Shown here: piece after piece, positions 1 to 64,000 of the stretch | Position numbering within the stretch: position 1 is the first letter of the stretch | Layout of the letters: every line of letters starts with the position of its first letter | Assembly (NCBI GenBank): GCA_035529595.1 | Contig: DATKWK010000035.1 | Span: forward strand, 177,067 to 241,066 | Source: Candidatus Bathyarchaeia archaeon | Lineage (GTDB): Bacteria > Patescibacteriota > Microgenomatia > PFEM01 > JAFGMK01 | Reading direction: 5' to 3' | DNA length: 64,000 nt | Notes under the pieces: model-generated | What the model saw: only the letters and a program-made list of their open reading frames with translations | Database searches by the model: none | What the model was told of the DNA's origin: nothing | Position numbers and translations under genes: made by a program

Positions 1-536
1 CGAGTCATACAAACCGGCAAACCATAAGTATTGTAATAAGTATAAGAAAGCAAATCAGCGCAACTTTTAGAAACATCATAAGGGTGAGATCCTCTTAAAG
101 AACTATCTTCCTGATAGGGAAGACTTTCTTGAACTCCATAAGCTTTATCGCTTGAAGCCACCACAATCGACTCAATAAAATCATTCCCTCTGGCTGCTTC
201 CAAAAGATTCCATGTCCCCTGAATATTTGATTTAAAAGTCTCAATCGGGTCTTTATTAGCTTCGCCAACAATCGCCTGGGCAGCCAGGTGAAAAATTGTT
301 TGCGGTTTATATCTTTTAATAACCTTTTTTACCAAGGTCAAACTAGAAACATTACCCTTAGCAATTTTAATCTTATCCCTAAACCCAGCCAAAACAGAAA
401 ATTGACGCGCCTTTACCTTATCTAAACCAATAAGGTTTGACCCCTGCTTTATCAAGGCCTTAGTTAACCAAGAACCAAGGAGACCTTCATGGCCAGTGAC
501 TAAAACCCGTCTTTTCCGCCAGTAACTACTAGTCAT
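1..536 (-). CDS. rfbG: CDP-glucose 4,6-dehydratase-like extended SDR, N-terminal ~178 aa (gene runs off the window start)
   Basis: Manual minus-strand translation from ATG at 534-536: MTSSYWRKRRVLVTGHEGLLGSWLTKALIKQGSNLIGLDKV... Rossmann motif VTGHEGLLGSWL matches the VTGHTGFKGSWL signature of CDP-glucose 4,6-dehydratases. No stop codon before position 1, so the ORF track does not list it. Confidence 0.6.
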   Translation of the reverse strand, partial: MTSSYWRKRRVLVTGHEGLLGSWLTKALIKQGSNLIGLDKVKARQFSVLAGFRDKIKIAKGNVSSLTLVKKVIKRYKPQTIFHLAAQAIVGEANKDPIETFKSNIQGTWNLLEAARGNDFIESIVVASSDKAYGVQESLPYQEDSSLRGSHPYDVSKSCADLLSYTYYNTYGLPVCMT

Positions 537-562
537 CTGATTATTTCCCTGAAACACTTTTC

Positions 563-1555
563 TCAAACTACCTTCAGTAATCTCTCGACTCGATTATACT
601 TCCCTGAATCGAAATCTTCTCGAGTATACCCAAATTGCTTTAATTTTACCACCAAATCCTCAATCGACTTCCCTAAAGGCCAATTTTGCCTCAAGTTCGG
701 AAAAAGAGAATCAAGCTTATCAAAATTTACTCGATAACTCCGCTTATCATCACTGTGCTCACCGGTATAAACTACTCCACATCGTGGTAGCTGCCGGCAA
801 ACTAACTTAATAATATCTTTAACCTGAAAATTATTTTCATTAAAACCAATATTGAAAACCTCGCCATTTATTTTTCTTGCTTTCGCCTCCAAAAACTTAA
901 CAAAAATTTCACTCAGATCCCGAACATCAATTAGGGCCCGCCAGGGAGTCCCGTCACTTTTTACTCTCAACTCCCCCAAAACTAAAGCCGACGCCGTCAA
1001 ATTATTAACCACCAAATCACCCCTGAATTTAGACGAGTAACCATAAACGGTAGAGTTTCTTAGAATCCCAATGCAAAAATCATCGTCAGCTAATTTTAAA
1101 AGCTCATCTTCTGATTGCTTTTTACTCCAAGCATAGGTGGTTAAAGGATTAGTCGGACTAGCTTCAGCCACTGCTTCTTTTGACCAACCGTAAACACTGC
1201 AAGAAGAAGAAAAAAGAAACTTACCAACTCCAGCTTTCTTGCAAGCCTTAGCTAATTTAACCGTTCCTAGATGATTAATCTTTTCCGTCAACTCCGGATT
1301 AAGTCTTTCCAAAGGGTCATCAGGCAAAGCAGCTAGATGAATAACCGCATCAAAACCTGATAAATCAAAGTTCCCTAAATTACAAATATCGCCCTTACGC
1401 AAATGATAATTTCTTCTATAAGGACCAAGAAGTAGGTCTTTGTAAAAAAGAGCGTCCAAACCGACTACCTGATAACCCTTTTTGACTAACTTTTCTGATA
1501 AAACTGCACCAATATAGCCATCCGAACCGGTAACGAGAACTTTTTTTATTTCCAT
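563..1555 (-). CDS. NAD-dependent sugar-nucleotide epimerase/dehydratase (SDR family)
   Basis: ORF 563..1585; translation contains VLVTGSDGYIG (GxxGxxG) and YAWSK (YxxxK). Probable start is the internal ATG at 1555 (MEIKKVLVTG...), 4 nt after the rfbF stop. Sits between rfbF and rfbG homologs. Confidence 0.7.
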   Translation of the reverse strand: MEIKKVLVTGSDGYIGAVLSEKLVKKGYQVVGLDALFYKDLLLGPYRRNYHLRKGDICNLGNFDLSGFDAVIHLAALPDDPLERLNPELTEKINHLGTVKLAKACKKAGVGKFLFSSSCSVYGWSKEAVAEASPTNPLTTYAWSKKQSEDELLKLADDDFCIGILRNSTVYGYSSKFRGDLVVNNLTASALVLGELRVKSDGTPWRALIDVRDLSEIFVKFLEAKARKINGEVFNIGFNENNFQVKDIIKLVCRQLPRCGVVYTGEHSDDKRSYRVNFDKLDSLFPNLRQNWPLGKSIEDLVVKLKQFGYTREDFDSGKYNRVERLLKVV

Positions 1556-2334
1556 ATCTTCCAAGGAGCCTTGCCGTCTCTCCACATTTTATTCACTAAA
1601 TCAAACTCTCGGGGAGTATCAATGCACTGCCAAAACCCGCGATGTTTATAAAGATGCAGTTTCTTGTATTGAACCATTTTGGGCAACACTTCACTTTCTA
1701 AAACCAAATCCTCGCCATCCCTGAAATATTTATTAAATACTTCCTTGTTAAAAAACATATAACCGCCACCGATCAACTTATCTCCTACCGCCGGCTTTTC
1801 ATCAAACTCAGAAATTATGCCTTTTTTCTCAGCCTTAATTTCGCCAAAGCGGCTAGAAGGATAGACTCCGGTCACTGTCCCCAGGGCCTTTGATTTTTTA
1901 TGAGCACGCAACAGAGCTTTGATATTAATATCGCTCAGACCATCACCGTAAGTAACCCCAAAAATATCTTCATCTTTTAAGTATTTCCGGGCTTTCCAAA
2001 CCCGAGCCCCAGTCATTGAATCCTCTCCTGTCTCTACCAGAGTCACTTTCCAATCCTCGCCTATGAAAGAGTTGTGATAAACAGCCGAATCATGTTTATT
2101 TAGACTAACTGTTACATCAGCTAATTTTGCACAATAATTTAAGAAAAATTCTTTTATTACCCAGCCTCTATAACCTAAACATAAAATAAAATCATTTATC
2201 CCATAGTGGGAATAGATTTTCATGATATGCCAAAGCATCGGCTTTTCCCCAATAGGAAGCATCGGTTTAGGAATCATTTCCGAAATCTCTCTAATCCTTG
2301 TTCCTTTTCCACCGCAGAGAATGACAACCTTCAT
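1546..2334 (-). CDS. rfbF: glucose-1-phosphate cytidylyltransferase
   Basis: 262 aa; MKVVILCGGKGTRIREISEMIPKPMLPIGEKPMLWHIMKIYSHYGINDFILCLGYRG is near-identical in pattern to the RfbF/DdhA N-terminus. Nucleotidyltransferase G-x-G-T-R motif. Confidence 0.85.
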   Translation of the reverse strand: MKVVILCGGKGTRIREISEMIPKPMLPIGEKPMLWHIMKIYSHYGINDFILCLGYRGWVIKEFFLNYCAKLADVTVSLNKHDSAVYHNSFIGEDWKVTLVETGEDSMTGARVWKARKYLKDEDIFGVTYGDGLSDINIKALLRAHKKSKALGTVTGVYPSSRFGEIKAEKKGIISEFDEKPAVGDKLIGGGYMFFNKEVFNKYFRDGEDLVLESEVLPKMVQYKKLHLYKHRGFWQCIDTPREFDLVNKMWRDGKAPWKIWK

Positions 2335-2349
2335 ATAGCTCCTTTAAAT

Positions 2350-3378
2350 TTATGATGCAATATGTATCTTATCTCTAATATTAATTAAGAACTTTTTTAT
2401 ATTAAACCAACTATACCCCAAGGTAAACATAAAACACATTACAGGGTGTAAAAACCAAGCAATATCTTTCACATAAAGATATCCCTTGATTGCCCGTGAA
2501 AAGGGCACGATAAACGTCGTGTTGGCAAATACCAGCCAAATAAGCCAGCTCGTATCCTTTTTATGAAAAACTCCGTAAACTCTCTCTATCTTAGTGGCAG
2601 AATACATACCGGCATACCGCATTTTTCTTCTTAAAAAATTAATTACTCCTACATCAATATAATGAATTATGTGCTTATTTTTAACAAAGGCAAAGGTATT
2701 ATATCCCTGTTGTATCAAACTAACGCACATATCGATATGCGTCGCGTTTTCTTTATAATCCATCTTCTCCAAAAGCTCTCTTCTCACCAAAAAACCATTG
2801 GCGCCAAGAGTCGGAATCTTTGAAACATCGGGTTTAAATTTAACCTTATAGTATTCCCCACAATCGTAAACTGTACCGAAAGAATGCCAATTTCTGTTAT
2901 CATAGGGCCCTCGATCCGCTTTACCCAAACCGACGGCAATTGGATCACACCCGCCTATCAGAGCAAAATAACGGGATAAAATCGGATCGGTTTTTTTATA
3001 GCCGTATCTTAAGGTTTGGCATGCGATTATCTCTTTATCAGTAAATGTCTCCACCATTTTGACTAGAGCATCAGGTTCTTGAAGCCTATTGTCGGCAGAA
3101 AGAGAAAGAATCAGATCGCCCCTTGACAAGTCAAGCGCTAGTCTTCCCCTGATATTTGGCTGGTTTTTAAGGTCAGGCCGGGAAATTATAACCGCTCCGT
3201 ATTTTTTGGCAATTCTCAAAGTAGCATCAGTAGAACCACCATCTATAATTATAATATTTACTAACTTCTGATCGTAGTTTTGGCTTCTGATAGATGCAAG
3301 GCAATCTTCCAAAATCGTTTCATCATTATATGAAATCATTGGCGCTGAGATAGAATAATCTTTTTTCGATCTAGACAT
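2350..3378 (-). CDS. glycosyltransferase family 2 (GT-A)
   Basis: 342 aa; N-terminal IIIIDGGSTDATLRIAKKYGAVIISRP (GT2 DxD-type signature); C-terminal hydrophobic segments. Confidence 0.65.
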   Translation of the reverse strand: MSRSKKDYSISAPMISYNDETILEDCLASIRSQNYDQKLVNIIIIDGGSTDATLRIAKKYGAVIISRPDLKNQPNIRGRLALDLSRGDLILSLSADNRLQEPDALVKMVETFTDKEIIACQTLRYGYKKTDPILSRYFALIGGCDPIAVGLGKADRGPYDNRNWHSFGTVYDCGEYYKVKFKPDVSKIPTLGANGFLVRRELLEKMDYKENATHIDMCVSLIQQGYNTFAFVKNKHIIHYIDVGVINFLRRKMRYAGMYSATKIERVYGVFHKKDTSWLIWLVFANTTFIVPFSRAIKGYLYVKDIAWFLHPVMCFMFTLGYSWFNIKKFLINIRDKIHIAS

Positions 3379-4870
3379 TAAAATCCTTTCTCTTTGAAAA
3401 ATATTTTACTCCCAACCAAGTATAATATTTAAATCTATCCCAATCAGTTAAGCCTTCTTTTAATTTCCGCCAGATAAATTCGGGCGTTAAAAAAGAACTG
3501 TATATATTTCGTATCAAAGCCATTATTTCTTCATCGGTTATTGGTGTTTTCATTACCGGCTCTTTCATATCATACCGGCTCCAATCCGTAGTTTTCAACC
3601 AGTTATTTTTTTGACACTGGGCAAAAAGCGGTGTTCCCGGATAAGGAATCACGATTGTTGCCTGGAGAGTATCAACCCAACCATTTTTAAAAAGCTGCTG
3701 AGCTAGGCTTAGAGTTTTTAAAACTTCCTTTTTGGTCTCCCAGGGATAGCCGACCATCACTGTCACATGCGGCCAAAGTCCGGCTTCTTTAGCCATTCTG
3801 ACTCCCCGGCTGATTTGTGCCACCTGAAGATTCTTGTTAACCCGATCAAGAGTTTTTTGGTTGGCCGACTCTAGCCCATAGAGGATGAACCTAAAGCCGG
3901 CTTTTGCCATTCTGTCATAATCTTGCTGAGTTAAAGAGGCATTGAAACGCATATTACAGTCTATTTTTATTTTTTTATTGTAACCTCGCCTAATCATTCC
4001 TTCACAAAATTCCCTGAGCCAGTCCCCAACCGGAAAGGTCCCGCTATCGTCCATGATTTCTCTGACCGGCCAATGATCTAAAATATATCCGATTTCATCT
4101 ATCGCCCTCTTTGGTGACATTACCCGATAAGCTCTACCTGGGTATAAAGTTGTCCAACTACAAAAAGTGCATTTTCCCCACCAGCAGTCCCGGCCAAACA
4201 TGGTATAAGTCCCTGGTGTCCGGCTATAATTGCTGTTTTTGTAGGCATAAAGCCGCCAACAGGTTAACTCCCGATCAATAAAAGGCAAGCCATCAAGATT
4301 ATGATTCAGCCTAAATCGACCAGTAGATTTATAGTTTTGATATTTGAGTTGTGGATTTGAAATTTTAGTTTTTATTTTTGAGTTTTTTCTATACCAGATT
4401 CCCGGCTCAAGTTTTTCTCCTCTTGTCAAATGATTCACAAGATTCAATAGCAAGAAATCATAATCGCCGCCGGCCAAAATATAATCAACCCGAGAATTCT
4501 TGAAGCTTTCTTCCGGAAGGGCGGTTACATGATCACCGACTAAGACAATTTTGAGCTTTGAATTATTAGTTTTAAGTTTGTCGATAATCTTCCAATGGAG
4601 CTTCACTACCGGAGTTTTTGTTTCAATCAGCATCAAATCCGCTTTTTCTTTCCTTAAATCATTAAACCACTCTTGGTAAGTCTGGCCGCCGGCAATCCCG
4701 TCAAGCCAGGCTATTGGATAACCGGCTTTTTTCAAAAGAGTCGCCGCGTAAGCCGGTACCATCGGATAAGCGGTCCAGGGAACTTTTGACCACTGAAATT
4801 GGCGATTCTGACCTAAAAACGGAATCCCCTTAGGGGATTCCAACGGGGGATAAGCAATAACAATCTTCAT
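3371..4870 (-). CDS. B12-binding domain radical SAM protein (class B-like) with non-canonical CX4CX2C cluster motif
   Basis: 499 aa; N-terminal Rossmann-like cobalamin-binding-type domain (MKIVIAYPP...KIVLVGDHVTALPEE...YILAGGDYDF), then FGRDCWWGKCTFCS cysteine triad and GLESANQKTLDRVNK radical-SAM-like segment. Confidence 0.5.
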   Translation of the reverse strand: MKIVIAYPPLESPKGIPFLGQNRQFQWSKVPWTAYPMVPAYAATLLKKAGYPIAWLDGIAGGQTYQEWFNDLRKEKADLMLIETKTPVVKLHWKIIDKLKTNNSKLKIVLVGDHVTALPEESFKNSRVDYILAGGDYDFLLLNLVNHLTRGEKLEPGIWYRKNSKIKTKISNPQLKYQNYKSTGRFRLNHNLDGLPFIDRELTCWRLYAYKNSNYSRTPGTYTMFGRDCWWGKCTFCSWTTLYPGRAYRVMSPKRAIDEIGYILDHWPVREIMDDSGTFPVGDWLREFCEGMIRRGYNKKIKIDCNMRFNASLTQQDYDRMAKAGFRFILYGLESANQKTLDRVNKNLQVAQISRGVRMAKEAGLWPHVTVMVGYPWETKKEVLKTLSLAQQLFKNGWVDTLQATIVIPYPGTPLFAQCQKNNWLKTTDWSRYDMKEPVMKTPITDEEIMALIRNIYSSFLTPEFIWRKLKEGLTDWDRFKYYTWLGVKYFSKRKDFNV

Positions 4871-4911
4871 TGGCAGCTAGTATAACACGTAAAAATTATC
4901 AGGAAATCTAC

Positions 4912-5952
4912 CTAACCACCGACATATCTTTTCCTTTGTTTGTCGATCTCATGCGGAACTATACCTAAGTCTTTACGGAAAAAACCATAAGGAAAATATA
5001 TGCCGTAGCAAACATGGGTAAAAAAAATCGCTATCATAACCAACCAGCTCAAATAGAGATCCTTCTCTTTTATCAATACTTCAGCTCCCGAAATCAGCAA
5101 AAGCCCGGTATAGATTACCAAGGCTGTAAAATAAATATTTTCGAAGAACGGATAAAACAGCGATATTATACTACCGATAACTAAACCGCTTATAAAAATA
5201 GTCGGGGCAAAATAACCCAAGCGGCGCGAAGTCTCCGGATACTTTTTGGCAAAAAAACCGCGGCGTACAGCGTAGCGGCTGATTTGCTTCAAATGCGGCC
5301 CAAAAATTGGCCGGCGATGGTGATAAACTATTACTTTGGGGTCATAAATTATCTTCTTGCCCAAACCCTTGGTTAAACCGAGGCATAGTTTGGTATCTTC
5401 ACCCGGCCAGTGCTTAATATCAAATCTACCCACCCGTTCGAAATCTTTTTTTCTAACCAGCAGATTAACGGAAGGAAAGTCATCAACTTCCCGCCGGTGA
5501 CTAACTTTATTCCGGTAAGTCCCGGCTCCGGCGCTGCCAAACCAGCTGGCCCAAACCCAACCGGAGGCTTTTTGGCGGATACTGTCATTGGGAGGCGTTA
5601 ACGACGGACCGCAGACAGCAACGATGTCTTTGTCTTCTTCAAATACCCTGATTGCATTTTTAAGCCAATCTTTTTGGGGATAAGAATCATCATCCAAAAA
5701 AGCCAAAATTTTACCTCTGGCTTTTTTTACTCCCAAGTTTCTCTTGTAAGCCGGTCCCGGTTTTTTACTGGCGATTACTCTGGCAGTTTCAATCTTTTCT
5801 TCCTCGTCGGTAACAACAATCAGCTCATACTTTTTATACGATTGTTTTCGTAAAAAAGAGATTGTTTCTTCAAGATAGGTGGTTGCGGTTCTGACCGGAA
5901 TAACTACTGCTACCAAATCTCCATCTGAAATGCGTGAAGTAGTGCTGGTCAC
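4912..5952 (-). CDS. glycosyltransferase family 2 with C-terminal transmembrane region
   Basis: 346 aa; LVAVVIPVRTATTYLEETISFLRKQSYKKYELIVVTDEEE...ILAFLDDDSYPQKDWL (GT2 DxD/DDD); three predicted TM helices at the C-terminus. Confidence 0.7.
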   Translation of the reverse strand: MTSTTSRISDGDLVAVVIPVRTATTYLEETISFLRKQSYKKYELIVVTDEEEKIETARVIASKKPGPAYKRNLGVKKARGKILAFLDDDSYPQKDWLKNAIRVFEEDKDIVAVCGPSLTPPNDSIRQKASGWVWASWFGSAGAGTYRNKVSHRREVDDFPSVNLLVRKKDFERVGRFDIKHWPGEDTKLCLGLTKGLGKKIIYDPKVIVYHHRRPIFGPHLKQISRYAVRRGFFAKKYPETSRRLGYFAPTIFISGLVIGSIISLFYPFFENIYFTALVIYTGLLLISGAEVLIKEKDLYLSWLVMIAIFFTHVCYGIYFPYGFFRKDLGIVPHEIDKQRKRYVGG

Positions 5953-5953
5953 C

Positions 5954-6772
5954 TTATTTACTTTTTGAAAAAGCTAATTTAGGGTCACAATCCCATTTTC
6001 GCTTATTATAGCTTTCATAATAACGAACTAAGTAGAGACGATAAAATATCGCTAAAACATCAATGCCGGATTTCCAAATGCCATTTGAGCCAAATATTTT
6101 AACATTACTGGAGAATTTCTCGGTCAATTTAACAGGGGCTTCGTAAATCTTGTTATAACCTACTTTTCTGGCTACCACTAGTAGTTCAACATCAAAAGCC
6201 CACCTTTTCATCAAAAGACGCGGTAAGACATCTTCTAAAACTTCACGGCGAAAAACCTTCAAACCAACCTGAGTATCTTTTACTTTAAGACCAAATAAAA
6301 TCCAAACAATCATTTGAGTAATAAAACTTAAAATAAAGCGGGGTAATGGATAGTTCACTTCCGATGCAGGATGCCTTTTTGAACCGACAATAATATCGGC
6401 ATGGTACCACTCCATGTGTTCCAAGAGCATCGAAAGACCATTCGGATCTAAATCCATTCCCGCATCAATGAAAGCGACCAGGTCTCCTCTTGCCCGAGCC
6501 ATACCGTAACGGATGGCATAGCCCTTGCCCCTGTTTTCTCGATAACGCAAGATCCTGGTTTTTGAAGATTTTACCTTACGGGCGTTTTGGTAACTCTTGT
6601 CTGTATCTCCATCTATTACGCAGATAATTTCGTAATCATGCCGAATCTGTTTTAGAGCATTTTCAATCTCCCGAAGGCTTCTTTCAATTATTTTCTCCTC
6701 CCTATAAACAGGGACTATCACGGAAAGCAATTTTCTGCCTATTTTTGGTTTTTTATCTTTATTCATCTGCAA
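5954..6772 (-). CDS. GT2 polyprenyl-phosphate sugar synthase-like (DPM1/GtrB/ArnC-like)
   Basis: 272 aa; LSVIVPVYREEKIIERSLREIENALKQIRHDYEIICVIDGDTDKS...FIDAGMDLDP...VGSKRH pattern typical of Dpm1/GtrB-type GT2; C-terminal TM helix. Confidence 0.6.
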   Translation of the reverse strand: MQMNKDKKPKIGRKLLSVIVPVYREEKIIERSLREIENALKQIRHDYEIICVIDGDTDKSYQNARKVKSSKTRILRYRENRGKGYAIRYGMARARGDLVAFIDAGMDLDPNGLSMLLEHMEWYHADIIVGSKRHPASEVNYPLPRFILSFITQMIVWILFGLKVKDTQVGLKVFRREVLEDVLPRLLMKRWAFDVELLVVARKVGYNKIYEAPVKLTEKFSSNVKIFGSNGIWKSGIDVLAIFYRLYLVRYYESYNKRKWDCDPKLAFSKSK

Positions 6773-6774
6773 TA

Positions 6775-7587
6775 TTAACTAAATCGTGCCCCTGCCAAAG
6801 TCCTCTGACAGCTGCAAGTTGTTTTCTTCGGCCAACTTTTAATCATGGACAGAATAATCTTTTTGGCATAACCGATATTTTCTTTAAACATTTTAAGAAC
6901 CTGATCCACCGAAACCGGTTTAATTTCACCTTCGGCCACTAAACCGGCATCGTAGTCGGTGACAATGGCAACCGCGCAATAACAAATTTCTTTTTCGCGG
7001 GCGAGCGTGATTTCCGGATATTCGGTCATATTGATTACCTCCCAACCCATCTTAGTGAACCAAGTCGATTCAGCTGCCGTTGAGAATCTTGGCCCCTGGA
7101 TAACTACTACCGTTCCCTCTTCGTGAACCTGGAGTTTTAAATTTCGGCAAACCTTTACTGCCAATTTCCGAAGTTGGGGACAGTAAGGAAAAGCAGTTGA
7201 AACATGAGTGGCAATCTGGCCATCATAAAAAGTATCAACTCTTCCTTTGGTCCGATCTATAAATTGATCCAAAATAACAAAATCACCCGGCTTAATGCCT
7301 GTCTGTAAAGAACCGACTGCGTGTGAGGTAATTATTCTCTCCACGCCGAGGCTTTTTAAAGCCCAAATGTTGGCGCGGTAATTAATTTGATGCGGTGGAA
7401 CATCATGGCTTTTATTATGACGAGGCAAAAAAGCCACCTTGCGACCGGCTATATTACCTAAGGAAATCTTATCAGAAGGCGGCCCGTAAGGGGTTTCTGT
7501 TTTGATCTCTTCTAAGTCCTCGGCCAGGTCGTAAAAACCCGAACCGCCAATAATACCGATCTCAGCCTGATGCTTTTTAATTGCCAT
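6775..7587 (-). CDS. mtnP: S-methyl-5'-thioadenosine phosphorylase / purine nucleoside phosphorylase family
   Basis: 270 aa; GIIGGSGFYDL...VAFLPRHNKSHDVPPHQINYRANIWALKSLGVERIITSHAVGSL matches the MTAP/PNP-I fold signature. Confidence 0.8.
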   Translation of the reverse strand: MAIKKHQAEIGIIGGSGFYDLAEDLEEIKTETPYGPPSDKISLGNIAGRKVAFLPRHNKSHDVPPHQINYRANIWALKSLGVERIITSHAVGSLQTGIKPGDFVILDQFIDRTKGRVDTFYDGQIATHVSTAFPYCPQLRKLAVKVCRNLKLQVHEEGTVVVIQGPRFSTAAESTWFTKMGWEVINMTEYPEITLAREKEICYCAVAIVTDYDAGLVAEGEIKPVSVDQVLKMFKENIGYAKKIILSMIKSWPKKTTCSCQRTLAGARFS

Positions 7588-8116
7588 TCCGGTCCTTATA
7601 ATTAATTAAAGAATCCAATCGGTAATTTTTTAATTTGTCTCTCCCCGGAAAATAATCAAGAACAATTAAAAAGGCAATCGCTACAATTTTGCCTTTCAGT
7701 TTTTTTACCAAATTGGCAACCGCTTCCATAGTCCCGCCGGTTGCTAAAACATCATCAATCAGTAAAACCCGGTCACCCGGAAAGATTGAATTTTTTTGAA
7801 TCTCCAGGGTTCTTTTTCCGTACTCGATATCAATATCGGCTGACTCAACCTGACAGGGTAATTTTCCCTGTTTCCTTACCATAACTATTCCCGCTCCCAA
7901 CCGCTCCGCCAGAATTCCGGCCAATATAAATCCTCGGGCGTCGATACCGACGACTTTATCAATCTTTTTATTTTTATACTTAAAAACCAACCGGCCGACA
8001 AGATATTTAAGGGCTTTTTTATCTTCCAATAGCGGGGCGATGTCCCAGAAAACAATACCTTTTTCCGGAAAATCAACGATCCGGCGAATTTTTTTCTTAA
8101 GATCGGTATCGATCAT
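7577..8116 (-). CDS. apt: adenine phosphoribosyltransferase
   Basis: 179 aa; IRRIVDFPEKGIVFWDIAPLL...VVGIDARGFILAGILAERLGAGIVMVRKQGKLP...VLLIDDVLATGGTMEA (PRPP-binding motif). 11-nt overlap with mtnP. Confidence 0.85.
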   Translation of the reverse strand: MIDTDLKKKIRRIVDFPEKGIVFWDIAPLLEDKKALKYLVGRLVFKYKNKKIDKVVGIDARGFILAGILAERLGAGIVMVRKQGKLPCQVESADIDIEYGKRTLEIQKNSIFPGDRVLLIDDVLATGGTMEAVANLVKKLKGKIVAIAFLIVLDYFPGRDKLKNYRLDSLINYKDRNGN

Positions 8117-9402
8117 CGCTGAAAGCCCTCCCGGCAGTTCTTAAAAAAATATATCATGAATGACAGAAACAGTAAACCGCAGATTATAGCCGAAACCGAG
8201 ACGATCTGAACGATGTCTTGGTGAAAGAAAAAAATATAGACAGCTTGACAAAAAGCCGCCAAACCGGATAATACAACCGTCTCGTTTTTTGATATTGAAA
8301 GAAAAAACTGGGCTGTCACGCTCGCCAAAGAATAAAAAGTTAAAAAGAGGGCAAAAATAATCAGATATTTAGAAGCGGCCAAATAGCTTCCACCGAATAA
8401 GATATTGACCATTAGATCCGGGAAGAAAAAATAAACTCCGCTGATTCCCAAGCTAACCAGCAGCACTAAAAAAAGGCTCGTCATGAAAAGTCGCCGGTAG
8501 TCAACGCCCGCCGCCTGGCGATTGGAAACCATCGGAAACATTACCTGTCCGACTGGACCGCTGGCAAAAAAAATAATTTTCCCCAAAACAGACAGGGCCG
8601 CATATAAACCCGCTTCGGTGGCCGGTAAAAAATGGCGGGCTAAAACCAGGTCAGTGGTGTAAAGAGAAGTAAAAGCAACCGAAGAAACAAAAAAAGGCAC
8701 CATATCTCGGAAAATATTTTCCGATTTCCGCCCGATCCTGTCCGTATGATCAAACTTAACAATTTTTTTAAGATAAAAAAAACTCAGCCCAAGGGCCAAA
8801 ATCGAACCAATCAAAAAAGCGCCAGAAGCGCCAATTACTTGCCATCCCAAGCTGACTAAAACCACCGCCGAGACCAACTTTATACCCGCTTGTAAGATTC
8901 CTAAAAAAGAAACCTTTAAAAACCGGTAAAAGGCATTAAGAACAGCCGAGTTTATGCCGATAAAAATGCCGACGAAAGAATAAGCCATAATTGCCAAAAT
9001 CGGCCAATTCGAGTCAAGGTGAAGAAAATTCTTAATCTTGATGGAAAAACAGGAAATTACTATTAGTCCCAAAAAACCAATAAGGAACATTTTCGAAGTT
9101 ATGTACTGATAAAAAAAACTGATTTCCTTTTCCTTTCCCTCTCCGCGCAATTGCGAAACCTTCTTGACTACCACTAAATTTATTCCCGCCAAAGGAATCC
9201 CCAAATAATAAACCAGAGAAATAACCGACTCCAATGCTCCATAATTACTTGGACCAAGCATTCTTCCCATTAATAAATGATATACATAATTACTGATATT
9301 ACCGATCATACTGCCGCAAAATAAAATCATACTGCCCCGCACCAGCTGATTATGAACAATCCGTCTGGCTAAGAGCCTGGCTTTTTCTTTAAAAATATTC
9401 AT
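8113..9402 (-). CDS. MOP-superfamily polysaccharide/oligosaccharide flippase (Wzx-like)
   Basis: 429 aa, about 12 predicted TM helices; N-terminal pattern LARRIVHNQLVRGSMILFCGSMIGNISNYVYHLLMGRMLGPSNYGALESV typical of polysaccharide biosynthesis (Wzx/MurJ-like) proteins. ATGA overlap with apt. Confidence 0.5.
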   Translation of the reverse strand: MNIFKEKARLLARRIVHNQLVRGSMILFCGSMIGNISNYVYHLLMGRMLGPSNYGALESVISLVYYLGIPLAGINLVVVKKVSQLRGEGKEKEISFFYQYITSKMFLIGFLGLIVISCFSIKIKNFLHLDSNWPILAIMAYSFVGIFIGINSAVLNAFYRFLKVSFLGILQAGIKLVSAVVLVSLGWQVIGASGAFLIGSILALGLSFFYLKKIVKFDHTDRIGRKSENIFRDMVPFFVSSVAFTSLYTTDLVLARHFLPATEAGLYAALSVLGKIIFFASGPVGQVMFPMVSNRQAAGVDYRRLFMTSLFLVLLVSLGISGVYFFFPDLMVNILFGGSYLAASKYLIIFALFLTFYSLASVTAQFFLSISKNETVVLSGLAAFCQAVYIFFFHQDIVQIVSVSAIICGLLFLSFMIYFFKNCREGFQR

Positions 9403-9411
9403 ATTTTGTAA

Positions 9412-10566
9412 TTAACCGACCCAATATCCCTGACTAAAAAGAAATTGGCAGATAAAAAGCAATATAAACAAGATAAACGAAAAAATCTTTCCAATAAGAG
9501 GATGCTCCTTATGAAATAAGGATAAACCAATAAAAGCCGGAAAAAGAACCAGCACATATCGGGGAAAGGAAGAAAGAGTTCCTGTCAGAGTCGGTATTAG
9601 GTAGGCAAAAAAAGCAAAAATTAAATATGAGTAATTGACCTTCTTAAAATAAGCAAGAATTAAAAGCGCTAAAAACAAAAGTGCCGATAATAATTCGAAC
9701 CAAACATTGAAATATACGAGACTATTTTTTTGGCAGCTGATTACCATCTTCAGGTAGCGCCAGAAAACCTGGTAAAGAAGGACCATTTTACCTCCCGATC
9801 TCTGGGCGCCAAAGTTCGACTGAACATGAACGAACATTAAAGAATCCTGATAATTATTACTTAAATATTTCATATAACTAACCAGCCCTAAAGGAGAAAT
9901 CAAAATCAGCCAAAGAGACAGGAAAAGATAACCGACTTTTAGTTTTTGTCCTCTTTTCTGCTGCTGCCACAGTTCAAAGAGCAAGGCCGGGATTAAAAAA
10001 ATACCGACCAACCTGGTAGCGGACGCTAGGGCAATAGCCAAGGGCACGAGCAGCCATAGTCTCTTTCTGGCCCAGTAAAAAGCCAGCAAAGTCAGAAAGA
10101 GAAAGATAGATTCCGTGTAAACGGCAGTAAAAAAAAATGAGGTCGGAAAAAGAACCAGAAAGAAAATGGTATGTATTGCTTCTTCCTTCGACCAATCCAG
10201 CAAGACTAAATTATAAAGCAGGTATAAAACACCCAATAATGATATTGATGAAATCAAAAAACCGGCCAGAAGATATTGGCCGGCCAGAATTTTCCCGATA
10301 AAACCGATCAGCTTCGGATAAAAGGGAAAGAAAGCCTGTTGATAAAGGCCGTAACCCCGCTGGGCGATCTGTAAATAATGAATTCCGTCAAAATTTGCCC
10401 AAGACTGTAACCACTTTGGCTGTTGGCCTTTTTCCGAGTAAAGATAACCATCCTTATTGGCTATCAACTTCGAGCTTACCTGGAAATTAATAAAAACCAG
10501 CAGTTGAAAGAACAACCAAGCAAAAAGAATCAACCGGTATTTACCTTTGCTGATACACTTTTTCAT
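9412..10566 (-). CDS. polytopic membrane protein, PIG-V/GT76-like mannosyltransferase family (GT-C)
   Basis: ORF 9412..10662. Probable start is ATG 10566 (MKKCISKGKYRLILFAWLFF...), avoiding a 120-nt overlap with the upstream gene. Motifs WANFDGIHYLQIAQRGY and AFFPFYP resemble Mannosyltransferase (PIG-V) family signatures. Paralog of 45165..46313. Confidence 0.45.
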   Translation of the reverse strand: MKKCISKGKYRLILFAWLFFQLLVFINFQVSSKLIANKDGYLYSEKGQQPKWLQSWANFDGIHYLQIAQRGYGLYQQAFFPFYPKLIGFIGKILAGQYLLAGFLISSISLLGVLYLLYNLVLLDWSKEEAIHTIFFLVLFPTSFFFTAVYTESIFLFLTLLAFYWARKRLWLLVPLAIALASATRLVGIFLIPALLFELWQQQKRGQKLKVGYLFLSLWLILISPLGLVSYMKYLSNNYQDSLMFVHVQSNFGAQRSGGKMVLLYQVFWRYLKMVISCQKNSLVYFNVWFELLSALLFLALLILAYFKKVNYSYLIFAFFAYLIPTLTGTLSSFPRYVLVLFPAFIGLSLFHKEHPLIGKIFSFILFILLFICQFLFSQGYWVG

Positions 10567-11593
10567 AGATTTCAATAGTCTTTCTGGCCGTCTTGATCCA
10601 GGAAAAGTTACTTGCCTGCCGAAAACCTTTCTCAACCAGTTTTTTTCTGAGTGCCAAATCATTTAAAACTAATTTTAATCCTCTGGCAAGACCGTCAGGT
10701 TTGGGATTAACTAAAACAGCCGCTTTTCCGCAGACTTCAGGCAAACTGGAGCGATTACTGGAAACCACTGGGCAGCCACACCTCATTGCTTCCAAAAGCG
10801 GCAGGCCAAAACCTTCATAAAAAGACGGCTGGCAATAAACTGAGGCTAAATTATAGATCGCCACCAAATCTTTGGTGGGAACAAAACCAAGGCGGATAAC
10901 TCCTTTATTATCTCCGTAAACTTTAATCAATAGCGCCAGCGGCTGATTCTCAGGATGGTCGGGGTTAAAATCGGACTGTACTGCCTGCTTTCCGATAATT
11001 ACTACCGGCATTTTAATTTCTAAACAAGCCTTAATCAGACCTAAAACATTTTTGTTATAATTAACATCGCCAACGTATAAGACAAACGATGGTGGTAAAC
11101 GGTATTTTTCTCTGATCGCAGCAAGTACTGCTTTATTACCCAGAGGTCGAAAATCTTCATCAGGAGCCAGGTAAACAATAAATATCTTATTGGCCGGTAT
11201 TTTCAGAAATCTTAAAATATCCCTTTTAGACGAGTACGAATCGGTTATTACCGCTTTGGTATTTTTTAAAGATAACTTTTGCAGGCCGAATTTGATCTTA
11301 CCTCTTATGCCCGGCGGATACTGGACTGGGAAAACTAAAGGAATCAGGTCGTGAATCGTAACTACAGTCTTGACACGCTTAACAACCGGTAAAGTCAGAA
11401 AAAAAAGATCAAAAAACGGATAATGGATCAAGTCAGCTTGACTAATCAACCGTCTATCTTTATCGGATATCAAAAAAAATCGATTTTGACAATCTACTTT
11501 TTGAAGGTTATCGACTAACTTTTGCGTATATTTTCCAATACCACGATAACGGTGACCGGACTTTAATGGTGAAATATCTACAGCAATATTCAT
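10541..11593 (-). CDS. glycosyltransferase family 4 (GT-B, RfaG-like)
   Basis: ORF 10541..11638; probable start ATG 11593 (MNIAVDISPL...), 3 nt after the upstream stop. C-terminal EGFGLPLLEAMRCGCPVVSSNRSSLPEV is the GT4 E-x7-E motif region. Confidence 0.8.
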   Translation of the reverse strand: MNIAVDISPLKSGHRYRGIGKYTQKLVDNLQKVDCQNRFFLISDKDRRLISQADLIHYPFFDLFFLTLPVVKRVKTVVTIHDLIPLVFPVQYPPGIRGKIKFGLQKLSLKNTKAVITDSYSSKRDILRFLKIPANKIFIVYLAPDEDFRPLGNKAVLAAIREKYRLPPSFVLYVGDVNYNKNVLGLIKACLEIKMPVVIIGKQAVQSDFNPDHPENQPLALLIKVYGDNKGVIRLGFVPTKDLVAIYNLASVYCQPSFYEGFGLPLLEAMRCGCPVVSSNRSSLPEVCGKAAVLVNPKPDGLARGLKLVLNDLALRKKLVEKGFRQASNFSWIKTARKTIEIYEKVYQQR

Positions 11594-13128
11594 ATCTTTT
11601 CTCCCAGCTTTTCGATTCTTGTTGCTCCGATCTCCCATTCTTCAACCGCGGCTGAAAAATTATTTCTCCATTCGATAAACCAGTTTTTTTGCGACTCATA
11701 AGGCTCGATGATTAAATAAACAAATTCGCTTTTCTTAACCGGCAGTAAAGCGTCCGCTTCCTTTTTACCGGCAACGTAAATGGGCTTACCGGATAAGTAT
11801 ACGTATTCCTCCGGTACGTAGCCGTATTTATTTTTGGCACGCCACCAGATAAGGTATTGGTAGGGATAATCATAAACGTAAGGGGCAAAAGTATAAACAT
11901 TGAATCCTTTGCCGGCAGCATTCTGATATATTCGATCAATAACCTGAATCCTATTTCTCAGATTGGCAGGATCGGAAGAGAGGGTTTTTTCAAGTGGAAA
12001 TGGCCAATATTGCCGGATACTAAATCCTAACCAGTAAAACAGGAGTATTATACTTAGTACTTTTGAAAAACGGCCTTTTTTATAAAGGACCGCCAAAGAT
12101 ACACCAATCAAGGTTACCATCATGGCACTAACGGCATTTAAATACCAAGGCCATATTTCGAAAGGCGCCATATTAAGACAAAATAGAACTACCGCTAAAA
12201 GAACCAGGCTGGTAAGAAACAGTGAAAATACTTCTTTATTTTTCGGCTTATTTTTAAGATATGAATTCAAAACAATCCAGGCTATCAGAAAAAGAAAAAT
12301 ATAAGCTAATAGCTTGCTTCTGCCTGCCGAATCCAAAAAAATATTGTACCAGATCGGAAAGCGACTCAGGAAACGCGCTTTCGGACTCATCTGCGAGATG
12401 CTCAAAGATCCAGTTTTTCCTTCTATTAGCGGTATGATCGATTTCGTCTGAATAAAATCATGACGTAAGTCGAAAATCAGCTGAGGGATAAAGGGAAGGA
12501 GAAAAAATGGCAAAAATGATCTATGTATCCAGATTGATTTTATTTTTCCATTAATTAAAAAAAGCAACAGGACAGCCGGAACCAAGGAAGCAGCTATCAC
12601 AAAATTAAAATGGAAGCCTGAAGCCAGCAAAAACAAAGATAAAGCCAGCCACAGTTTCCGGCCACAATTCATGTATCGGCTCAAGCATAAAATAATAACA
12701 GGAACGATATAAACCATTGGATTCGTATTCAGGGCAATAGTGGTATTGATAAAAAAAGGCCAAGAAAAACTATAAGTAAGAACGAAAACCGTGGCGATTT
12801 CTTTATCGTCTAAAATCTTCAAGAAGAAAAAAGGCAACAAAACCGAAAACAAGATTAATGGTCCTAAAGAGCTTAAAGGGTGCCCGCCTGTCAAAATATA
12901 GAAAGGCAAAATTAAGTAATACCAAAAAGGACCATAGAAAAGACCGTGCAGCGAAGTCGTTGGACCAATCAGTGGCGGTCTTTTATATATTACTGTCCTT
13001 CTGATATCAAGCAAATCGCGACCCTGATCATAAGTAATAGGGGCAGAATGCCGCCATATAAAAACTAAACGGAATATCAGGCTTATCAATACGAGCACTA
13101 ACAACCAAAAAGAGTATTTCCTGATCAT
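11590..13128 (-). CDS. GT-C-like polytopic membrane glycosyltransferase (ArnT/PMT-related, TYDQGRD loop motif family)
   Basis: 512 aa, more than 10 TM helices; first periplasmic loop TYDQGRDLLDIRR...GPTTSLHGLFYGPFWYY parallels the ArnT PDEARYAEISREM loop. Paralogs at 21548..23122 and 42921..44405. Confidence 0.5.
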   Translation of the reverse strand: MIRKYSFWLLVLVLISLIFRLVFIWRHSAPITYDQGRDLLDIRRTVIYKRPPLIGPTTSLHGLFYGPFWYYLILPFYILTGGHPLSSLGPLILFSVLLPFFFLKILDDKEIATVFVLTYSFSWPFFINTTIALNTNPMVYIVPVIILCLSRYMNCGRKLWLALSLFLLASGFHFNFVIAASLVPAVLLLFLINGKIKSIWIHRSFLPFFLLPFIPQLIFDLRHDFIQTKSIIPLIEGKTGSLSISQMSPKARFLSRFPIWYNIFLDSAGRSKLLAYIFLFLIAWIVLNSYLKNKPKNKEVFSLFLTSLVLLAVVLFCLNMAPFEIWPWYLNAVSAMMVTLIGVSLAVLYKKGRFSKVLSIILLFYWLGFSIRQYWPFPLEKTLSSDPANLRNRIQVIDRIYQNAAGKGFNVYTFAPYVYDYPYQYLIWWRAKNKYGYVPEEYVYLSGKPIYVAGKKEADALLPVKKSEFVYLIIEPYESQKNWFIEWRNNFSAAVEEWEIGATRIEKLGEKI

Positions 13129-13129
13129 A

Positions 13130-13939
13130 CTATAACCAATCTTGTTTTATATCCCTTACCCTGCCGGATCTCTTCATTTCCCAATACTTAACATAGGCGA
13201 GCAGGTAATGAAGCCCGGAAAAAAGCGAAAAAACAAAACCGGGAAAGCCGTCTCTGAAACCCTGATGCCGAACGAATAAAGAAAAAAAAGTGGAAATAGG
13301 TTTCAGAAACAAATATTGAAACGAATTAAATAAATTTATTTTCAATTTTCTCTCAGCCATAGATTGAGCCTCGAGCGATGAATAGCGGTTCTCACGGGTT
13401 AAGTATCGAGTAAAGGTCGGACTAGAAAGGTGAACAAGATCGTTTTTCAACCACCCTAATCGGCCGTCGACTTCTATTTGCTCGTGAACACTGACTTCAG
13501 GATGTTTACCTTTCCCTTTTTCAAAAAACCTGATTACCGGATCCGGGTATTGGCCGCCTTTCTTCAGAAAGCCCGTTAAGAAGAAGTTTTTTCTTTTAAT
13601 CCAAAAACCAACCGGGTCCCCTTTTTCCCGCTTCCGATGGGCAACTCTTCTAATTTCCTGTCCCAGTTCCGGACTTACCCGTTCATCGGCGTCCAAAACC
13701 AAAATCCAGTTTCCGGTACAAGCTTCGACTGCCCGGTTTTTATTTATATGAAACATCGGCCGGTTTTTGGTTTTAATTACGCGCGCCCCCAGCCCTTGGG
13801 CAATCTGCCTGGTTTGATCTTGTGAGGCACCGTCAACAACCACAATTTCATCGGCAAAAGACTTAACCGACCTAAGGCAATCAGCAATATTGGCCTCTTC
13901 ATTAAAAGTCGCTATCGCAACCGATATTTTGCCCATCAT
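13130..13939 (-). CDS. glycosyltransferase family 2 (three-copy paralog family A)
   Basis: 269 aa; ISVAIATFNEEANIADCLRSVKSFADEIVVVDGASQDQTRQIAQGLGARV...WILVLDADERV. Paralogs at 26509..27282 and 31243..32157 share the same order of motifs. Confidence 0.7.
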   Translation of the reverse strand: MMGKISVAIATFNEEANIADCLRSVKSFADEIVVVDGASQDQTRQIAQGLGARVIKTKNRPMFHINKNRAVEACTGNWILVLDADERVSPELGQEIRRVAHRKREKGDPVGFWIKRKNFFLTGFLKKGGQYPDPVIRFFEKGKGKHPEVSVHEQIEVDGRLGWLKNDLVHLSSPTFTRYLTRENRYSSLEAQSMAERKLKINLFNSFQYLFLKPISTFFSLFVRHQGFRDGFPGFVFSLFSGLHYLLAYVKYWEMKRSGRVRDIKQDWL

Positions 13940-13954
13940 CTTAATGATTATACT

Positions 13955-15646
13955 TCAAAGCTCGGCAATTTCAAAAGCCGGCCGATTGTTTCTAAAGTAA
14001 ATTCGTTTGACGATGTTGGCCGAATCGGGTATTTCTTCATCGGTACCGACAATTAAGACATTCTCTTGATCCTTAAGCTTCTCCCAATCGATTTCCTCAA
14101 AATGAAAATTGTCAAAGTCACGGACTGTCGAAAAACCAAACTTATCCCGCGGAGTTAAAACAGCCTCTTTCTGAAAAACCGCCGGCGGGTATTTCAGATA
14201 AAACAGAAACAAAATATAAGGCTGATCATATTTATCGGTAACCAGGATTTTCCGGTATTGATTATGTATTGGTTCTAAATAGCTTACCAATTCTTTCATC
14301 CCGTATTCCCAAACTTGGGGTGAATTAATCGGATAGTCTGCCAGATAGCTTTTCAGAAAATACCCGAGCTGCCAAAAATAAACTGAAATCACTACCAATA
14401 ATAGAATTAAAATTTTCCCTTTAGCCGCTCCGGGACCGGGATTACATATACGATCGGGTATCGAAGATTTTAAGGAAAGCAAAAATCGATATATTCCATA
14501 AGCGACAATTAACAGGAAAGGAACTACCATCGAATGAGAACGAAGTGCATGGGGCGATTGAAGCGTCAAAGACGCCGGCAATGGCGCTATCATCAGCCAA
14601 GCCGTTAAGAATCCAAAAGATGTCTTTCTCTCCCTTAAGATAAAAAAAGCGCCGAGAACAAAAAAAAGCAGATCCAAATAATAAAACTGGCCGATTCCCG
14701 GACAATTACTGCGGACTATCGGATCGCCGCTGATGAATAAGAAATCACCTCCAAAATGACTTGACCAATTTGCTAAAATTTTAATCAGATACGACAGCGG
14801 CCGGTTGTGAAGGATCTTGACCCAAAAAGCGTCCATATCCGGTCCATGTTCACCCCGAAGACGGTTCGTATTCCAAAATGGACCGATGTCTCCGGTTATT
14901 CCGACTCCGGAAAAACGGGCCAAGGCGCCTCCTTTCAAGAAACTTAGCAAGAGGGGAAAAGACAATAAGAATCCGATTACCAACCAGATTGCCAATTTGG
15001 ATTTTTGCAGAAAAAATATTTTTCTATTCAGCCAGATTAAAAGCAACAGCAATAAAGGGGCAAGAATCCTGGAACTGTGATAAACATAAGCGGAAACAAC
15101 AAATGCAACCAGGGAACAAACATAATCAGAGAAACGATTGCGACTAACTCCTTTCACGAATAACCAAGTACCAAGAATCAGAAAGGCAGTCGCTACATTT
15201 GTTTCCCAGGCGCCCCGGGAAAACTGAATATGCCACGGAGAAATTGCCAGCATCAAGGCAGCAATTTCCGGATAAGAAAATTGGATTCGGGAAATAAGAT
15301 TTCCCGGTACCGGAATCAGCTGCCGGGCCAAAAGAAAGATCAGATAAACGGACCAGACACCAAAAATCACCGATGGTAACCTGACAGCCGGTTCGCTTAA
15401 GCCCAAAAGTTTAACAAAAGGCAAGGCTAAATAAAAATAGCCGCCCGGTTTGTAATCGTTAAATGACCGAAAGTGCAGCGGCCAAAAATTTCCATGCTCA
15501 TCTCTCCCGGTCGTAATAAGGGAGTAATCATTATACCCAATTGCCGCCTCATCGGCATTAAAACCATGAGGAACTAATCCGATTTGATAGATCCTTAGAA
15601 AAGAAGCAAGAATAATGATTAATAAAATAGCCCAATTCTTTGTCAT
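13955..15646 (-). CDS. PMT_2/GT39-like phospholipid-carrier-dependent glycosyltransferase (GT-C)
   Basis: 563 aa; loop-1 motif FNADEAAIGYNDYSLITTGRDEHGNFWPLHF...GGYFYLALP matches the DE-containing catalytic loop of the Pmt/ArnT family; more than 10 TM helices plus C-terminal soluble domain. First of four tandem paralogs. Confidence 0.6.
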   Translation of the reverse strand: MTKNWAILLIIILASFLRIYQIGLVPHGFNADEAAIGYNDYSLITTGRDEHGNFWPLHFRSFNDYKPGGYFYLALPFVKLLGLSEPAVRLPSVIFGVWSVYLIFLLARQLIPVPGNLISRIQFSYPEIAALMLAISPWHIQFSRGAWETNVATAFLILGTWLFVKGVSRNRFSDYVCSLVAFVVSAYVYHSSRILAPLLLLLLIWLNRKIFFLQKSKLAIWLVIGFLLSFPLLLSFLKGGALARFSGVGITGDIGPFWNTNRLRGEHGPDMDAFWVKILHNRPLSYLIKILANWSSHFGGDFLFISGDPIVRSNCPGIGQFYYLDLLFFVLGAFFILRERKTSFGFLTAWLMIAPLPASLTLQSPHALRSHSMVVPFLLIVAYGIYRFLLSLKSSIPDRICNPGPGAAKGKILILLLVVISVYFWQLGYFLKSYLADYPINSPQVWEYGMKELVSYLEPIHNQYRKILVTDKYDQPYILFLFYLKYPPAVFQKEAVLTPRDKFGFSTVRDFDNFHFEEIDWEKLKDQENVLIVGTDEEIPDSANIVKRIYFRNNRPAFEIAEL

Positions 15647-15647
15647 T

Positions 15648-17189
15648 TTATAAGGTTTCGACTATTCGGAAAGCCAATTCTCCGTTTAAATAGTAAATAT
15701 CTTTAAGAATTCGTGCTTGCTGAAGCTCGATGTCTGTTTCCGGGATCTCGTAAGTTGCGGCAACATAAAGTGTTTTTTTCTGAAAACGGTCAACCGGCCA
15801 ATAAAGATTCCTAAATTCTAAATTATCGTTGTCTCTCGTATTTTCAGGCGGGTTGAAAGAACAAAGGTCGTCTGAAAATCTGTTGGTATAAAAGTAATAA
15901 TAAAACTGGGCCGAAGGGTACTTGTTTGTAAAAACTACCTGATTATAAGAATGCTTTCTGTTATTGACAAAACTGACCGCTTCCCGATAACCATATTGCC
16001 AGGCTTGCGAATTAGCCACAGGTGCATGGATAAAGTAACGATCCCAGAATAGAACAAAAAGAAAAAAATAATTCAATCCCAGGCCGATTGAAAGAAAACA
16101 CCTTGCCCAGATTCGGCTTTTTCTTATTAAAAGCCCCAGGGCTAATACTCCGAAAGAGCTGATAATTACCAACGGCAAGATCAATAAATAAGCTTTCTCC
16201 GAATCAATAGCTTGACTGGAAAAAGACGCCGATAACGGAGAGACCAGGATGAGAACCCAGAGAAAACTTTGGTTTTTTATTCGTTGGTTAATCAAGAAAT
16301 AAGTACCTATTGGTAATAAAAACAAATCTAAATAGTTTAATAGCCCCAAATCAGGCAAACCGAACCTTTTTTCTTGCCAATCCCCCTCAAAAAATAGAAA
16401 CCGGGGAGAAAAATGGTTCAAATATTTAAGAAAGAAGTTTCTAAATGACTTATGAAAATCAGTGTGAAAAACAACATTCTTGATAATAGGAAAAGAAGAA
16501 TTGGCCCAGATAATAGCCAACAATCCGATTGTTAGAATAACTAAAGTATATTTTCTGAGCGATGCTTTATTAAAGAGTAAAAATTCTTTACCATAAATAA
16601 ACCAGAAACTCAAGAATGTAAGAAAAATAATCAGTCTGACTGATGTACCAACATAAAAAGCAACTATAAAACAGGTTAACGCCAACCAAAAATAGCCTTT
16701 CTTTCCCTGAATGACCCAAAAAAGAAAGATTAAACCAAAGAAAAGAAAAACTAAGTACAGATTAGCGTCGCCGGCACTATGGGAAAAATCGTAATGCCAG
16801 AACGATAAGGTCAGCCACAGACTGGCGATTGTGGCCAGCAGCCTATTTTCCCTAAATTCCGAAAAAATGTTTTTAACCAGGATATAGATAAGAAAGACGC
16901 TCAATCCGCCCAAAAACGCGGCCGGTAATCGTATAGCAAACTCAGTTGCTCCCAAAAATAACATCGGTATAACGCTAAGGTAGCTATAAAGGGATGACTG
17001 ATTAATCTGCCGGAATCTAAAAAAGGCAGTCCAGCCCTGACTACTCTTAAGCAGACATAAGGCGCGATAGCCCAAAGCTACCTCGGATGAGGAAAATCCG
17101 ACAGGTATTTGGCCTAAACGATAAAGCCTCAGACCAAAGGCAACCAAACTAATACTGATAACAATTGAAAGATATTTTCTATTTGTCAT
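15648..17189 (-). CDS. PMT_2/GT39-like GT-C paralog with degenerate DE motif (SSSE)
   Basis: 513 aa; homologous N-terminal loop reads FSSSEVALGYRALCLLKSSQGW, so the catalytic Asp of the DE motif is replaced by Ser and the GRDE(H/W)GN stretch is absent. Confidence 0.5.
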   Translation of the reverse strand: MTNRKYLSIVISISLVAFGLRLYRLGQIPVGFSSSEVALGYRALCLLKSSQGWTAFFRFRQINQSSLYSYLSVIPMLFLGATEFAIRLPAAFLGGLSVFLIYILVKNIFSEFRENRLLATIASLWLTLSFWHYDFSHSAGDANLYLVFLFFGLIFLFWVIQGKKGYFWLALTCFIVAFYVGTSVRLIIFLTFLSFWFIYGKEFLLFNKASLRKYTLVILTIGLLAIIWANSSFPIIKNVVFHTDFHKSFRNFFLKYLNHFSPRFLFFEGDWQEKRFGLPDLGLLNYLDLFLLPIGTYFLINQRIKNQSFLWVLILVSPLSASFSSQAIDSEKAYLLILPLVIISSFGVLALGLLIRKSRIWARCFLSIGLGLNYFFLFVLFWDRYFIHAPVANSQAWQYGYREAVSFVNNRKHSYNQVVFTNKYPSAQFYYYFYTNRFSDDLCSFNPPENTRDNDNLEFRNLYWPVDRFQKKTLYVAATYEIPETDIELQQARILKDIYYLNGELAFRIVETL

Positions 17190-18027
17190 TTTGACGATAC
17201 GTCAAGTCATAAACTACAAAAGCTGTTTGACCGTTGCTAGATGGAACCAGATAATCGGGTTTAATTCCAGATAGAGACTCGCCAGCTGGCCGGTTATAAA
17301 CCAAACGGCAAAAGAGGTAGTTGAAATGACCAAGACAATTAAGCCTTTTTTCCTCGATTCGGGCAACGACGCCGGGATCGGTAAAAATACTGACCTTTAA
17401 GAATCGCTCGCTACTTCCCCTAAAACCGGAGAGAACCAGCGGTATCAGCAAAACTACAAAAATAAGAGTTGCCGGCCAGATTTTTTTTAATGGTTTATTT
17501 TTAAAAATCAGGGTCAAGACGAAAAAAAGCGCCGACAAACAAAAACTTTCTTTCAGAAAGAAAGTAAAACCTGCCAAAAAAAAGAAAAGTCCTAAATTAG
17601 CTTCTAGGGCCATCCGGCTGGTTTGGATATGCCAGGGATTAATAACATAAAGAAAAGAAGCTGCCATGATAAAAACATAATTTTTCTTTCTCCCTAAACC
17701 CATACTGGTAACAATATTGATAAAAAACAAAACACTCATAGCTCCAAAGGCAGCGGAAACAAAACGCGTCGCCAATTGGTTAAGGCCAAGAAAAGAAATC
17801 GGCAACACGGAAAAATAAATATAGAGCGGTAATTTATGTTCGCCAAAAGCCTTAAATGTTAAAGGAAGCTGATTGCCCCATTCATCCCGACCGGTCTTTA
17901 ATAAGCTGAAAGCATTATAGCCAATACTGGCTTCGTCAGAGATGAAGGTCGGGAAATTACCTAATTTAATTAAATGAAGCGTAAGAGATAAGGCAAAAAG
18001 GAAAATAGCCCAACCGCATTTTTTCAT
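17179..18027 (-). CDS. truncated PMT_2/GT39-like paralog (N-terminal ~280 aa only; possible gene remnant)
   Basis: 282 aa; retains FISDEASIGYNAFSLLKTGRDEWGNQLPLTF...PLYIYFSVLP and RFLKVSIFTDPGVVARIEEKR, homologous to 18073..19752. Lacks several internal TM helices and the entire C-terminal half. 11-nt overlap with the next gene. Confidence 0.4.
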   Translation of the reverse strand: MKKCGWAIFLFALSLTLHLIKLGNFPTFISDEASIGYNAFSLLKTGRDEWGNQLPLTFKAFGEHKLPLYIYFSVLPISFLGLNQLATRFVSAAFGAMSVLFFINIVTSMGLGRKKNYVFIMAASFLYVINPWHIQTSRMALEANLGLFFFLAGFTFFLKESFCLSALFFVLTLIFKNKPLKKIWPATLIFVVLLIPLVLSGFRGSSERFLKVSIFTDPGVVARIEEKRLNCLGHFNYLFCRLVYNRPAGESLSGIKPDYLVPSSNGQTAFVVYDLTYRQNDK

Positions 18028-18072
18028 TCCTGTTTCCTCACATGATAATATGCCGGCAGAATAATAATTTTC

Positions 18073-19752
18073 TTAAATGGTTTTAAAAATATAAAAAGCC
18101 ACTTCCCCGTCAGGATAGGGAATTTCCTTAACGATTTTGATACTTGAATAGCCTTCAAGACTGTAACCCATCGCCTGGGTATAACCCGGAGTAACCACAA
18201 AAAGTATGCCATCTTTTTTTTCTCCGGTTTTTAAGAATGAAAGATCCGGATTTGCGAAGAGATACTTGCCGAGTCCGACCGGGGAAATAGTAATTTCCTT
18301 CTGAATCGTCTGCGGTGAATAACGGTTATAAAAGAGAGCATAAACAATCGGCGGATCATAAGCCGGACTAAAATAAATCTGACGATACTCGTCCTCAACC
18401 TGATTTAAGTAATCAAAAGTTTGCTGATAACCATAATTCCACCAGCGCCACCAACTGCCTTGTTTATTGGGAAAATGCAAAAAATAGAAATGGAAAAAGG
18501 AAAAGGAGGAAAGCAATAAAGCCAAACTGAAAATTGAAACAAACAACTTTTTTAACCGGCCGGATTTAATCAAAGTAAAAATACCAACCAGACCGTAAGC
18601 TGCCAAAAATTCCCACCAAGGCAAAAACTGGTAAGTCCTAATTGCGTGTGCTCCCCCGTTTTGAGTCAGAGCTGCCGGAACCGGAGTTAAAAACAGTATT
18701 AAAAAAGGTAAAAGCAGTCTTTTATCTTGATTTCTTAAAAAGTTAATAACAATCGCACAGGCTCCGACTAAAATTAGAGGGAAGAAAAGCGGGTAAAGCA
18801 GTCCTTTTTCGCCCGGATTATGACGGAAATTCGGGTCTCCCCTGATAAACAAATAATCGGTGGAAAAACTTGTTAAATAGTTCTTGACAAAATCATCGAA
18901 ATAAAACAGAACTTTATTGTGGATTGCCCTTGGCCAAAAACCGGACCGGGAACATTCGCGCCGAGCCAACTCTACTCTTTCGGCGATGTTCGGGGAGGTA
19001 ATAATTGAGATATTCATGAATCGAGATCCTCCTTGTCCGAACAGAATATCAAATCCCATCGGCAAAGAAATAAGCAAGAGCGGCAGAAGAAAATACCACA
19101 TCTTTTTCTTTGCCAGCAGTTTTTTTCCTTGAAGCAGAAAAAGGAAAGACAAGAATAGGGGGATAAAAAGCTTGGCCGTGCTGTAGGCGTAAAGTGAAAG
19201 TGCAAACAAAATTCCGGAAATCATCAAAATAACCGGCCGATGATTATGTTGGCCTTTAAGGAAAAAAAACAAAGCAGTCAGAAATAAAAGGTTAAACAAG
19301 GTCACTTCCAGTGCGATTCGGGAAAAATGGAAATGCCAAGGTGATAAAACCAAAAATAAACTGGCCAAGAGGGCGATTTTAGTATTATTAGTTATTTCTT
19401 TTACCAAAAAAAAGGTCACGACGATTCCCGAAAGGCTGAAAATAAGGCCGGGTAAACGAACGGCAAAATTAGTCAAGCCAAAGACGGCGATTGAAGGAAC
19501 GGTTGCATAAATATAAAGGGGCATTCGCCAATCGCCGAAAGACTGAAAATGGACTGGAAAACGATTACCGAAATAATCTTTACCGGTCTTCAAAATCGAG
19601 TAAGCCTGATATCCGGTGTCCACTTCATCGCCGAAAAGGCTGGGGGGGATTTTGTTAAAATTAAAAGTACGCAAAAAAGTTGCCAGGGCCAATATCAGAA
19701 GCAACCAAAATTGCCAATAATGCCGTTTGATGTAAACAATGATTTTTTTCAC
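18073..19752 (-). CDS. PMT_2/GT39-like phospholipid-carrier-dependent glycosyltransferase (GT-C)
   Basis: 559 aa; FGDEVDTGYQAYSILKTGKDYFGNRFPVHFQSFGDWRMPLYIYATVP loop motif; multi-TM plus C-terminal domain. Confidence 0.6.
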   Translation of the reverse strand: MKKIIVYIKRHYWQFWLLLILALATFLRTFNFNKIPPSLFGDEVDTGYQAYSILKTGKDYFGNRFPVHFQSFGDWRMPLYIYATVPSIAVFGLTNFAVRLPGLIFSLSGIVVTFFLVKEITNNTKIALLASLFLVLSPWHFHFSRIALEVTLFNLLFLTALFFFLKGQHNHRPVILMISGILFALSLYAYSTAKLFIPLFLSFLFLLQGKKLLAKKKMWYFLLPLLLISLPMGFDILFGQGGSRFMNISIITSPNIAERVELARRECSRSGFWPRAIHNKVLFYFDDFVKNYLTSFSTDYLFIRGDPNFRHNPGEKGLLYPLFFPLILVGACAIVINFLRNQDKRLLLPFLILFLTPVPAALTQNGGAHAIRTYQFLPWWEFLAAYGLVGIFTLIKSGRLKKLFVSIFSLALLLSSFSFFHFYFLHFPNKQGSWWRWWNYGYQQTFDYLNQVEDEYRQIYFSPAYDPPIVYALFYNRYSPQTIQKEITISPVGLGKYLFANPDLSFLKTGEKKDGILFVVTPGYTQAMGYSLEGYSSIKIVKEIPYPDGEVAFYIFKTI

Positions 19753-19788
19753 TTTAAAGTGTAATTTACCCCTTTCTATCCGACTTGA

Positions 19789-20607
19789 TTATAATGCTTT
19801 TCGCAGTTTAACCATCTTTTGCCCGCCGGCGATAACCGTATTTATCAGATAGTGCCTAAAAAGACCGTGATAGATTTTGCTGCTTTGCACCAGATAGCTG
19901 TTAACTTTTCCGGGTGTTTTTTTTCCACTTGCACCGTGACAGTGCACAAATTGCGCCTGGGGAAAGTAGTAAATTCTGAAACCGGCTTTTCTTAACCGCC
20001 GGCAATAATCAAGATCCTCAAAATACAGAAAAAACCGCTTGTCGAAAAGACCGACCTTTTCGGTGACCTGCTTGGGGATAAGCATCACCGCACCGACAAC
20101 AGCCTCAACAATGACCGGTTTATCACCATCCGGTAAATATTTTTGGAAAGCGCCTGACTGACCTAGCCAAAACTCTCTGACTGCTCCGCTAATTGTGGGC
20201 AGGTGGAACACCGAAGACTGGGGCGTACCATCCGGATTAAGAAGTCTGCCGCCGACAATCCCTACGGATTCTGTTTTTTCCGTAAATTTAATTAGACTGA
20301 CAATAGCGCCTTTTCGGCAAATAACATCGGAATTGAGAAGCAGAAGATATTTACCTTCGGCTTTCTTAATTCCTTGGTTAACTGCCTTGGAAAAGCCATA
20401 GTTCTTGGCCAATCCAATAAACTGATAGGCCAAATTTTCTTTCTGCCATTGTCTTAAAAATTCAGCACTGCCATCGGTAGAACCGTTATCGACAACAACT
20501 ACTTCCCAGCTACCTTTTAATCCCCAACAACCATGCTCAAGGCTGCCGAGACATTTTTCAAGAATATTCTTGGTATTGAAACTGACAATAATAATTGATA
20601 CTGTCAT
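19789..20607 (-). CDS. glycosyltransferase family 2 (rhamnosyltransferase/WbbL-like)
   Basis: 272 aa; MTVSIIIVSFNTKNILEKCLGSL...VVVVDNGSTDGSAEFL...LLLLNSDV...YFEDLDYCRR (GT2 DxD and ED motifs). Confidence 0.7.
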   Translation of the reverse strand: MTVSIIIVSFNTKNILEKCLGSLEHGCWGLKGSWEVVVVDNGSTDGSAEFLRQWQKENLAYQFIGLAKNYGFSKAVNQGIKKAEGKYLLLLNSDVICRKGAIVSLIKFTEKTESVGIVGGRLLNPDGTPQSSVFHLPTISGAVREFWLGQSGAFQKYLPDGDKPVIVEAVVGAVMLIPKQVTEKVGLFDKRFFLYFEDLDYCRRLRKAGFRIYYFPQAQFVHCHGASGKKTPGKVNSYLVQSSKIYHGLFRHYLINTVIAGGQKMVKLRKAL

Positions 20608-21494
20608 TCCCCGGCAAATAAGGTAAATATATCTTCATCGCTTAATTTTGTCTCATTCTTCTCTTGGAGACGGCGTGAAAATACCCTAGCTATATTTAGC
20701 AAAGCGGCCAAGATTACTTTCAAATAACCGGGATTTTTCACTAATCTCTTCACAAGAAACTTTCGGTGTTCATTAATCAGTTTTTTAGAGGTCATATTTT
20801 TCCAGATAAAAAACAGTTCATTACGTTGCTTAATTATATCAATATAGCCTTTGGAAAACCGGCTGACAGTTGACTGATGCTGATGGTGGACAATCGATCT
20901 CGGCTCCCATAAAATCTGGTAACCTCTTTTCCAAGCCCGGTAACAAAGATCAATGTCTTCCCAGTAAAAAGGATAATAGAGAGGGTCAAAGCCGCCAAGT
21001 TCCTGCCAAATTCTTTTTCGAAAGGCGGCGCTTCCGCCTGAAGCCCAAAAAGACGAATGCGTCTTTTTACTTTTTGGCCCCGGCACATGTTTTAAGAAAC
21101 CGTTTTCAAATATGCCTTTCGCCCAACTGAACTGAGGTTCATTAAAAGAAACGGCGAAAACACTTGGGTCTGAAAAATCATTAACCAACGGCCTCAGGAA
21201 GCCCTTTGTGGGAATGACATCATTATTAAGAAGCACGACAATATCCCCCCGGGTTTTCTTAACGCCTTCATTACAGGCATAAGCAAACCCGTAATTCTGA
21301 TTAAATCTTACTATACGAAGTGGTGGATTTTTCAGAACCATTTCCTGAAGATAATCTAGGCTTCCGTCAGTCGATCCATTATCGACAACAATTATTTCCG
21401 TATCCTTTCCAACTGACGTCAGGACTTTTAAAAAGTTTTTTTCAAGAAGCTTCTTACCATCCCAATTAGGAATAATTATCGAAAACTTAAGCAT
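20604..21494 (-). CDS. glycosyltransferase family 2
   Basis: ORF 20604..21530; probable start ATG 21494 (MLKFSIIIPNWDGKKLLEK...). EIIVVDNGSTDGSLDYL...VLLNNDV...YWEDIDLCYR. ATGA overlap with the downstream GT2. Confidence 0.7.
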   Translation of the reverse strand: MLKFSIIIPNWDGKKLLEKNFLKVLTSVGKDTEIIVVDNGSTDGSLDYLQEMVLKNPPLRIVRFNQNYGFAYACNEGVKKTRGDIVVLLNNDVIPTKGFLRPLVNDFSDPSVFAVSFNEPQFSWAKGIFENGFLKHVPGPKSKKTHSSFWASGGSAAFRKRIWQELGGFDPLYYPFYWEDIDLCYRAWKRGYQILWEPRSIVHHQHQSTVSRFSKGYIDIIKQRNELFFIWKNMTSKKLINEHRKFLVKRLVKNPGYLKVILAALLNIARVFSRRLQEKNETKLSDEDIFTLFAGE

Positions 21495-21547
21495 TATATT
21501 TATAATAGCGCCTTCTTTCCAGGAAAACAATTTGTTAATATAATCGT

Positions 21548-23122
21548 ATGAATAAAAAAGTTATTCTCTTCTCCGTCTTTCTTGTTGCAATTTTACTCCG
21601 CTGTCTTTATTTCAAAGAAGCAATTACCTTTACTTATGACCAGGCACGCGATGCACTTCAAGCCATAGATATCTGGACAAATGATCCGGTTAAAATAATC
21701 GGGCCCCAAACCGACCTTAAAGGATTGTATCATGGCCCTTTGTATTGGTATTTGATTTCTCCTGTCTACTTTTTTACTAAAGAAAACGTCTGGATAGTTA
21801 AGTTTTTCCTTATACTCGCTAACACCGCTAATCTTTTTTTGATATACAGCCTCAGTTTCTCCCTTTTTAAAGACAAGAAAATCTCCTTCCTGGCAGCTTT
21901 TTTCTATGCAATATCCTTCGAAACAGTTCAATATGCCCGTTGGCTATCAAACCCTTCCCCGGCGATTATATCGACTACCATTTCTTTTTGGTCGCTTTGG
22001 AAATTGATGGAGAACAAAAAATGGGCTTTACCATTACTGCTCTTTTCCTGGGGCCTTTCCGTTCAGTTCGAGTTTTTCTTAATCTATCAAATCAGCATTT
22101 TTGTCTTTATCTGGTTACTGGCAAAAGGCACGAAACTGCCTAAATTAAATAACCGTTGGCTAATGGTTACTTTATTTTCGCTTATTGTACCTTTCATGTC
22201 TTTCCTAGTGGCCGAGATTAAATTTAAAGGCCAAGGATTACAGGCGCTGCTTCTTATCGGTAAAGGTCAGTCTTCGCTGGGAACCAATTTTAGTCGTTTA
22301 CTTTTGGGAACGGTCGATCGATTGGTATTGGTTTTTTTCCACAATCTCTGGGGAGTCAATATTTTTCTAGCAGGTTTAATGACATTAATTACACTTTACC
22401 TTGCTTGTCTCTTGATAACCCGACAAAAAAACTTAAAAAAACAGCTGATCTTACTGGTAATCTGGATAATTTCCCCAATGGCTCTAGATTTCTTTAAGGG
22501 AACTCAAAGCACTTTTGTCACTCTCGGCTCCGGTATCGGTAGTCTCATTTTATCGGCCTATTTAATAAGCTATTTTTTCGCCCGTTCTGGCCGGCGTTGG
22601 CTTTACTTCCTAATTATCGGTATTATAACCTTTGGCAACTTAAAACTAATTATCAGTCAAAATAGGTACGGAGAAACCTTATTTGCGGTCCAAGACAAAA
22701 TGAATTTAGGCGACCAGTTAAAGATAATTGATTGGATTTACGAAGAAAGCGATCAGCAACCTTTTCACCTCAATACAATCACCAATCCTCTTTTCATCAA
22801 TACAACCTGGGCATTTTTATTCAACTGGTACGGAAAAGGCCATTACGAATATATGCCGGTTTGGTGGGGCGAGACCCAAGTTGATGTTTTCGGCTCTGAG
22901 ATCAATTTCTCGCCGGAACAGAAAACTAAGCTGCATTTTTTAATCATCGAACCGGATCCGGGAATGTTCGGCGGTTACATTCAGGCTATCAGGCAATTGG
23001 AAGACAGCCGGTCACAAGTAGTCGCAGATAAACAGTTCGGCAATTTTTTAGTAGAAAAAAGAATAGTTACCAATCCAAGAATCTTTACTTCCCGCGACGT
23101 CTTCGATCTGCTGAGCAAGTAA
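21548..23122 (+). CDS. GT-C-like polytopic membrane glycosyltransferase (TYDQARD loop family paralog)
   Basis: 524 aa on plus strand; N-terminus FTYDQARDALQAIDIWTNDPVKIIGPQTDLKGLYHGPLYWYLISP aligns with 11590..13128. Divergent from the minus-strand GT2 at 21494; 38-nt convergent overlap with the YfhO-like gene. Confidence 0.5.
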   Translation: MNKKVILFSVFLVAILLRCLYFKEAITFTYDQARDALQAIDIWTNDPVKIIGPQTDLKGLYHGPLYWYLISPVYFFTKENVWIVKFFLILANTANLFLIYSLSFSLFKDKKISFLAAFFYAISFETVQYARWLSNPSPAIISTTISFWSLWKLMENKKWALPLLLFSWGLSVQFEFFLIYQISIFVFIWLLAKGTKLPKLNNRWLMVTLFSLIVPFMSFLVAEIKFKGQGLQALLLIGKGQSSLGTNFSRLLLGTVDRLVLVFFHNLWGVNIFLAGLMTLITLYLACLLITRQKNLKKQLILLVIWIISPMALDFFKGTQSTFVTLGSGIGSLILSAYLISYFFARSGRRWLYFLIIGIITFGNLKLIISQNRYGETLFAVQDKMNLGDQLKIIDWIYEESDQQPFHLNTITNPLFINTTWAFLFNWYGKGHYEYMPVWWGETQVDVFGSEINFSPEQKTKLHFLIIEPDPGMFGGYIQAIRQLEDSRSQVVADKQFGNFLVEKRIVTNPRIFTSRDVFDLLSK

Positions 23123-25547
23123 ACCCTATTCTTTGCCAGCACCAGGCAACAGTAAGAAGCAGCCAGACACCCAGACAACTTAAGATGGTACCTATTTGGA
23201 CCGATTCAGGCCGGTATAACAAGTCGACGCGATGCTTACCGGCAGGAACTATAATACCCCGAAAAGAGAAATTAGCTCTGTATGTTTCCGTTTCCTGGTT
23301 ATCGACAAAACTTCGCCACCCGGGATAAAAATTATCAGATACAAAAAGAATTCCGTCCCGATCAGTTTCAACTTCCAAAACAATCTCATTTTGCCAATAA
23401 GATTCTTGATTAATTAACACTATATCTTTTTTTCGGACCGGCAATCCGAAATCCCCTTCGATTTCTTTTTCTAAGATAACTTTCTCCAAAGGATCAAATT
23501 CTTCATCCCTCAACTGTTCTATAATCTCCCTTTCGTCTTTAATTACTTGATAATCGTGAACCAAAAAAACACGCGGAAGAGCCTGTTCATTCAGATAAAC
23601 TTTGGAACGACCGTAATCATAAACCGGTTCGAATCTATCTGCCGTTTCCCCCAGATACCAATCTTTATCCGCCAAAATATAGCGCACACCTAACAAATCA
23701 ACTAACGACGAAGAAAAATTATTAACCTTGACCCAACGACTGCCTACAGACAAGGAAGTAAAATCTGTTTCATTGACCTGATTTGCTAAAAGATTATATC
23801 GCCTGATCATCAGCGGTTCATAACCTTCAACAGAAGATAAATGGTAAGGAATAAACATCCCCTGCGGAATTAAACCGACAAAACGATCAATACCGATATT
23901 CTGTTTCAAATAATCGATTAGGTCGGTGTTTGGGAATAACCAATCTCTTTTACTGAAGCTATTATATTTCCAGCCGAACCGGAAAAGTTCAAAAATAAGA
24001 AGCAATATCAAAAACCCGGGCGCTATTTTTTTAATCCTCGGAAACCGATCCGTGATAAAAATAATTATCATGACAATAAAAAATGCGGCCGTCGGCAAAA
24101 TCATATTCCTTTGACTCACCTTTAAATGAGTAACCAGCTCTGTATTATTTATAACCTTAACCTCTTTAAAGACCCAAAACCACGATAATACCAGGCCAAT
24201 AAGCAGCCAGATAATGATTTTTCTCAATAAGATCAAATCCCGACTCTTGATAAATTCGTCAAATCCGAAAGCTGCCAGTACAGCCAGAAAGAAATCAGCC
24301 AAAAAAAAGGTGCGGCCTACTGAAGCAGCTGCCAATCCGGGAATCTTGAGAGCTTGTATAAGCAAACCGAAAGGCTTAAAAAGGACCAGCATAGAAAACA
24401 GTAAAAAAAGGCGGAAAAAGTTAACATGTCTTTTACTCAAGAAACCATATAGGGCAAAAACTAGTCCGCTGACACCGATAAAACCGGCAACCTCGTTATA
24501 GGGAAGACTTCCCCAGAAATTCTGAGTCGACGGATTGCCGTAAAAATCGGGAAAGAAAAAGAGAATTAAATGCCGTAATGCAATATAGCCCTGATCAAAA
24601 GATCTGGTTGTCACGTCTTCATTTCTGATAGAGTTACGCACTAACTCCCATCCCGGTACCAGTTGTATTCCTGATAAAAGGATGCCAAAAATAATAAAGG
24701 TTATAATTAAACCCATTGAATAAAAATTTCTTACTTTAAAAGTATTAGATAGGTTAAAAAAAAAGGCCACTAATAATAAGTAGATACTGACTTGAGGGTA
24801 ACCGGCGAGCAAAGAAAAGGCAACTGAGACTGCGCCTACTATGAACCAGCCTAAGTTTACTTTTCTGCTTAAACGATTCACTGCAAGAAGAATGAGAGGT
24901 AGCCAAAGACCGGCATGCCCGATAATTCCATACTCCAGCCAGACTAAATTGAAACCGGAATAAGCAAAAATAAGACTTCCAAAAACGGCAGCGGTTTTAG
25001 ATACATCCACACTTTTTAAAAAAAAATAAGAAAATAAAGATGCTAGAAGCGGCTGCAAAATAATATATATTGTCCAAGCATCAATATTCCGAAAAATAAA
25101 AAAAAGAAAATTGAACGGGTAAAAAACCGCGGACTGAAAATTAGCCAGTAGCGGTTGTCCCGCTAAGGCATGAGGAATCCAGAGCGGTAACTTACCAGCC
25201 TTTAAAAGCTCCATTCCGTAGATTCTCCACGGATAAATGATGGAAACTACATCGGAAAGAAGGCCATTCTTGAAAGGAACACCTGCCGGAAATCCGGGCC
25301 AAATATAATCCCGCCAAGGATAGTAAATGCCAACGATTAAATCAGCCGGTATCGGTACCAAATTATGCAATATCGTTTTAACAAAAAAAAGAGCTACCAA
25401 AAAAACAAGGAAAAAGACAAGAATAAAGTCTTTATGTCCGGCTAATTTTTTCAATAATTTTTTCATAACTTTTGCAGAATCTGTCCTTGGAGAACTTTTG
25501 GCTTTCGTATACGGCATTTTGAGATAATTTTTGCCATAAAATTTCAT
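23085..25547 (-). CDS. YfhO-family polytopic membrane protein (GT-C fold glycosyltransferase)
   Basis: 820 aa; N-terminal PADLIVGIYYPWRDY...GKLPLWIPHALAGQPLLANFQSAVFYPFNFLFF and C-terminal DNFYPGWRSFVDNQETE...VPAGKHRVDLLYRPESVQIGTILSCLGVWLL, matching the conserved YfhO ends (ypGW..vdG / ..G.H.v...Y.P). Confidence 0.6.
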   Translation of the reverse strand: MKFYGKNYLKMPYTKAKSSPRTDSAKVMKKLLKKLAGHKDFILVFFLVFLVALFFVKTILHNLVPIPADLIVGIYYPWRDYIWPGFPAGVPFKNGLLSDVVSIIYPWRIYGMELLKAGKLPLWIPHALAGQPLLANFQSAVFYPFNFLFFIFRNIDAWTIYIILQPLLASLFSYFFLKSVDVSKTAAVFGSLIFAYSGFNLVWLEYGIIGHAGLWLPLILLAVNRLSRKVNLGWFIVGAVSVAFSLLAGYPQVSIYLLLVAFFFNLSNTFKVRNFYSMGLIITFIIFGILLSGIQLVPGWELVRNSIRNEDVTTRSFDQGYIALRHLILFFFPDFYGNPSTQNFWGSLPYNEVAGFIGVSGLVFALYGFLSKRHVNFFRLFLLFSMLVLFKPFGLLIQALKIPGLAAASVGRTFFLADFFLAVLAAFGFDEFIKSRDLILLRKIIIWLLIGLVLSWFWVFKEVKVINNTELVTHLKVSQRNMILPTAAFFIVMIIIFITDRFPRIKKIAPGFLILLLIFELFRFGWKYNSFSKRDWLFPNTDLIDYLKQNIGIDRFVGLIPQGMFIPYHLSSVEGYEPLMIRRYNLLANQVNETDFTSLSVGSRWVKVNNFSSSLVDLLGVRYILADKDWYLGETADRFEPVYDYGRSKVYLNEQALPRVFLVHDYQVIKDEREIIEQLRDEEFDPLEKVILEKEIEGDFGLPVRKKDIVLINQESYWQNEIVLEVETDRDGILFVSDNFYPGWRSFVDNQETETYRANFSFRGIIVPAGKHRVDLLYRPESVQIGTILSCLGVWLLLTVAWCWQRIGFTCSADRRRRGK

Positions 25548-26502
25548 CTTCGATTAACTGCCGGGTAAATGTTTGAGCTTCATCAATATTATTCCAGAGG
25601 AAACCATTTCTGCCTGAATCAATTATCTCTTTCTGTCCTCCTTTACCGACAACTATCGGTACACAACCGGCAGCCATTGCTTCAACGGTAGTTATTCCAA
25701 AATGTTCGACTTGTTCCGGACTTTTTCCTTCGTCAATGCCATAACCGGTGGCTGACCAGAAGATTTTAGCTCGCCTATAAAGCTCGCTAATTTGGGTAAA
25801 AGAAACATTAGTCAGAACCTCTATCGGATACCCAAGACTGGCTTTTTTTAAATTTTCAACAAATTTTTTTCCTTCCTTGTCGTTACCGGCCAAAACCAAC
25901 TTCCAGGAATCTTTTCGAGACGCAATAAGTCTTATAAAAATATTTATCAGTACATCTTGTCTTTTGTTGTGTAAAAGGTCCGTGAAACGCCCAACCGATA
26001 AAATAATATTTGACTTTTTTCCCGGACTCAATTTATCAACCGTAACCGGCGGATATATAACTTGACTCTTAATAGAATACTGTTTATCAATAAATAACTT
26101 AGTAAAGTAAGAGTTTGAGATTATCTCATTAATAAATTTAAATTTGATCAGTTCGGCAAGCTTATTACGTCTTATGTTATGAAAGGGAACCTGAAAATGC
26201 AGGAAATTTTTTTTGGCAAAGAGAAAAGGAATACTACCGTCTGAAATAAAAAAAGATAAATCATATTTCCTCATTATTTCTATCTTTTTGAGTAATTTTA
26301 TTTCATTTGGGTTAATGTCTAATATTTTTACTCTTTCGGTGTCTATTGCAAAGATTTGCTGGGCTTTCTTGATCGTATTCATATCAGGCCATAAAATATC
26401 AACCTGCCAGTTCATATCCGTTAAATAGGAAGCCAGTGTCAGAAAGTATCTTTCTCCACCTCCCAGAGTATCAAGATAAGGATCAAATAAAACGGCTTTC
26501 AT
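25432..26502 (-). CDS. glycosyltransferase family 4 (GT-B)
   Basis: 356 aa; HFGITTVEAMAAGCVPIVVGKGGQKEIIDSGRNGFLW (GT4 E-x7-E region). Confidence 0.75.
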   Translation of the reverse strand: MKAVLFDPYLDTLGGGERYFLTLASYLTDMNWQVDILWPDMNTIKKAQQIFAIDTERVKILDINPNEIKLLKKIEIMRKYDLSFFISDGSIPFLFAKKNFLHFQVPFHNIRRNKLAELIKFKFINEIISNSYFTKLFIDKQYSIKSQVIYPPVTVDKLSPGKKSNIILSVGRFTDLLHNKRQDVLINIFIRLIASRKDSWKLVLAGNDKEGKKFVENLKKASLGYPIEVLTNVSFTQISELYRRAKIFWSATGYGIDEGKSPEQVEHFGITTVEAMAAGCVPIVVGKGGQKEIIDSGRNGFLWNNIDEAQTFTRQLIEDEILWQKLSQNAVYESQKFSKDRFCKSYEKIIEKISRT

Positions 26503-26508
26503 ATTTTG

Positions 26509-27282
26509 TTAAGCTTTGTTTTGCATTTCCCAAAGACGGGCATATATGATAAAAGTATTGCCGACTTCAAAAAGCGCATTAATCCAGCCTTCTGTCCCGT
26601 CACGCCAAGCTTGCTGAAGGACGATTCTCTTCCAAAACTTGGTTACCATCATGCGCAAAATCCGCCACCAGGCAACTCGTGGATGGTTTGATGCGAACAA
26701 CAATTCTGCTTCAATTACAGTCCAGTCAATTGTTTTTTCCATCATTGATGACAAGTCTCGGTGTGTCAGATGAATAAGCGGGTTTTTAAGTTTGCCGATT
26801 TTACCACTGATAACCGGCTGTTCATGAAGCTCGCCCACCCAACGGATTAAGTCTTGGCGATGGAAAAGCCGGATAACGTCATCGGGCCAAGCTCCACCGT
26901 AATGCATTTCTTTGCCCAGGTAAAAGTTCCGCCTGGAAATCGCATAAGCGGAAATTTTATTCTTAACAACTTTTTGAATCTCCTTTTTTAACAAAGGCGT
27001 CACCCGTTCATCGGCATCAAGATATAAGATCCAATTTTCTCCTGCCCTCTTCAATGCCTGATTCCGCCACTTGGAAAAATTGTAACCTCTAAATGGAACC
27101 TGAAATACTTTTACGCCCGTATCGCGAGCAACTTGAGCGGTTTTATCACTCGAGCCGGTATCAAAAACAATTATCTCTTCTGCCCAATTAACCGACTTTA
27201 AGGCATCAGCGATCATTGCCTCTTCATTTCTGACAATTATAATGACACTAAGTCCAATTTTATTATTCATCTTCTTTGACAA
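26509..27282 (-). CDS. glycosyltransferase family 2 (paralog family A)
   Basis: 257 aa; LSVIIIVRNEEAMIADALKSVNWAEEIIVFDTGSSDKTAQVARDTGVKVFQVP...WILYLDADERV; collinear with 13130..13939. Confidence 0.7.
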   Translation of the reverse strand: MSKKMNNKIGLSVIIIVRNEEAMIADALKSVNWAEEIIVFDTGSSDKTAQVARDTGVKVFQVPFRGYNFSKWRNQALKRAGENWILYLDADERVTPLLKKEIQKVVKNKISAYAISRRNFYLGKEMHYGGAWPDDVIRLFHRQDLIRWVGELHEQPVISGKIGKLKNPLIHLTHRDLSSMMEKTIDWTVIEAELLFASNHPRVAWWRILRMMVTKFWKRIVLQQAWRDGTEGWINALFEVGNTFIIYARLWEMQNKA

Positions 27283-27309
27283 CGCTGGATGATTGTCGAT
27301 TTAACCCAA

Positions 27310-28224
27310 TTATAATCTTTCCGGCCAGCTGCCCCGACCGAATTTCCTGAGACAGAAATCTATGACCGCTTTTCTTTGCCAAGGACGCCCGAAAATTAAA
27401 AATTTCAATGATTGTTTAAATAGAGCGAATTTTGCCCGCCAAGGGGCGAAAGACCAGCCAAAAAGCAATTGGTTACGAACCATAAAATAATCCTGTAAAA
27501 CTCCCCCGATCTTACTTGAGGCAGCAACTTGATGCCAAACACGAGATGCCGGAACATAAAAAAGATCAAAACCGGCCCGAATTGCCCGCTGACAAAAATC
27601 GGCATCCTCATAATAGAGAAAGTAACGCTCGTCCAACAAACCAATCTGCTTAAAAACGTTACTCTTAATTAAAGTGGCACAAAAACTGGCAAATTCGATT
27701 TTTTTAATCCGATCGTATTGACCATGGTCAACTTCATCTACGCCGCGATGAGGAGTAGCGATATTAGCCCAATCAACTTCACCGCCGGCAAACCAAATAA
27801 CTTTACCACGATCTTTATTCCGGTAACGATCATGATGAAATTCGTAACCGGGTGCAAAATATATCTTTGGTGAAAATATTCCTCCCTGGCGATATTTTTC
27901 TGCTGCTTCAATTAAAGCAACTACAAAACCAGAATCTACCAAAGTATCATTATTAAGAAGTATCACGTAGTCGGCTTCAGCCTTGAGAGCATAACGAATA
28001 CCGATATTATTACCGGCTGAAAAACCCAAATTCTCACCGGTCATCATAAATTTTACCTGGCTAAATTCTGCCCTCAGCGATTCCATATTTTCCTGGGAAT
28101 TATTAACGACAACGATTGTTTCAATCAGATTATTAGCAGACTCAATTCTTTGCAGAGACTCAAGACATTTACCGGTTAAATCCAGTCCTTGATAATGGAT
28201 AATGATGATAAATATCTTTTTCAC
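27310..28224 (-). CDS. glycosyltransferase family 2 (rhamnosyltransferase-like)
   Basis: 304 aa; KIFIIIIHYQGLDLTGKCLESL...IVVVNNSQEN...ILLNNDTLV...YYEDADFCQRA. ATGA overlap with the upstream YfhO gene stop. Confidence 0.7.
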   Translation of the reverse strand: MKKIFIIIIHYQGLDLTGKCLESLQRIESANNLIETIVVVNNSQENMESLRAEFSQVKFMMTGENLGFSAGNNIGIRYALKAEADYVILLNNDTLVDSGFVVALIEAAEKYRQGGIFSPKIYFAPGYEFHHDRYRNKDRGKVIWFAGGEVDWANIATPHRGVDEVDHGQYDRIKKIEFASFCATLIKSNVFKQIGLLDERYFLYYEDADFCQRAIRAGFDLFYVPASRVWHQVAASSKIGGVLQDYFMVRNQLLFGWSFAPWRAKFALFKQSLKFLIFGRPWQRKAVIDFCLRKFGRGSWPERL

Positions 28225-30566
28225 AAATATTTATTTTTTTTAAAGACGAGTAATCTCTTCAGAACAAGCAAACCGATGGTCAAAAAACTGGTTATAGTGA
28301 TCATCAATCCCCGATAATAAGATTGTGGCCGAAAAACAAATTTAACTTGATGACTCCCCGGTAAAATATCAACGGCACGGAAAATATTTTCGTATTTTTT
28401 GATACTTTGAGGCCGACCGTCAACCAAGACTTCCCAGCCGGGATAAAATACATCAGTTAAAACTAATTGCGACGGTTTGTCCGCTTTGGTTGCTAAATCG
28501 ATCTCATTTGGATAATAATTGACAATTTCAACAGCAGTCCTTTCACCGTTATCATCTAAAAAAGCCCGTGGGAGAACGGTCCGGTTCTCATATATTTTAA
28601 CATTCTTAATTTCCTTAACCAACCTATATTGAGGAAAATTGCCGATTTCGTTTATGGTTGAGGTAAAATTGGCATCGACAAGAAAATATTTAACCCCGAG
28701 CAAATCTAACCGAAAATCAGTCAATGGCAAAGAATCTACTTCATTGACATTGATTCTGCCGGTATCCTGGCTCATAAAATGAGCGTAATCCGACAAGACG
28801 AGATCACCGTAACCCATCGGAGTCGCCAATTGATGAAACAAGCCCCAATTCGGCGGCAAACTTCTCAAACGACTCTTGAGTTCGGTAAAATTCACCTGCT
28901 CGTCCGGGGTAAAGACCGAAGGGGCAAAGGGCGGACGCAAAGAAATATTTTCCCAGTAAACATTAAGACCGGTAAACGGCCAATAACCGGTGCTGCTGAT
29001 AAAACGATGGTAACCGTCCCCGACAAATTCGGCCACCGGTTGCTGATCATTGAGAACCGATGCTTTTATTGAAAAATAATTATTGCGGTTAAAGAGAAAC
29101 AGTTGATAAATAATAAGTAGAAAAATAATTACTCGAAAAAGCTTACTTCCTATTATTTTTCGCTGATACAGATATAGGCTGAGAAGAAAGCCGGTCAAAA
29201 TCGAGGAAGTAAGCAAGAGATGACTAACCAAAGCCTCAAAAATTGTCCGGTCAACATTAAAATTGTGAAACAGGCTTGTTTGAAGAGGTACTTTTCTGTA
29301 CCACCAATATACCTTTTCCAGCCAAGGGTAAAAAAGAACAAAAAGATTTTCCCTGATTAATAAAATTAAACCGAGAATTACGGTTGATATAAAACAGCCA
29401 ATAAGAAAACCATAAACCAATCGCCGAAGCTTATTTTTTTTGATTAAAGAATCAAAAGCAAGCCAACTGAAAGCGACTAAGACAGAAGCGGAAAAGTTAG
29501 TCACCAGTAAAATTTGCGTTGGCGACCGAAAGAGATTAAAGCCGGGGATAATTCTGCAAATCAGGCCATAAAGAGGCGTATACTTTCCCATTGCCAAAAC
29601 AATGCTAGTCAAAAATACTATGCTGAAAAAAATCACCGGAAAGTTTTTTTTAATTTTTGGTAAAGCCGTAAAAAGAATAAAAAGAGGAACTATACCGAAA
29701 TAGCCGGTATTATCAGCTACTAAACGATAAGCCGGTCCCCACGAGAAGCCTTTAACGGCCGCCCCGAAAAAAGAGGGAAAGAAAAATCGTATTAATAACA
29801 AAGGGTGCATCGACCAGGCAGTCAAATAGGAAAAATCTCCCGCTGGCCTGGTGGAACGATTGACTAACTCCATAAAGGGTAATAGTACAAAGGCCCCAAG
29901 ACCAAGAAAAAAACCTAAAAAAACTAAACCCCGTTTAACTTTTGCCGTAAAAGAAAGCCGGGGATAAAAAAAGAAATATAAAAACAAAAGGGTTAAAGTG
30001 TAAAAAGTCGGCTGTGGATGGCCGGAAACCAGCTGAAGTGAAGCGAATACAGCCAGAATGATCGGCCAAAACCCAGTTGCTTTGGATAAGACTTGCTCCC
30101 CCGCCAAAAAAATTAAAGGCAAGAAATAAGCACTGGATAATAATGAAATATTGTTAATAAAAGTCATCATTGTTGCTGAGAAGGCAAAAACAACTGCCCC
30201 TAAAGTAGCTGCAAATTCACCAACTTGCCATTTCTTCAGCAGTAAATAAGTAAAAACAGCCGCCAGAAAAACTTCCGTAATTGCCAGGCTTGTAAGAGCC
30301 CAGAGTGGGGGCAGAAAGAAAAAGAAAAAGTTTAACGGATTAAAAATCCCCAGACCAAAATCGCCAATCAGCGGAACCCCGGCAAAAAGATACGGGTTCC
30401 AGAGAGGCAGCCGGCCTTCTTTTAGTTGTCGGGTAAAAAAAGTAACAACAGGTAAGAAGAGGGAAAGGTTGTCGCCGAAATAAAAAACCTCACCTAAAAA
30501 AATATTTCTGAAAAAAAAGATTGTTACCAGTGTCAGTAAAAGAAATATTGGTTTAAACTTTCTCAT
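28221..30566 (-). CDS. YfhO-family polytopic membrane protein (GT-C fold glycosyltransferase)
   Basis: 781 aa; EVFYFGDNLSLFLPVVTFFTRQLKEGRLPLWNPYLFAGVPLIGDFGLGIFNPLNFFFF and C-terminal VFYPGWEVLVDGRPQSIKKYENIFRAVDILPGSHQVKFVFRPQSYY match the YfhO family. Start overlaps the stop of the upstream CsbB/DPM-like GT2 (ATGA). Confidence 0.65.
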   Translation of the reverse strand: MRKFKPIFLLLTLVTIFFFRNIFLGEVFYFGDNLSLFLPVVTFFTRQLKEGRLPLWNPYLFAGVPLIGDFGLGIFNPLNFFFFFLPPLWALTSLAITEVFLAAVFTYLLLKKWQVGEFAATLGAVVFAFSATMMTFINNISLLSSAYFLPLIFLAGEQVLSKATGFWPIILAVFASLQLVSGHPQPTFYTLTLLFLYFFFYPRLSFTAKVKRGLVFLGFFLGLGAFVLLPFMELVNRSTRPAGDFSYLTAWSMHPLLLIRFFFPSFFGAAVKGFSWGPAYRLVADNTGYFGIVPLFILFTALPKIKKNFPVIFFSIVFLTSIVLAMGKYTPLYGLICRIIPGFNLFRSPTQILLVTNFSASVLVAFSWLAFDSLIKKNKLRRLVYGFLIGCFISTVILGLILLIRENLFVLFYPWLEKVYWWYRKVPLQTSLFHNFNVDRTIFEALVSHLLLTSSILTGFLLSLYLYQRKIIGSKLFRVIIFLLIIYQLFLFNRNNYFSIKASVLNDQQPVAEFVGDGYHRFISSTGYWPFTGLNVYWENISLRPPFAPSVFTPDEQVNFTELKSRLRSLPPNWGLFHQLATPMGYGDLVLSDYAHFMSQDTGRINVNEVDSLPLTDFRLDLLGVKYFLVDANFTSTINEIGNFPQYRLVKEIKNVKIYENRTVLPRAFLDDNGERTAVEIVNYYPNEIDLATKADKPSQLVLTDVFYPGWEVLVDGRPQSIKKYENIFRAVDILPGSHQVKFVFRPQSYYRGLMITITSFLTIGLLVLKRLLVFKKNKYL

Positions 30567-31279
30567 GGAGAAAAATATTTCAGTTTCAAAAGAAGTCCGG
30601 CTGCTCTGACACCATCATACCAACTAATCTTTTTCCCTTTATCAAATGAACGTGCTTGATAATTAATCGGAACTTCGTAAATTGGTATTTTCTTTTTAAG
30701 GATCCGGACAGTGATCTCTGGCTCAAAATCAAACCGGAGCGATTGCCAATTAATACTCTGGATTAATTCTCGCCTGAATAATTTATAGGCGGTCTCCATA
30801 TCGGTTAGCCGGCTTCCAAATAGAACATTAGTTAAGGCGGTCAGGAACAGGTTTCCCAGTCGAAAAAAAGTGCTCATCTCCCGAACTTGCCCGGCAAACC
30901 TTGAACCGTAAACTACTTGAGCACCTTTCCTGTCGGCTACTTCAAGAAGCGTTATTATTTGCTTCGGCTCGTATTCCAGGTCGGCATCCTGAACGATGAC
31001 ATATTTACCCTGTGCAACTGCAACACCGGTTTTTATAGCTGCTCCCTTGCCTTTATTCCGGAGATGGCTGAAAACCCGGAACGGGAACTGAAACGAGAAT
31101 TGTTTCAAAACCCGGCCGGTCCCGTCAGTCGAACCGTCGTTGACAACGATAATCTCTTTTTCCAGCGGAAGACCGGCGACTGCTTCGATAACTTTCTTAA
31201 TCGTCCCCTCTTCGTTAAATACCGGAATTATAACTGAGAGTTTTAATGCCGATGAATTTTTTTTGTTAGCTGCAGCCAT
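30563..31279 (-). CDS. GT2 polyprenyl-phosphate glycosyltransferase (CsbB/GtrB/Dpm1-like)
   Basis: 238 aa; LSVIIPVFNEEGTIKKVIEAVAGLPLEKEIIVVNDGSTDGTGRVLKQ...VQDADLEYEP...GSRF...ETAYKLF pattern of Dpm1/CsbB-type synthases. Confidence 0.7.
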   Translation of the reverse strand: MAAANKKNSSALKLSVIIPVFNEEGTIKKVIEAVAGLPLEKEIIVVNDGSTDGTGRVLKQFSFQFPFRVFSHLRNKGKGAAIKTGVAVAQGKYVIVQDADLEYEPKQIITLLEVADRKGAQVVYGSRFAGQVREMSTFFRLGNLFLTALTNVLFGSRLTDMETAYKLFRRELIQSINWQSLRFDFEPEITVRILKKKIPIYEVPINYQARSFDKGKKISWYDGVRAAGLLLKLKYFSP

Positions 31280-32157
31280 GTTTTTTTGAAAATATTTTTT
31301 TCCGCTTCAATTCGACCCGAGAGAAACCAAAAACGGATTTCTTTGATTTTATCCTTAATCTCCTGATCCAACGCCGTCAGCAAAGAAGCAGTTTCCATCT
31401 CCGACGCCTTTTCTTTTTCCCAAATCTTGGCGTAAATTACCATTTCTTTAAAAGCCTGGAAAAGTGCTAAAATTAAACCTAGAACTCCATCTTGGAAGCC
31501 TTTTTCGGCAAAAAATCTTCTTAAAAATTCGTCAATCGGTTTTTTAATCAAATCGCTTAAGACGAACCGGTAACCGGCTTCTTGCAACTGGTTGGCTTCC
31601 AAGCTGGTGTAAAGATCAAATTTCAGCGGGCTTAAAAAATGGGAAACAGTCTCGTAATTATGATGGATTAAAGGATTTTTTAGAAAGCCGACTTGACCCT
31701 TAACCTGAACTTGCTCGTGAACTTTCTCTTGATAACGTGCCTGGTGGGTTTTAAATAAATGAAGTTGATAGTCAGGGTACCAGCCGCTATGCTTTACCCA
31801 ACGGCCGAAAATTAAGTTTTTTCGCGGAATTTGGAATCCGTCAAGATCTGTTTCCCTGATCGCCTCTTTGATTTCTTTAGCCAAGGCGGAGGAAACCTCC
31901 TCATCGGCATCAACCATTAAAACCCAATTACTTGCCACTTGCTTGAGGGCAAAATTACGCTGGGTAGCAAAATCATCAAGCGTTCTTCGCAGTATTCGAG
32001 CACCGGATTTTTCAGCAATTTTAACCGTCCCATCCGTTGAGTTATCATCAACCAGCAAAATCTTATCCGCAAATCGGAGGGATTTCAAACACCGGGGCAG
32101 GTTTTTTTCTTCGTTTTTGGTTATCACCACTGCCGTCAGATTCGCTATCTCAGTCAT
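31243..32157 (-). CDS. glycosyltransferase family 2 (paralog family A)
   Basis: 304 aa; LTAVVITKNEEKNLPRCLKSLRFADKILLVDDNSTDGTVKIAEKSGARIL...WVLMVDADEEV; third copy of this paralog family. Confidence 0.7.
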   Translation of the reverse strand: MTEIANLTAVVITKNEEKNLPRCLKSLRFADKILLVDDNSTDGTVKIAEKSGARILRRTLDDFATQRNFALKQVASNWVLMVDADEEVSSALAKEIKEAIRETDLDGFQIPRKNLIFGRWVKHSGWYPDYQLHLFKTHQARYQEKVHEQVQVKGQVGFLKNPLIHHNYETVSHFLSPLKFDLYTSLEANQLQEAGYRFVLSDLIKKPIDEFLRRFFAEKGFQDGVLGLILALFQAFKEMVIYAKIWEKEKASEMETASLLTALDQEIKDKIKEIRFWFLSGRIEAEKNIFKKTWLQLTKKIHRH

Positions 32158-32189
32158 TTTTACATTTTAACATTTATTTTCCCTTTGGG

Positions 32190-34151
32190 TTAAATTATTT
32201 TATATACTTTAACTCTGTCATTTGAATAGAACAATTCTAACTTATTTCCTAGATCAGCCTGCCAAGACTGGTCATCAACCAGGTAAATATATTTAATATG
32301 GCTTTCTTTCAAAAATTCATTAGCCAAAGAAGCGTCTGTGGTCATAAAAAAATTTTTCACCTTTGCCAATCTTTCTTCAAGCCCATAGTCCTGAATCAGG
32401 GCAGCAGTTTGATCCTCAAGATAAACCCGCCGGTTGGTGAAAAAAGAAACATAGGCAGCATTATAGTAAGATAACGGTACCGGAGCTGAAAAATGACTTT
32501 CTGACCCTGAGGCATAGGGGTAGGCCAAAATGACTTCACTCCTGCCGGAATTGTTTTCGACAAAACTCAAAGCGTCTTTTTCGCTTCGATCCAAAAGAGC
32601 AGTCGGAGTTTTTCCCCAGTGCCAACTGATTGTTTTCAGGCTGCCGGGAAGGGAAAAAAGAAGCAAAACTGAAACCATCACCGCTTTTAAGCTAACCGGT
32701 CTAATTTTTTTGATCAACCCATCAACGGTAAATGCTGTAAAAAATCCTGTTATAAAAATGGCGTAGTAGAAAAATTGAATCGTATTCCAGGGAAGATATT
32801 CTTGAATTAAAAATAGCGGCGGCAGCAAACCGGCCGCTAGAAGAATAACCAGCAGCAGGTCGATGATTTTTGGCCGAATCAATTTTTTAAATACTTCGAT
32901 TAAACCTAAACTCCTGACGCCCAAATTACCAATAATAAAGCAGGCCAAAGCAACTCCGTCGATAAGTAAGACGCCAAGCCGATTGCGGTAAAAAACATAA
33001 ACTTGACGCCTGAGTTCCCAGGAGACCCAATTCATCCGATCGCCTGCCTGGATCATAACCCTGACAAACCAAAAAGGCTGCCATTTCACCAAAGCGGTCG
33101 AGGTTTTATTCGAAGGAAGATAGACCACCAGTGCGGTAACCAGAGAAAATAAAGCGACTTTTAATAGATTAGTTTGCTTACTACTAACTTGCTGCCAAAG
33201 ACCAATAGCTAAAAGGGCCACCAAAACAATCAAACCACCGTAAACCTTAAATTCGATGATTGAGCCAAAAACCAGGGCTAAAATAGTTAAGCGTTTCAGA
33301 TTCCATTTCTTTTCCGCTTCAAATGACCAAAGAAGAAACAACCCCAGTACCAGAATGAGCAGGGAAAGATAAAAAGGCGGATTTTGCAGGCTGGTCGCCG
33401 GCTGCATTGCCCAAAAAGCAGTCTCCCAATTATCAGATCCGATACCGAAAAAAGGCAATAAAAAACCAAAACTTGAAGCAAAAGCGTTAAAGAAAACCGC
33501 CCAGCAGCCGACGGATTTCCTGCCCGACCAACGGCTGGCAAATATGTAAACCAGACTATTAAGTAAAAAGGCCAAAAATATAGGCAGATAACGGAAATAA
33601 AGATTAAGGATCGGAATCTTAGTCAGGCGGTAGGTTTCGGCCGCAAAAAGATCAAAAAAATAATGATAGTTTTTTAAAGTTTCTCCGGCAAAACCGGGAT
33701 TCTGACCGGGAAAATCCTGCGCCAGTTCCTGAATCAGAGTTGCGTGCCAAAGGCCATCATGACCGTGCACCCCCCAGAAGGCAATTCCTCCCTGATAATT
33801 GGTGCCGCTTTTAATCATCACCAAGCTTTGAAAAATGGAGCCGCCAAGAATAAGCAGAATAATTAGCCAATCAGTACTTGCGGGTTTTCTAAGAATCGGT
33901 TGCCATTTCCGCCGGAGGAAACAGAAACCGGCAAAAAATAAAAGCGGCCAAAGAAGAAAATTCAAATGGAGCCACCTCAAAACGAATGAAGCAAGAGTCA
34001 AAATAACTATACCCAAACTAAGAGCAACAACTGGCCTCTCAAATTCAGTCAATTTTACTTTTAGCCAACTTAAAACCAGTTCTCCCGGAGCAAATAGCAA
34101 AAAAAAGAAAAAGGAAAGGAATTTTACAATCGCCAAAAATTGACTTATCAT
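32190..34151 (-). CDS. large polytopic membrane protein of unknown family (putative GT-C-like), GHDGLWH...NYHYF motif
   Basis: 653 aa, more than 12 predicted TM helices; conserved block AFWGVHGHDGLWHATLIQELAQDFPGQNPGFAGETLKNYHYFFDLFAAE shared with the divergently encoded paralog 34248..36284. Confidence 0.45.
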   Translation of the reverse strand: MISQFLAIVKFLSFFFFLLFAPGELVLSWLKVKLTEFERPVVALSLGIVILTLASFVLRWLHLNFLLWPLLFFAGFCFLRRKWQPILRKPASTDWLIILLILGGSIFQSLVMIKSGTNYQGGIAFWGVHGHDGLWHATLIQELAQDFPGQNPGFAGETLKNYHYFFDLFAAETYRLTKIPILNLYFRYLPIFLAFLLNSLVYIFASRWSGRKSVGCWAVFFNAFASSFGFLLPFFGIGSDNWETAFWAMQPATSLQNPPFYLSLLILVLGLFLLWSFEAEKKWNLKRLTILALVFGSIIEFKVYGGLIVLVALLAIGLWQQVSSKQTNLLKVALFSLVTALVVYLPSNKTSTALVKWQPFWFVRVMIQAGDRMNWVSWELRRQVYVFYRNRLGVLLIDGVALACFIIGNLGVRSLGLIEVFKKLIRPKIIDLLLVILLAAGLLPPLFLIQEYLPWNTIQFFYYAIFITGFFTAFTVDGLIKKIRPVSLKAVMVSVLLLFSLPGSLKTISWHWGKTPTALLDRSEKDALSFVENNSGRSEVILAYPYASGSESHFSAPVPLSYYNAAYVSFFTNRRVYLEDQTAALIQDYGLEERLAKVKNFFMTTDASLANEFLKESHIKYIYLVDDQSWQADLGNKLELFYSNDRVKVYKII

Positions 34152-34207
34152 TTACCTTAAGCTTGAAAAACCGTTAATACCGATTCTACCACAATCCAGT
34201 TCCGCTT

Positions 34208-34238
34208 TTTGCATTCCGAAGAAAATTCAGGGTATAAT
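34208..34238 (+). promoter_or_regulatory. sigma70-like promoter (-35 TTTGCA, 19-nt spacer, -10 TATAAT) driving the plus-strand paralog, probably leaderless or short-leader
   Basis: TTTGCA at 34208-34213, TATAAT at 34233-34238, ATG at 34248. Located in the 57-nt divergent intergenic region 34152..34208. Confidence 0.4.
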
Positions 34239-34247
34239 TTGGCCATC

Positions 34248-36284
34248 ATGCAAAGCTCTTTTTCCATCCTTGTCAAAACGCTGCTTTATCTGCTGGTTTT
34301 TTTATTGCTTTCCGTTTTTACCTTTTACATCCCGGGCTGCCTGCTGATTGAGAAAATCAAGAAAAAATTACGCAGCGACGAAAAAATTACTCTGTCTTAC
34401 AGTATCGGTATCGTGCTTTTTTTGATCCTGGCCTGTGTCGCCGGTTTAGCAAAACTTAGATTTCTTTCACCCTTAATTCTGGTTCTGATAAACCTTTACG
34501 CTTTGAAAAAGTCAGGCCGGCGGTTTCTTTCTCCCTTCAGGCAAATCAGCAAAGAAAAATTTCTGATTCTTTTACTGCTTTTTTGCACCCTGGTGGAAGG
34601 TTTTATCAATTTTCCCAGCGGTTTCACCTACCCGAGCGGCCATCTTTATTGGAGTTCACAGGGGCATGACGGCTTATGGCACGTCGCGGTGATCGAGGCG
34701 ATAAAAAAACAATTTCCCCCGAATAATCCTCTTTATTCAGGCGGAAAACTTTACAATTATCACTATTTTACCGATGTAATTATGGCCGAGTTTGGACGGA
34801 TCTTTCCTTTTTTCTCGACCCTTGACCTGTATTTTCGGTTTTTTTCCTTCCTGATTTCGTTTTTAATTGGACTTTCGGCTTATTCCCTCCTAGTAACCTG
34901 GAAAAAAAGCAGGTCAATCGGCCTCATCGGCATCTTTTTTACCTACCTGGTAGGCAGTTTTGGCTATCTGGTGCTTCTGATTCAAAAAAGAGGCTTTTTT
35001 GGTGGTGAAACGATTTTTTGGGCCGCCCAAAGCAATACGATCATCGGTAATCCACCTCATGCTTTTTGTTATTTTTTACTGCCGGCTTTTTTCTTGGTTT
35101 TTCATTACTTTCTGGAAAAGAAAAGCGATTTTTTCTCTTTGCTGGCTTGTTTCCTGCTTGGTGGTTTCTTGGTCGGCTTTAAAGTCTCAGCTGCCTTTAT
35201 CCTCCTGACCGGTTTGGGCTTAACTGCAGTCTGGTTTTTTCTGACCCGAAAAAACAAAAAAATCATACTGCTGACACTTTTACTGGGCTTCTCAAACCTG
35301 CTTATTTTTAAACTAATCACTAAAAAAGGCGAGCTGTTTTTATTATTTTTACCCTGGTGGTTTATCCGGACAATGATCGTTGTCCCCGACCGGGTTAACT
35401 GGATCGATCTGGAACTAAGACGCCAGTTCTATCTGGACAGAGGCGGCTGGCGTTCGGTTCTGCGCATCATCCAATTTGAAACCACCGCTTTTCTAATTTA
35501 TCTTTTCGGAAATTTGGGAATGCGTTTTATCGGCTTCTTGGAAATAACCAGGGCCTTTTTAAAGAAAAGTATTTTCAAAAACCCCCTGGAAAGCAGCTTG
35601 TTTTTGACGATGTTAACCGGTTTTATCATGCCGATCTTTTTCGTTCAGAGAGGAGTCGCCTATAATTTAATTCAATTCATGCAATATTTCCTTCTTTTTT
35701 TCGGATTTTGGGCGGCTGCCAGTTTTCATTCAGTCCTATCTCTCTTCAAAAACAAGGCCATCAAGGTAGTCCTTTGGGGAATTCTAATTTCTCTTTCTGT
35801 ACCGACCGTGATCGGCAACCTGAAAGAATTCTACGGGAAAAACGCTTTGGCCAGAGTTTCCAACCAGGAAATTGAAGCTCTGAAATATATGCAGAAAAAC
35901 AGCACTGATCAGGATATTATTCTTACCTATCCCTTCAATCCCTACAGCCACGGGCAGTATCCACATCAACCCTGGCCGATTTACGCTTGGGAATCAACCG
36001 CTTACGTCAGCGCCTATACCGGCCGGCAGACCTATTGCACGAATGACGGCCAACTGCGGATATTGGCCATCGATCCGGAACCGAAACTGGAAATGATGAA
36101 AGCTTTTTTCAGCGAGAAAACAACTCTGGAGACCAAACAAGACTTTTTACAAAAAGAAAAAATCACTTATTTGTACCTAAGAAACGAAGAACTGACAGCT
36201 GATCTTGAAAAAACGTTGTCCCGGTTAAATCTTAAGCAAGTTTTTAAAAACGACGACGCCGTCATTTTTCACTTCGGGAGCTGA
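34248..36284 (+). CDS. large polytopic membrane protein of unknown family (paralog of 32190..34151)
   Basis: ORF track begins at a TTG at 34209. The ATG at 34248 (MQSSFSILVKTLLYLLVF...) lies 10 nt downstream of a TATAAT box. Shared block HLYWSSQGHDGLWHVAVIEAIKKQFPPNNPLYSGGKLYNYHYFTDVIMAE. 691/678 aa multi-TM. Confidence 0.45.
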   Translation: MQSSFSILVKTLLYLLVFLLLSVFTFYIPGCLLIEKIKKKLRSDEKITLSYSIGIVLFLILACVAGLAKLRFLSPLILVLINLYALKKSGRRFLSPFRQISKEKFLILLLLFCTLVEGFINFPSGFTYPSGHLYWSSQGHDGLWHVAVIEAIKKQFPPNNPLYSGGKLYNYHYFTDVIMAEFGRIFPFFSTLDLYFRFFSFLISFLIGLSAYSLLVTWKKSRSIGLIGIFFTYLVGSFGYLVLLIQKRGFFGGETIFWAAQSNTIIGNPPHAFCYFLLPAFFLVFHYFLEKKSDFFSLLACFLLGGFLVGFKVSAAFILLTGLGLTAVWFFLTRKNKKIILLTLLLGFSNLLIFKLITKKGELFLLFLPWWFIRTMIVVPDRVNWIDLELRRQFYLDRGGWRSVLRIIQFETTAFLIYLFGNLGMRFIGFLEITRAFLKKSIFKNPLESSLFLTMLTGFIMPIFFVQRGVAYNLIQFMQYFLLFFGFWAAASFHSVLSLFKNKAIKVVLWGILISLSVPTVIGNLKEFYGKNALARVSNQEIEALKYMQKNSTDQDIILTYPFNPYSHGQYPHQPWPIYAWESTAYVSAYTGRQTYCTNDGQLRILAIDPEPKLEMMKAFFSEKTTLETKQDFLQKEKITYLYLRNEELTADLEKTLSRLNLKQVFKNDDAVIFHFGS

Positions 36285-37755
36285 ATGAGTCTTTTAACAA
36301 CAAAACTCCCCTAAGTAAATTTTCCCGGGCGATCAAAAAAAGAGTCAGTGAATAAACCAAACCGCCACTGGCAATCAAGAAAAAGATAATCGGCCAACCG
36401 ATAAAACTCAGCCTATCGGTAACTACCCAAAGATAAGCACCCATCAGCAGACTTGAAAGCAGGGGTGGCCAGACAGTTTTTAAGACATTAATCTTAAAGT
36501 CTTTATAAACCAGATAAAAAACTATCAGTGAAGAAACCGGTATTAAACCTAAAGCCCAAGCAGCGCCAATAAAGCCGAATTTCACGGCCAACAGAGGAGT
36601 TAACACCCAAGTCAAAACAGTCCAGAGAATCATTAATTTAAATGTGATTTTGATCTTTCCGACCGCATTATAAACATTTGTTAAAGGAGTAGTGATCGCT
36701 CCCCAGGCAGCGTTAAAACAAAAAAGGCACAGGGGCAACAAAGCCGTTTCCCACTTCTGGTACTTGGGAATAATTCTCACCAGCGGGCCAGCCATTAAAG
36801 CCAGTCCCGTTAAAAGAGGAAAAGCCAAAACCGCAACGGAAAAAAGAGAAAACTCAAGCGCTTTTTTCAGACGGGTTTGATCTTGCTGCAGGCGGGAAAA
36901 GGCGGGAAAGGTTACTTTCATTACCGGATCCATCGCAAACCGCAGCGGCATTTGGGCCCATTTTTGCGCCCAACCTAAGATTCCCACACCGCTGACGCCG
37001 ATAATTCTCCACAAAAAAACATTCATCAAGCGATCTTTGATCACAGCCAGCAGCGTATTTGCTTGAAAAGGCAGGCCGAATTTTAGAAGCCGTTTGAGGC
37101 TTCGCAACTGGAAGGAAAAACCTATCGGCCAAGGAGAAATAAGATAAATCATCACCACGCCTGCCAAACCCCGGCATAAGACTGCCCAAGCATAACTGAT
37201 GACCCCGAATCCCCGCCAGGCTAAAAAAACAGACAGACCGTAAAAGATTAGCGTTTCTACCACTTCAATTAAAACTAAAAGATCAAAACGCAGCCTTCGC
37301 TCAAGCATTACCGAAGGAATAGTTTTCAAAGAAGCCAGAAAAAAGCCAGCCAAAAAGGCGCGCAGCAACCAGAGGCCGGCCGGACCGATTTGATAGAAAC
37401 GGGCAATCACGGGAGTCAAAATAAAAAAAGTGCCCACTGAAAGCAAGACAATTATTTCCTGGATGGTAAAAGTGCTTCTAATTTCTCTCTCGTCCGGTTT
37501 TTCTTTCTTCTGAATCAGAGCGGCTGCCAGGCCAATATCGGAAAAATATCCCAAAATTGCCACCAACTCAGAGACAGCAAAAAAAAGGCCGATTTCAGCC
37601 TGATTTAAAAAAACTGAGAGCAAAAAGAAGCCGAAGAAAGAAACGATCTGAAGTAAAAAAGTTCGGCCGGTTAAAGCCGCCATTCCCTTAACAGCCCGTT
37701 TTTTAGTCGCCTGAAAGCCGATTTCTTCTTGAATATGTTGGCGCGAATCAACCAT
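36262..37755 (-). CDS. MOP-superfamily polysaccharide flippase (Wzx-like)
   Basis: 497 aa, about 12-14 TM helices; N-terminal ...AVKGMAALTGRTFLLQIVSFFGFFLLSVFLNQAEIGLFFAVSELVAILGYFSDIGLAAALIQKKE typical of Wzx/O-antigen flippases. 23-nt convergent overlap with the plus-strand gene. Confidence 0.55.
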   Translation of the reverse strand: MVDSRQHIQEEIGFQATKKRAVKGMAALTGRTFLLQIVSFFGFFLLSVFLNQAEIGLFFAVSELVAILGYFSDIGLAAALIQKKEKPDEREIRSTFTIQEIIVLLSVGTFFILTPVIARFYQIGPAGLWLLRAFLAGFFLASLKTIPSVMLERRLRFDLLVLIEVVETLIFYGLSVFLAWRGFGVISYAWAVLCRGLAGVVMIYLISPWPIGFSFQLRSLKRLLKFGLPFQANTLLAVIKDRLMNVFLWRIIGVSGVGILGWAQKWAQMPLRFAMDPVMKVTFPAFSRLQQDQTRLKKALEFSLFSVAVLAFPLLTGLALMAGPLVRIIPKYQKWETALLPLCLFCFNAAWGAITTPLTNVYNAVGKIKITFKLMILWTVLTWVLTPLLAVKFGFIGAAWALGLIPVSSLIVFYLVYKDFKINVLKTVWPPLLSSLLMGAYLWVVTDRLSFIGWPIIFFLIASGGLVYSLTLFLIARENLLRGVLLLKDSFSSRSEK

Positions 37756-37771
37756 AAACCAATTAAAAAAA

Positions 37772-39472
37772 CTAAGGGCGCGAATTAGGTTTTTTCATGA
37801 TAATCAACAAACAAAAGATCACCCAAGAAACCAGAGACAGCCAGTTACCGAATGTTCGAATGGGCGTGTTTAAGAGCCGCGCCTCAACCGCGTAGCTACC
37901 TTTGGCAACTTCAAACGTCGGTAAACCCAAAAAGTTATTCGTATCGGTTGCCGATATCCTGCCGTCAACGTAAACGGTCCAGTTAGGAAAATAATAGACC
38001 GGTAATCTTACTTTAGCCCGATCACTGTTAATCGCAAGTTTAAATTTTAACCAGTTTGTTCCTTGCCGGTAATCATCAACCTCTCCCCCGCCTTCTGAGA
38101 ACCAAGCCATTTTCGGAGCCGGCTCACCCGGCGGATAGCTGGCTGATTTCGGTAAATAATCAAAGATCCCGGAAGTCACCTGCTCTCTCCACTCTACCGA
38201 ATCAGAAAACTTTTGTTCATCGGTCAGACGATCATACCAAACCTCCGGTTTAAAATAGCCAATGTTGAGATAAATCACGCTCGCAACCAACAAAGAGACT
38301 ATTAATAAAACCACCGGCTGCTTTTTTAACCAACGGTTAAGAATATACACCAGGCCGCCTATTAGTAAAGAGAAGGAAAAAATCGTCAGCGTCAAAAACC
38401 GCCACGGGAATTGAAGATATTCCAGGGGCTTTAATACCTTCCAAAAAAAAGTCGAGCGCGAATGAGTAAAAAATGCTGACCCTAAACCGACCACAAAAAT
38501 AAAAAAAACTTCCCAAATTTTTTTCTTACTTCTTCTTAAAAAAAAGCCAGTCAAGAGAGCCACCAGAAAGGACAGTCCCCAATGCAAAATCCCGATCTGG
38601 AAACTGATCTTTTCATCCGTTCCATAAACTGACGCCCCCCATCCCCACGAACGGTCCCAGAAAAGCTGTTTGAGCGAGACGAAATGCGCCAGATAATTAA
38701 AATAGCCCATTAGCATTGTTTCCACATGAACTAATTTTTTCTCAAAAATAACCGGCAGGGAGAAAAAAGCAGCCAAACCAAAAGCCAAAATTGAAGGCCC
38801 GATAAATTGAAAAATCTTACCGATTCGTTTATTCAAGTAAAGGCATAACAATAACCAAACGAAAGCTACCGGCGTAAAAATCATCACCATTACATTGTGG
38901 GTCAGCAACAATAAAGCATAAAAAAGAGAGAAATATAAAAGATATTTTTTCTGCCGGCTTTTCGCATACTGATAAATTGCCCAAAAAATGCCGGGGAACC
39001 AGGCCAGTGACCAAAATTCGTTCATCGCTCCCCGGGCATAAATGTCCAAAGAATGATAGGGGGCATAAGTATAAAAAAGACTTGACAAAAAACCGCCCCA
39101 AATTCCCCAAAGAACCTCGCCTAAAAGAAACATGGTAAGAGCAGCCACCAGAAAGCCCATAACGAAAGTAATTTTAACGCTATCAAGAATCGAAAAACCA
39201 AGCAAATGAATAACTTCCGCCAAATAATACGGAAACGGGGGATAATAATTAAATAAAGGGTAGCCGTAACCGTAACCGGCATCCGGCACCCAGCGGCAAG
39301 GAATCTGGCCATCGCGAAAGCATTTATCCATTTCCAGAACCCGAAAAGCCTGCATATCATCATGCATGGAGAAATAGCCGGGCTTTAAGAGCGTTTGCCA
39401 AGCAAAGAAGGTAAGTAGCAAGCTGGCAATTGGTACAAACAGCTTTATTATTTTACTTTTTCCTTGTCTCAT
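37772..39472 (-). CDS. polytopic membrane protein, YfhO-like/GT-C-like (tentative)
   Basis: 566 aa; N-terminal GYFSMHDDMQAFRVLEMDKCFRDGQIPCRWVPDAGYGYGYPLFNYYPPFPYY parallels the YfhO ..G(R/K)LPLW.P..G.P.....FYP block; more than 10 TM helices plus C-terminal soluble domain. Confidence 0.4.
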   Translation of the reverse strand: MRQGKSKIIKLFVPIASLLLTFFAWQTLLKPGYFSMHDDMQAFRVLEMDKCFRDGQIPCRWVPDAGYGYGYPLFNYYPPFPYYLAEVIHLLGFSILDSVKITFVMGFLVAALTMFLLGEVLWGIWGGFLSSLFYTYAPYHSLDIYARGAMNEFWSLAWFPGIFWAIYQYAKSRQKKYLLYFSLFYALLLLTHNVMVMIFTPVAFVWLLLCLYLNKRIGKIFQFIGPSILAFGLAAFFSLPVIFEKKLVHVETMLMGYFNYLAHFVSLKQLFWDRSWGWGASVYGTDEKISFQIGILHWGLSFLVALLTGFFLRRSKKKIWEVFFIFVVGLGSAFFTHSRSTFFWKVLKPLEYLQFPWRFLTLTIFSFSLLIGGLVYILNRWLKKQPVVLLIVSLLVASVIYLNIGYFKPEVWYDRLTDEQKFSDSVEWREQVTSGIFDYLPKSASYPPGEPAPKMAWFSEGGGEVDDYRQGTNWLKFKLAINSDRAKVRLPVYYFPNWTVYVDGRISATDTNNFLGLPTFEVAKGSYAVEARLLNTPIRTFGNWLSLVSWVIFCLLIIMKKPNSRP

Positions 39473-40596
39473 TTTTGCCTGCCTTTTAAAGACACCTGCC
39501 TGGCAACACCTGCTAAGCTAATATAGAGAGGCGGTAGAATCGGTAAAAGATATCTCGGGTAAGGCACGCCAAAATTATACATCAACAAAAACGAAAATAT
39601 CCAGGTAGTCATGAGCAGAAGCCGATAATCCTGTCTTTTTATGGCCAGAAAACCTGCCAGCAATGAGGCAAAAAAAGATAAGGGCCAAAAAATTTGCCAT
39701 TGGTTAACAAAAACGGTCTTAAAACCTTCCCACCAAGTAAGCCATCTGCCCGAGATTAGAATATTGAATATTTGTCCTTTAGGATAACCGGTTACCTGGA
39801 CGCGGGCAAAATGGCGGATCCAGAAATGCAGATATTTAAAATCGCCAAGGGTTTTACCGGTTAAGAAGTATCGGAGATAGACAGCTAAATAAGTTAAAAA
39901 GAAAAAGGGGAGGAAAAAGAAAAAAGAAAGATATTTCGGTTCTTTCTTTAAAATGGAAATCAGCAGTACCGAAACTGAAATACCGGCCAAAAGCCCGATA
40001 CCGGCCAAATAGACTTTGGTAGTGCTGGCTAAAGCCAAAAAGAACAACGCCGGCAAAAAAAATAGTGTCTTTTTTTCCGCTTGTAATAGACAATAAAAAG
40101 CCAGGCTGATAAACAGGGTAAAAGGCAAATCCAGCATCGACGTCGTTAAATTTTCCCGAAAAAGAGAATCGAAACTCAAAAGTGAAACGGCAATAGCTGA
40201 CCATAAATAATCATCAGTAATTTTTAGGGCAATCAGGAAAATAATAACCAGAATACTTAGACCCAAGATCGGCGACAGAACAAGCGGACTGTTAAAAAGC
40301 AGGGAGGAAAAACCGAGGAGATACTTTCCGGTTGGGGGTTGTTCGGCATTAATTTCGGTCGGATCCATACCCTGAATCTGCCGCCAACCGGCATAAGCAT
40401 AAAGTTCGGCATCGCCCATCTGTTCTTCCGCCGCAAAACCCTTGGCCCACTGGGACTTTTCGTAGCGCTGCTGCCAATAAAACGGGTCAAAGCGTTCGCT
40501 AAAGATTTCTCTGTCTCTTAGTACATAGGCAACAAGGCTAAAAAAACTGCCAAGCAATAAAAACCCGGTAATCAGTTTCTTTTTAGCTGGATTCAT
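39469..40596 (-). CDS. short PMT_2/GT39-like membrane glycosyltransferase (GT-C)
   Basis: 375 aa; loop motif MGDAELYAYAGWRQIQGMDPTEINAEQPPTGKYLLGFS resembles the Pmt/ArnT DE..Y...(gap)..hPPL.K.l loop. Confidence 0.45.
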   Translation of the reverse strand: MNPAKKKLITGFLLLGSFFSLVAYVLRDREIFSERFDPFYWQQRYEKSQWAKGFAAEEQMGDAELYAYAGWRQIQGMDPTEINAEQPPTGKYLLGFSSLLFNSPLVLSPILGLSILVIIFLIALKITDDYLWSAIAVSLLSFDSLFRENLTTSMLDLPFTLFISLAFYCLLQAEKKTLFFLPALFFLALASTTKVYLAGIGLLAGISVSVLLISILKKEPKYLSFFFFLPFFFLTYLAVYLRYFLTGKTLGDFKYLHFWIRHFARVQVTGYPKGQIFNILISGRWLTWWEGFKTVFVNQWQIFWPLSFFASLLAGFLAIKRQDYRLLLMTTWIFSFLLMYNFGVPYPRYLLPILPPLYISLAGVARQVSLKGRQK

Positions 40597-42184
40597 TTTT
40601 TACTTGAAACAGCAGTAAGAAATCCTGGCCGTTAGGACCGCTAGCCTTAGGATAGCGGGCAATCGGTATTAACCGTGCATCCTGTCCGACCAGAAAACGC
40701 GACTGGTTAACCAGCAAATAAACTTCGTTGTCAACCGTCGCATTAAGCAAAGAAACCGGTACTTCCCTAACCGGCTGGCCGACGCCGACGACGATTACCC
40801 GCCTGTTTTGGTCAAAATACATTTGGAAACCGTCGGGCAAGGTGCCAAAATAGCCCTCCGTGCCAACTAATATATTTCGATTCGTTTCGGCCACCCGCCG
40901 GTTTATGAAACTAACCGCCTCCTTGATTCCATAACCGGATGTCCATTCCTCAAGATAGCCGGAACGCATCTTCCGCGGTAACGGCGCTTGTGCCGGATCC
41001 ACCAGCAACCACCGGACGTAAGAAAGCGTAAAGAATAACAATAAAGTAACGATGACTCCTTGAAGCCAACCTTCTGGCAATCTCTTATTGCATCTGCCAA
41101 GATACTTTGACAAGCAGTCAATACCAACAGCTGCTAAAATAACTGCCGGCCAAACTGCAAACAGCAGATAACGCGGTGCAAATACCCGGGCAACGGCCGA
41201 CTGGGTAAAAATTGGAACGATGAAAAGACTTACCAAAAATAATATCTGGCGGCGGTCTGTTTTCATCAACCAACGCATAAAGACACCCAAAAAAATCAGT
41301 AAAATCACCGGCGGCGTGAAAAGATTCGGCAACCAGGTTATCAAATCATTTAAGTGCGGCTTTAACGGGTCCAACGGATGCCTAAACACCTCCCGGATCG
41401 GAAAAATGTAATCCTGATTACGAGTCGCAATCATGCCAAAATTCGGCCCCAAGCGCAATAGGTTATAAATTACGAAGGCAAAAAAATAAACGACCAGCCA
41501 AAAACCGCCTAGTTTAATTAATTGAAGCAAATAGGGTTTTTTTAACCTATTATTTTTGTGCAAAAATAAGGCCGATGGCAATATCAAAAAAGCGACGAAT
41601 ATCGCGGGCGATTTAGTCAGAAAGGCAGCGCCCAAAATAATACCGGTAATCATGGCTAAATCCAATCGCAAGTAATGGGCCAGGAGAACGGCTAAAAGAT
41701 AAGTCCAAACCGCCAACATACTAAGAAGGCTATCAACTAAAGCCAGCCGGTCAAAGAAAACGAAGTAAGGGATTACCGTGTATAAAAAGGCGGACAAGAA
41801 AGAAATCTTTTTGTCCCGAAAGAGAAAATAACTTAAAAGCGTAATACCGATGAAGGATCCAAAACCGGCAAGAACCGATATTAATCTGCCGACCAAAAGC
41901 GGATCCTCGGTAAGCGGCAACAGAAACATCAACAGCCACATAAAAAAAGGTTGCTTGCCATCAGAAAGAGGCAAAAAGCGCAGCGTCGGTTCCGCCCTCA
42001 TCACCTGCGCCCAGCGGACGTAGATTGCCTCATCGGCAAAAACCGGCAGCAAAGTCAAACTCATCAATCGAAGAAGAAAAAAGAGCAAAACCAAAGCTGT
42101 CCAGCCTAAGATCAATTTCCGGTCGATTTTTGAGATTTGCCTTTTAAAATTTGCCATTTCAAACGTATTTTCCGCGCCAGTCAT
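40583..42184 (-). CDS. ArnT/GT83-like undecaprenyl-phosphate-sugar:acceptor glycosyltransferase (GT-C)
   Basis: 533 aa; LPVFADEAIYVRWAQVMRAEP corresponds to the ArnT LWQPDEARYAEISREM catalytic loop; multi-TM plus C-terminal periplasmic domain. Confidence 0.6.
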   Translation of the reverse strand: MTGAENTFEMANFKRQISKIDRKLILGWTALVLLFFLLRLMSLTLLPVFADEAIYVRWAQVMRAEPTLRFLPLSDGKQPFFMWLLMFLLPLTEDPLLVGRLISVLAGFGSFIGITLLSYFLFRDKKISFLSAFLYTVIPYFVFFDRLALVDSLLSMLAVWTYLLAVLLAHYLRLDLAMITGIILGAAFLTKSPAIFVAFLILPSALFLHKNNRLKKPYLLQLIKLGGFWLVVYFFAFVIYNLLRLGPNFGMIATRNQDYIFPIREVFRHPLDPLKPHLNDLITWLPNLFTPPVILLIFLGVFMRWLMKTDRRQILFLVSLFIVPIFTQSAVARVFAPRYLLFAVWPAVILAAVGIDCLSKYLGRCNKRLPEGWLQGVIVTLLLFFTLSYVRWLLVDPAQAPLPRKMRSGYLEEWTSGYGIKEAVSFINRRVAETNRNILVGTEGYFGTLPDGFQMYFDQNRRVIVVGVGQPVREVPVSLLNATVDNEVYLLVNQSRFLVGQDARLIPIARYPKASGPNGQDFLLLFQVKNESS

Positions 42185-42914
42185 TCAACTTAACACGGAT
42201 TACCTCAAAAAACATATTCTGGGATTCTCTCAAAAAGTTATGTTGCTTGGTTTTCGATAGGTCACGGTTTTGCCACTCAACTTGAATTTCCTTGATTTTA
42301 TAGCCTTTTTTTTGTGCCAAAAACAAAAGCTCAACATCGATTGCCGAAACCCGCCAACCTTTAACTTCTTTGATGTCTTTAAAAATCTCCAGTTTGGGAA
42401 AAATTGATTTGATGACTTCAGTCCGATAGGCCTTAAAGCCGCACTGAGTGTCGTTTATTTCCCCCAAAAGAAACACCCCCCTGATCATCCTAAAGCCAAT
42501 GGTCATCAGCTTTCGGTACCAAGCCGTTCCTTTCCTGACCAAGCCACGGGAACCAATAACTATTGGAAAACCTTTTTTAAACCAGGGAAGCAGTTTTTCC
42601 AATTCCTTAATCGGGGTAGACTGATCCATATCGGCAGTTAAGATAATTTCTCCCTGCGCCTTCTCGATTCCGCTTTTAAGAGCAAAGGCTTTTCCGCCGT
42701 GTATGTTTGCCAACAGCAAAAACTGCTGACTATTGGCGATATAATTTTTAACTATTTTTTTGCTGGCATCAGTCGAACCGTCATCAGAAATAATTACCTC
42801 CCAAGAATATTTCTGTTTGGAAAGATATCCGGCCAGTTCAGCCAATACCCCTTTTTGAAGATTGGCTTCTTCATTGTAACAAGGAATGATCACAGAAAGA
42901 AAAACTTTTTTCAC
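42159..42914 (-). CDS. GT2 polyprenyl-phosphate sugar synthase (ArnC/Dpm1-like)
   Basis: 251 aa; LSVIIPCYNEEANLQKGVLAELAGYLSKQKYSWEVIISDDGSTDASKKIVKNYI...ILTADMDQSTPIKELEKLLP...IVIGSR; immediately upstream of the ArnT-like gene. Confidence 0.7.
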   Translation of the reverse strand: MKKVFLSVIIPCYNEEANLQKGVLAELAGYLSKQKYSWEVIISDDGSTDASKKIVKNYIANSQQFLLLANIHGGKAFALKSGIEKAQGEIILTADMDQSTPIKELEKLLPWFKKGFPIVIGSRGLVRKGTAWYRKLMTIGFRMIRGVFLLGEINDTQCGFKAYRTEVIKSIFPKLEIFKDIKEVKGWRVSAIDVELLFLAQKKGYKIKEIQVEWQNRDLSKTKQHNFLRESQNMFFEVIRVKLNDWRGKYV

Positions 42915-42920
42915 CGCTAT

Positions 42921-44405
42921 TCAAACTCCTTTTTTTCTCAGTTTTACAACTCTAAATCCAAAATCTTCGAAATACCACTCGGTAGCAACCTCCGATTCTC
43001 CGAAACTCGATATTTCCCAGGCAGTCATATCACCGAGGGGAATATTTTCCTGCTCGTAAATTACATATAATGTGTCGATACCGGAATAATTTTCAAAACC
43101 CTCGGGCCGGGCATCGTAAATTTCTACAAAATAACGATAGTTCATCGCCCGGAAGTCATAAGTAGGAGAAATCAGGGCCAAATTGAATCGGCTGCCTTTC
43201 GCGTCTTCGGCAATTACTTTACCGACTTCCCTGGCTCTTTTAATCTGATAATTAGGTCCCCGACCGGCTACCGGATCCAAGTTTAAAATGTTAACAACCA
43301 AAAGAAATGCGAGCAAAATAAAACCTATAAAAATTAGCCGCATTTGAAATATTTTTTTGATTACGATTGAAACCAGCAAAAAAGGCATCGGGAATAAAAA
43401 TCCCAGATAATGATCATGGATATCACCCAGATAAAAACTGACCCCGATTACCCCGATCAACAGCCAAAAAAATAAGGTTGTCAGTACCGGAGATTTTTTT
43501 TCTTTTTTTAATAGACCGAGAAAAGGAAGAAAACCAGCCACTATTAAAAAATAAGCGATAATCTTTTTCCCGCCGGCAAGGAAATAGTAAAAAAGACGCC
43601 AAGGGACAAAAGCGACTGTCTTAAGATAAGTGACTAAACTAAAACCTAATTTTTTTTCTTCCCGAAAAAAGCGCCATAAACCTTCAGTGATAATGAAATG
43701 ATGACGAACTTCAAAAAAAAGCAGGGGAAGAATTGGTATTAAAAAAGCCCCGGCTCCCAAAATGTACCACTTTCCGGAAATCCGCGGCCGAAGAAAAAGG
43801 ATTGTTACCAGGGATGAAATAACAAACAACCAGCTAATGTAATGAAGCTGGGTACAAACTCCCAGGCAAAAACCAACGACAATAATCCAAAACCCCCGAT
43901 CGCTCTTTAATAGTTTCAAAAGGGCATAAACCGCCAAAGCGGCAAAGAAGGGTGTCGGATTAGGATTCCAGGAAAAGCGAGAATGGCTAATAATCGGCCA
44001 GGATACTGAGTATAAAGAGGCAGCGATTAACCCGGTCGGCGAGCCGAAAAATTCGTTACCGAGCTTAAAAATCAGATAAACAGTGGCGACGCCAAAGACG
44101 GCTACCATTATTGCCGGACCAACCGGATCAAGACGGGCCAGCCAAAGAGGCAAAAGCATAAAATAATAGTAAACGGGTCCCAAATAAAGGTTGCCGATGC
44201 TGGTTGAAGGCCCGAGTAAAGTAAACTTGTGATCAACAATCATCCTCTTAACCACTAAAGCATCCCGGCCCTCGTCACCTAAGAAAGTAGCGTAATCAGC
44301 AATCCGGTAAAGCCGCAAAAAAGAAGCCAGTATCAATATCAGCCAAAGAAGAATTAAGGTGATTTTTTTTTGTTTTGTCCGACTGGTCATCTTAACTGCC
44401 ACCAA
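42921..44405 (-). CDS. ArnT/PMT-like GT-C membrane glycosyltransferase
   Basis: 494 aa; FLGDEGRDALVVKRMIVDHKFTLLGPSTSIGNLYLGPVYYYFMLLP matches the ArnT DE-x-R-x-A...M loop and the 11590/21548 paralogs. Confidence 0.55.
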   Translation of the reverse strand: MVAVKMTSRTKQKKITLILLWLILILASFLRLYRIADYATFLGDEGRDALVVKRMIVDHKFTLLGPSTSIGNLYLGPVYYYFMLLPLWLARLDPVGPAIMVAVFGVATVYLIFKLGNEFFGSPTGLIAASLYSVSWPIISHSRFSWNPNPTPFFAALAVYALLKLLKSDRGFWIIVVGFCLGVCTQLHYISWLFVISSLVTILFLRPRISGKWYILGAGAFLIPILPLLFFEVRHHFIITEGLWRFFREEKKLGFSLVTYLKTVAFVPWRLFYYFLAGGKKIIAYFLIVAGFLPFLGLLKKEKKSPVLTTLFFWLLIGVIGVSFYLGDIHDHYLGFLFPMPFLLVSIVIKKIFQMRLIFIGFILLAFLLVVNILNLDPVAGRGPNYQIKRAREVGKVIAEDAKGSRFNLALISPTYDFRAMNYRYFVEIYDARPEGFENYSGIDTLYVIYEQENIPLGDMTAWEISSFGESEVATEWYFEDFGFRVVKLRKKGV

Positions 44406-45094
44406 AGTCTCCCTAAATCAACGAAGGATTTGAAGATAACTTTAAAATCAGCGCCTGTCGACCTTCCCCTCTTTCGCGGATAATGATGGACACCAACCTC
44501 AGCGATCTTAAATCCGGCTTTTTTAGCTTTAGCCAGCAACTCCGGAGAGATCATACCGCCTCTGACTGAGATAAGACGGGGAATAGAATCAATTACCTTT
44601 TTGTCAACCAATTTAAAACCGCAGTCAACATCTTTTACTTTTATTCCCAGAAGAAAATTAGCCAGAAACGTCCAGCCCCGGCCAAATAACTGGCGAACAA
44701 ATGAATCTTGCCGGTTGATCCGGTAACCGATTACGATATCAGCGCCTGTTTTTTTCTTGGTCTCCAAGAACTGGCTGATTTCAGAAAAGTCAAATTGCCC
44801 ATCGGCATCGGTAAAAGCAATCAGGCCGAAACGGGAACCGTAAAAACCCTCCTTTAATCCGGAACCGTAACCCTGATTTGTTTGGTGATGGATAACCCGA
44901 ATCCGCTTATTTCGGATGGCTAACTGATCGGCAACCGCACCAGTCCGATCGGTCGAACCGTCATTAATAATCAAGATCTCCCACTCTTGGGCAATCTTGG
45001 GCAATATTTCAAGAGTTTTTGCTACTACCGATTCAATGTTTCCTTCTTCGTTATAGGCCGGAAAAAAAACGGAGATTGATTTTAGCTTTTCCAT
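44387..45094 (-). CDS. GT2 polyprenyl-phosphate sugar synthase (ArnC/Dpm1-like)
   Basis: 235 aa; ISVFFPAYNEEGNIESVVAKTLEILPKIAQEWEILIINDGSTDRTGAVADQL...IAFTDADGQFD...IVIGYR. 19-nt overlap with the downstream ArnT-like gene. Confidence 0.7.
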   Translation of the reverse strand: MEKLKSISVFFPAYNEEGNIESVVAKTLEILPKIAQEWEILIINDGSTDRTGAVADQLAIRNKRIRVIHHQTNQGYGSGLKEGFYGSRFGLIAFTDADGQFDFSEISQFLETKKKTGADIVIGYRINRQDSFVRQLFGRGWTFLANFLLGIKVKDVDCGFKLVDKKVIDSIPRLISVRGGMISPELLAKAKKAGFKIAEVGVHHYPRKRGRSTGADFKVIFKSFVDLGRLWWQLR

Positions 45095-45164
45095 TTAGCT
45101 TAAAAGTATAGCATAAACTTAATCCTCTATGCTATTATAAACAAAAAGTGAGCAATTACCCAAA

Positions 45165-46313
45165 ATGAGCCAAATGAAGAAAAAGCTGGCAATCATTGCT
45201 TTAATCACACTAACATCCACTTTCTCAATCTGGCTGCCTTTTATTTTATCCTTGAAGAGTTTTTTGGGTTTTCCTATCCCGTCCGGAGGAACGAGCAATC
45301 TCTGGGCCAATTATGACGGCCCGAATTATATTATTGTTGCTAAAACCTGGTATCAAAAGAAGCTAATTGAGCGAAATTTTTCCTTGCCTCTGCCGCTTGA
45401 ATATTATCCGGCCCACTGGCCCGGTTATCCCCTGCTTATCAGACTGGTGGGAAATCTGCTTCCCTTTACCCAGGCGATGATGGTTTCTACTTTAATAAGC
45501 TCGCTGCTGGCTGCAACGGTCTATTTCCTCTTTCTTTCGGAATTTAAACTATCGACTAATCCTCTCTGGTTAACGGTAGTTTTTCTCTTTTTACCGGCTC
45601 GCTTTTTCATCACCCGCTCGGTCGGTACCCCTGAACCGCTCTTTATCGGATTTATCTTAGCTTCATTTTATTTTTTTAAAAAGAAAAAATATTGGCGGGC
45701 CGGGATATTCGGCGCTTTAGCCCAAATAACCAAAACACCGGCAATTCTTCTTTTTTTTACCTATGGAATCTATTTACTGCAACAAGCATTCAAAAATAAA
45801 AACGTCAAGGAAGCGGTCCGGAAGACGCTTAAGGAAGCCTTGCCTTTACTAATGATACCGCTGGCTGTTTTATTGGTTTTTATCTTCTACCGGGTCCGGA
45901 CAGGCGACTTTTGGGCTTATTTTCACTCGGGCGATAATTTCCACCTAACTTTACTGCCTTTTCAAGCTTTCAATTCTTCGCGAAGCTGGCTGGGTGATAT
46001 CTGGACTGAGGATATGATTTGGCTGTACCTGCTGGCCGCCATCAGCGTTATTTTACTGCTAAAGAAAGGCTTAACTGATTTAGGAATTTTTGCCGCCTTA
46101 TTCTATACGGCGACTCTTTTTGTTGCCCATCGGGATATCTCCCGCTATAGCTTGCCCCTTTGGCCTATTGGCCTGATCGGTTTTGATGCATTCATTCAGA
46201 GGAAAGAATTCAAAATTGCCTTTTTGCTTATCCTGCCGGCGATTTATTTATACGCTTTAAATTTTATACTCGGGAACCGGGCGCCGATTGCCGATTGGGC
46301 TCCTTATCTTTGA
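45165..46313 (+). CDS. polytopic membrane protein, PIG-V/GT76-like mannosyltransferase family (GT-C)
   Basis: 382 aa; WANYDGPNYIIVAKTWYQKKLIERNFSLPLPLEYYPAHWPGYPLL parallels the 9412..10566 WANFDGIHYLQIAQRGY...AFFPFYP block; about 9 TM helices. Confidence 0.45.
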   Translation: MSQMKKKLAIIALITLTSTFSIWLPFILSLKSFLGFPIPSGGTSNLWANYDGPNYIIVAKTWYQKKLIERNFSLPLPLEYYPAHWPGYPLLIRLVGNLLPFTQAMMVSTLISSLLAATVYFLFLSEFKLSTNPLWLTVVFLFLPARFFITRSVGTPEPLFIGFILASFYFFKKKKYWRAGIFGALAQITKTPAILLFFTYGIYLLQQAFKNKNVKEAVRKTLKEALPLLMIPLAVLLVFIFYRVRTGDFWAYFHSGDNFHLTLLPFQAFNSSRSWLGDIWTEDMIWLYLLAAISVILLLKKGLTDLGIFAALFYTATLFVAHRDISRYSLPLWPIGLIGFDAFIQRKEFKIAFLLILPAIYLYALNFILGNRAPIADWAPYL

Positions 46314-47032
46314 TGAAAAAAGCTTATCAAAAACCGGATTTTTCCATTATCGTCCCGACCTACAACGAAGAAAAATATATTTTCCAGTGTCTTGAGGCGA
46401 TCAAAAATCAGAATTTTACCGGCTCTTGGGAAACTATCATCATTGACAGCTTTTCAACAGATAAAACTGTTGCCATTGCCAAACAGTTTAATACCAAACT
46501 GTTTCAGGCTAAACGAGAAGGTCCGGGATTGGCTAAAAGAACCGGTTGTCTGAAAGCACAGGCCGATCTGATTGCCCTGACCGATGCCGACATTTGCCTG
46601 CCCCGGAATTGGCTGCAAAAAGCTTATCAGAACTTACAAAATCCGCTGGTCTCGGCTACCGGCGGACCTTACCTTTACCGAGAGATGTCAAAACCGCTGG
46701 CTTTCATAAACAAAACCATTCATCTATGGCTTTTAAAGTCTTTCCAAGCGCTGCCCGGCGGCAGTATTGCCTTCCGCCGTCAGGATTATTTTAATGTCGG
46801 CGGAATTCCGACCGGGGTTACTTTTGGCGAAGACGTCTATATCTCGCGTAAGCTGTCTAAGATCGGTAAAATTCTGGTTGACCCTAAGTTGACAGTTATC
46901 GAATCGGGCAGAAGGATTGGCATCAGCGGTTTAATCAGCGGTAAGTACTCCTACCTGATCCACGCCTGGAAATTTTTGAGAACCGGAGACTTTGAAGTAC
47001 TTAAAAAAACCAGAATGAAGAAAATTGATTAG
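46313..47032 (+). CDS. glycosyltransferase family 2
   Basis: ORF 46295..47032; ATG at 46313 overlaps the upstream stop (ATGA). MKKAYQKPDFSIIVPTYNEEKYIFQCLEAIKNQNFTGSWETIIIDSFSTDKTVAIAKQ...ALTDADI. Confidence 0.65.
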   Translation: MKKAYQKPDFSIIVPTYNEEKYIFQCLEAIKNQNFTGSWETIIIDSFSTDKTVAIAKQFNTKLFQAKREGPGLAKRTGCLKAQADLIALTDADICLPRNWLQKAYQNLQNPLVSATGGPYLYREMSKPLAFINKTIHLWLLKSFQALPGGSIAFRRQDYFNVGGIPTGVTFGEDVYISRKLSKIGKILVDPKLTVIESGRRIGISGLISGKYSYLIHAWKFLRTGDFEVLKKTRMKKID

Positions 47033-48150
47033 GACACCCGCCAAATGACGCGGGTATACATCAGGTAGTTATAGGGAAGGACAAAAAAACCGATGGCGGC
47101 CACTAAGTAAAATTGTCTCCACTGCTCGCCAAAAAAATATGCCAAACCGCCGACAACCGCCCCCTGAATCAGCACTGCGCCGAGAGAAGTAAAATTGAAC
47201 TGCAGAAATTTAGCCACGAGTTTCCCCGGACCGGAAATTTTTTCTTTGGAAAACGTCCACAGATTATTAAGCGTGAAATTGGAAATGATCGCCAATTCCG
47301 CCCCGAAAGCGGCGGCGATTCCGGGACTTAATCCCAAGCGGTAAAATAATTCCAAGCCGGAAGCATTAACCAAATAGCCGATAAAACCGACGACGCCAAA
47401 CTTGACGAACCGCTGGGAACGCTCGATTCTGATTTTGGTGGCCTGCTTAATATATTCTAAGATATCTTTGATAAATTGCAGATTAAAGCCTACCTTGGCC
47501 TGACCAGCCCGCCGGTCTTTATAGATTGCCGGAATTTCACAAAATTTAGCGCCGGCCTTGCTAAGTTCATAAATCATCGTCATCTGAATCACAAAACCTT
47601 TAACATTGAGCTTTTTTAAATCAACTTGGTCAAGGATCTTTTTCACTCTGATGGCTTTCATATTGCCGTTATGATCTTTTACTTCATGGATACCGGCCCA
47701 ATAATAAGCCAACAAAGTATTGGAAACCCAGTGGGTTAGTTTTCGGAAAGGGGAAAAATTGTCGCGGCCGCCGGGGACATGGCGCGAAGGAACAGCCACA
47801 TCATAGCCTTTTTCAATTTTTGCCAGTAAATCGGGAATATAATCCGGATCCCATTGAAAATCAGCGTCATTAGGAATCACTACATCAGCTTTTAATGCCT
47901 TCATGGCGTACTGATAACCTTGAATCAGAGAGACACCCAGGCCGCGCGGCGCTTCCAGACAGAAAAGATCTTTTCTGTCTTTTGCCAGGTTTTTAACAAT
48001 CGCTGCCGTTCCGTCGGGTGAATGGCTATCAACCACCAGAGTGGAAAAATCGTACTGAGGCAGCTTTTTGGCAATTTTATCCAAAACCTCAATCATCAGT
48101 CCGACGTTATCTTTTTCGTTGTAAGTCGCCAGCAGATTAACAACTCTCAT
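47029..48150 (-). CDS. GT2 polyprenyl-phosphate mannose/glycose synthase with fused C-terminal GtrA-like membrane domain
   Basis: 373 aa; MRVVNLLATYNEKDNVGLMIEVLDKIAKKLPQYDFSTLVVDSHSPDGTAAIV...VIPNDADFQWDP...AVPSRH. C-terminal FVKFGVVGFIGYLVNASGLELFYRLGLSPGIAAAFGAELAIISNFTLNNLWTF is a GtrA-type 4-TM module. Confidence 0.7.
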   Translation of the reverse strand: MRVVNLLATYNEKDNVGLMIEVLDKIAKKLPQYDFSTLVVDSHSPDGTAAIVKNLAKDRKDLFCLEAPRGLGVSLIQGYQYAMKALKADVVIPNDADFQWDPDYIPDLLAKIEKGYDVAVPSRHVPGGRDNFSPFRKLTHWVSNTLLAYYWAGIHEVKDHNGNMKAIRVKKILDQVDLKKLNVKGFVIQMTMIYELSKAGAKFCEIPAIYKDRRAGQAKVGFNLQFIKDILEYIKQATKIRIERSQRFVKFGVVGFIGYLVNASGLELFYRLGLSPGIAAAFGAELAIISNFTLNNLWTFSKEKISGPGKLVAKFLQFNFTSLGAVLIQGAVVGGLAYFFGEQWRQFYLVAAIGFFVLPYNYLMYTRVIWRVS

Positions 48151-48195
48151 CTGTTTTTTCCGTTTTCTGTATTTCTCCTCTTAAGAATTTTTTCG

Positions 48196-48516
48196 TCAAA
48201 GCAGATATAGACCTGAACTTATCTGTAAAACTTCATCCGGAGAGAAGCTGCCAAACTCTTCGCCTAATTCGTCATAAGAATGATTATAATTCGCTATCGC
48301 ACCCTTTCGATTTACTAAAACCCGCTCTTCGTGATCATCTCTATCCTGTTTCCAGGCTAAGGCTCGGGCGGCAGAATACCACATCAATGAAAACATCATA
48401 TCTCTTCTTCGTACCGGATCCGGATTTCCTGTCTCCGAATCAATTAGTCTCCTTTTTAACTCTTCAATCTTAGCCTCAACCAACCGTTGTCGTTCTTGTT
48501 CTTGTTCTTCACTCAT
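48196..48516 (-). CDS. hypothetical protein (charged, coiled-coil-like N-terminus)
   Basis: 106 aa ORF, MSEEQEQERQRLVEAKIEELKRRLIDSET...; no recognisable motif. Sits between glycan-cluster genes with short spacers. Confidence 0.35.
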   Translation of the reverse strand: MSEEQEQERQRLVEAKIEELKRRLIDSETGNPDPVRRRDMMFSLMWYSAARALAWKQDRDDHEERVLVNRKGAIANYNHSYDELGEEFGSFSPDEVLQISSGLYLL

Positions 48517-48586
48517 CTTTCCTCTCTTTAATATTATAACTATAAATTTACCCGATGTCTGAATTAATGTCCAGTCCCGATATTCC

Positions 48587-49102
48587 TTATACTAACCCTG
48601 ATAGTTTTCTTACTCGCTTAATACAAAATTTAAGCCAGTAAGTATACTGATCGGGGTTTCTTCGGATATTTTCCTCCAAGTTCTTAAGACCGACCCACTG
48701 CCAGCCTTCCGCTTCATCAGGATCAGGAAGGGGATCACCATCATAATGGCCGATAAAAACGTGATCGTACTCATGCTCTGCCAGGCCATTATCAAAATCA
48801 ACCCGATAGCAGAATTGGAATACTTCCTTCAAAGGGCAGTCAAAACCCATTTCCTCTTTTAAACGCCGATGGGCCGCTTTGGGGGTAGTTTCTCCGGGCT
48901 GCGGATGGCTGCAGCAGGTATTGCTCCAGAGACCAGCGGAATGGTACTTGCTTTTGGCTCTTTTCTGAAGCATTAATTCTCCCCGATCATTAAAAATAAA
49001 AATTGAGAAAGCCCGGTGTAGTTTCCCCTGCCGATGGGCTTGAAGTTTTTCCTGATGACCGATTTCCCGATCATCTTTATCAACCAGAATTACCTTAGCC
49101 AT
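48587..49102 (-). CDS. idi: isopentenyl-diphosphate delta-isomerase, type 1 (Nudix)
   Basis: ORF 48587..49174; probable start ATG 49102 (MAKVILVDKDDREIGHQEKLQAH...). LHRAFSIFIFNDRGELMLQKRAKSKYHSAGLWSNTCCSHPQPGE is the IDI-1 signature (C/E active site, Nudix fold). Confidence 0.8.
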   Translation of the reverse strand: MAKVILVDKDDREIGHQEKLQAHRQGKLHRAFSIFIFNDRGELMLQKRAKSKYHSAGLWSNTCCSHPQPGETTPKAAHRRLKEEMGFDCPLKEVFQFCYRVDFDNGLAEHEYDHVFIGHYDGDPLPDPDEAEGWQWVGLKNLEENIRRNPDQYTYWLKFCIKRVRKLSGLV

Positions 49103-49106
49103 AGTG

Positions 49107-49511
49107 TTACTTTTCAACAGAAACACACTTATCAGAAACACATTTCGGCTTGGGAGCAAAAAAACACATATCAATCAATCCTGTGCATTTTGAATCATAT
49201 TTTTCCATTTTATTATAAAAATATTGTTTATCAACTGTCTTGTTAATGAAATGGTAACATCCGAACTCAATATATTTTCCACCTAAGAATATTTCTTTAC
49301 AATCAGAATCGACTTGGCAGTAATTGGCCTTATTCAATTCATTCTCTATCTGATAATATTGAATCATACAGGCAGGAGACCAAAATAATAACAAAGCTAG
49401 TAAATCAATTACCACACTAATGACAATTACTCCAATCACAGTAATCAATAGGAGTCTTAATAAATATGTTATTGGTGAAATCTTAGGTGTTCTATTTATG
49501 ACTTTCACCAT
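49107..49511 (-). CDS. small membrane-anchored Cys-rich protein (hypothetical)
   Basis: 134 aa; N-terminal TM helix (LLRLLLITVIGVIVISVVIDLLALLLFW) followed by an 8-Cys extracytoplasmic domain (CQVDSDCKEIF...CYHF...CTGLIDMCFF...CVSDKCV). Confidence 0.4.
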   Translation of the reverse strand: MVKVINRTPKISPITYLLRLLLITVIGVIVISVVIDLLALLLFWSPACMIQYYQIENELNKANYCQVDSDCKEIFLGGKYIEFGCYHFINKTVDKQYFYNKMEKYDSKCTGLIDMCFFAPKPKCVSDKCVSVEK

Positions 49512-49690
49512 ATTTTATGTTCTTTTATTATTTCCTATAGAACTAGTATTTATTGAATTATTAGCCGTCGACCCAGAATAAATTGACTTATTACCAATTA
49601 ATTTCTAAAATTGGCTCAATTCAAGTTTCAAGGCCATTTTATCATGTTGGTTGAGAAATTACGAAGCCTTAAAAACAACCTAAATCTATC

Positions 49691-49826
49691 ACGAGTTTCG
49701 CAGTTTCCTGTCATTCTGGAGCGTCAGCGATAGAATCTCCTTTTTTACTTTGAGATCCTATCGGGTCGAAGGCTCAACCCTCCAGGATGATAAATAGACT
49801 GGTTTATATTAAAGTGCGAAACTCGT
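49691..49826. repeat. 12-bp perfect inverted repeat (ACGAGTTTCGCA / TGCGAAACTCGT) enclosing ~110 nt with an internal nested hairpin (ATCCT-GGGT...ACCC-AGGAT)
   Basis: Seen directly: arms at 49691-49702 and 49815-49826 in the 374-nt non-coding gap 49512..49885 between divergent genes. Confidence 0.5.
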
Positions 49827-49885
49827 ATCTATATCTAAATAGCGATAGACTATTCAGCTAGAATTAAAGAACATTAGATCAGCTT

Positions 49886-50608
49886 ATGAAAATCGATATT
49901 TTAACCCTATTTCCAGCCATGTTTAAGGGCCCGTTTGAAGAAAGCATTATCAAACGCGCCCAAGATAAGGGTTTTGTGGAAATTAAGATCCATGATTTGA
50001 GGCAGTGGACCAAAGACCGCTATAAAACCGTCGACGACCGTCCTTACGGCGGCGGCACCGGCATGATCATGCGTGTCGATATTATCGAACGAGCAATATT
50101 AGATATCAAAAATAAAAAAACAAAAACACGAAGTAAAAATCAAAAAATAATCTTATTAACACCTCAAGGAAAAGTATTTAATCAACAAAGAGCCCAAGAA
50201 TTGTCAAAACTAGATCGTTTAATTTTAATTTGCGGCCATTACGAAGGCGTTGATGAACGAATCAGAAAATATTTAGTTGACGAGGAAATCTCTATCGGCG
50301 ACTACATCTTAACCGGCGGCGAGCTACCGGCGATGGTGCTTACCGACAGCATCGTCAGACTTCTGCCCGGAGTTCTTCATAAACCCGAAGCGGTTGAACT
50401 GGAGTCTTTTTCACACAATAAAAACAACCACTTGTCGCTCCTGCTCGAATATCCTCAATATACCCGGCCGGCTAATTTCCGGGGTTGGAAAGTGCCTCCA
50501 GTTTTACTCTCAGGCAATCACCAGAAAATCGAAAACTGGCGCCAGGAACAAGCCCTAAAAAGAACCCGGAAGCGACGGCCGGATCTGCTAAAATCGATAG
50601 CTCGATAA
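49886..50608 (+). CDS. trmD: tRNA (guanine37-N1)-methyltransferase
   Basis: 240 aa; [62 protein letters not shown]...[10 protein letters not shown]...[26 protein letters not shown], a full TrmD signature (SPOUT knot) with a Lys-rich insertion. Confidence 0.9.
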
Positions 50609-50648
50609 CTTAACCCACTAAATTAAAGTTCGCAAGGTATCAATAGCC

Positions 50649-51545
50649 TTACCAGCTGCCGCTGGCGCCGCCACCACCTGAGGAACCGCCGCCAAAACCG
50701 CCAAATCCCCCACCGCCACCGCCGCCGCTAAAAAAGCCTCCCCGGGAAGGCCACCAACTGGTCGACCGGCCGCTTGACTTTAACTTGTCGTAGTTGCGGG
50801 ACAAAAGCCAATCCAGAAGCAGGCCAAAAAGAAAAAAAGCTAAGGCTAAAATAATTACCCAAGCTAATATACCGATAATCCAACCAGCCGTTAACCCTAA
50901 AATTCCTCCAGTAATGCCGCCCGGCCAGATACGCCTGCTTCTCCCCCAAAAACTGGAAAAATAGACCAAAATAATAACGGCAATCACAATAATATTGATA
51001 TAACCGGCGGCCTTAGTTTGAATTTCCTCGGCCGCAGTCGGCGTTTCCCCCGAACGGACGTAACTTAGAAGCGAATCGACGCCACTGCTCACACCAGCCT
51101 CGTAATGGCCGTCTTTAAACTCAGGGATAATTTTTTCCCGGATAATCCGGCCCGCCCGGCCGTCGGTAACCACCCCTTCCAGACCATAACCGACTTCGAT
51201 CCTTACCTGCCGCTGATTGGGAGCAACTAAAAGCAGCAGGCCGTTATCTTTTTCCTTTTTGCCAATCCGCCATTCTTCAAAAAGCCGAACCGCCAAATCT
51301 TCAATCGTCGTTTCCTGAAGATCGCCAACGGTTACCACAGAAAATTCTACTGTTGTTTCTTTTTCAAAAGAAACCAGCTGATTTTCCAGAGAAGAAATAA
51401 ATTGAGTTGAAAAAATTCCCGCCCAGTCGTTGACAAATCCGGCTGGTTGAGGAAATTCAACTGCCAGCAAGGGAACTGTCCCGGCCAGGGAAAAAAGAAA
51501 AATAATACCGACCAACGATAATATTTTACGCCGCCAATTAGCCAT
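50649..51545 (-). CDS. TPM-domain (TLP18.3/Psb32/MOLO-1 family) membrane protein with Gly-rich C-terminal tail
   Basis: 298 aa; signal/TM, then FVNDWAGIFSTQFISSLENQL...FSVVTVGDLQETTIEDLAVRLFEEWRIGKKEKDNGLLLLVAPNQRQVRIEVGYGLEGVVTD (TPM phosphatase fold), TM helices, and a GGGGGGGFGGFGGGSSGGGGASGSW tail. Confidence 0.7.
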   Translation of the reverse strand: MANWRRKILSLVGIIFLFSLAGTVPLLAVEFPQPAGFVNDWAGIFSTQFISSLENQLVSFEKETTVEFSVVTVGDLQETTIEDLAVRLFEEWRIGKKEKDNGLLLLVAPNQRQVRIEVGYGLEGVVTDGRAGRIIREKIIPEFKDGHYEAGVSSGVDSLLSYVRSGETPTAAEEIQTKAAGYINIIVIAVIILVYFSSFWGRSRRIWPGGITGGILGLTAGWIIGILAWVIILALAFFLFGLLLDWLLSRNYDKLKSSGRSTSWWPSRGGFFSGGGGGGGFGGFGGGSSGGGGASGSW

Positions 51546-51615
51546 CTTATCTATTACCCAACTTGTAATAATCTAACCTTTGGATATTTTCCCAGCCTTT
51601 TGAGCGAATCCTAAG

Positions 51616-52176
51616 TTAAGGATTTATGTCTACCTCGGGTGCGTTTTCGGCGCCTTCGCTGGCTTCAAAGAATGACCGGCTTTGGAAGCCTAATATGCCC
51701 GCAATCAGATTAGCCGGAAATTTCTTAACGGTAACATTATAGTCTTTAACCAGATCGTTAAAGCGGCGCCTTTCGACGGCAATGCGATTCTCCGAACCGG
51801 CCAGCTCATCCATTAACTGGGTCACATTTTCGCTTGACCGAAGCTCCGGATAATTTTCCATGACCACCAGAAGTCTGCCTAAAGCCGATTCTACCTGAGT
51901 GGCCGCTTTCACCCGTTCCTCCACCGTGACCGCTCCCGAATATTTGGTCCGGGCTTCGGCAATCAGCGAAAAAACCGCTTGTTCCTGCTTCATGATGCCT
52001 TCAACCGATTTAACCAAGTTAGGAATCAGATCAAAACGGCGCTGATATTGGGTTTCTACTTGAGCCCATTGATTATCAACTCCCTGGGATTTGGCGATCA
52101 AATTGTTGTAGAAGCCAACCAAACTTAAGCCGGCAACCACTAAGATAGCCCCCAGGACTAGCGCTAATTTTTTCAT
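51616..52176 (-). CDS. LemA family protein
   Basis: ORF 51616..52194. The second ATG at 52176 (MKKLALVLG...) has Shine-Dalgarno AAGGGGGTG about 6 nt upstream. ...NNLIAKSQGVDNQWAQVETQYQRRFDLIPNLV...LLVVMENYPELRSSENVTQLMDELAGSENRIAVERRRFNDLVKDYN is the LemA pattern. Classic LemA-TPM gene pair. Confidence 0.75.
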   Translation of the reverse strand: MKKLALVLGAILVVAGLSLVGFYNNLIAKSQGVDNQWAQVETQYQRRFDLIPNLVKSVEGIMKQEQAVFSLIAEARTKYSGAVTVEERVKAATQVESALGRLLVVMENYPELRSSENVTQLMDELAGSENRIAVERRRFNDLVKDYNVTVKKFPANLIAGILGFQSRSFFEASEGAENAPEVDINP

Positions 52177-52279
52177 TTTTTCACCCCCTTTCATAACTCG
52201 TTACTTATTAATAGCTTTTAATAGACAGTCAGCCTTCTTCATTCTAACAAAACTTGTTTTGAAAAACTATAATTAAACC

Positions 52280-52924
52280 ATGGCCTTAAAATTTAAAAAA
52301 CTGGTCGTCGGCCAACTGGCAACTAATTGCTATCTTTTATGGGGCGAAAAAAAAGAAACATTAATAATCGACCCCGGGGATGCCAGTGATTTTATCAGCG
52401 AAACAATTCTGGCAAACGAACTTAAACCTAAAATAGTGGTGGCTACCCATGGTCATTTTGATCACGTATTAGCCGGCTTTGCCCTGCAACACACTTTCAA
52501 GATTCCGGTGGCCGCCAGCCGGAAAGATAATTTTATTCTCCAATATATGGCAAAAAGCGCGCAGTATTGGCTGAATTTGAAAAATGAACCGGTTGATCCG
52601 CCGCCGGAGATTGGCCGTTTGCTGGTTGCCGGCGATCAAATTCCGGCCGGGAAATATGTCTTCAGGATTCTGGAAACACCCGGCCATACACCAGGGAGCC
52701 TCTGTTTATATTGTCCGCAGGGAAACCTGGTGCTTACCGGCGACACCCTTTTTAGCGGCGGCTGGGGCCGGACCGACTTGCCGGGCGGCGACGAAAAACA
52801 GCTGAAAAAGTCCTTGAAATTACTGCTCGGCCTGCCGCCCCAAACCCAGGTATTACCGGGCCACGGCCCGGAAACAACTATCGGCAAAGAACAGGAATTT
52901 CTAAAACAACTGTTAATGCTATAA
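52280..52924 (+). CDS. MBL-fold metallo-hydrolase (glyoxalase II-like)
   Basis: 214 aa; LIIDPGDASDF...IVVATHGHFDHVLAG (HxHxDH), ...ETPGHTPGS..., ...LFSGGWGRTDLPGGD..LPGHGP. Confidence 0.7.
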   Translation: MALKFKKLVVGQLATNCYLLWGEKKETLIIDPGDASDFISETILANELKPKIVVATHGHFDHVLAGFALQHTFKIPVAASRKDNFILQYMAKSAQYWLNLKNEPVDPPPEIGRLLVAGDQIPAGKYVFRILETPGHTPGSLCLYCPQGNLVLTGDTLFSGGWGRTDLPGGDEKQLKKSLKLLLGLPPQTQVLPGHGPETTIGKEQEFLKQLLML

Positions 52925-52935
52925 TCAAACTGCTT

Positions 52936-54351
52936 ATGGATATTCAACTTAAAAAAATCGGTATTAACCAGTGGCAAATCGAAAAACAGCCGGGGATGAA
53001 AGCTGACGTGGTAATATTTGTCAAAGAGGAGATGCTGCCGCAAATAAAGACAGACCTGTCTCTTGTTCAGCTGATACAGTCGGCTTCTCTGCCGAGAGTC
53101 ATTTCGCCGGTAATCGGCATGCCGGATATTCATGAGGGATTCGGCTTGCCAATCGGCGGAGTAATGGCGACTGACAATCTGGTTTCTTCGGGGGCAGTCG
53201 GAATGGATATCAACTGTGGTGTACGCTTGATCGCCACTAATTTGACTTATGCCGCCGCCAGATTTAGCCGGAGCTTTCTACTTGACTTGGTTAGGGCAAT
53301 TGAAAAAGCAGTCCCGATTGGCCTGGGTGGAAAAAGAAGAGAAGGCTTGCCGAAGAATCTCACTTTTGAAGAAGTTGTCACCGGCGGCGTCCAAACCTTA
53401 GTCAAAAAGGGCTATGCCACCCCGGACGACCTGCAATCCTGTGAAGAATACGGCCAGATGCCCGGAGCCCGTATAGAGGCGCTTTCCTCCCAAGCGGTCA
53501 AACGAGCCTCCGCCCAGTTGGGAACTCTGGGATCGGGCAATCATTTTATCGAAATCCAGCGTCTGGATAAAATCTATGATCCAAAACTGGCTAAAGCTTT
53601 CGGTCTTTTTGAAAACCAAATCACAGTCATGGTTCACTGCGGTTCGCGGGCCCTTGGCCAGCAGACCTGCCTGGATTATACGGAAAAATTTGCCCGTGCC
53701 GCCGGCAAGTACGGCATCGAGTACCCGACACCCAATTTATCAGCTCTGCCGGCCGATTCACCCGAAGGCCAAGCATATTTGCAGGCGATGGCCGCTTGCG
53801 TTAATTTTGCTTTCGCCAACCGCCAATTCATTACCCACCAAATCCGCCGCATATTTGACGCCTCTTTCCGGAAAGATAACCTTAAACTGATGTTGGTCTA
53901 TGACGTTGCCCATAACATCGCCAAATGGGAAGAGCATCGGGGCAAAAAATTATTGATTCACCGCAAAGGCGCCACCCGGGCCCTGCCCGCAGGCCACCGG
54001 CAAAATCCCCAAAAATACGCTCAAACCGGCCACCCGGCGATTGTGCCGGGCAGCATGGGAACAGCGTCGTTTGTAATGGCCGGCTTGCCTTTAGCGGAAA
54101 AAACTTTCTACAGCGTTAACCACGGCGCCGGCCGGAGAATGAGCCGGCATGAAGCCCAGAGAACGATCAAAAAAGAAGAATTTGATCAAGTCATGAAAGA
54201 TATCGTTTACAATAAACCGTTCCGGGTGATCAGCGACGAAGCGCCTCAAGCCTACAAAGACATTAATTTGGTGACGGAGACTCTGGTGGAAGCCGGAATC
54301 GCCCAAAAAGTCGCCCGCATCAGACCGCTGGCGGTAATCAAGGGCGATTAG
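52936..54351 (+). CDS. rtcB: RNA-splicing ligase RtcB (3'-phosphate/5'-hydroxy RNA ligase)
   Basis: 471 aa; GMPDIHEGFGLPIGGVMATDN, GMDINCGVRLIATNL, GSGNHFIEIQ, VMVHCGSRALG, SVNHGAGRRMSRHEA are the hallmark RtcB metal/GTP-site blocks. Confidence 0.9.
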   Translation: MDIQLKKIGINQWQIEKQPGMKADVVIFVKEEMLPQIKTDLSLVQLIQSASLPRVISPVIGMPDIHEGFGLPIGGVMATDNLVSSGAVGMDINCGVRLIATNLTYAAARFSRSFLLDLVRAIEKAVPIGLGGKRREGLPKNLTFEEVVTGGVQTLVKKGYATPDDLQSCEEYGQMPGARIEALSSQAVKRASAQLGTLGSGNHFIEIQRLDKIYDPKLAKAFGLFENQITVMVHCGSRALGQQTCLDYTEKFARAAGKYGIEYPTPNLSALPADSPEGQAYLQAMAACVNFAFANRQFITHQIRRIFDASFRKDNLKLMLVYDVAHNIAKWEEHRGKKLLIHRKGATRALPAGHRQNPQKYAQTGHPAIVPGSMGTASFVMAGLPLAEKTFYSVNHGAGRRMSRHEAQRTIKKEEFDQVMKDIVYNKPFRVISDEAPQAYKDINLVTETLVEAGIAQKVARIRPLAVIKGD

Positions 54352-54372
54352 GGAACTAACCGCTAACTTAAT

Positions 54373-54648
54373 CTAAGTCCGCCACAGTAACGTCACCAGT
54401 AAAACGGCGGCAAAAGCTGCAATGGCCAGATACTCGGCCAAAACCTTCAGGTGAAAATCTTTATTGGCCAGATGATGGAGACTGCCCCAGAGAACGTAAA
54501 AACCGGCGATTAAGAGAACGATAATTGTTTGCAACCGGCGGTTATAACCGAAGTAAACAAAAGCCAATAGCCCAAAGGCCAAAAGCGTCACCAGGGCCAG
54601 GTAGTCCTTATAATCTTTCTTTAAGTCAAACATATTTCCCTCGCTCAA
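54373..54648 (-). CDS. small two-TM membrane protein (hypothetical)
   Basis: 91 aa ORF with two hydrophobic helices (LALVTLLAFGLLAFVYFGY / IIVLLIAGFYVLWGSLHHL); no motif. Confidence 0.35.
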   Translation of the reverse strand: MSEGNMFDLKKDYKDYLALVTLLAFGLLAFVYFGYNRRLQTIIVLLIAGFYVLWGSLHHLANKDFHLKVLAEYLAIAAFAAVLLVTLLWRT

Positions 54649-54673
54649 TTTTTGACACTTTTACCATTATTTT

Positions 54674-55615
54674 TCATAATATCAACCCCGGTTCGATTAC
54701 CATAATTGCCAGAATCAAAAAAAGCAAAAAAGTTAAATGCGCCAGACTGCGGCCGGACAGGCGGACGGTCCTATTTTTGGCGACTAAATAAATATCCAAA
54801 ACTAAGGCGCCGATGATGATCCCGGCGGCAAAAATAACTAATATTTTAGTGACTGAAAATGGGCTGGCCAGAGGTTTAGAACCGCGATCCCTTTTCAGAT
54901 CAGCGGCGGCAATCAATTGTGAAAACCAAGCCGATGAGGTGGCTTCCCCGCCGGCAAGAGCCGGTTTGGGCCGGCTCGGATTCAGGTTAGCCAAAACCGG
55001 TTTATTCTCTCCGGGGCTGGCCTTTGCCAGCGTCGCCGTTGAAGAAACCGGCGTTCCAAAGAGCTGGACTACCAGAGTGGTTTCGACTCCTTCAAGCATA
55101 CCGTCAACCACGGCGATGCCAATTTCCTGATAGTTGGAGTTTAAAACATTATCCCGGTGGGTCGGCGAATCCATCCAGGCAACTACGACCGCATCCGAGT
55201 CGTTAAAATCCCGGGCCAGATTCTCTCCGGCAAAACTGTAATCGTAACCGGCATCTCTGAAAAAAGCCCAGGGAGTTCTTCCGGTCGGCGAATTATGCGC
55301 CCAGTAATTTAAGGCAAACATATCGCCCGCTTTTCTCCGGGCAGCCTCGTTCAAAACTGGATTATTATTCAGGGGCGTTAAACCTCTTTGCGTTCTTTGC
55401 TGATTAGTCTGCTCGATCAAACGGTCCGGATTGATATTGGCCGCATAGCCCAAAACCCGGGGGAAAAAAAGACCGAAATAGTTCAAGAAAAACTGGCCGG
55501 CCAGAAAACAGGCGACGACTGCAGAAAGGAAGGCCGGATGCAGAACATGAGCCCGCTGATTATTTGACTCTTGAGGAAAAAAATAATGGCCGACTTGGGC
55601 AAGCGCTGTTGGCAT
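54674..55615 (-). CDS. CAP/SCP/PR-1-like domain protein, membrane anchored
   Basis: 313 aa; INPDRLIEQTNQQRTQRGLTPLNNNPVLNEAARRKAGDMFALNYWAHNSPTGRTPWAFFRDAGYDYSFAGENLARDFNDSDAVVVAWMDSPTHRDNVLNSNYQEIGIAVVDG is the CAP (cysteine-rich secretory protein) domain pattern; N- and C-terminal TM helices. Confidence 0.6.
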   Translation of the reverse strand: MPTALAQVGHYFFPQESNNQRAHVLHPAFLSAVVACFLAGQFFLNYFGLFFPRVLGYAANINPDRLIEQTNQQRTQRGLTPLNNNPVLNEAARRKAGDMFALNYWAHNSPTGRTPWAFFRDAGYDYSFAGENLARDFNDSDAVVVAWMDSPTHRDNVLNSNYQEIGIAVVDGMLEGVETTLVVQLFGTPVSSTATLAKASPGENKPVLANLNPSRPKPALAGGEATSSAWFSQLIAAADLKRDRGSKPLASPFSVTKILVIFAAGIIIGALVLDIYLVAKNRTVRLSGRSLAHLTFLLFLILAIMVIEPGLIL

Positions 55616-55690
55616 TGGTTAATTATAGCTTTAATGCAAATTGACCGTCAAGCCGGGAAAAACCCATCAATACCCACCCGGCGTGTAAAG

Positions 55691-56275
55691 CTAAAGCCGG
55701 GAGACGATGACTAGACGCTGCCGGTCCAAATAGCCGGTACAGGTATAAAGCGTTAAAGTAGCCGATTTTGTCGGCGACAAAACACCAATGTCCTTTGGCG
55801 AGACGGTCATTACCTGACTGACCTGATAGTGCCATTTATCGCCTGCCTGATCGGTTATTTCAACCAAATCGCCATTTTTAACCTGTTTCAAACGGCCGAA
55901 GAGATTAGTCCGGTTATGGGCATAAATAATCGCGTTTCCCGGCCGGCCGATTATTCCGGAACCAAGCACATAAGAAGCGCTCCCGGTAAAAAGCGGCCAG
56001 TCGCTTGCTGTTAACTCGACTTGGGAAACAGGTAAATCAAGGCTGATCGAGGCAATTTTGAGGTGTGCGGGATAAAGCTGGTCTTTGACAACAGTTAAAG
56101 CCGGTTTCCCGGCGAAGGAGACCGGCGACGGGGAAAATTTAGCGGTCAGCCAGAATACCAAAACCAGCAATAAGCCTGTTCCCAAGAATAACCAACCGCT
56201 CAGACGGCGCCGGCTCTTAACTAAACCTGCGGCGCGGAAGCTTTGACTAAGATTCTGACGCCAATCCCCAAACAT
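55691..56275 (-). CDS. sortase (class E/A-like transpeptidase)
   Basis: ORF 55691..56419; probable start ATG 56275 (MFGDWRQNLSQSFRAAGLVKSRRRLSGWLFLGTGLLLVLVFWL, positive stretch plus TM). Catalytic-type blocks IIYAHNRTNLFGRLKQVKNGDLVEI and ATLTLYTCTG (TLxTC). Confidence 0.6.
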   Translation of the reverse strand: MFGDWRQNLSQSFRAAGLVKSRRRLSGWLFLGTGLLLVLVFWLTAKFSPSPVSFAGKPALTVVKDQLYPAHLKIASISLDLPVSQVELTASDWPLFTGSASYVLGSGIIGRPGNAIIYAHNRTNLFGRLKQVKNGDLVEITDQAGDKWHYQVSQVMTVSPKDIGVLSPTKSATLTLYTCTGYLDRQRLVIVSRL

Positions 56276-57084
56276 AGACAACCACCAGTATAAAACCAAA
56301 GAGCGGCTTTTTGCCAGTCGAAACTTCCGGTCGCCCCCAAAACCGCGGCCCCTAAAATCCGGCCCCCGCCGGCGGCCGTCCCCAGGCAAATTTCGTTGGA
56401 GAGCTCGCCGGGAGCGCAATCATTGACCGCCCGTACTGCAAAACAATAGTCGGTTCCGGGATCCAAACCAGCCACGTTGAAACTGGTCACCCGGCCGGCA
56501 TCGGCAACTCCGAATTGGTAGTTCCGGGAAGTCAAGCCGTAAGAAAGTGCATAATGCGTGGCCAAGTCAACCGCGGTCCACTTCAAAAGCACCTGGTCAC
56601 GCTTTTCTAAACGGTCAGCGCTTAATAATACCGGCGCCAGCGGCGTGGCCGCTCCGCAATGGGGCGGTTCACCCGGCCCTCCCAAACCGCCGCCACCGCC
56701 TGACGAGGATGAAGGCGGTACTGCTGTCGGGGTAGAAACCGGTACCGGGGTCGGGGTCGGGCTAAGTTCTTCCGCCGGTGTCGGGGTCGAACTTGGTTCT
56801 TCCGGAATCGTCGGTGTCGGCGACAAGCCTTCTCCCGGTGTTGGGGTCGGCATTTCTGCCGTTGTCGGTGTCGGACTCGAGCAGGGCTGGCAGCCGCCAC
56901 ACCAGGAAGAGTCGCACCAACCGCCAATGCCAGGGCAGAAACAATTCCCGGAACAGCCATCGTCCGCCAGACTCAAAACCTTGGTTTTCCAAATACCACT
57001 GATGGCCAAAATCTTGTAAAGCGAAAACCCGAAAACTCCGAGAACAAAAAGGAAAATTAAAACCCGGGCGATTTTCTTAATCAT
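56221..57084 (-). CDS. surface protein: N-terminal TM anchor, Cys-rich module, Pro/Thr-rich linker, fibronectin type III-like domain, C-terminal hydrophobic segment
   Basis: 287 aa; DDGCSGNCFCPGIGGWCDSSWCGGCQPCS, then SPTPTTAEMPTPTPGEGLSPTPTIPEEPSSTPTPAEELSPTPTPVPVSTPTAVPP, then LLKWTAVDLATHYALSYG...DPGTDYCFAVRAVN (FN3-like), ending ILGAAVLGATGSFDWQKAALWFYTGGCLCLGIGVRILVKASAPQV. Confidence 0.55.
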   Translation of the reverse strand: MIKKIARVLIFLFVLGVFGFSLYKILAISGIWKTKVLSLADDGCSGNCFCPGIGGWCDSSWCGGCQPCSSPTPTTAEMPTPTPGEGLSPTPTIPEEPSSTPTPAEELSPTPTPVPVSTPTAVPPSSSSGGGGGLGGPGEPPHCGAATPLAPVLLSADRLEKRDQVLLKWTAVDLATHYALSYGLTSRNYQFGVADAGRVTSFNVAGLDPGTDYCFAVRAVNDCAPGELSNEICLGTAAGGGRILGAAVLGATGSFDWQKAALWFYTGGCLCLGIGVRILVKASAPQV

Positions 57085-59953
57085 TTTTTTTGCCCCGGAC
57101 AGGTGAGGATCCTTTCCGTTTAACTAAAGCCAGCTGTTTTTTTGATTTATCAACCAGCCAAAGGGCGGACACCAAAAAAGCCAAAACATAAGGCAAAACG
57201 TTTTCATCATCAATCGGACAATTGCTAGCGATCCCTAAAACATCTTCCTCTTTCCCGGTCGCTTTGGCCTCAAAAAGATTCGCCAGGGCTTTCCATTTAA
57301 TCCGAAAATCAGTCCGGGCCGTATTGGAGACTACCTCGCCACCGTTGGGCGCATAACCGTAAGCCTGAGCTTCGGTATGGTAAAAACCGGCCGGCAGAAT
57401 ACCGTCATCAGCCAGTTTCAAGCCAAAGGTGAGCACCACGCCCCGCCCCGGTTCGATTGTCCCTAAATCAAAACCGGCGGCGCCAAAACCCTCGTGCGGG
57501 ATGCCGTTGAATAGCGCCTGATAAAGATAGGTATTAAAAGAAGGCACGTCACTGGTATTGTTGATTTTAATCTCAAAAGTGACCACATCGCCCGGATAAA
57601 CATACTCGCCGACATTGTTCCAGGCGCTGATCTCGAGTTTAGGCTGGCGCGAATCGACGCCGGCCTCGTCAACCGATTCAACTGATTCAATCGATTCAAG
57701 AGAATAAACGACTGTTTTGACGGCGGCAATATTATTACTCAGATTGGATTCCGGATCCAGGGTGCCGATCGCGGCTGTGGCAATAATCTCCTGTGAGGAC
57801 GATCCCTCAGCCGCCATCACCGGCGCAATCAGCTTTGACTTCAAGCGCGACCAGAAAGTCATCGCCTGAAACGAGGAGAAATCGCCGTCAATCTGAACCG
57901 TAACGTCAAAACTGCCGCTCCGGCCAACCCCCAAGTCTCCCAGAGTCCAGGAACAGTTTTGACCGGAAATAGCCGGCATCAAGTTACTGGTATCATTTAA
58001 GTACTTCACTCCCTTGGGCAAAGTTAAATTCAACCGAACGTCAGTCGCCAGATCATGGCCCTGGTTTTGATAGTTTAAAGTGTAATGGGTGGTGTCGCCG
58101 ACATTGGCCCGGCCGGTACCGTTGCTGATGGTAACCGCCACATCGGGATAGGCAAAAAAGAGATTGCCGGTCCAATCGCCTAAGATATTAAACAAACCGA
58201 AAAACCAGCGGCTGCCGAAAATGTTTAAATTAACCAGCTCAAATAGGTTAGCCAAAGCCGTTGCCTTGCCGGTTTGGATAGCGGTATCATCACCATTGTC
58301 ATTGGCCTGGTTATCACCGGTAGAGGCGGTTACCGCCAGATTGGTAGTGACGCTGGCATCATTGTCATTTACAACCGCACCAGCCGTCTGGTCACCGGTT
58401 TGATCGCCAGCCTGGCCGCTGGCCGGAGAATCGGACTGGAACTGAAAAAATGTCGTTGTTTCATCGTTCGGTTCTTCGACGGCCTCCGGAGACGACCAGC
58501 CGAAGATCCGGCCGGCCCAGGAACCGAAACGATTAATGATAAATAAGAACCAGTTATTTTGGGAAATATTGGTATTGGCCAGAACCATGACGTTGGTCCG
58601 GCTATTGGCATCGCCGGTGGTCAGCAAGCCGTTACCCTGATTGTCCAACGCCTGGTTGCCGCCGGTATCGGCGGTGGCTTGGGCTGAAGCATTGATGTCG
58701 GCCTGGTTCTGATTATTAAAATCAGCCGGCTGGCCATTTCCAACCACACCACCAGACTCCCCGGCGAACTTTTCCGGCCGGGGAAGAATCAGGTCGCCGA
58801 CAAAATCGCCGATGATATTGAAAACCACAAATAAAAATTTACCGCCAACCAGATTAAGGTTGACCAGGTCAACCACATTGCCCAAAGCGGTGGCGCTTCC
58901 GGTGGTGATATCGGCGCCTTCGCCGTTTCCGGAGGCCCGGTTACCGCCGGTTTGGGCGCTGACTTCAACGTCATTGAATAAACTGGCGATATTTTCATTC
59001 CTAATGAGAAAATACTGGCCGTCCTTGTGAATCAATTTCCAGCCTTCGGCATCCTGGTTTAAAATATCATTCCAAACTTGATTGAGGTCAATCTCTCCCT
59101 GCTTGCCTTTCAGATAATTCTCAACCAGAATCTGGAAATCGGCAGCGGTGATATTAATGTTTAGGATATTGAAAAGATTAGCCAGGGCCAAAGCGTCGCC
59201 GGTATCAATAGTCGCCTGGCCTTGATTATCGCCGGCCTGGTTGCCGCCGGTGCCGGCGGTGACATCAAGATCATTACTGATATCGGCTTGATTATGGTTA
59301 TCAACTACCAGTCCACCGACACCCGCCTCCGTCGTTTCGGCCGCCTCAGCGGCTTCAGTGGCTTCGGCCGCTTCTGTAGCTTCGCTACCGGCAGTTTCAG
59401 CGTCGCTGTCGCCAAGCAGAACGGTATTGCTATTGGCCTGGTTGGTAATCTGGCCGCTGGCAGTGGCGTCGCCGGTACCAACGGTGGCATCACCGCTTGA
59501 ACCGGTGGTCGAGTTATCGCCGGTTTGGGCGGAAGAGCTGGCCGTATCATCAAGAAGCGCCGTATTGTCATTACCGACCTGGTTACTGTCACTGCAGTCG
59601 CCGGGTTCGGTGGCGATATCCGGCGGGGTGCAGGGATCCTCAGGAGTAGAAATTTGGCCTTCAAGACAGGTAAGCGTGGTATTAACTTCGGTTTCGACTT
59701 CGGCCTCGGAGTCGGCGTCGCCGGTGGTCATGGTCGAATCGCCGTCCTGGTTTTCCGGGACCGGCGTTGAAGCCGGATCAGCCGGTGGCGGGCTTTCCTC
59801 GGGCGGCGGGGTTACCTGGCCGGACAAGTCTGCCGACTGGCTGGCTTCATCACCCTCGGCATAGGCAATCGGCGCCAAGACCGGATTAAAAACCAAAAGG
59901 CCTGACAAAAGCAGGCTTAAAAAGCGGACTAATGATTTGTTGTCCTTTTTCAT
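57077..59953 (-). CDS. 958-aa secreted low-complexity repeat protein (about 4 copies of a ~45-aa TG..N..TG..A..VNxN repeat, EATEAA tandem repeats, two DUF11-like conserved-repeat domains, C-terminal hydrophobic segment plus basic tail)
   Basis: Signal peptide MKKDNKSLVRFLSLLLSGLLVFNPVLAPIAYA. Repeats: ...TAGTGGNQAGDNQGQATIDTGDALALANLFNILNINI / ...SAQTGGNRASGNGEGADITTGSATALGNVVDLVNLNLVGG / ...TADTGGNQALDNQGNGLLTTGDANSRTNVMVLANTNIS / ...TASTGDNQANDNGDDTAIQTGKATALANLFELVNLNIFGS. DUF11-like NVGDTTHYTLNYQNQGHDLATDVRLNLTLPKG. C-terminus LPYVLAFLVSALWLVDKSKKQLALVKRKG. Confidence 0.65.
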   Translation of the reverse strand: MKKDNKSLVRFLSLLLSGLLVFNPVLAPIAYAEGDEASQSADLSGQVTPPPEESPPPADPASTPVPENQDGDSTMTTGDADSEAEVETEVNTTLTCLEGQISTPEDPCTPPDIATEPGDCSDSNQVGNDNTALLDDTASSSAQTGDNSTTGSSGDATVGTGDATASGQITNQANSNTVLLGDSDAETAGSEATEAAEATEAAEAAETTEAGVGGLVVDNHNQADISNDLDVTAGTGGNQAGDNQGQATIDTGDALALANLFNILNINITAADFQILVENYLKGKQGEIDLNQVWNDILNQDAEGWKLIHKDGQYFLIRNENIASLFNDVEVSAQTGGNRASGNGEGADITTGSATALGNVVDLVNLNLVGGKFLFVVFNIIGDFVGDLILPRPEKFAGESGGVVGNGQPADFNNQNQADINASAQATADTGGNQALDNQGNGLLTTGDANSRTNVMVLANTNISQNNWFLFIINRFGSWAGRIFGWSSPEAVEEPNDETTTFFQFQSDSPASGQAGDQTGDQTAGAVVNDNDASVTTNLAVTASTGDNQANDNGDDTAIQTGKATALANLFELVNLNIFGSRWFFGLFNILGDWTGNLFFAYPDVAVTISNGTGRANVGDTTHYTLNYQNQGHDLATDVRLNLTLPKGVKYLNDTSNLMPAISGQNCSWTLGDLGVGRSGSFDVTVQIDGDFSSFQAMTFWSRLKSKLIAPVMAAEGSSSQEIIATAAIGTLDPESNLSNNIAAVKTVVYSLESIESVESVDEAGVDSRQPKLEISAWNNVGEYVYPGDVVTFEIKINNTSDVPSFNTYLYQALFNGIPHEGFGAAGFDLGTIEPGRGVVLTFGLKLADDGILPAGFYHTEAQAYGYAPNGGEVVSNTARTDFRIKWKALANLFEAKATGKEEDVLGIASNCPIDDENVLPYVLAFLVSALWLVDKSKKQLALVKRKGSSPVRGKKND

Positions 59954-60097
59954 TCGTAATTTCTCTTTGACACCTCGGAGGAGTCATGGCTTCGGTCGAA
60001 GTATCGACCCTTCCGAGGTGAATAAAATTCAACGTTTTTTAACTAATTTTTGGTCTGGCCAGGGAGGCGCCGGACGGCGCCCCCCGAATCTTGAGAA

Positions 60098-60115
60098 GGA
60101 TACCGGCCGGTATCC
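60098..60115 (-). terminator. candidate weak intrinsic terminator/attenuator: perfect 18-nt palindrome GGATACCGGCCGGTATCC 14 nt after the stop of the small repeat-protein gene
   Basis: Seen directly. On the minus strand it is followed by UUCUCAAGAUUC, a weak U-tract. One of three GC-rich palindromes in 59971..60115. Confidence 0.3.
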
Positions 60116-60129
60116 CCTCGCTTAAGCGC

Positions 60130-60669
60130 TTAATGACTAACGTCGGTGTTGACAACGGCGAAAGCCTTAACGCGTGAACGGGCATTCCCGGTGTACATCG
60201 TCTGGTTGCCGCCATCACTGGCGCTCTGCAACGTACCATGTTCTGCTTCAGCTTTTTTACTCTGGCCGTTCGCACCGGTTTCAGCATAAGAATCAGCTAA
60301 AACCGTAGCCCTAACCTTGTTCTCTTCATCCTTTTTACATTCGCAAGGATCGGAAGTCACACAAGTACAGCTGGCATCGGTATTGACCATGGCACCGGCT
60401 TTGGCGCTGGAATAAGCATCGCCGGTTTTCATATACTGGCTACCACTGGCATCAGCTTTCTGCAACCTACCATGTTCTGCTTCAGCTTCGCTACTCTGAG
60501 TATTCCACCCGGTAGAAGCTTCTGAATCTGCTGTAACGCTAACAACAACATCATTTGTCTCTGTTGCCATCGGTTGCTGCTGAGGTCCGTGATGTCCTGC
60601 TAAAACTGGCATGACGGCACCCAAAAGGATGGCACCGGCACCCAAAATTGCAATAGTTTTCTTCATCAT
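60130..60669 (-). CDS. small secreted protein with two copies of the repeat unit found in the 958-aa protein
   Basis: 179 aa; signal peptide MMKKTIAILGAGAILLGAVMPVLA. Internal duplication EAEHGRLQKADASGSQYMKTGDAYSSAKAGAMVNTDAS / EAEHGTLQSASDGGNQTMYTGNARSRVKAFAVVNTDVS. Strong SD AAGGAGGTG (plus coordinates 60681-60689) upstream of the ATG. Confidence 0.6.
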   Translation of the reverse strand: MMKKTIAILGAGAILLGAVMPVLAGHHGPQQQPMATETNDVVVSVTADSEASTGWNTQSSEAEAEHGRLQKADASGSQYMKTGDAYSSAKAGAMVNTDASCTCVTSDPCECKKDEENKVRATVLADSYAETGANGQSKKAEAEHGTLQSASDGGNQTMYTGNARSRVKAFAVVNTDVSH

Positions 60670-60680
60670 GTTTTAATATT

Positions 60681-60689
60681 CACCTCCTT
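60681..60689 (-). promoter_or_regulatory. Shine-Dalgarno sequence AAGGAGGTG for the small secreted repeat protein
   Basis: Plus strand reads cacctcctt at 60681-60689; minus strand reads AAGGAGGTG, 11 nt upstream of the ATG at 60669-60667. Confidence 0.5.
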
Positions 60690-60864
60690 TTGATAACCGC
60701 TTCGCCTCCTGCTCCGAAGGGTGACCCCCTCGAAAGCCAAAAAAGCTTTTGGAGGGGTTACCCCTCCGTCGCCTTCGGCGAAACGGCCAAGATACAGGCA
60801 AGCCGTCTTCCAGCCAGACCAAGGTTTTCCGACGGTCCGCCTGCCCAATAATAATTATTGGCAC

Positions 60865-60894
60865 AAAAAAACTCAGCCACCACTGACGGCTGAG
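60865..60894 (-). terminator. rho-independent terminator on the minus strand (stem CTCAGCC/GGCTGAG, 9-nt loop, followed by 7 U)
   Basis: Plus strand: aaaaaaa(60865-60871) ctcagcc(60872-78) accactgac ggctgag(60888-94). Read on the minus strand this is a hairpin followed by UUUUUUU. It lies ~300 nt downstream of the GH18 stop at 61196. Confidence 0.6.
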
Positions 60895-61195
60895 TCATCT
60901 TATCTAATCCAAATATTCCGGCTGAGCAAACGGATAAACAGCATCGAATACCGTTCATAAAAAAAATTACGGTGAATGCTTCCGTTTGCGGCCAGCCCTT
61001 TTTATTTAATTTTATTCACTATATCCGGCGTGAAAATCTTTGTCAAGAGCCAAAGAGAAGGCCATAGAGCAAGATATAACCAACATTAGCTATTATTTTA
61101 GCTGCCAGTGAAAAAGAGAAAGCGTTTCTTTTTTTAAAAAAGCTTATAAGCCGGCATTTGGGCTTTGGATTTGACAACGGCTACCGGCCCGATAT

Positions 61196-62314
61196 TTAAT
61201 TTTGGCCCAGCGCCTGGCTCCAAAGCCGGCTGTCTTCCCCACCCAAGCGCCAGAAACAGAATTGGCGGATCCCCTGCTTTTTGGCAATTTCCAGTTTCCG
61301 ACTGATGCTTTCCCGGTCTTCAAACCAGATCTCATGGCCGACGCCGTCAAGCCGGTAGCGGCCGACCAGGGACGAGGATAAGGGATCGCGATTAGTCGTA
61401 CCCTGAAATTGGCTGAGGCGTTCCCGGGCCTGTCGGTATTCCACCGGCTCACCCTTATCCGGCCCCCAGTCATAACCGTAAGTCGGTATTCCCAGGACGA
61501 TTTTTTCCCGGGGCAAATTTTTAAGGTTAAAATCAATCACTGCTTCTAATTTGTCCAAAGGCGTCACCGGCCCGGGCCGGGAATTTTCGTTATGAAAATC
61601 ATAGGCCATGATCCGTAATTGGTCGGCGGATTCGGCCAAAGCCTGATAGTCTTGGCCGGCCAGTCCCTCCCATTGGTCGGCAGCTTCCCCGGTTTGGGCA
61701 TAAACACTGACTGAAAGCAGCAGACCATTCTGATGCAGAACAGAAGCTAAATCGGCGACAAACCGGCTATAGGCGTCTTTATCGGCCGGCTTCAAGCCTT
61801 CCCAATCCAGATCCCAACCTCGATATTGGTTGTCCTTGGCAATCCGCACCAGATCCTTAAGCAGGCTTTCCCGAAGACTGCCATCGGCAAGCAATTTGGC
61901 CACCCGCCGGCCGTCAAAATCATTAGCCAGGCTGGGAAGTATTTCCGCCCGGTTATCAGCGGCAATCGCCAAGACCACTTCTTTATTGGCAACTTCAATT
62001 TCCCGGATTTTACCGTCCGGCTCCAGCCGGTACCAAACCGGCAAAATCGTTTTCAAATATAAAGCAGCGACTTTTAGGGAAGCGGCGACTTCATCCTCAC
62101 TCCACCAGGGCAGCCAGGCGGAAAACTGAATATCTGCGGATTCCCGGTTGCCGGTTTTCTCGCCGGAAAGCGAAGCGATACCGGCCACCGGAGCCGAAGG
62201 CCCGGTCTTAAACGGCCAAATCAGCTCCGCCGTCTGTTTGCGAAAACGGGCAATCAGGAAAAATCCGACAGCGGAAATTAACAAAGATAAAAATATTCCC
62301 AGTTTTAATTTCAT
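61196..62314 (-). CDS. glycoside hydrolase family 18-like protein (chitinase/YaaH-like), N-terminal membrane anchor
   Basis: 372 aa; TM helix LGIFLSLLISAVGFFLIARF; catalytic block NQYRGWDLDWEGL (DxDxE of the GH18 DGxDxDWE motif retained); ...LGIPTYGYDW... Confidence 0.65.
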   Translation of the reverse strand: MKLKLGIFLSLLISAVGFFLIARFRKQTAELIWPFKTGPSAPVAGIASLSGEKTGNRESADIQFSAWLPWWSEDEVAASLKVAALYLKTILPVWYRLEPDGKIREIEVANKEVVLAIAADNRAEILPSLANDFDGRRVAKLLADGSLRESLLKDLVRIAKDNQYRGWDLDWEGLKPADKDAYSRFVADLASVLHQNGLLLSVSVYAQTGEAADQWEGLAGQDYQALAESADQLRIMAYDFHNENSRPGPVTPLDKLEAVIDFNLKNLPREKIVLGIPTYGYDWGPDKGEPVEYRQARERLSQFQGTTNRDPLSSSLVGRYRLDGVGHEIWFEDRESISRKLEIAKKQGIRQFCFWRLGGEDSRLWSQALGQN

Positions 62315-62405
62315 CTTCTTGTGATTCGATTATAAATTGTCATCAGCCGACGGTGGATCCCGCTCAGGGCCAGAACGACCAAGTGAACTACAAAAGAAAA
62401 TCCGC

Positions 62406-63506
62406 CTAAGCCGAGGACGGGCTGGGCCATATCTTTGCCTCCTTTTCCTGATAACGAACCGCTTTATGCCAGCGCATTAGAAAATCGCCTCCCAAGACTA
62501 CCTTGAGGAAACTTTTTAAATAAAGCAAACTGCTTAAAGCCCTTATCAAATAAAACTGGGGAATGAAGTAAAAGATTTTCCAAGTTCCGTTTTTCCAGGC
62601 GGTATAAAAAAGAGTCGGAATCAGAAATAAAAACAGATCGGCCAAAAAAGGAACCACCAGCAAAGCCGGATTTTTCAATAAAATCCAGGGGCCGACAAAA
62701 AGGAGAAACAAAACCAGAAAACTATTTAAAAGTCCCTCGCTGGCTAAAAGCGCTACTTCCAAATCCAAGCGCTGGCCGCCCCAGGGAATCTGGTGCTTGG
62801 CGACACATTGCCAGAAACCGGTATACCAACGGTCAGCCTGTTTGACAAAATCGGTCAAATTTCCCGGATCCTGGGTCACAACCTGGGCTTTCTCGGCATA
62901 AGCGATCCTGCCTAAGTTACGGCGGTGAATTTCAAAAGTGAAATCCATATCTTCGGTAATCGTCTCAGCCGGAATCCGGACCCGGGCAAAAATCTGGGCC
63001 CGGTAAACGGTAGCGCAGCCCGGACAGACAATAATCGAGCCGATTTTTTCCTGGGCTTTTTTATAAACGGCTTGCGAAATTTCGTATTCCCATAACCGGT
63101 AACTGGTGATCCAGGAATGATTTTTCCCCAGCACCTTACCGACAACGCAGGCTAATTTTTGCTGCCGATCTCCTTCTAAAACCTTTAAAGTTTCCGGAAT
63201 AAAGTCAGCGGTAATAATCGTATCGGCATCCATTGGCATCAGAAACCGATAACGCCGGGCCAGCTTGAATTTCCGAATCGCTAAGTTGGTCGCCCGGGCT
63301 TTACCCAAGTTCCGGGAAAGCACTAAAATCCGGGAACCGGGCAGGTATTTGGCGGCCACCTGAGCCGTTTTGTCCGAGGAACCGTCGTCAATCACATAAA
63401 TATCCTCCGGGCAAATCAGCTCAAGAATCGCCCGCAAGGTTCTTTCCAGAATAACTGCTTCGTTATAGGCCGGAATTAAAACTGCCAGTTGACGCTTTTT
63501 AGCCAT
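62406..63506 (-). CDS. processive family-2 glycosyltransferase (PgaC/IcaA/chitin-synthase-like, QxxRW motif) with C-terminal TM helices
   Basis: ORF 62406..63539; probable start ATG 63506 (MAKKRQLAVLIPAYNEAVILERTL...) preceded by SD GGAGG. ...DDGSSDKT...MPMDADT...QADRWYTGFWQ (Q-x-x-R-W), then 3-4 TM helices. Confidence 0.7.
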   Translation of the reverse strand: MAKKRQLAVLIPAYNEAVILERTLRAILELICPEDIYVIDDGSSDKTAQVAAKYLPGSRILVLSRNLGKARATNLAIRKFKLARRYRFLMPMDADTIITADFIPETLKVLEGDRQQKLACVVGKVLGKNHSWITSYRLWEYEISQAVYKKAQEKIGSIIVCPGCATVYRAQIFARVRIPAETITEDMDFTFEIHRRNLGRIAYAEKAQVVTQDPGNLTDFVKQADRWYTGFWQCVAKHQIPWGGQRLDLEVALLASEGLLNSFLVLFLLFVGPWILLKNPALLVVPFLADLFLFLIPTLFYTAWKNGTWKIFYFIPQFYLIRALSSLLYLKSFLKVVLGGDFLMRWHKAVRYQEKEAKIWPSPSSA

Positions 63507-64000
63507 TACCAACCTCCAAAACCTGGCTTGGTAAAACAACCGATAAGCCGGATGATTTAATTTCAGTGATTATTCCTTCAAACTTTTCCGGAGCAACTCC
63601 ATATCTGGCGTCTTCCTTATCCACCTGATGAAAAATAAAAATTAACCAACTGCGGCTGTTTTTTGCTTCATGAAGCCAGCCGCGGATTTCCTCAAGAGAA
63701 GTGCTTTCTTCAATTCCGAAAGCCTTAAGCGAATAGGGCTCTTCCACCGGCAGCGGATTAAAACCGCCGTCGCTGGTCCGCAGAGAACGGTAATATTTTT
63801 GGGCAAATTCCCCGGTCCTTGAGGAAATCAAACCGCAAGGAGCCACAAAATGACCAGGCCGGAAACCTTCATTGATAAGTTCCTGACGGGAACGGTAAAA
63901 TTCAAGTTCCGCCTGAGAATCGGCTATCTGACCGTCGTCGCAATAATGGCTGACTCCGTGGGAGGTAATTTCCCAACCCTTTTTCTGCAAATCTCTCAAT
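63499..64000 (-). CDS. polysaccharide deacetylase (CE4/NodB homology), C-terminal part; gene start lies beyond the window end
   Basis: 166-aa fragment; ...KKGWEITSHGVSH... (NodB H-x-x-x-x-H zinc-motif region) and hydrophobic core blocks; 8-nt overlap with the downstream GT2. Confidence 0.55.
   Translation of the reverse strand, partial: LRDLQKKGWEITSHGVSHYCDDGQIADSQAELEFYRSRQELINEGFRPGHFVAPCGLISSRTGEFAQKYYRSLRTSDGGFNPLPVEEPYSLKAFGIEESTSLEEIRGWLHEAKNSRSWLIFIFHQVDKEDARYGVAPEKFEGIITEIKSSGLSVVLPSQVLEVGNG

What the first reader, a model, noticed from the sequence alone, without database searches (positions are those of the whole stretch)
1..48150. ~48-kb glycosylation mega-island with at least 15 GT-C fold membrane glycosyltransferases and at least 6 polyprenyl-phosphate sugar synthases
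The sequence shows a contiguous, mostly minus-strand block. Gene junctions are ATGA overlaps or spacers under 50 nt, which suggests co-transcription.
- Nucleotide-sugar synthesis: rfbF, rfbG-like, epimerase.
- About 16 GT-A enzymes (GT2/GT4). At least six have Dpm1/CsbB/ArnC-like signatures, and these make lipid-linked monosaccharide donors.
- A large number of periplasm-facing GT-C transferases that use such donors: ArnT/PMT-like with the DE loop, YfhO, PIG-V-like, and an unclassified GHDGLWH family.
- Two Wzx-type flippases.

A dense concentration of polyprenol-P-sugar-dependent enzymes of this kind is typical of protein O-glycosylation (Pmt) or teichoic-acid/lipid glycosylation (CsbB-YfhO, ArnC-ArnT).

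Pro/Thr-rich secreted proteins are encoded a few kb away (56221..57084, 57077..59953). I infer that this island decorates surface proteins or envelope polymers with several different sugars. It may be a multi-branch O-glycosylation system, not a conventional Wzy-type O-antigen locus: there is no Wzy/Wzz and no initiating phosphoglycosyltransferase.
Basis: partly seen in the sequence, partly recalled or inferred. Interest (0 to 1): 0.75.

Follow-up and report, generated by a model that had tools for sequence, protein, structure and literature searches.

The report
GT-C-rich surface glycosylation island, CPR bacterium
A tiny-genome CPR (Microgenomates) bacterium carries a gene island of at least 58 kb with 16 outward-facing membrane glycosyltransferases, including a new enzyme family folded like the oligosaccharyltransferases of archaea and eukaryotes, and the core of the island is conserved across the whole class.

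Summary

**Content of window 1-49174:** 41 tightly packed genes.
- 16 GT-C membrane glycosyltransferases: 15 full-length and 1 truncated.
- 5, not 6 or more, DPMS/GtrB/ArnC-like polyprenyl-phosphate sugar synthases.
- 9 other GT2 and 2 GT4 enzymes. GT4 is GT-B fold, not GT-A.
- 2 MOP/Wzx flippases, CDP-hexose genes, a B12-radical-SAM enzyme and IPP isomerase.
- Pfam finds no Wzy, Wzz or initiating phosphoglycosyltransferase.

**Extent and origin:** The island continues at least 10 kb past the left edge of the window. The host is a Microgenomates-class Patescibacterium. The NCBI copy is mislabelled as an archaeon.

**New findings:**
- The unclassified "GHDGLWH" proteins are GT-C enzymes. Their closest solved folds are STT3, PglB, AglB and DPY19, including an AglB-like C-terminal domain. 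They lack WWDYG and have no sequence match to any solved structure.
- Window ~18-47 kb is syntenic in 78 loci from other Microgenomates. The order Wzx→GHDGLWH protein→GT2→GT2→GT2→GT4 is the most conserved part.

**Best model:** a two-compartment, archaeal-Agl/ER-like pathway. Glycan is assembled on a lipid carrier in the cytoplasm, flipped by Wzx and transferred by the OST-like enzyme. GT-Cs then decorate it on the outer face using polyprenyl-P-sugars. Whether the acceptor is protein or polymer is undetermined.

The parts
1..562 (-). 3' part of an RfbG-like CDP-glucose 4,6-dehydratase gene, cut by the window edge
   Evidence: Frame translation. The full gene in L003 11799-12770 scores 221 bits on TIGR02622, below the cut-off of 278.
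563..1585 (-). NAD-dependent sugar epimerase/dehydratase (SDR)
   Evidence: Pfam Epimerase 1.5e-41. NCBIfam gives only partial matches.
1546..2334 (-). Glucose-1-phosphate cytidylyltransferase (RfbF-like)
   Evidence: TIGR02623 at 295.7 bits, full length, cut-off 300.25.
2350..3378 (-). GT2 glycosyltransferase (cytoplasmic)
   Evidence: Pfam Glycos_transf_2 4e-15.
3371..4870 (-). B12-binding radical SAM enzyme (HpnJ/BchE-like), probably sugar tailoring
   Evidence: Pfam Radical_SAM plus B12-binding. TIGR03471 1.5e-47, below cut-off.
4912..5952 (-). GT2 with 3 C-terminal TM helices (MftF/EpsD-like). Not supported as a polyprenyl-P-sugar synthase.
5954..6772 (-). PP1: short DPMS/GtrB/ArnC-like polyprenyl-phosphate glycosyltransferase
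   Evidence: Best PDB hit 5mlz DPMS, 1.3e-14 over residues 16-217. NCBIfam partial hits to PgfS/ArnC/PpgS.
6775..7587 (-). S-methyl-5'-thioadenosine phosphorylase
   Evidence: NF005876 at 333 bits, above cut-off 306.
7577..8116 (-). Adenine phosphoribosyltransferase
   Evidence: NF002636 at 207 bits, above cut-off 125.
8113..9402 (-). WzxA: MOP-family flippase
   Evidence: Pfam Polysacc_synt 5e-14 and Polysacc_synt_3. 10 TM helices.
9412..10533 (-). U2a: PIG-V/Gpi18-like GT-C transferase (373 aa by the JGI gene call)
10541..11638 (-). GT4a (GT-B fold glycosyltransferase)
   Evidence: Pfam Glycos_transf_1 1.2e-30.
11590..13128 (-). B1: PMT_2-like GT-C (DQGRD loop)
   Evidence: PMT_2 at 23.4 bits, below the gathering score. 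BLASTP 2e-20 to 42921-44405.
13130..13939 (-). GT2b
   Evidence: Pfam 5e-22.
13955..15646 (-). A1: PMT_2 GT-C (FNADE loop)
   Evidence: PMT_2 at 34.7 bits, above the gathering score. Loop motif.
15648..17189 (-). A2: PMT_2-like GT-C with SSSE in place of the xDE motif
   Evidence: BLASTP 1e-38 to A1. Motif.
17179..18027 (-). A3f: 282-aa N-terminal-half paralogue of family A (truncated, possibly a remnant)
   Evidence: BLASTP 2e-22 and 2e-23 to the N-terminal halves of A1 and A4.
18073..19752 (-). A4: PMT_2 GT-C (FGDE loop)
   Evidence: PMT_2 at 43.6 bits.
19789..20607 (-). GT2c
   Evidence: Pfam 1.7e-25. Syntenic in relatives.
20604..21530 (-). GT2d
   Evidence: Pfam 8e-25. Syntenic in relatives.
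21548..23122 (+). B2: GT-C of family B with no Pfam hit
   Evidence: hhalign 100% (E 2e-89) to the 42921 family. BLASTP 1.6e-14.
23085..25547 (-). YfhO1: YfhO-family GT-C
   Evidence: Pfam YfhO at 70.3 bits.
25432..26502 (-). GT4b (conserved core)
   Evidence: Pfam 2.5e-24. GT2e->GT4b adjacency in 51 loci.
26509..27282 (-). GT2e (conserved core)
27310..28224 (-). GT2f (conserved core)
28221..30566 (-). YfhO2: YfhO-family GT-C, overlapping its upstream synthase gene by 4 nt
   Evidence: Pfam YfhO at 49.1 bits. Junction.
30563..31279 (-). PP2: DPMS/AglJ-like polyprenyl-phosphate glycosyltransferase
   Evidence: PDB 5mlz 4e-18, also ArnC and GtrB. TIGR04182 AglJ at 106 bits, below cut-off.
31243..32157 (-). 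GT2g (conserved core, follows U1a)
32190..34151 (-). U1a: OST-like GT-C of a new family (GHDGxWH motif, invariant D132)
34209..36284 (+). U1b: paralogue of U1a
   Evidence: 29% identity over the full length, E 6e-82. GHDGLWH motif present.
36262..37755 (-). WzxB: MOP flippase, conserved directly upstream of U1a
   Evidence: Polysacc_synt_3 1e-47. WzxB->U1a adjacency in 56 loci.
37772..39472 (-). PTPS_related GT-C (HDD loop)
   Evidence: PF10131 at 41.7 bits. hhalign 99.8% to YfhO.
39469..40596 (-). C39: 375-aa GT-C
   Evidence: PF02366 at 20.9 bits, below threshold. hhalign 95.6% to family A.
40583..42184 (-). B3: PMT_2 GT-C (FADEAIY loop)
   Evidence: PMT_2 at 43.4 bits.
42159..42914 (-). PP3: polyprenyl-phosphate glycosyltransferase. 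It overlaps B3, and the pair is conserved.
   Evidence: PDB GtrB 1e-16 and DPMS 1e-13. PP3->B3 adjacency in 19 loci.
42921..44405 (-). B4: PMT_2 GT-C
   Evidence: PMT_2 at 39.0 bits.
44387..45094 (-). PP4: polyprenyl-phosphate glycosyltransferase, overlapping B4
   Evidence: PDB GtrB 3e-16 and ArnC 5e-16.
45165..46313 (+). U2b: PIG-V-like GT-C paralogue
   Evidence: BLASTP 1.4e-7 to U2a. Partial NF046093 hit. Same position in relatives L008 and L061.
46295..47032 (+). GT2h
   Evidence: Pfam 8.5e-26.
47029..48150 (-). PP5: full-length archaeal-type DPMS (GT2 plus GtrA/DPMS TM domain)
   Evidence: Pfam GT2 plus GtrA_DPMS_TM. PDB 5mlz 5e-34 over residues 1-370.
48587..49174 (-). Type-1 isopentenyl-diphosphate isomerase (supplies the carrier lipid). 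Right edge of the island.
   Evidence: NF002995 at 169 bits, above cut-off 127.

Best explanation
This is the cell-surface glycan factory of a Microgenomates (CPR/Patescibacteria) bacterium. It appears to work in two compartments, like archaeal Agl or ER N-glycan assembly.

1. *Cytoplasm.* CDP-hexose and other activated sugars are made and tailored by RfbF, RfbG-like and epimerase enzymes, the radical SAM enzymes and methyltransferases.
2. *Inner face of the membrane.* Soluble GT4 and GT2 enzymes build an oligosaccharide on a polyprenyl phosphate carrier. The conserved run is GT4b-GT2e-GT2f-GT2g, plus GT2c/d.
3. *Flipping.* The MOP flippase WzxB flips this lipid-linked glycan.
4. *Transfer.* The gene immediately downstream, U1, is a new GT-C family with an STT3/PglB/AglB-like fold and an AglB-like C-terminal domain. 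It transfers the glycan to an acceptor outside the membrane.
5. *Outer-face decoration.* Five DPMS/GtrB/ArnC-like GT2s charge polyprenyl phosphate with single sugars. After flipping, these donors are used by the other 13-14 GT-C enzymes (PMT_2-like families A and B, YfhO, PTPS-related, PIG-V-like, C39) to add further residues and branches.

*Shown:* the gene content, the folds, the conserved Asp loops and the conserved synteny.
*Inferred:* the order of steps, the donor for each GT-C, that U1 acts en bloc, and the acceptor (surface protein and/or wall polymer), which I leave open.
For: **Gene families.** Pfam, NCBIfam and PDB searches.

**16 GT-C genes.**
- Shown by Pfam, paralogy and hhalign. 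The Wzx negative control gave at most 0.4% probability against every GT-C family.

**U1 is OST-like.**

**Catalytic loop and topology.**
- A conserved Asp follows TM1 in 15 of 16 GT-Cs, including invariant D132 in U1.
- N-termini are K/R-rich, which is consistent with that loop facing outward.

**Conserved gene order in 78 related loci.**
- WzxB->U1a: 56 loci.
- U1a->GT2g: 39.
- GT2g->GT2f: 39.
- GT2f->GT2e: 37.
- GT2e->GT4b: 51.
- PP3->B3: 19.

**Coupling and carrier supply.**
- Synthase and GT-C genes overlap by 4-26 nt three times.
- IPP isomerase lies at the island edge.
- A PAP2 phosphatase sits inside the cluster in some relatives.

**Precedent.** The Haloferax Agl pathway uses exactly this logic and needs no phosphoglycosyltransferase: GT2 priming on Dol-P, Wzx-like AglR/Agl15, the OST AglB, Dol-P-Man made by AglD and used outside by AglS (PMC3871713).
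Against: - No biochemical or glycan data exist.
- U1 lacks the WWDYG motif and shows no sequence-level similarity to any OST, so en bloc protein transfer is an inference from fold and gene neighbourhood.
- GT-C global TM-scores are only about 0.45-0.52.
- The priming enzyme is not identified.
- Only one GtrA-type domain is present for five lipid-monosaccharide donors, so how those donors are flipped is unexplained.
- Synteny classes were assigned by best BLASTP hit to window proteins, which can mislabel paralogues.
- Only ±10 kb around U1 genes was examined in relatives.
- Co-transcription is inferred from spacing alone.
Confidence: 0.6

Rival explanations
1. One reading: a multi-branch protein O-glycosylation system. 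The PMT/ArnT-like GT-Cs each put a different sugar from a polyprenyl-P-sugar directly onto Ser/Thr of secreted Pro/Thr-rich, sortase-handled surface proteins such as 56221-57084.
For: - DE-loop PMT_2 proteins and five donor synthases are present.
- A sortase, a PT-rich fn3 protein and a 958-aa DUF11 protein lie 7-11 kb away.
- The closest solved folds of U1 are all protein glycosyltransferases.
Against: - PMT_2 is a generic GT-C family.
- PF02366 is hit only once and below threshold, and no protein hits PMT_4TMC.
- 16 transferases for 5 donors, plus 11 cytoplasmic GT2/GT4 enzymes and 2 Wzx flippases, are not needed for monosaccharide O-glycosylation.
- The surface-protein genes lie outside the island, beyond housekeeping genes (trmD, rtcB), and have a different GC content.
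Confidence: 0.2
2. Extracytoplasmic assembly of a wall-linked or lipid-anchored heteropolysaccharide, like mycobacterial arabinogalactan/LAM (PimE, Mpt, Aft and Emb GT-Cs using polyprenyl-P-sugars) or Gram-positive teichoic-acid glycosylation (CsbB-YfhO). U1 would attach or extend a polymer, not modify a protein.
For: - Many paralogous GT-Cs share few donors.
- AftA, AftB, AftD and PimE are among the structural neighbours.
- There is a CsbB-like/YfhO gene pair with a 4-nt overlap.
- The WzxB profile partly matches TuaB.
- The organism is sortase-bearing and so probably monoderm.
Against: - No LCP ligase, TagO/TarO-type initiator, teichoic-acid ABC exporter or LtaS was hit in the 74 kb examined.
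- U1 ranks closer to the OST and DPY19 enzymes than to the Aft enzymes in both fold searches, and it carries an AglB-like domain.
Confidence: 0.3
3. An ordinary Wzx/Wzy-dependent O-antigen or capsule locus whose Wzy and initiator are too divergent to recognise.
For: - Two Wzx genes are present.
- GC is lower than in the flank, as in many O-antigen loci.
- The left arm looks variable and encodes rare-sugar genes.
Against: - No Wzy_C, Wzz or Bac_transf/Glycos_transf_4 family appeared in the window scans or in the precomputed Pfam hits for the left extension.
- The polytopic protein beside WzxA is GT-C by structure, as is the one beside WzxB.
- The core is syntenic across a whole class, unlike hypervariable O-antigen loci.
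Confidence: 0.07

Closest known systems
Archaeal Agl N-glycosylation pathway of Haloferax volcanii (AglJ/G/I/E, AglR/Agl15, AglB, AglD, AglS; PMC3871713)
   Same: - A clustered gene set with no phosphoglycosyltransferase.
- DPMS-like GT2 enzymes; PP2's best NCBIfam hit is AglJ.
- Soluble GT2s extend a lipid-linked glycan.
- Wzx-like flippases.
- A GT-C with an STT3/AglB fold and an AglB-like C-terminal domain.
- A separate lipid-P-monosaccharide donor used on the outer face by another GT-C.
   Different: - The host is a bacterium (TrmD, sortase).
- U1 has no WWDYG motif and no detectable sequence similarity to AglB.
- There are 16 GT-Cs where the archaeal pathway has about 2.
- All NCBIfam Agl hits are far below their cut-offs.
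- The acceptor and linkage type are unknown.
Eukaryotic ER lumenal N-glycan assembly (ALG3/9/12/6/8/10, Dpm1, Alg5, OST/STT3)
   Same: - Several GT-C enzymes extend a flipped lipid-linked glycan using polyprenyl-P-Man/Glc donors.
- An STT3-like enzyme follows them.
- ALG12, ALG9, ALG3, ALG6 and STT3 are top structural neighbours.
   Different: - There is no sequence-level orthology.
- The genes form a bacterial operon-like cluster.
- No Alg7-type initiator was found.
- YfhO, PTPS-related and PMT_2 families take the place of the ALG families.
Mycobacterial/corynebacterial envelope GT-C set (Ppm1, PimE, MptA-C, AftA-D, EmbA-C, Pmt)
   Same: A comparable number of GT-C enzymes fed by polyprenyl-P-sugar synthases, building complex glycans outside the membrane.
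   Different: By my own knowledge, not tested here, the mycobacterial genes are dispersed over a 4.4-Mb genome. Here they are packed into about 48 kb of a genome likely under 1 Mb. No Emb, Aft or GT87 family was hit in the window.
Three-component Gtr / CsbB-YfhO / ArnC-ArnT modification systems
   Same: Adjacent, translationally coupled GT2 synthase and GT-C transferase genes (PP2-YfhO2, PP3-B3, PP4-B4).
   Different: - Separate GtrA/GtcA flippase genes are missing; there is only one fused GtrA domain, on PP5.
- The modules are embedded in a much larger pathway with Wzx flippases and cytoplasmic GTs.
Bacterial oligosaccharyltransferases PglB (N-linked) and PglL/PilO (O-linked)
   Different: - No WWDYG motif and no STT3 Pfam hit.
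- Not of the Wzy_C (PglL) type.
- The flippase is MOP-type, not the ABC transporter PglK.

Membership tests
GT-C glycosyltransferase superfamily | Polytopic membrane protein (about 8-13 TM helices) | tested here: met
   The hydropathy scan gives 5-12 TM helices for the 15 full-length genes and 4 for the truncated one. The AF2 models are helical bundles.
GT-C glycosyltransferase superfamily | Conserved acidic residue in the first extracytoplasmic loop after TM1 | tested here: met
   A conserved Asp is present in 15 of 16 (DE, DQ, HDD, FDG, GHDG motifs). A2 (15648-17189) has SSSE instead. K/R-rich N-termini place the loop outside.
GT-C glycosyltransferase superfamily | Match to a GT-C family profile or fold | tested here: met
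Oligosaccharyltransferase STT3/AglB/PglB (GT66), for U1 | STT3-type TM fold plus C-terminal globular domain | tested here: met
Oligosaccharyltransferase STT3/AglB/PglB (GT66), for U1 | WWDYG sequon-binding motif | tested here: not met
   There is no WWD-type motif in the sequence or in the 44-sequence consensus.
Oligosaccharyltransferase STT3/AglB/PglB (GT66), for U1 | Sequence-level homology (Pfam STT3, or a PDB OST chain) | tested here: not met
   No Pfam or NCBIfam hit. The family profile finds no PDB chain at E<=10.
Oligosaccharyltransferase STT3/AglB/PglB (GT66), for U1 | Transfers a lipid-(P)P-linked oligosaccharide en bloc to protein | not testable with these tools
   Only indirect evidence: a Wzx flippase lies directly upstream in 56 of 78 loci.
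Protein O-mannosyltransferase (GT39, PMT) | PF02366 PMT domain above threshold, and a PMT_4TMC C-terminal domain | tested here: not met
   Only 39469-40596 hits PF02366, at 20.9 bits against a cut-off of 22.7. No protein hits PMT_4TMC.
Protein O-mannosyltransferase (GT39, PMT) | DE motif in loop 1 | tested here: met
   Family A (xDE..GY) and B3 (FADEAIY) have it. The motif is shared with ArnT-like enzymes, so it is not diagnostic.
Polyprenyl-phosphate glycosyltransferases (DPMS/GtrB/ArnC/CsbB type GT2) | Best solved relatives are DPMS, GtrB or ArnC, with the match running through the whole catalytic domain | tested here: met
   Met for 5954, 30563, 42159, 44387 and 47029. Not met for 4912-5952.
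Polyprenyl-phosphate glycosyltransferases (DPMS/GtrB/ArnC/CsbB type GT2) | Membrane anchoring (C-terminal TM helices or a GtrA/DPMS TM domain) | tested here: inconclusive
   Only 47029-48150 has the TM domain. The other four are 235-272 aa with no, or only one marginal, predicted TM segment, like PpgS or the catalytic domain of Ppm1.
CsbB-YfhO type modification module | A YfhO-family GT-C next to a CsbB-like GT2, plus a GtcA/GtrA flippase | tested here: inconclusive
   The YfhO2/PP2 pair is present with a 4-nt overlap. There is no separate GtrA-family gene. YfhO1 has no adjacent synthase.
Wzx/Wzy-dependent O-antigen or capsule locus | Wzx flippase | tested here: met
   Two MOP flippases.
Wzx/Wzy-dependent O-antigen or capsule locus | Wzy polymerase, Wzz/PCP co-polymerase and an initiating phosphoglycosyltransferase | tested here: not met
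   No such Pfam family appeared for any ORF of at least 150 aa scanned in the window or in the precomputed Pfam hits for the 10-kb left extension. The candidates next to Wzx are GT-C.

The most novel reading that the evidence does not exclude
The GHDGxWH (U1) proteins are a previously unrecognised class of bacterial oligosaccharyltransferase. They would be distant structural relatives of STT3/AglB/PglB that lack the WWDYG sequon clamp. Together with the conserved Wzx, GT2/GT4 and GT-C genes they would give Microgenomates (CPR) bacteria a general, ER/archaea-like protein glycosylation pathway: lipid-linked glycan assembly, flipping, outer-face GT-C remodelling and en bloc transfer to S-layer, pilus or sortase-anchored proteins. 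That would be the first such multi-GT-C pathway in Bacteria and is relevant to how these episymbionts build and vary their surface.
Probability: 0.3. Interest if true: 0.85.

Novelty: new variant of a known kind. Interest (0 to 1): 0.66.

Why it matters
**Why the host matters.** CPR/Patescibacteria are a large share of bacterial diversity. They have genomes of about 1 Mb, and their cultivated members live attached to other cells, so their surface is central to their biology. The one Saccharibacteria paper I read calls their glycosylation processes "unexplored" (PMC11623550).

**What was found.**
- One organism devotes at least 58 kb to a glycan pathway with 16 outward-facing GT-C enzymes. Copies of its genes lie on a contig of up to 847 kb.
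- The pathway's core is syntenic across the class Microgenomatia.
- It contains an OST-like GT-C family that no profile library or solved structure recognises by sequence.

**What it would enable, if the model holds.**
- A bacterial counterpart of archaeal/ER-type glycan assembly.
- New enzymes for glyco-engineering.
- Concrete candidates (U1, the Wzx-U1 pair) for testing how CPR cells decorate S-layers, pili or walls.

Eight full-text literature searches found no description of this cluster (one search was for the Agl comparison).

Tried and rejected
- **Is 9412-10662, beside WzxA, a hidden Wzy?** Rejected. Its homologues carry PF04188/PMT_2 and the model is GT-C.
- **Is U1 a canonical OST?** Rejected as a member. 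It has no WWDYG motif, no STT3 Pfam hit and no PDB sequence hit. The similarity is in fold only.
- **Is 4912-5952 a sixth ArnC/GtrB-like synthase, given its C-terminal TM helices?** Not supported. Its best hits are MftF, EpsD and GalT1.
- **Is the source an archaeon, as the NCBI copy is labelled (Bathyarchaeia)?** Rejected. TrmD is 64-72% identical to its named relatives, which are all Microgenomates-group or other Patescibacteria TrmDs, and a sortase is present.
- **Is the low GC explained by membrane-protein composition?** Not entirely. GC3 is also about 10 points lower, and the soluble GT2s share the low GC. Because the core is syntenic class-wide, recent horizontal transfer of the core is unlikely. 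The left arm could be variable, but this was not tested.
- **RNA elements.** Rfam and tRNA scans of the window found nothing.
- **AFDB Foldseek** was not available.
- **A phosphoglycosyltransferase among unlabelled ORFs in related loci.** Of the ten tested with Pfam, four hit further GT-C families (GT87, PIG-M, PMT_2), one was a PAP2 phosphatase and five had no hit. None was a phosphoglycosyltransferase.
- **Not pursued.** The U2b family alignment taken from the loci was too thin for hhalign, so the searched homologues were used instead. The large HMM representative search and the metagenome scan were not used, because neither would have changed the verdict.

Full report
**1. Checking the observation**

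ORF listing and junction arithmetic show 41 genes from position 1 to 49174. Every junction is an overlap or a gap of at most 70 nt. Only four genes lie on the plus strand: 21548-23122, 34209-36284, 45165-46313 and 46295-47032.

Pfam scans of every ORF of at least 150 aa gave:
- 14 GT2 and 2 GT4 enzymes.
- Two Polysacc_synt/MOP flippases (8113-9402 and 36262-37755).
- An epimerase and a nucleotidyltransferase.
- A B12-radical-SAM enzyme.
- A long series of polytopic membrane proteins.

NCBIfam names 1546-2334 as glucose-1-phosphate cytidylyltransferase (295.7 bits; cut-off 300.25). The ORF cut by the window edge at 1-562 is best matched by CDP-glucose 4,6-dehydratase. The "rfbF, rfbG-like, epimerase" reading therefore holds.

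**2. Counting the GT-C proteins**

*Seven are above Pfam gathering scores.*
- PMT_2: 13955, 18073, 40583, 42921.
- YfhO: 23085, 28221.
- PTPS_related: 37772.

*Three give only sub-threshold PMT_2 or PMT hits:* 11590, 15648 and 39469.

*All-against-all BLASTP sorts the membrane proteins into paralogue families.*
- Family A: 13955, 15648, 17179, 18073.
- Family B: 11590, 21548, 40583, 42921.
- YfhO: 2 genes.
- U1: 32190 and 34209, 29% identical over the full length.
- U2: 9412 and 45165.

*Local profile-profile comparison.* I built the profiles from homologues in 78 related loci.
- 39469-40596 links to family A: 95.6%, E 1e-8, 274 columns.
- PTPS_related links to YfhO: 99.8%.
- U1 links to family A: 94.5%.
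- U2 links to family B: 92%.
- The Wzx profile, used as a negative control, scored at most 0.4% against all of them.

*The two families without any profile hit were tested by structure.*
- Many U2 homologues also carry PF04188 (PIG-V/Gpi18) in precomputed annotation.

*Result.* There are 16 GT-C genes. Of these, 17179-18027 is only a 282-aa N-terminal half, and 15648-17189 has SSSE where its paralogues have xDE. In the other 15 a conserved Asp lies just after TM1. In 12 of 16 the N-terminus before TM1 is K/R-rich with no acidic residue, which places that loop outside. "At least 15 GT-C" is confirmed.

**3. The donor synthases**

Five GT2s have P. furiosus DPMS (5mlz), GtrB (5ekp) and ArnC as their best solved relatives, with matches that run through the whole catalytic domain. 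They are 5954, 30563, 42159, 44387 and 47029.
- 47029-48150 aligns to DPMS end to end (E 5e-34) and carries the GtrA/DPMS TM domain.

I therefore count five. Three synthase genes overlap the start of a GT-C gene: 44387->42921, 42159->40583 and 30563->28221 (YfhO).

**4. What is absent**

No Wzy_C, Wzz, Bac_transf or MraY/WecA-type family was hit by Pfam anywhere in the window. None is recorded in the precomputed Pfam hits for the 10 kb beyond the left edge either. The polytopic proteins next to both Wzx genes, the obvious places for a hidden Wzy, are GT-C by structure.

**5. Origin and extent**

An exact-sequence look-up places the window on JGI metagenome contig Ga0307378_10000010 (394,681 bp). 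Copies occur on contigs of up to 846,852 bp.

The NCBI copy is labelled "Candidatus Bathyarchaeia archaeon", but that label is a binning error:
- The window encodes TrmD and a sortase.
- TrmD is 64-72% identical to its named relatives, which are all Microgenomates-group or other Patescibacteria TrmDs, including Shapirobacteria and Chisholmbacteria.
- The homologues of U1 and U2 come from Pacebacteria, Daviesbacteria, Woesebacteria and similar lineages.

The host is therefore a Microgenomates-class CPR bacterium.

The island is truncated by the window. The next 10 kb to the left encode the rest of the RfbG-like gene, a NeuB/PseI-like-cupin fusion, three radical SAM/SPASM proteins, a methyltransferase, a NUDIX protein, another epimerase and a HAD hydrolase. 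On the right the island ends with a type-1 IPP isomerase (48587-49174; 169 bits, above cut-off 127). After that come trmD and other housekeeping genes.

The island is at least 58 kb long. Its GC is 0.41 and GC3 0.42, against 0.50 and 0.52 in the 14 kb of flank.

**6. The U1 family**

- U1 has no Pfam or NCBIfam hit. A 44-sequence profile finds no PDB chain even at E<=10.
- Foldseek independently puts STT3, DPY19, AglB and PglB in its first 16 places.
- U2, by contrast, ranks ALG12 first and STT3B only tenth. The OST-likeness of U1 is therefore not just generic GT-C similarity.
- The family consensus shows an invariant Asp in GHDGxWH in the first long outer loop of the core. It shows no WWDYG motif. 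I therefore do not file U1 as an OST. It is an OST-like new GT-C family.
- Relatives were found at 346 places in GTDB species genomes. Among the 80 listed, essentially all that carry a meaningful name are Microgenomates-type Patescibacteria.

**7. Conservation**

I labelled the ORFs in 78 related loci (±10 kb around a U1 gene) by best BLASTP hit to window proteins.
- The 51 full-size loci hold a median of 7 GT-C-like ORFs (maximum 10), 4 GT2, 1 GT4 and 1 Wzx.
- The gene order is strikingly conserved and matches window 44405->18073 on the minus strand: B4-PP3-B3-(C39)-PTPS-WzxB-U1a-GT2g-GT2f-GT2e-GT4b-YfhO-(B2)-GT2d-GT2c-A4.

| Adjacent same-strand pair | Loci |
|---|---|
| WzxB->U1a | 56 |
| GT2e->GT4b | 51 |
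| U1a->GT2g | 39 |
| GT2g->GT2f | 39 |
| GT2f->GT2e | 37 |
| PP3->B3 | 19 |

- Ten unlabelled ORFs from these loci were tested with Pfam. Four hit further GT-C families (GT87, PIG-M, PMT_2), one between GT2f and GT2e is a PAP2 phosphatase, and five had no hit.

The core of the island is therefore an old, vertically inherited cluster of the class. The left arm (window 1-18 kb plus the extension) was outside the range I could compare.

**8. Mechanism**

The anatomy fits a two-compartment pathway.

*Shown:*
- Sugar-nucleotide and tailoring genes.
- Eleven cytoplasmic GT2/GT4 enzymes.
- Two MOP flippases.
- Five polyprenyl-P-sugar synthases.
- Sixteen outward-facing GT-Cs.
- Tight gene coupling.
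- The conserved Wzx-U1-GT2-GT2-GT2-GT4 block.

*Inferred:*
- The conserved GT4/GT2 run builds a lipid-linked oligosaccharide.
- WzxB flips it.
- U1 transfers it en bloc.
- The remaining GT-Cs add sugars from polyprenyl-P-monosaccharides on the outer face.

The closest working analogy is the Haloferax volcanii Agl pathway, which needs no phosphoglycosyltransferase (PMC3871713):
- AglJ, a DPMS-like GT2, primes on dolichol phosphate.
- AglG, AglI and AglE extend the glycan.
- A Wzx-like protein (AglR/Agl15) takes part in flipping.
- AglB transfers the glycan.
- AglD and AglS add a last mannose outside, from Dol-P-Man.

This analogy also offers an explanation for the missing initiator. The ER ALG/OST pathway and the mycobacterial GT-C set are the other comparators.

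*Open points:*
- What the acceptor is (protein versus wall or lipid polymer).
- Which enzyme primes.
- How four of the five lipid-monosaccharide donors are flipped, given that only one GtrA domain is present.

**9.

[quoted passage not shown] is supported. "Protein O-glycosylation of the nearby PT-rich proteins" is possible but untested.
- 56221-57084 does carry a long PT-rich linker, an fn3 domain and a C-terminal TM helix, and it lies next to a sortase.
- Those genes are separated from the island by housekeeping genes.
- The PMT_2 hits are not specific for protein mannosyltransferases.

**10. Novelty**

All component kinds are known. Three things appear new:
- An OST-like GT-C family that is invisible to sequence profiles.
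- The density: 16 GT-C genes in 48 kb.
- A class-wide conserved cluster in CPR bacteria.

Full-text searches with seven term sets found no description of it. The library does not cover subscription journals, so prior mention cannot be excluded. I rate it a new variant of a known kind, with interest 0.66.

Noticed in passing
window 6775-8116: S-methyl-5'-thioadenosine phosphorylase and adenine phosphoribosyltransferase, both above their NCBIfam cut-offs, sit inside the sugar island. They lie two GT2 genes away from the B12-radical-SAM gene, and three more radical SAM genes lie in the left extension. This looks like dedicated salvage of 5'-deoxyadenosine/MTA by-products, but it was not tested.
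   Followed up: partly
L003 11799-20789 (the 10 kb beyond the window's left edge): The island continues here. It encodes the RfbG-like dehydratase, a 508-aa NeuB/PseI-like plus cupin fusion, three radical SAM/SPASM proteins, a 390-aa methyltransferase, a NUDIX protein, an epimerase and a HAD hydrolase. This is an unusual tailoring set for a rare sugar. GC is 0.37.
   Followed up: partly
window 48587-49174: A type-1 isopentenyl-diphosphate isomerase lies directly at the right edge of the island. It is a plausible link to supply of the polyprenyl carrier.
   Followed up: partly
window 15648-18027: Two family-A GT-C paralogues look degenerate. 15648-17189 has SSSE in place of the catalytic xDE motif, and 17179-18027 is only the N-terminal 282 aa. 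This suggests ongoing duplication and decay.
   Followed up: partly
window 1-49174 versus 49886-64000: Island genes average GC 0.41 and GC3 0.42, against 0.50 and 0.52 in the flank. The soluble enzymes share the low GC, and GC rises from left to right across the island. The core is nevertheless syntenic across the class, so the compositional shift is unexplained.
   Followed up: partly
window 61196-63999: A separate exopolysaccharide-like module: a GH18 hydrolase (61196-62314), a membrane GT2 with chitin-synthase/PgaC-like hits (62406-63539), and a DUF2334/polysaccharide-deacetylase-like ORF cut by the window end.
   Followed up: partly
window 54674-60669: A surface-protein cluster with GC up to 0.57:
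- a CAP-domain membrane protein;
- a sortase;
- a PT-rich fn3 protein;
- a 958-aa DUF11 protein with an acidic, Ser/Thr-rich N-terminal region;
- a 179-aa secreted repeat protein with no family hit.
   Followed up: partly
window 50649-52194: An adjacent LemA and TPM-domain phosphatase gene pair, a common membrane-associated pair of unknown role.
   Followed up: no
public records: The NCBI MAG holding exact copies of these genes is labelled 'Candidatus Bathyarchaeia archaeon'. Many GTDB species genomes with the same cluster are titled 'uncultured Gammaproteobacteria', 'Nevskiaceae' or 'Clostridia'. Gene content and the closest named relatives indicate Patescibacteria, so these are likely taxonomic mislabels.
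   Followed up: partly
P0043, P0053, P0064, P0087 and others: About a fifth of the U1 homologues are around 1140 aa, roughly 480 aa longer. One carries PF12979, and a 941-aa homologue (P0119) carries PF26314. The extra domain was not examined.
   Followed up: no
L008 14050-14742; similar ORFs in L061: In some relatives a PAP2-family phosphatase (3e-21) sits between the conserved GT2f and GT2e genes. This would fit recycling of polyprenyl diphosphate after en bloc transfer. It is absent from this window.
   Followed up: partly
window 48196-48516 and 49107-49511: Two small ORFs (106 aa, acidic; 134 aa with an N-terminal TM helix and Cys-rich) lie between the island and trmD. Neither has a family hit.
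   Followed up: no

Follow-up and report, generated by a model that had tools for sequence, protein, structure and literature searches.

In the 64,000-nucleotide stretch of DNA analysed here (hereafter, the window), four co-oriented genes, numbered by position, form a compact array with spacers of 45 nt, −11 nt (an overlap) and 1 nt (Table 1). The ORF list and the sequence contained all four minus-strand ORFs of the original prediction, with the lengths and motifs that it had given. Copies 1, 3 and 4 carry an acidic Asp-Glu pair (D-E) in the first loop together with a G[RK]D block: NADEAAIGY and GRDEHGN in copy 1, ISDEASIGY and GRDEWGN in copy 3, and FGDEVDTGY and GKDYFGN in copy 4. Copy 2 reads SSSEVALGY and lacks the G[RK]D block. 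The GT2 pair directly upstream of the array occupies the same position at loci L004/L005 and L003 and is part of a conserved synteny block, and the gene order of the downstream block (8113-13939) is repeated in L003 and L004. Farther away, one gene joins a GT2 domain to a GtrA/DPMS transmembrane domain; its product is a candidate for a polyprenyl-phosphate-sugar synthase and might provide the lipid-linked donor. Rfam and tRNA scans of the window gave no matches, and promoter and terminator scans stayed at chance level (33 versus 32.2 and 21 versus 17.8, respectively).

Table 1. Features of the four-gene array and its neighbours in the window.
Feature	Position	Strand	Details	Basis
Copy 1	13955-15646	minus	563 aa	ORF list
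Copy 1 motifs	DE 15533-15559; GRDEHGN 15488-15508; FNDYK 15449-15463	minus	Intact member
Copy 2	15648-17189	minus	513 aa	ORF list
Copy 2 SSSEVALGY	17067-17093	minus	Ser35 where the family has Asp
Copy 2 remodelled first loop	16998-17048	minus
Copy 2 SFWHYDFSHSAGDAN	16761-16805	minus
Copy 2 two loop deletions	within 16467-16523	minus	16 and 18 aa
Copy 2 R-to-K change	16188-16208	minus
Copy 3	17179-18027	minus	282 aa	ORF list
Copy 3 retained motifs	DE 17917-17943; GRDEWGN 17872-17892; FGEHK 17833-17847	minus
Copy 3 deletion junction, 18 aa	within 17509-17529	minus
Copy 3 deletion junction, 7 aa	within 17266-17289	minus
Copy 3 large deletion junction and retained C-terminal tail	17203-17256	minus	~260 aa deleted
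Copy 4	18073-19752	minus	559 aa, GTG start	ORF list
Copy 4 motifs	DE 19609-19635; GKDYFGN 19564-19584; FGDWR 19525-19539	minus	Intact member
Two GT2 genes	19789-21530	minus	272 and 308 aa; directly upstream of array	Pfam Glycos_transf_2
GT2	13130-13939	minus	Downstream block	Pfam
GT-C-like membrane protein	11590-13128	minus	512 aa; downstream block	Pfam
GT4	10541-11638	minus	Downstream block	Pfam
Polytopic protein	9412-10662	minus	416 aa; downstream block
Wzx-like flippase	8113-9402	minus	Downstream block	Pfam
GT2 fused to GtrA/DPMS transmembrane domain	47029-48150	minus		Glycos_transf_2 69.8 bits, GtrA_DPMS_TM 57.7 bits

The sequence of the array is authentic. A region of 16.8 kb around it matched, base for base, contigs from JGI (394 kb) and Logan (65 kb), assemblies that may derive from the same reads, and the array proteins recur on a contig of 846,852 bp, NCBI being one among several sources for them. 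A repeat search in the array detected only chance matches of 18–24 nt and no DNA repeats between the copies, so that nothing there would cause an assembly to collapse.

The four genes are, as originally proposed, paralogs of one ArnT/PMT-like GT-C family: they scored 650, 618, 346 and 203 bits against the family profile (the last two being the values of copies 2 and 3), which by this measure puts their relationship far beyond chance. With the Pfam family PMT_2 (PF13231; gathering cut-off of 26.1 bits on the whole-protein score), copies 1 and 4 passed the cut-off (34.7 and 43.6 bits), copy 2 remained below it (16.7 bits), and copy 3 had no match; despite this outcome, the membership of copies 2 and 3 is unambiguous when judged by the family-specific profile. 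An AF2 model of copy 4 (pLDDT 95.9, pTM 0.94) retrieved ArnT, AglB, STT3, PglB, ALG12 and Pmt4 with Foldseek at prob 1.00, the best match being ArnT (5ezm/5f15, E 2e-7, TM 0.51–0.53), and the EmbA-EmbB structure 7BVF was also among its matches. The model of copy 2 (pLDDT 91.1 overall) matched ALG12, ArnT and PglB, indicating that the GT-C fold has been kept; copy 3 spans only the first half of it. The fold is predicted to be ArnT-like, with ~12 transmembrane helices and an extracytoplasmic alpha/beta C-terminal domain. ArnT 5ezm was also the only solved structure reached by the family profile (E 9e-4), a single-sequence search of PDB sequences with copy 4 returned only spurious cytochrome bc1 matches, and NCBIfam yielded only sub-threshold matches, to Agl23 and the LA_3751/3752 family. 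The description of these proteins as GT39-like turned out to be too loose, as the best sequence and fold match was ArnT (GT83) and not PMT, and a Pfam scan found no MIR domain in any copy; strictly speaking, they do not belong to GT39. The family has been recognised before and carries automatic GT39/ArnT-like names, the NCBI labels 'glycosyltransferase family 39 protein' and 'ArnT family glycosyltransferase' both being of this kind.

Residues D55/E56 of ArnT and D77/E78 of Pmt1 make up the first-loop active site, ArnT K85 contacts the lipid phosphate and D158 the sugar, and any replacement of Pmt1 D77/E78 abolishes function (PMC7801869); the first-loop motifs of ArnT are likewise essential (PMC5377068). 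When the family profile was aligned with 5ezm, the family residues K/R76 and E149 fell on chain residues 88 and 161 which, given an offset of 3 in this structure, are ArnT K85 and D158. Aligning the family profile with the single sequence of E. coli ArnT (hhalign) recovered only the PMT_2 core (9% probability) and stopped short of the DE motif. The register of D42 and ArnT D55 was set by hand from profile and sequence alignments, D42 lying 34 residues upstream of the aligned K/R (30 in ArnT); by loop position and register, rather than by residue-level superposition, the first-loop D42 would correspond to ArnT D55 and Pmt1 D77. Leaving copy 2 aside, this column was acidic in every sequence covering it in two sets of 319 and 149 sequences (~450 in all, the two overlapping slightly and both containing the copies of the window), the only exceptions to Asp being one Glu in the first set and two in the second.

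Four other Patescibacteria/Microgenomates genomes (L003, L004/L007, L008 and L035) carry these four genes with unchanged order and flanks, all of them full-length there (536–560 aa), and the phylogenetic tree resolves four orthogroups, each at 100% bootstrap support. The window paralogs share 25–37% identity, a level at which dN/dS between them is meaningless, and far higher identity (41–63% in this comparison) links every copy with the ortholog at its own position in the four genomes; the closest relatives available are about 63% identical. Among orthologs, dS was undefined or >2.5 in every comparison, that is, saturated, and dN/dS was therefore not used. The original prediction had seen in the array a local tandem duplication, a hallmark of fast-evolving surface-glycan loci, and these results speak against it. 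A recent duplication of this kind, followed by rapid decay or neofunctionalisation, would fit four adjacent co-oriented paralogs, and arrays of 4–8 members in other Woesebacteria/Amesbacteria loci indicate that the family expands in tandem over long times. Nevertheless, such a recent origin is very improbable: it is contradicted by the orthogroup tree, and the divergence of the paralogs, the lack of repeats at the DNA level and the conservation of the flanking genes all argue against it. As cassette and flanks are conserved and the paralogs are far apart, the duplication is an old one; it is the decay alone that is recent and confined to one lineage. The cassette is older than the separation of at least five Patescibacteria/Microgenomates lineages.

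Copies 1 and 4 have evolved without any acceleration of their rates: copy 1 is 57–64% identical to its orthologs and copy 4 58–63%, the latter having fewer unique changes on the window lineage than in either ortholog. Copy 3 has a different history. Its orthologs measure 536–549 aa, and it has kept ~262 residues at the N-terminus and the final ~16 of the ancestral C-terminus. What is gone amounts to ~260 residues, the complete C-terminal domain among them, and a further transmembrane segment of 18 residues. Its tail, SNGQTAFVVYDL, scored 128 against the C-termini of the orthologs, a value reached by none of 1000 shuffles (60 ± 8.6) and none of 351 control windows. The match to the extreme C-terminus of the orthologs bears out the proposal that this gene is short by internal deletion, and all three of its deletions are in-frame. 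Likewise, it is a genuine short gene and not a frameshifted one, since copy 2 starts 11 nt before the stop codon of copy 3 and C-terminal coding sequence is thus absent in all frames. A ribosome-binding-like GAGGA site lies upstream of copy 3, which shows no significant rate acceleration (22 versus 15 unique changes). In the model of copy 4, the 18-aa deletion corresponds to the fusion of a helical hairpin (helices 173–189 and 193–214) and should invert the topology of everything downstream; helices 9–12 are missing as well. Copy 3 is most likely an inactive, recent and non-functional remnant.

It could be argued that copy 3 reflects an error of assembly or sequencing, either a collapsed repeat or a frameshifted full-length gene, given that it is the only truncated member in the syntenic cassettes and that at L037 a family gene is split into two ORFs, possibly by a sequencing frameshift. 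The chances of this being so appear extremely small in view of the agreement of the JGI and Logan contigs and the recurrence of the proteins on the 846,852-bp contig, of the absence of collapsible repeats and of room for the missing 260 codons, and of a deletion that is in-frame and keeps the ancestral C-terminal tail.

Copy 2 is full-length and has lost catalytic residues. Alignment confirmed that its Ser, noted originally as a loss of the catalytic Asp, stands in the column of the first-loop Asp, where it is the sole Ser and the sole non-acidic residue among both the 319 and the 149 aligned sequences. Two residues expected of a competent member are replaced in copy 2, Asp by Ser and the Lys/Arg equivalent to ArnT K85 by Gln; in addition, Asp59 is replaced by Gly and five residues are deleted in the G[RK]DExG block, whereas Glu43, Tyr48, Tyr80/82, Arg99 and Trp139 (copy 4 numbering) are retained. 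At 54 family-conserved positions copy 2 keeps 36 residues, against 49–51 in its four orthologs, and five of the 18 losses affect the 13 invariant sites. The losses concentrate in the N-terminal half (21 of 36 sites kept, versus 15 of 18 in the remainder), and the best-scoring stretch against relatives comprises residues 240–511. Copy 2 is 43–45% identical to its orthologs, which are 67% identical to each other, and a Tajima test (118 versus 30 unique changes, p 5e-13) indicated that it evolves ~4 times faster than them. It is a database singleton (5.8 billion clusters, 1.84 billion representatives), with no second genome in the same state.

This acceleration, the 18 lost residues and the singleton status might suggest that copy 2 is a neutrally decaying pseudogene in which a stop codon has simply not arisen so far. 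However, under a simple mutation model, simulated neutral drift introduced 8–13 stops and left none of 400 runs stop-free, all lineage-specific indels of copy 2 (>=5) are in-frame, its C-terminal half is well conserved, and its AF2 model has low-confidence stretches only in the two remodelled loops (pLDDT 54–79). Neutral decay thus appears quite unlikely: an open frame where 8–13 stops are expected, together with the conserved C-terminal half, suggests that copy 2 still does something, and the most probable view is that the protein is maintained but either impaired in catalysis or re-purposed. A further alternative grants both altered genes a function, copy 2 being active with altered chemistry (for example Glu36 alone, or a new donor or acceptor) and copy 3 acting as a short membrane protein, for example a donor-binding or regulatory subunit. 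Copy 2 does keep Glu43, several aromatic residues and Arg99 in an ORF that seems to be under selection, and copy 3 keeps all first-loop motifs and the ribosome-binding-like site, with deletions in-frame and no rate acceleration. Yet copy 2 has lost the equivalents of Pmt1 D77 and ArnT K85 as well as Asp59, and the hairpin fusion and the missing helices 9–12 weigh against a functional copy 3, which makes this alternative unlikely, if somewhat less so than neutral decay of copy 2.

The likeness of the cassette proteins to known systems is partial. As in ArnT (GT83; Cupriavidus metallidurans, 5EZM/5F15), Asp-Glu follows TM1, an acid-x-Lys/Arg-Pro motif lies ~30 residues after it and before TM2, and a second acidic residue is present (family E149, ArnT D158). 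However, identity is only 13–14% and the C-terminal domain differs. The signature motifs of ArnT, RYA and YFEKP, are located in periplasmic loop 1 (PMC5377068). They are replaced in the cassette family by DExxxGY and FGD[YW][KR], and the family is not GT83 in the strict sense. ArnT is the lipid A 4-amino-arabinose transferase; Patescibacteria, the hosts here, are not expected to have lipid A. The arn operon context (arnBCADTEF) is also lacking: the surrounding genes encode GT2, GT4, Wzx-like and further GT-C proteins, and the scanned subset of window ORFs gave no match to any Pfam family characteristic of the Ara4N pathway. With PMT/POMT enzymes (GT39; Pmt1-Pmt2 6P25, Pmt4 9I5K), the family shares the clan, the PMT_2/PMT homology region and the DE of loop 1. 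PMT fold matches rank below those to ArnT and OST; most PMT entries aligned over only ~260–290 columns (TM 0.31–0.34), and the Pmt4 C2 homodimer (9i5k_A) over 540 (TM 0.47). PMTs function as homo- or heterodimers of paralogs and are hence a precedent for paralogs acting jointly. The mycobacterial embC-embA-embB operon (GT53) likewise holds divergent GT-C paralogs side by side, whose products use polyprenyl-phosphate sugar donors to build cell-envelope glycan and include an EmbA-EmbB heterodimer, although they belong to another GT-C family, are much larger and are all three catalytically competent. Finally, PIGU of the GPI transamidase (7WLD_U, 8IMX_U) adopts a GT-C fold yet has no glycosyltransferase activity; it binds the lipid substrate. 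It is eukaryotic and very distant, and the fold match is weak (E 0.03–0.09), but it provides a precedent for a maintained, catalytically dead copy 2, which by analogy might act within a complex. A search of the literature on GT-C/ArnT arrays in Patescibacteria/CPR found nothing relevant.

If the cassette enzymes work like ArnT, PMT and PglB, each of them would take a sugar from a polyprenyl-phosphate donor at the outer face of the membrane and pass it to a cell-surface acceptor. Catalysis would involve the first-loop Asp-Glu and E149 as second acid, with K/R76 holding the lipid phosphate, and the four paralogs would correspond to four different linkages or acceptors. We infer that copy 2 was altered first: its active site was stripped of the Asp, Asp59, the Lys/Arg and portions of the two outer loops that form it, while selection would have held its frame open and conserved its C-terminal half; the protein is most likely catalytically dead or strongly re-specialised, for instance binding a lipid or glycan or partnering a neighbouring paralog. 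Copy 3 would have followed later, when in-frame deletions merged two transmembrane helices and eliminated helices 9–12 together with the C-terminal domain, leaving a remnant that does not yet seem to diverge faster than normal. We regard this overall reading as probable, namely an ancient GT-C cassette in which copy 2 lost active-site residues but was kept and copy 3 was later reduced to a remnant by in-frame deletions. The more specific idea that copy 2 is a selectively maintained, dead 'pseudo-glycosyltransferase', a lipid- or glycan-binding partner of the neighbouring paralogs comparable to PIGU, we put forward only tentatively, as something possible rather than likely.

The four-gene GT-C cassette is a conserved unit of the surface-glycan locus in a group of Patescibacteria/Microgenomates and not a hot spot of recent duplication. 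What has happened to it in this genome is a neat, rather ordinary instance of gene decay in such a locus, with no new kind of system involved. Annotators should mark copy 3 as a remnant and treat copy 2 as a protein that is probably non-catalytic, a distinction that helps the choice of targets for work on envelope glycosylation in these uncultured bacteria. The locus also offers a clean natural experiment, with one paralog truncated and another deprived of catalytic residues yet apparently under selection in a single genome. If copy 2 did act as a partner of its neighbours, the four cassette proteins would constitute a hetero-oligomeric machine.

As originally predicted, the ORF list contained four consecutive minus-strand genes with exactly matching coordinates (see table), and every motif quoted for their products was found. 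These genes, c1 to c4, have an operon-like spacing: c3 follows c4 after 45 nt, c3 and c2 overlap by 11 nt, and a single nucleotide separates c2 from c1. In Pfam searches, c1 and c4 exceeded the gathering score of PMT_2 (34.7 and 43.6 bits, respectively); c2 scored 16.7 bits, under the 26.1-bit cut-off, and c3 had no PMT_2 match. A profile made from 95 family members gave 650, 618, 346 and 203 bits for the four copies, which puts their common descent beyond doubt. The family is an established one: relatives bear the database labels 'glycosyltransferase family 39 protein', 'ArnT family glycosyltransferase' and 'ArnT-like glycosyltransferase', and an exhaustive search yielded 2,136 representative clusters at E ≤ 1e-10.

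Features of the c1-c4 array and of the rest of the window
Feature	Position	Strand	Remarks
Radical-SAM/B12 protein	3371-4870		
Large polytopic ORF	9412-10662		no Pfam match
512-aa polytopic protein	11590-13128	-	
c1	13955-15646	-	563 aa
c2	15648-17189	-	513 aa
c3	17179-18027	-	282 aa
c4	18073-19752	-	559 aa, GTG start
524-aa polytopic protein	21548-23122	+	
YfhO-type gene	23085-25547		
YfhO-type gene	28221-30566		
Large polytopic ORF	32190-34151		no Pfam match
Large polytopic ORF	34209-36284		no Pfam match
PTPS_related gene	37772-39472		
Weak PMT match	39469-40596		
PMT_2-type gene	40583-42184		
PMT_2-type gene	42921-44405		
GT2 fused to GtrA/DPMS transmembrane domain	47029-48150	-	candidate polyprenyl-phosphate-sugar synthase serving the locus's GT-C enzymes
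TPM-domain protein	within ~50000-64000		
CAP-domain protein	within ~50000-64000		
RtcB	52936-54351		
DUF11 surface protein	57077-59953		958 aa
GH18	61196-62314		

The AlphaFold2 model of c4 (95 homologs; pLDDT 95.9, pTM 0.94) has some twelve membrane helices and, after them, an alpha/beta C-terminal domain (residues 434-559). Its best PDB match with Foldseek was the ArnT of Cupriavidus metallidurans (5EZM/5F15; E 2e-7, TM 0.51-0.53), followed by the oligosaccharyltransferase catalytic subunits AglB, STT3 and PglB and, further down, by ALG12, Pmt4, DPY19 and the Emb/Aft arabinosyltransferases; all these listed matches are GT-C enzymes with lipid-phosphate-linked sugar donors. ArnT was also reached from the family profile by sequence alone (E 9e-4). 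The family is not PMT in the strict sense, since a Pfam scan of c1-c4 found no MIR domain, nor is it an ArnT ortholog, having other loop motifs and another gene context.

The original prediction had proposed a local tandem duplication followed by decay or neofunctionalisation, as a hallmark of fast-evolving surface-glycan loci. Database searches with c4 gave top relatives at 63% and 60% identity, and their contigs also bear the top relatives of c2. A JGI metagenome contig (L003) and a Paceibacterota MAG (L004/L007) both hold the same cassette with its flanks, in the conserved order GT2, GT2, four family genes (all of 544-560 aa in these genomes), GT2, a 512-aa polytopic protein, GT4, a ~382-aa protein and a Wzx-like flippase; two Microgenomates MAGs carry the same four-gene run. 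Positional orthologs share 41-63% identity as against 25-37% among paralogs within the array, and a neighbour-joining tree of 20 proteins recovered four groups, each with one gene per genome and 100% bootstrap. These comparisons indicate that the array is old and conserved, its duplications having preceded the divergence of the five lineages. From the earlier interpretation, decay and possible re-purposing thus find support; a recent duplication and a fast-evolving array do not. In Woesebacteria and Amesbacteria loci, 4 to 8 full-length members of the family often stand in tandem, and five related loci hold runs of 6-8, so that in other lineages the family grows well past the four-gene cassette. 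In an Amesbacteria MAG, one family gene (locus L037, 9842-11648) is present as two ORFs (298 and 347 aa) that jointly cover the whole profile; this is a further decayed copy or else a frameshift from sequencing.

Over 16,849 bases surrounding the array, the sequence showed zero mismatches with a 394-kb JGI contig (sample 3300031566) and was also identical in a 65-kb Logan contig (SRR8554643), assemblies that may come from overlapping read sets. The same proteins were found on an 846,852-bp contig as well, with NCBI among several sources listed. A repeat search in the array detected no DNA repeats >24 nt between copies, which leaves nothing to collapse in assembly. A frameshifted full-length gene was rejected as an explanation for c3: c2 starts 11 nt ahead of the c3 stop, so the missing half of c3 is not encoded in any frame. 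Together with the identity of the DNA across assemblies, this overlap upheld the view of c3 as a genuine short gene.

Compared with its orthologs (536-549 aa), c3 aligned well over the first ~262 residues and kept all first-loop motifs. It lacks 18 residues present in the ortholog (GLTFYTYNGFRLFIPLFL) and 7 more, and then passes straight to the end of the protein: its tail (SNGQTAFVVYDL) matches the very last residues of the orthologs (SNGEIAFKIYRL, PNGEVAFKIYQF). This tail had a summed score of 128 versus 60 ± 8.6 for shuffled tails; not one of 1000 shuffles or of 351 control windows scored as high. The deletion junctions fall within 17509-17529 (18 residues), 17266-17289 (7 residues) and 17203-17256 (the large deletion, with the retained tail). 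The N-terminal alignment and the tail match indicate that, as had been suspected, c3 is the product of in-frame internal deletions, with ~260 codons gone and the original 3' end now beside the c2 start. In the c4 model, the 18-residue gap corresponds to the end of helix 173-189, the beginning of helix 193-214 and the short outer turn between them, which holds the conserved Tyr190; joined into a single helix, this hairpin should leave the downstream part of c3 with inverted topology. In relative-rate tests, the surviving part of c3 displayed no significant excess of unique changes (22 vs 15 and 16 vs 21), so that either the damage is recent or the remnant is still constrained. Since c3 is devoid of helices 9-12, the invariant Arg372 and the C-terminal domain, continued constraint is the less likely of the two, and c3 is more likely a recent, non-functional remnant.

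The first-loop active site of these enzymes comprises D55/E56 in ArnT and D77/E78 in Pmt1, where any substitution kills function, while ArnT K85 touches the lipid phosphate and D158 the sugar (PMC7801869); ArnT activity needs two motifs of the first periplasmic loop (PMC5377068). In the c4 model, Asp42-Glu43 directly follow helix 1, in the initial part of the first outer loop, and precede Lys/Arg76 by 34 residues; the equivalent distance in ArnT is 30, both in C. metallidurans numbering and in E. coli (D31 to K61). The profile alignment placed Lys/Arg76 and Glu149 on ArnT chain residues 88 and 161, which a single offset of 3 identifies as K85 and D158. Given the loop position and the similar spacing, we accept that Ser35 of c2 occupies the position of the catalytic Asp, on the basis of register and loop position and not of residue-level superposition; the predicted loss of this residue in c2 therefore holds in these terms.

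Among 319 aligned family sequences, c2 was the sole full-length one with a non-acidic residue at this column, and it was again alone in an alignment of 149 sequences drawn from the exhaustive search, in which c2 and c4 accompanied 147 hits. It keeps 36 of 54 family-conserved positions, versus 49-51 in its four orthologs. The losses (in c4 numbering) include Asp42 to Ser, Asp59 to Gly, Lys/Arg76 to Gln, Pro138 to Phe, Glu149 to Asp, Tyr190 to Gly and Arg372 to Lys, as well as the deletion of Gly62, Pro66 and Arg244. They cluster in the N-terminal, catalytic half (21/36 kept, against 15/18 elsewhere); residues 240-511 are the top-scoring stretch against relatives. The identity of c2 with its orthologs is 43-45%, versus 67% among the latter, and Tajima tests confirmed its acceleration (118 vs 30 and 113 vs 27 unique changes; p about 5e-13). 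By the same test the rate of c1 did not differ, nor was c4 accelerated on the window lineage; in one of the comparisons for c4, the L004 ortholog had more unique changes (44 vs 21, p 0.004). The AlphaFold2 model of c2 retains the GT-C fold (pLDDT 91.1), with confidence of 54-79 in the first outer loop (50-70) and in a loop with 16- and 18-residue deletions (220-250). Simulated drift at 20-35% extra amino-acid divergence produced 8-13 stop codons and not one stop-free outcome in 400 per level, and every lineage-specific indel of c2 is in-frame, which makes a neutral pseudogene unlikely. No second genome in the databases searched had the state of c2, which is thus lineage-specific. The best reading is that c2 lost or radically changed its catalysis long ago and is still kept for some role; a less likely reading is that it is a maintained non-catalytic GT-C subunit.

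The NCBI source name of the c2 and c3 proteins (VMW41_05305/05310) is 'MAG TPA ... [Candidatus Bathyarchaeia archaeon]'. Close homologs and syntenic loci all come from Paceibacterota, Microgenomates and Woesebacteria MAGs, and the archaeal label looks wrong; the size of the single contig (~0.85 Mb) would suit a nearly complete Patescibacteria genome. Fifteen related loci, from MAG TPA_asm co-assemblies, go under the name 'uncultured Gammaproteobacteria bacterium' or 'uncultured Pseudomonadales bacterium'; these bear the same family arrays as Woesebacteria and Amesbacteria MAGs, which makes their labels doubtful too.

The window from 1 to ~48 kb is a single long, unusually dense glycan locus. 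It holds 13 or more polytopic GT-C-like ORFs (some unassigned, the others of the PMT_2, YfhO and PTPS_related types), along with some fifteen GT2 genes, two genes for GT4 enzymes and two Wzx-like flippases. Its G+C content is ~0.40, rising up to 0.47-0.53 at ~50000-64000. The 512- and 524-aa polytopic proteins, the former belonging to the conserved synteny block, both have 'YDQ[GA]RD' in the first loop in place of DE; neither had a Pfam match above cut-off (PMT_2 23 bits for one, none for the other), and they probably represent a separate, unnamed GT-C-like family. GT2-GtrA/DPMS fusions, one of which is encoded in the locus, are the enzyme type that makes polyprenyl-phosphate monosaccharides. 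For c1 and c4, we infer a lipid-linked donor because of the fold and the conserved phosphate-binding residues. Most likely, each takes a sugar from this donor on the outer side of the membrane and adds it to a polymer or protein of the surface, and the orthologs of c3 and c2 in other genomes would carry out the same transfer.

Follow-up and report, generated by a model that had tools for sequence, protein, structure and literature searches.

GacK/GacL of S. pyogenes and WpsG/WpsI/WpsJ of L. lactis are the precedents for systems that combine a Wzx flippase with GT-C enzymes, including oligosaccharide transfer and polymerisation (PMC9574508). The former belong to the GacI/J/K/L system; the latter, WpsG (Wzx), WpsI (GT-C polymerase) and WpsJ (GT-C transferase), are found together with WpsA/B (PMC9574508). 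Here we describe a divergent gene pair, ORF A and ORF B, which lies beside a Wzx-type flippase gene in a stretch of 64,000 nucleotides (the window). The features of the locus are listed in Table 1.

Table 1. Features of the locus, with coordinates in the window.
Feature	Position	Strand	Details
ORF A	32190..34151	minus	653 aa; A-type member of an unnamed family with predicted GT-C(A) fold
ORF B	34248..36284	plus	678 aa counted from ATG 34248; B-type paralog of A
TATAAT, -10 box of gene B	34233..34238	plus	9 nt before ATG 34248
TTTGCA, -35-like element of gene B	34208..34213	plus	19-nt spacer to TATAAT
TGGTAGAAT, extended -10-like element of gene A	34183..34191	minus	31 nt upstream of the ATG of A
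AAGGTAA, Shine-Dalgarno-like element of gene A	34152..34158	minus	from sequence
Motif block of A, residues 125-167	33651..33779	minus	FWGVHGHDGLWH...NP...NYHYFFD; translation checked
Motif block of B, residues 134-176	34647..34775	plus	YWSSQGHDGLWH...NP...NYHYFTD; translation checked
C-terminal extracytoplasmic alpha/beta domain of A, residues 512-653	32193..32618	minus	predicted from secondary structure of the model
Wzx-type MOP flippase gene	36262..37755	minus	convergent with B, with a 23-nt overlap of the 3' ends; Pfam Polysacc_synt_3, 9.9e-48
PTPS_related (PF10131) GT-C protein	37772..39472	minus	upstream of the Wzx gene; Pfam
GT2 gene, 304 aa	31243..32157	minus	directly downstream of A, same direction; Pfam
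Second GT2 gene, 238 aa	30563..31279	minus	downstream of A, same direction; Pfam; NCBIfam AglJ 2e-30, under the curated cut-off

The gene pair and its promoters

Both open reading frames called by a first-pass annotation of this DNA were found again at the same positions. ORF A and ORF B, which are divergently transcribed, share 29% identity over their full length (BLASTP, E 2e-83), which bears out the claim that they are paralogs. An ancient duplication best explains the A-type/B-type pair, within an overall reading that we hold with slightly better than even confidence. The intergenic distance had been put at 57 nt because two start codons of B were mixed: this value needs TTG 34209 as the start, and the distance from ATG 34248 is 96 nt. 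ATG 34248 is the favoured start because of the N-terminal alignment with A and the conserved spacing of the TATAAT box.

The TTTGCA-19-TATAAT promoter reported ahead of B is present, 9 nt separating TATAAT from the ATG; it was missed by a generic promoter scanner because of the 19-nt spacer. In each of the five genomes that have the divergent arrangement (the window, L006, L008, L009 and L016), a perfect TATAAT precedes the B-type ATG by 7-9 nt. So short a distance in B implies that the mRNA has no leader or almost none, and the recurrence of this spacing in the five genomes supports the earlier suggestion of such a transcript. For A-type genes, TGnTAnAAT was read by eye about 10-15 nt upstream of the ATG in L001, L006, L008, L009 and L016.

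Near-obligate linkage to Wzx-type flippase genes

The Wzx gene convergent with B matched the NCBIfam models for MOP flippase, O-glycosylation flippase and TuaB, all under the curated cut-offs. Family members lay within 150 nt of a Wzx-like ORF in 63 of 70 loci. Among the Wzx-like ORFs of related loci, 68 of 71 adjoined a family member and 65 of 71 were placed directly upstream of one on the same strand, often overlapping it. The contrast counts for adjacency were 0/28 for YfhO and 0/184 for GT2 genes, background rates that are biased since the loci were centred on family members. The order PTPS_related/PMT, Wzx, family member was observed in 38 of 71 cases, and the PTPS_related gene of the window forms part of this conserved order of GT-C, Wzx and family member. 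The linkage to Wzx, which had escaped the first-pass annotation, is near-obligate, and the flippase encoded next to B is a probable functional partner.

The surroundings had been described as a GT-C-rich island, and the gene content agrees: about 14 genes are of GT-C type, two are Wzx-like and many belong to GT2 or GT4. In the window as well as in relatives, the pair comes with several GT2/GT4 genes. The 238-aa GT2 is similar to enzymes that make polyprenyl-phosphate hexoses (AglJ, Dol-P hexose transferase or ArnC type) and overlaps a YfhO gene just downstream. PMT_2 genes are numerous in the island; next to each stands a separate small GT2 gene and no Wzx. No initiating phosphoglycosyl transferase of the Bac_transf or MraY/WecA type was detected among the window ORFs scanned with Pfam or in the Pfam-annotated related loci.

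Family, predicted fold and conserved residues

Neither A nor B gave a sequence match in Pfam, NCBIfam or the PDB, in agreement with their previous description as unassigned. By hhalign, the family was linked to PTPS_related with a probability of 87.7% (E 3.4e-6), the HD and NY of its motif being aligned with the HD and NY of PTPS_related, and to PMT_2 with 75.8%; Wzx, the negative control, gave 0.3%. The family comprises at least 4,000 clusters at 50% identity, and its named sources are all Microgenomates-type CPR bacteria. It is large, unnamed and undescribed, and so far known only from Microgenomates-type candidate-phyla bacteria.

The AlphaFold model of A (pLDDT 95.1, pTM 0.94) contains about 14 TM helices and a crude hydropathy scan gave 12-14, consistent with the 12 or more predicted before. 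The chain runs from three extra N-terminal TM helices through a core of 11 TM helices to a globular domain, which follows the last TM helix at the C-terminus. Among the 50 Foldseek matches listed for this model, 25 GT-C(A) structures had a probability of at least 0.99, with E-values of 1.5e-9 for STT3, 4e-9 for DPY19, 1.8e-6 for PglB, 2.5e-5 for AftA and 2.6e-4 for ArnT, and with AglB and AftD also represented; beyond GT-C(A), no structure among these 50, transporters included, exceeded a probability of 0.1. The TM-scores, about 0.45-0.53 and highest on the query for AftA (0.53), do not separate OST-like from AftA/ArnT-like enzymes. Modelling of A shows a predicted GT-C(A) fold, similar to that of oligosaccharyltransferases. 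The C-terminal globular domain of AglB-S2 alone (3vu0) gave local matches of 179-188 columns (E 0.04-0.06; TM-score on target 0.52-0.57), which we assign by reading to the predicted C-terminal domain of A, as the match table carries no query coordinates. The WWD motif is absent from this domain. Its likeness to STT3 is a second feature that the first-pass annotation had not noted.

The short loops follow a positive-inside pattern. Short family forms begin at core TM1; in the long forms the three extra TM helices are preceded by a signal peptide and a soluble domain that resembles a deacetylase, and for this reason the first extracytoplasmic loop of the core (EL1) is assigned to the outside. 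In the A-type long forms the fused domain has a CE4-like glycoside hydrolase/deacetylase fold, with matches to 3lm3 (1e-8) and to peptidoglycan and polysaccharide deacetylases; this fusion suggests a glycan substrate or product.

The motif noted earlier as common to the pair lies in EL1 and reads G-[HY]-D-G-x-W-H ... N-Y-H-x-x-x-D across the family. In A it holds D132, H136, N161, Y162, H163 and D167, equivalent to D141, H145, N170, Y171, H172 and D176 of B; all candidate catalytic residues conserved in the family are present in B. Conservation was computed on 361 non-identical homologs, and separate counts were made on 65 sequences. D132 (99-100%), Y162 (100%), H163 (99-100%) and H136 (97-98%) fall, together with K302, in a 97-100% band in the 361 homologs, followed by W135 (92-98%), N161 (93-98%), P152 (93-97%) and D167 (91-95%). 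The motif is therefore real and kept among homologs, conserved in the alignment far above chance. Conservation of the histidines and the aspartate of GHDGLWH, proposed as a check, was found for D132 and H136 and, less strictly, for the first histidine, H131, which is not invariant: it is H in only 77-87% of the homologs and otherwise Y or R. Before NP, where N or P had been given, A has Q and B has N. The residues conserved in the 361 sequences include acidic, His and Lys/Arg residues, although D371 is only 66% conserved among B-type proteins. The conserved residues sit on the outer face and, we assume, cluster in one pocket; the invariant outer-face Asp, His and Lys fit a predicted catalytic site.

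Proposed function and alternative readings

We think it somewhat probable that A and B are extracytoplasmic glycosyltransferases which use a Wzx-flipped, polyprenyl-phosphate-linked glycan, by en-bloc transfer or by polymerisation. The cytoplasmic GT2/GT4 enzymes of the island would build the glycan on polyprenyl phosphate, the adjacent Wzx-type flippase would carry it to the outer leaflet, and the family member would take it as donor. D132 may be the catalytic or acceptor-activating carboxylate, by analogy with the EL1 Asp of other GT-C(A) enzymes; K302, R372 and R413 would bind the phosphate(s), and a metal ion may be coordinated by the remaining carboxylates and histidines. The glycan would be moved en bloc to, or polymerised on, an extracytoplasmic acceptor, either a wall glycopolymer or a surface protein. 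A and B might divide the labour as polymerase and transferase, recalling WpsI/WpsJ of L. lactis, or might form a heterodimer. The previous suggestion of a poorly described family of lipid-linked-sugar transferases or polymerases gains support from the negative Pfam, NCBIfam and PDB sequence searches, the GT-C(A)-only model matches, the hhalign links, the motif conservation and the island content. Several points weigh against our reading: a polyprenyl-monophosphate monosaccharide may equally well be the donor, the Pfam scans of window ORFs and related loci gave no initiating phosphoglycosyl transferase, the TM-scores suit both OST-like and AftA/ArnT-like enzymes, and D371 varies among B-type proteins.

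A plausible though less probable alternative is a single-sugar GT-C enzyme (GacL/GtrII/ArnT-like) of a three- or four-component system, in which the polyprenyl-P-monosaccharide made by a GT2 is flipped by the Wzx-like protein and its one sugar is then added by A or B to a glycopolymer or protein that has already been exported. Characterised GT-C(A) families all use lipid-P-monosaccharide donors, except GT66 (PMC10920833, Table 1), and C55-P-GlcNAc is served by Wzx-family flippases in the GacI/J/K/L system (PMC9574508). The structural matches include ArnT and AftA, which tops the TM-score, and the AglJ-like GT2 lies in the operon of A, two genes downstream of it. However, the YfhO gene that this GT2 overlaps is a simpler partner, as in CsbB/YfhO systems; the PMT_2 genes pair with small GT2 genes without Wzx, which is tied specifically to the A/B family; both the best structural matches and the C-terminal domain resemble OST; and several GT2/GT4 genes in these operons suggest an oligosaccharide rather than one sugar. 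That likeness to OST, in turn, with STT3, AglB and PglB as best Foldseek matches and the AglB-S2 domain matching too, would suit a true STT3/AglB/PglB-type N-oligosaccharyltransferase acting on Asn of N-x-S/T sequons. Archaeal agl clusters likewise resemble this neighbourhood, with its Wzx-like flippase, AglJ-like GT2 and further glycosyltransferases. We disfavour this reading as improbable: Pfam STT3 was unmatched even at E 1, no PDB sequence was matched, WWD(Y/W)G occurs in 0/361 members, EL1 of A and B lacks DxD, the core has 11 TM helices instead of 13, and the deacetylase-like fusion suggests glycan rather than peptide chemistry.

The site beside Wzx is the classical place of Wzy, and the long conserved loop of the GT-C3 polymerases, which contains a conserved Asp and His, is likewise found towards the N-terminus (PMC10920833). 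Even so, a Wzy-type polymerase, a WaaL-type ligase (GT-C(B)/shape-elongation class) or an EpsG-like (clan GT-C3) polymerase is a slightly poorer candidate still, given that Wzy_C, O-antigen ligase and EpsG were all unmatched in Pfam and that WaaL, RodA and FtsW were absent among the 50 Foldseek matches listed (down to E ~1.3). Wzy proteins have roughly 400-450 aa, unlike the A/B family, with 560-690 aa and an OST-like C-terminal domain. Least likely of all is a transporter or structural membrane protein, for which nothing more than the polytopic nature speaks: transporter structures appeared in Foldseek at E >0.1 and probability <0.1, so that the non-glycosyltransferase transporter match named earlier as a possible refutation did not appear, and the invariant outer-face residues suit a catalytic site.

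Comparison with known systems

Returning to the glycosyltransferase reading, the A/B family shares with PTPS_related (PF10131) and PMT_2 (PF13231) a remote profile-profile similarity, in the former including HD...NY of the first loop, and is their neighbour in the same island and operons. It differs from both in giving no Pfam match by HMMER, in its C-terminal domain and conserved residues, and in its position after the Wzx gene, which is restricted to the A/B family. AftA, ArnT and DPY19, GT-C(A) enzymes using polyprenyl-P-monosaccharides, match A in fold, but share no sequence similarity and have different soluble domains; their genes are not known to lie typically beside Wzx-type flippase genes.

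STT3/AglB/PglB (CAZy GT66, Pfam STT3) are the best whole-length structural matches of the A model (E 1e-9 to 1e-6). They resemble A/B in the predicted GT-C(A) membrane core, whose first external loop contains a conserved Asp, in the C-terminal alpha/beta domain, which is similar to the AglB-S2 C-terminal core, and in the gene setting of a flippase with several cytoplasmic glycosyltransferases. A/B differ from them in lacking sequence-level similarity, WWDYG (in the whole family) and DxD, in the 11-TM core with three extra N-terminal helices and N-out topology, in the motif [HY]DGxWH...NYHxxxD and, in some members, in the deacetylase-like fusion.

From the Gac and Wps systems, the locus differs in its CPR hosts and in that no GacJ-like small activator gene was seen. 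It is likened to GacL/WpsI/WpsJ by gene context, not by sequence: a Wzx-family flippase gene stands beside one or two GT-C genes, the cluster also contains GT2 genes that resemble polyprenyl-phosphate-sugar synthases as well as further cytoplasmic glycosyltransferases, and the enzymes would act at the outer face of a cell with a single membrane.

The divergent gene pair and its promoters

ORFs A and B, two membrane-protein genes in divergent orientation, were both recovered, and their products aligned end to end by BLASTP with 29% identity (E 2e-83), which makes them true paralogs, as the first-pass annotation had claimed. The 57-nt intergenic region described there fits only the TTG start of ORF B; with the ATG the distance is 96 nt, so that two start codons had been mixed.

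In order to describe conservation, 361 non-identical members of the unnamed family to which A and B belong were aligned to the family HMM, and frequencies are given for its two subfamilies (A-type/B-type) with residues numbered as in A. Conserved positions were D132 (99/100%), H136 (97/98%), N161 (93/98%), Y162 (100%), H163 (99/100%), D167 (91/95%), E243 (93/100%), W247 (98/100%), N257 (99/100%), K302 (100%), P359 and W361 (at least 97%), D371 (97/66%), R372 (91/75%, with Lys in a further 18% of B-type members), N409 (99/100%), R413 (94/85%, with Lys in a further 14% of B-type members), and Q450, N456 and Q459 (at least 97%). The motif previously read from the two proteins is thus real and has the conserved core D-G-x-W-H ... 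N-Y-H-x-x-x-D, whereas the first His of its 'GHDG' element (H131) was present in only 77-87% of the members.

Features of the window, and a long A-type member from a related locus (L005)
Feature	Position	Strand	Details
ORF A	32190..34151	minus	653 aa (ORF listing)
ORF B	stop at 36284	plus	678 aa from ATG 34248, or 691 aa from TTG 34209
Motif block of A	33651..33779	minus	FWGVHGHDGLWH...QNP...NYHYFFD (translation)
Motif block of B	34647..34775	plus	YWSSQGHDGLWH...NNP...NYHYFTD (translation)
-35-like box of B, TTTGCA	34208..34213	plus	19-nt spacer to the -10 box
-10 box of B, TATAAT	34233..34238	plus	9 nt before ATG 34248
Extended -10-like element of A, TGnTAnAAT	34183..34191	minus	31 nt upstream of the ATG
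AAGG Shine-Dalgarno-like element of A	34152..34158		window copy
Wzx-type gene	36262..37755	minus	3' overlap of 23 nt with B (36262..36284)
GT2 gene downstream of A	30563..31279		resembles AglJ, Dol-P hexose transferase and ArnC, below curated cut-offs
Glycan island	1..48150
B12-binding radical SAM enzyme gene	3371..4870		between GT2 genes
Phosphorylase and phosphoribosyltransferase genes	6775..8116		purine/uridine phosphorylase family; type I
Second, more divergent Wzx-like gene	8113..9402		Polysacc_synt / Polysacc_synt_3 / MatE
ORF after the second Wzx-like gene	9412..10662		416 aa, no Pfam or NCBIfam match
Diverged PMT_2-like paralogs	15648..18027 and 21548..23122		three ORFs without Pfam match; phmmer E 1e-11 to 1e-43 with neighbours
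Short ORF among these	17179..18027		282 aa; looks like a fragment or split gene
Protein with weak NCBIfam match	45165..46313		382 aa; E 6.7e-12, below cut-off
TrmD-family tRNA m1G methyltransferase gene	49886..50608
Long A-type member	L005:10001-13414		~1,130 aa; signal peptide, DUF3863/CE4-like domain, GT-C enzyme

All elements of the promoter claimed ahead of B, TTTGCA-19-TATAAT, were found in the sequence. A perfect TATAAT lies 7-9 nt before the B-type ATG in 5/5 genomes with the divergent pair (the window and loci L006, L008, L009 and L016), in an intergenic sequence that has otherwise diverged. This conserved position fixes the start at ATG 34248 and argues for a leaderless or near-leaderless B mRNA, as had been predicted. 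A generic promoter scan did not call this site, owing to the 19-nt spacer, and returned one other site at chance level. Elements of the form TGnTAnAAT were also read by eye ~10-15 nt upstream of the A-type ATG in L001, L006, L008, L009 and L016, the distance having been computed for the window only. No terminator-like site was detected in a scan of 33900..34500.

Fold, topology and distribution of the family

Searches of Pfam-A and NCBIfam with A and B (E up to 1) returned only a meaningless match to DUF986 (E 0.57), and the PDB sequences gave nothing useful by phmmer with a single protein or with a 65-sequence profile. The Pfam models PMT, PMT_2, YfhO, PTPS_related and DUF6541 were not matched by A or B. 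In a Pfam scan of the 65 aligned members, DUF6541 alone was matched, in 2 members (best E 3e-4), and none of PMT, PMT_2, YfhO and PTPS_related was matched above the gathering score. Pfam matched neither the long fusion proteins nor the divergent relatives P0118 and P0119, and the precomputed labels PF12979 and PF26314, the latter belonging to P0119, were not reproduced with hmmscan. Searches of the literature on GT-C enzymes, oligosaccharyltransferases and flippases in Patescibacteria/CPR turned up no account of the family. Alignments built from proteins of the fetched loci were compared by hhalign, which related the family to a PTPS_related-like alignment (87.7% probability, E 3.4e-6, A residues 91-343), with its H-D and N-Y paired with the H-D and N-Y of PTPS_related, and to a PMT_2-like alignment (75.8%), against 0.3% for a Wzx control. 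These values are a weak but specific signal, independent of the fold, for a relationship to recognised GT-C families.

The AlphaFold2 model obtained with the 65-sequence alignment (pLDDT 95.1, pTM 0.94) has a polytopic membrane core that superposes on solved GT-C(A) enzymes. High-probability Foldseek matches in the PDB were GT-C(A) glycosyltransferases only: yeast and human STT3 (E 1.5e-9 to 1e-7, TM ~0.5), PglB (E 1.8e-6), AftA (E 2.5e-5, TM 0.53), ArnT (E 2.6e-4), as well as archaeal AglB, the C-mannosyltransferase DPY19 and AftD. We confidently assign the family to the GT-C(A) enzymes. A transporter was rejected on the Foldseek results, and the Wzy/WaaL class was rejected because the Wzy_C, O-antigen ligase and EpsG Pfam models matched neither A, B nor the 65 members, and because WaaL, RodA and FtsW were absent from the 50 Foldseek matches listed.

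The model contains 14 membrane helices, and short loops rich in Lys and Arg (residues 80-94, 208-213 and 278-297) alternate with loops bearing conserved polar residues; D132 stands at the start of the first helix of EL1, the first extracytoplasmic loop of the GT-C core. Members of ~560 aa start at the transmembrane helix just before the motif loop, which would correspond to the canonical GT-C arrangement with the N-terminus inside, TM1, and EL1 outside. In long members a signal peptide and a soluble domain precede the same three extra helices, a layout that requires EL1 to lie outside, together with the soluble domain. With EL1 outside, all conserved Asp, Glu, His, Lys and Arg residues would face outwards, as in GT-C enzymes.

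True STT3/AglB/PglB membership was rejected, since the STT3 HMM (PF02516) matched neither A or B at E <= 1 nor the 65 members at E <= 0.1, WWD of the WWDYG motif occurred in 0/361 members, and the membrane parts of A and B hold no metal-binding DxD, ExD or DxE motif (none before residue 524 in A or 387 in B), the single carboxylates D132, D167 and E243 being conserved instead. Short local Foldseek matches to the AglB-S2 C-terminal domain (3vu0; E 0.04-0.06, target TM-score 0.52-0.57, probability 1.00) came without sequence support. The C-terminal domain of the family reads as a helix 'E-EAL-FL', a strand 'vILTYPY' and then 'YVSAFxxRxVyxED', a layout which we take to recall the STT3 segment around SWWDYGY, as a lead only.

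A word-indexed search gave 121 relatives, all unnamed and without reproducible Pfam match, whose named sources were Pacebacteria, Daviesbacteria, Berkelbacteria, Shapirobacteria and the Microgenomates group only. An exhaustive search with the profile, covering 1.84 billion cluster representatives, gave at least 4,069 clusters (50% identity) at E <= 1e-3, 1,249 of them at E <= 1e-30. Scanning GTDB species genomes yielded 305 relatives, and the 77 loci kept came from Woese-, Davies-, Blackburn- and Shapirobacteria and from 'Patescibacteria group' MAGs. A further homology walk, started at the short member that diverges most (P0120), led to Roizman- and Shapirobacteria only, all within Microgenomates, and met no annotated relative. 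The family is apparently restricted to Microgenomates. The NCBI protein identical to A is labelled 'Candidatus Bathyarchaeia archaeon'; the window, however, encodes a TrmD-family enzyme, which is known as bacterial, and the homologs are all from CPR/Microgenomates, so that a mistake in binning or taxonomy probably lies behind the archaeal label. Among related MAG records, many with the title 'uncultured Gammaproteobacteria' likewise look mislabelled, the 810-kb chromosome OZ246419.1 among them.

Members fall into three length classes: short (~560 aa), which begin at profile position ~90 and thus lack the first three helices; mid (~650-690 aa), including A and B; and long (~1,000-1,160 aa), extended at the N-terminus by 450-500 aa. 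The A-type subfamily spans all three, and B-type members have 660-690 aa. The divergent member P0119 (941 aa) carries at its N-terminus a second polytopic membrane domain of ~370 aa with an 'HDFFNY' element, so that two GT-C-like modules may be fused in it. The presence of a third copy of the family within the window was considered and rejected.

The N-domain of the long A-type forms matched 3lm3, a 'putative glycoside hydrolase/deacetylase' (profile E 0.0017, fold E 1e-8), followed in fold by the CE4 peptidoglycan/polysaccharide deacetylases HP0310, PdaC, PgdA and Bc1960; DUF3863 was weakly matched when these domains were scanned alone. The model of a full-length long form was of moderate quality (pLDDT 74.6). 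Genes equivalent to the long A-type gene of L005 occur in L010, L012-L014, L017, L020 and other loci, and a B-type gene usually follows directly. Fusion of an extracytoplasmic carbohydrate-processing domain to the enzyme argues that a glycan carrying acetylated sugars is its substrate or its product.

Linkage to Wzx genes and the surrounding glycan island

ORFs were called in 82 related loci and classified with HMMs and phmmer. A family member was found no more than 150 nt from a Wzx-like ORF in 63 of the 70 loci with enough flank, and 68/71 Wzx-like ORFs adjoined one. In 65/71 a family member followed Wzx in the same orientation, commonly with overlapping coding regions, and a PTPS_related or PMT_2 gene stood ahead of Wzx in 38/71; YfhO (0/28) and GT2 (0/184) genes never adjoined a Wzx gene in these loci. 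The same linkage pattern was seen in Pfam-annotated contigs. Pairing of the family with a Wzx flippase is near-obligate. The gene right after Wzx is usually A-type, B-type genes adjoin an A-type gene or sit a few kb off, and two or three family copies occur in 34/82 loci. The order of the window (Wzx forward, B reverse, A forward) was found again in L006, L008 and L009; L016 has the divergent B/A pair with no Wzx-like ORF found in the contig, and in L001 Wzx, B and A are all co-directional.

B converges on the Wzx-type gene, upstream of which lies a PTPS_related gene, and downstream of A, in its own orientation, come two GT2, a YfhO, two GT2, a GT4 and a second YfhO gene. The island comprises ~14 GT-C-type genes (nine PMT/PMT_2-like, two YfhO, one PTPS_related, A and B), ~17 GT2, two GT4, nucleotide-sugar enzymes and two Wzx-like genes. 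A tRNA scan of the window found none. The 416-aa ORF between the second Wzx-like gene and a GT4 gene is a candidate Wzy-type polymerase, and the radical SAM enzyme could modify a sugar in an uncommon way, for instance by C-methylation. The weak NCBIfam match in the table is to an 'AZOBR_p60025 family cell surface glycopolymer formation protein'. The phosphorylase and phosphoribosyltransferase genes, which directly adjoin the more divergent Wzx-like gene (8113..9402), may represent simple nucleotide salvage, but they also bring to mind ribofuranose pathways that depend on PRPP (PMC11127046).

Proposed role of the family

A and B are members of a large family, so far without a name, that is a new family-level variant of GT-C(A) glycosyltransferases, which supports the earlier interpretation as a poorly described glycosyltransferase family. 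Its distinguishing features are the motif in the catalytic loop, three additional helices that may be present at the N-terminus, a possibly OST-like C-terminal domain that lacks WWDYG, and near-obligate pairing with Wzx. Most CPR/Patescibacteria have not been cultivated; they live in dependence on contact with other cells, and a strikingly large part of their tiny genomes goes into machinery for surface glycosylation, of which, to our knowledge, almost none has been assigned. Given its GT-C(A) class and Wzx coupling, the family is a specific candidate, open to testing, for the reaction in CPR that uses up the lipid-linked glycan once it has been flipped. It would count as a new GT family of the CAZy type, with a catalytic motif of its own. 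At present it has neither a name nor a Pfam or NCBIfam model, and its alignment could seed one, removing thousands of 'hypothetical protein' labels.

Considering the fold, the outward-facing conserved carboxylates, histidines and basic residues, the Wzx coupling and the co-operonic GT2/GT4 genes, the donor would be a Wzx-flipped polyprenyl-phosphate-linked glycan, transferred en bloc or polymerised, with D132 as catalytic or acceptor-activating residue and K302, R372 and R413 as putative phosphate ligands. It is conceivable, although we hold it to be doubtful, that the family is the missing Microgenomates glycan 'ligase': having kept an STT3 fold but lost WWDYG, the motif that binds the sequon, it would pass Wzx-flipped polyprenyl-P-oligosaccharides en bloc to an acceptor of the non-sequon kind, for example peptidoglycan, a secondary polymer of the wall or a protein of the surface, with A and B as a transferase/polymerase pair or heterodimer and, in many lineages, the fused CE4-like deacetylase processing the same glycan. 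Such en-bloc transfer would extend OST-like chemistry to non-sequon acceptors, and would place a new GT family with lipid-linked-oligosaccharide donors inside GT-C(A), beside GT66 (PMC10920833).

A serious, if rather improbable, rival is a GT-C that adds single sugars from a lipid-P-monosaccharide. It stays serious because, within the GT-C(A) families tabulated by the CAZy team (Table 1), only GT66 uses lipid-PP-oligosaccharide and the others lipid-P-monosaccharide (PMC10920833). Precedents are offered by Gram-positive cocci, which have systems of a Wzx with GT-C enzymes. In GacI/J/K/L a Wzx-family flippase serves such a single-sugar GT-C (PMC9574508); no room for a small GacJ-like ORF was seen here, since the genes abut. 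In Lactococcus lactis, WpsG (Wzx) serves both WpsI, a GT-C polymerase, and WpsJ, a GT-C transferase of oligosaccharide or polymer (PMC9574508). As regards the proposed transfer of a flipped glycan, the island showed no initiating phosphoglycosyl transferase, and a GT2 downstream of A (30563..31279) is AglJ/ArnC-like, which makes a monophosphate-linked oligosaccharide donor plausible by analogy with the Wps or haloarchaeal Agl pathways; this GT2 is more simply paired with the downstream YfhO. As in the four-component systems GacI/J/K/L and WpsA/B/G/J, the gene for a Wzx-family flippase adjoins that for a GT-C enzyme.
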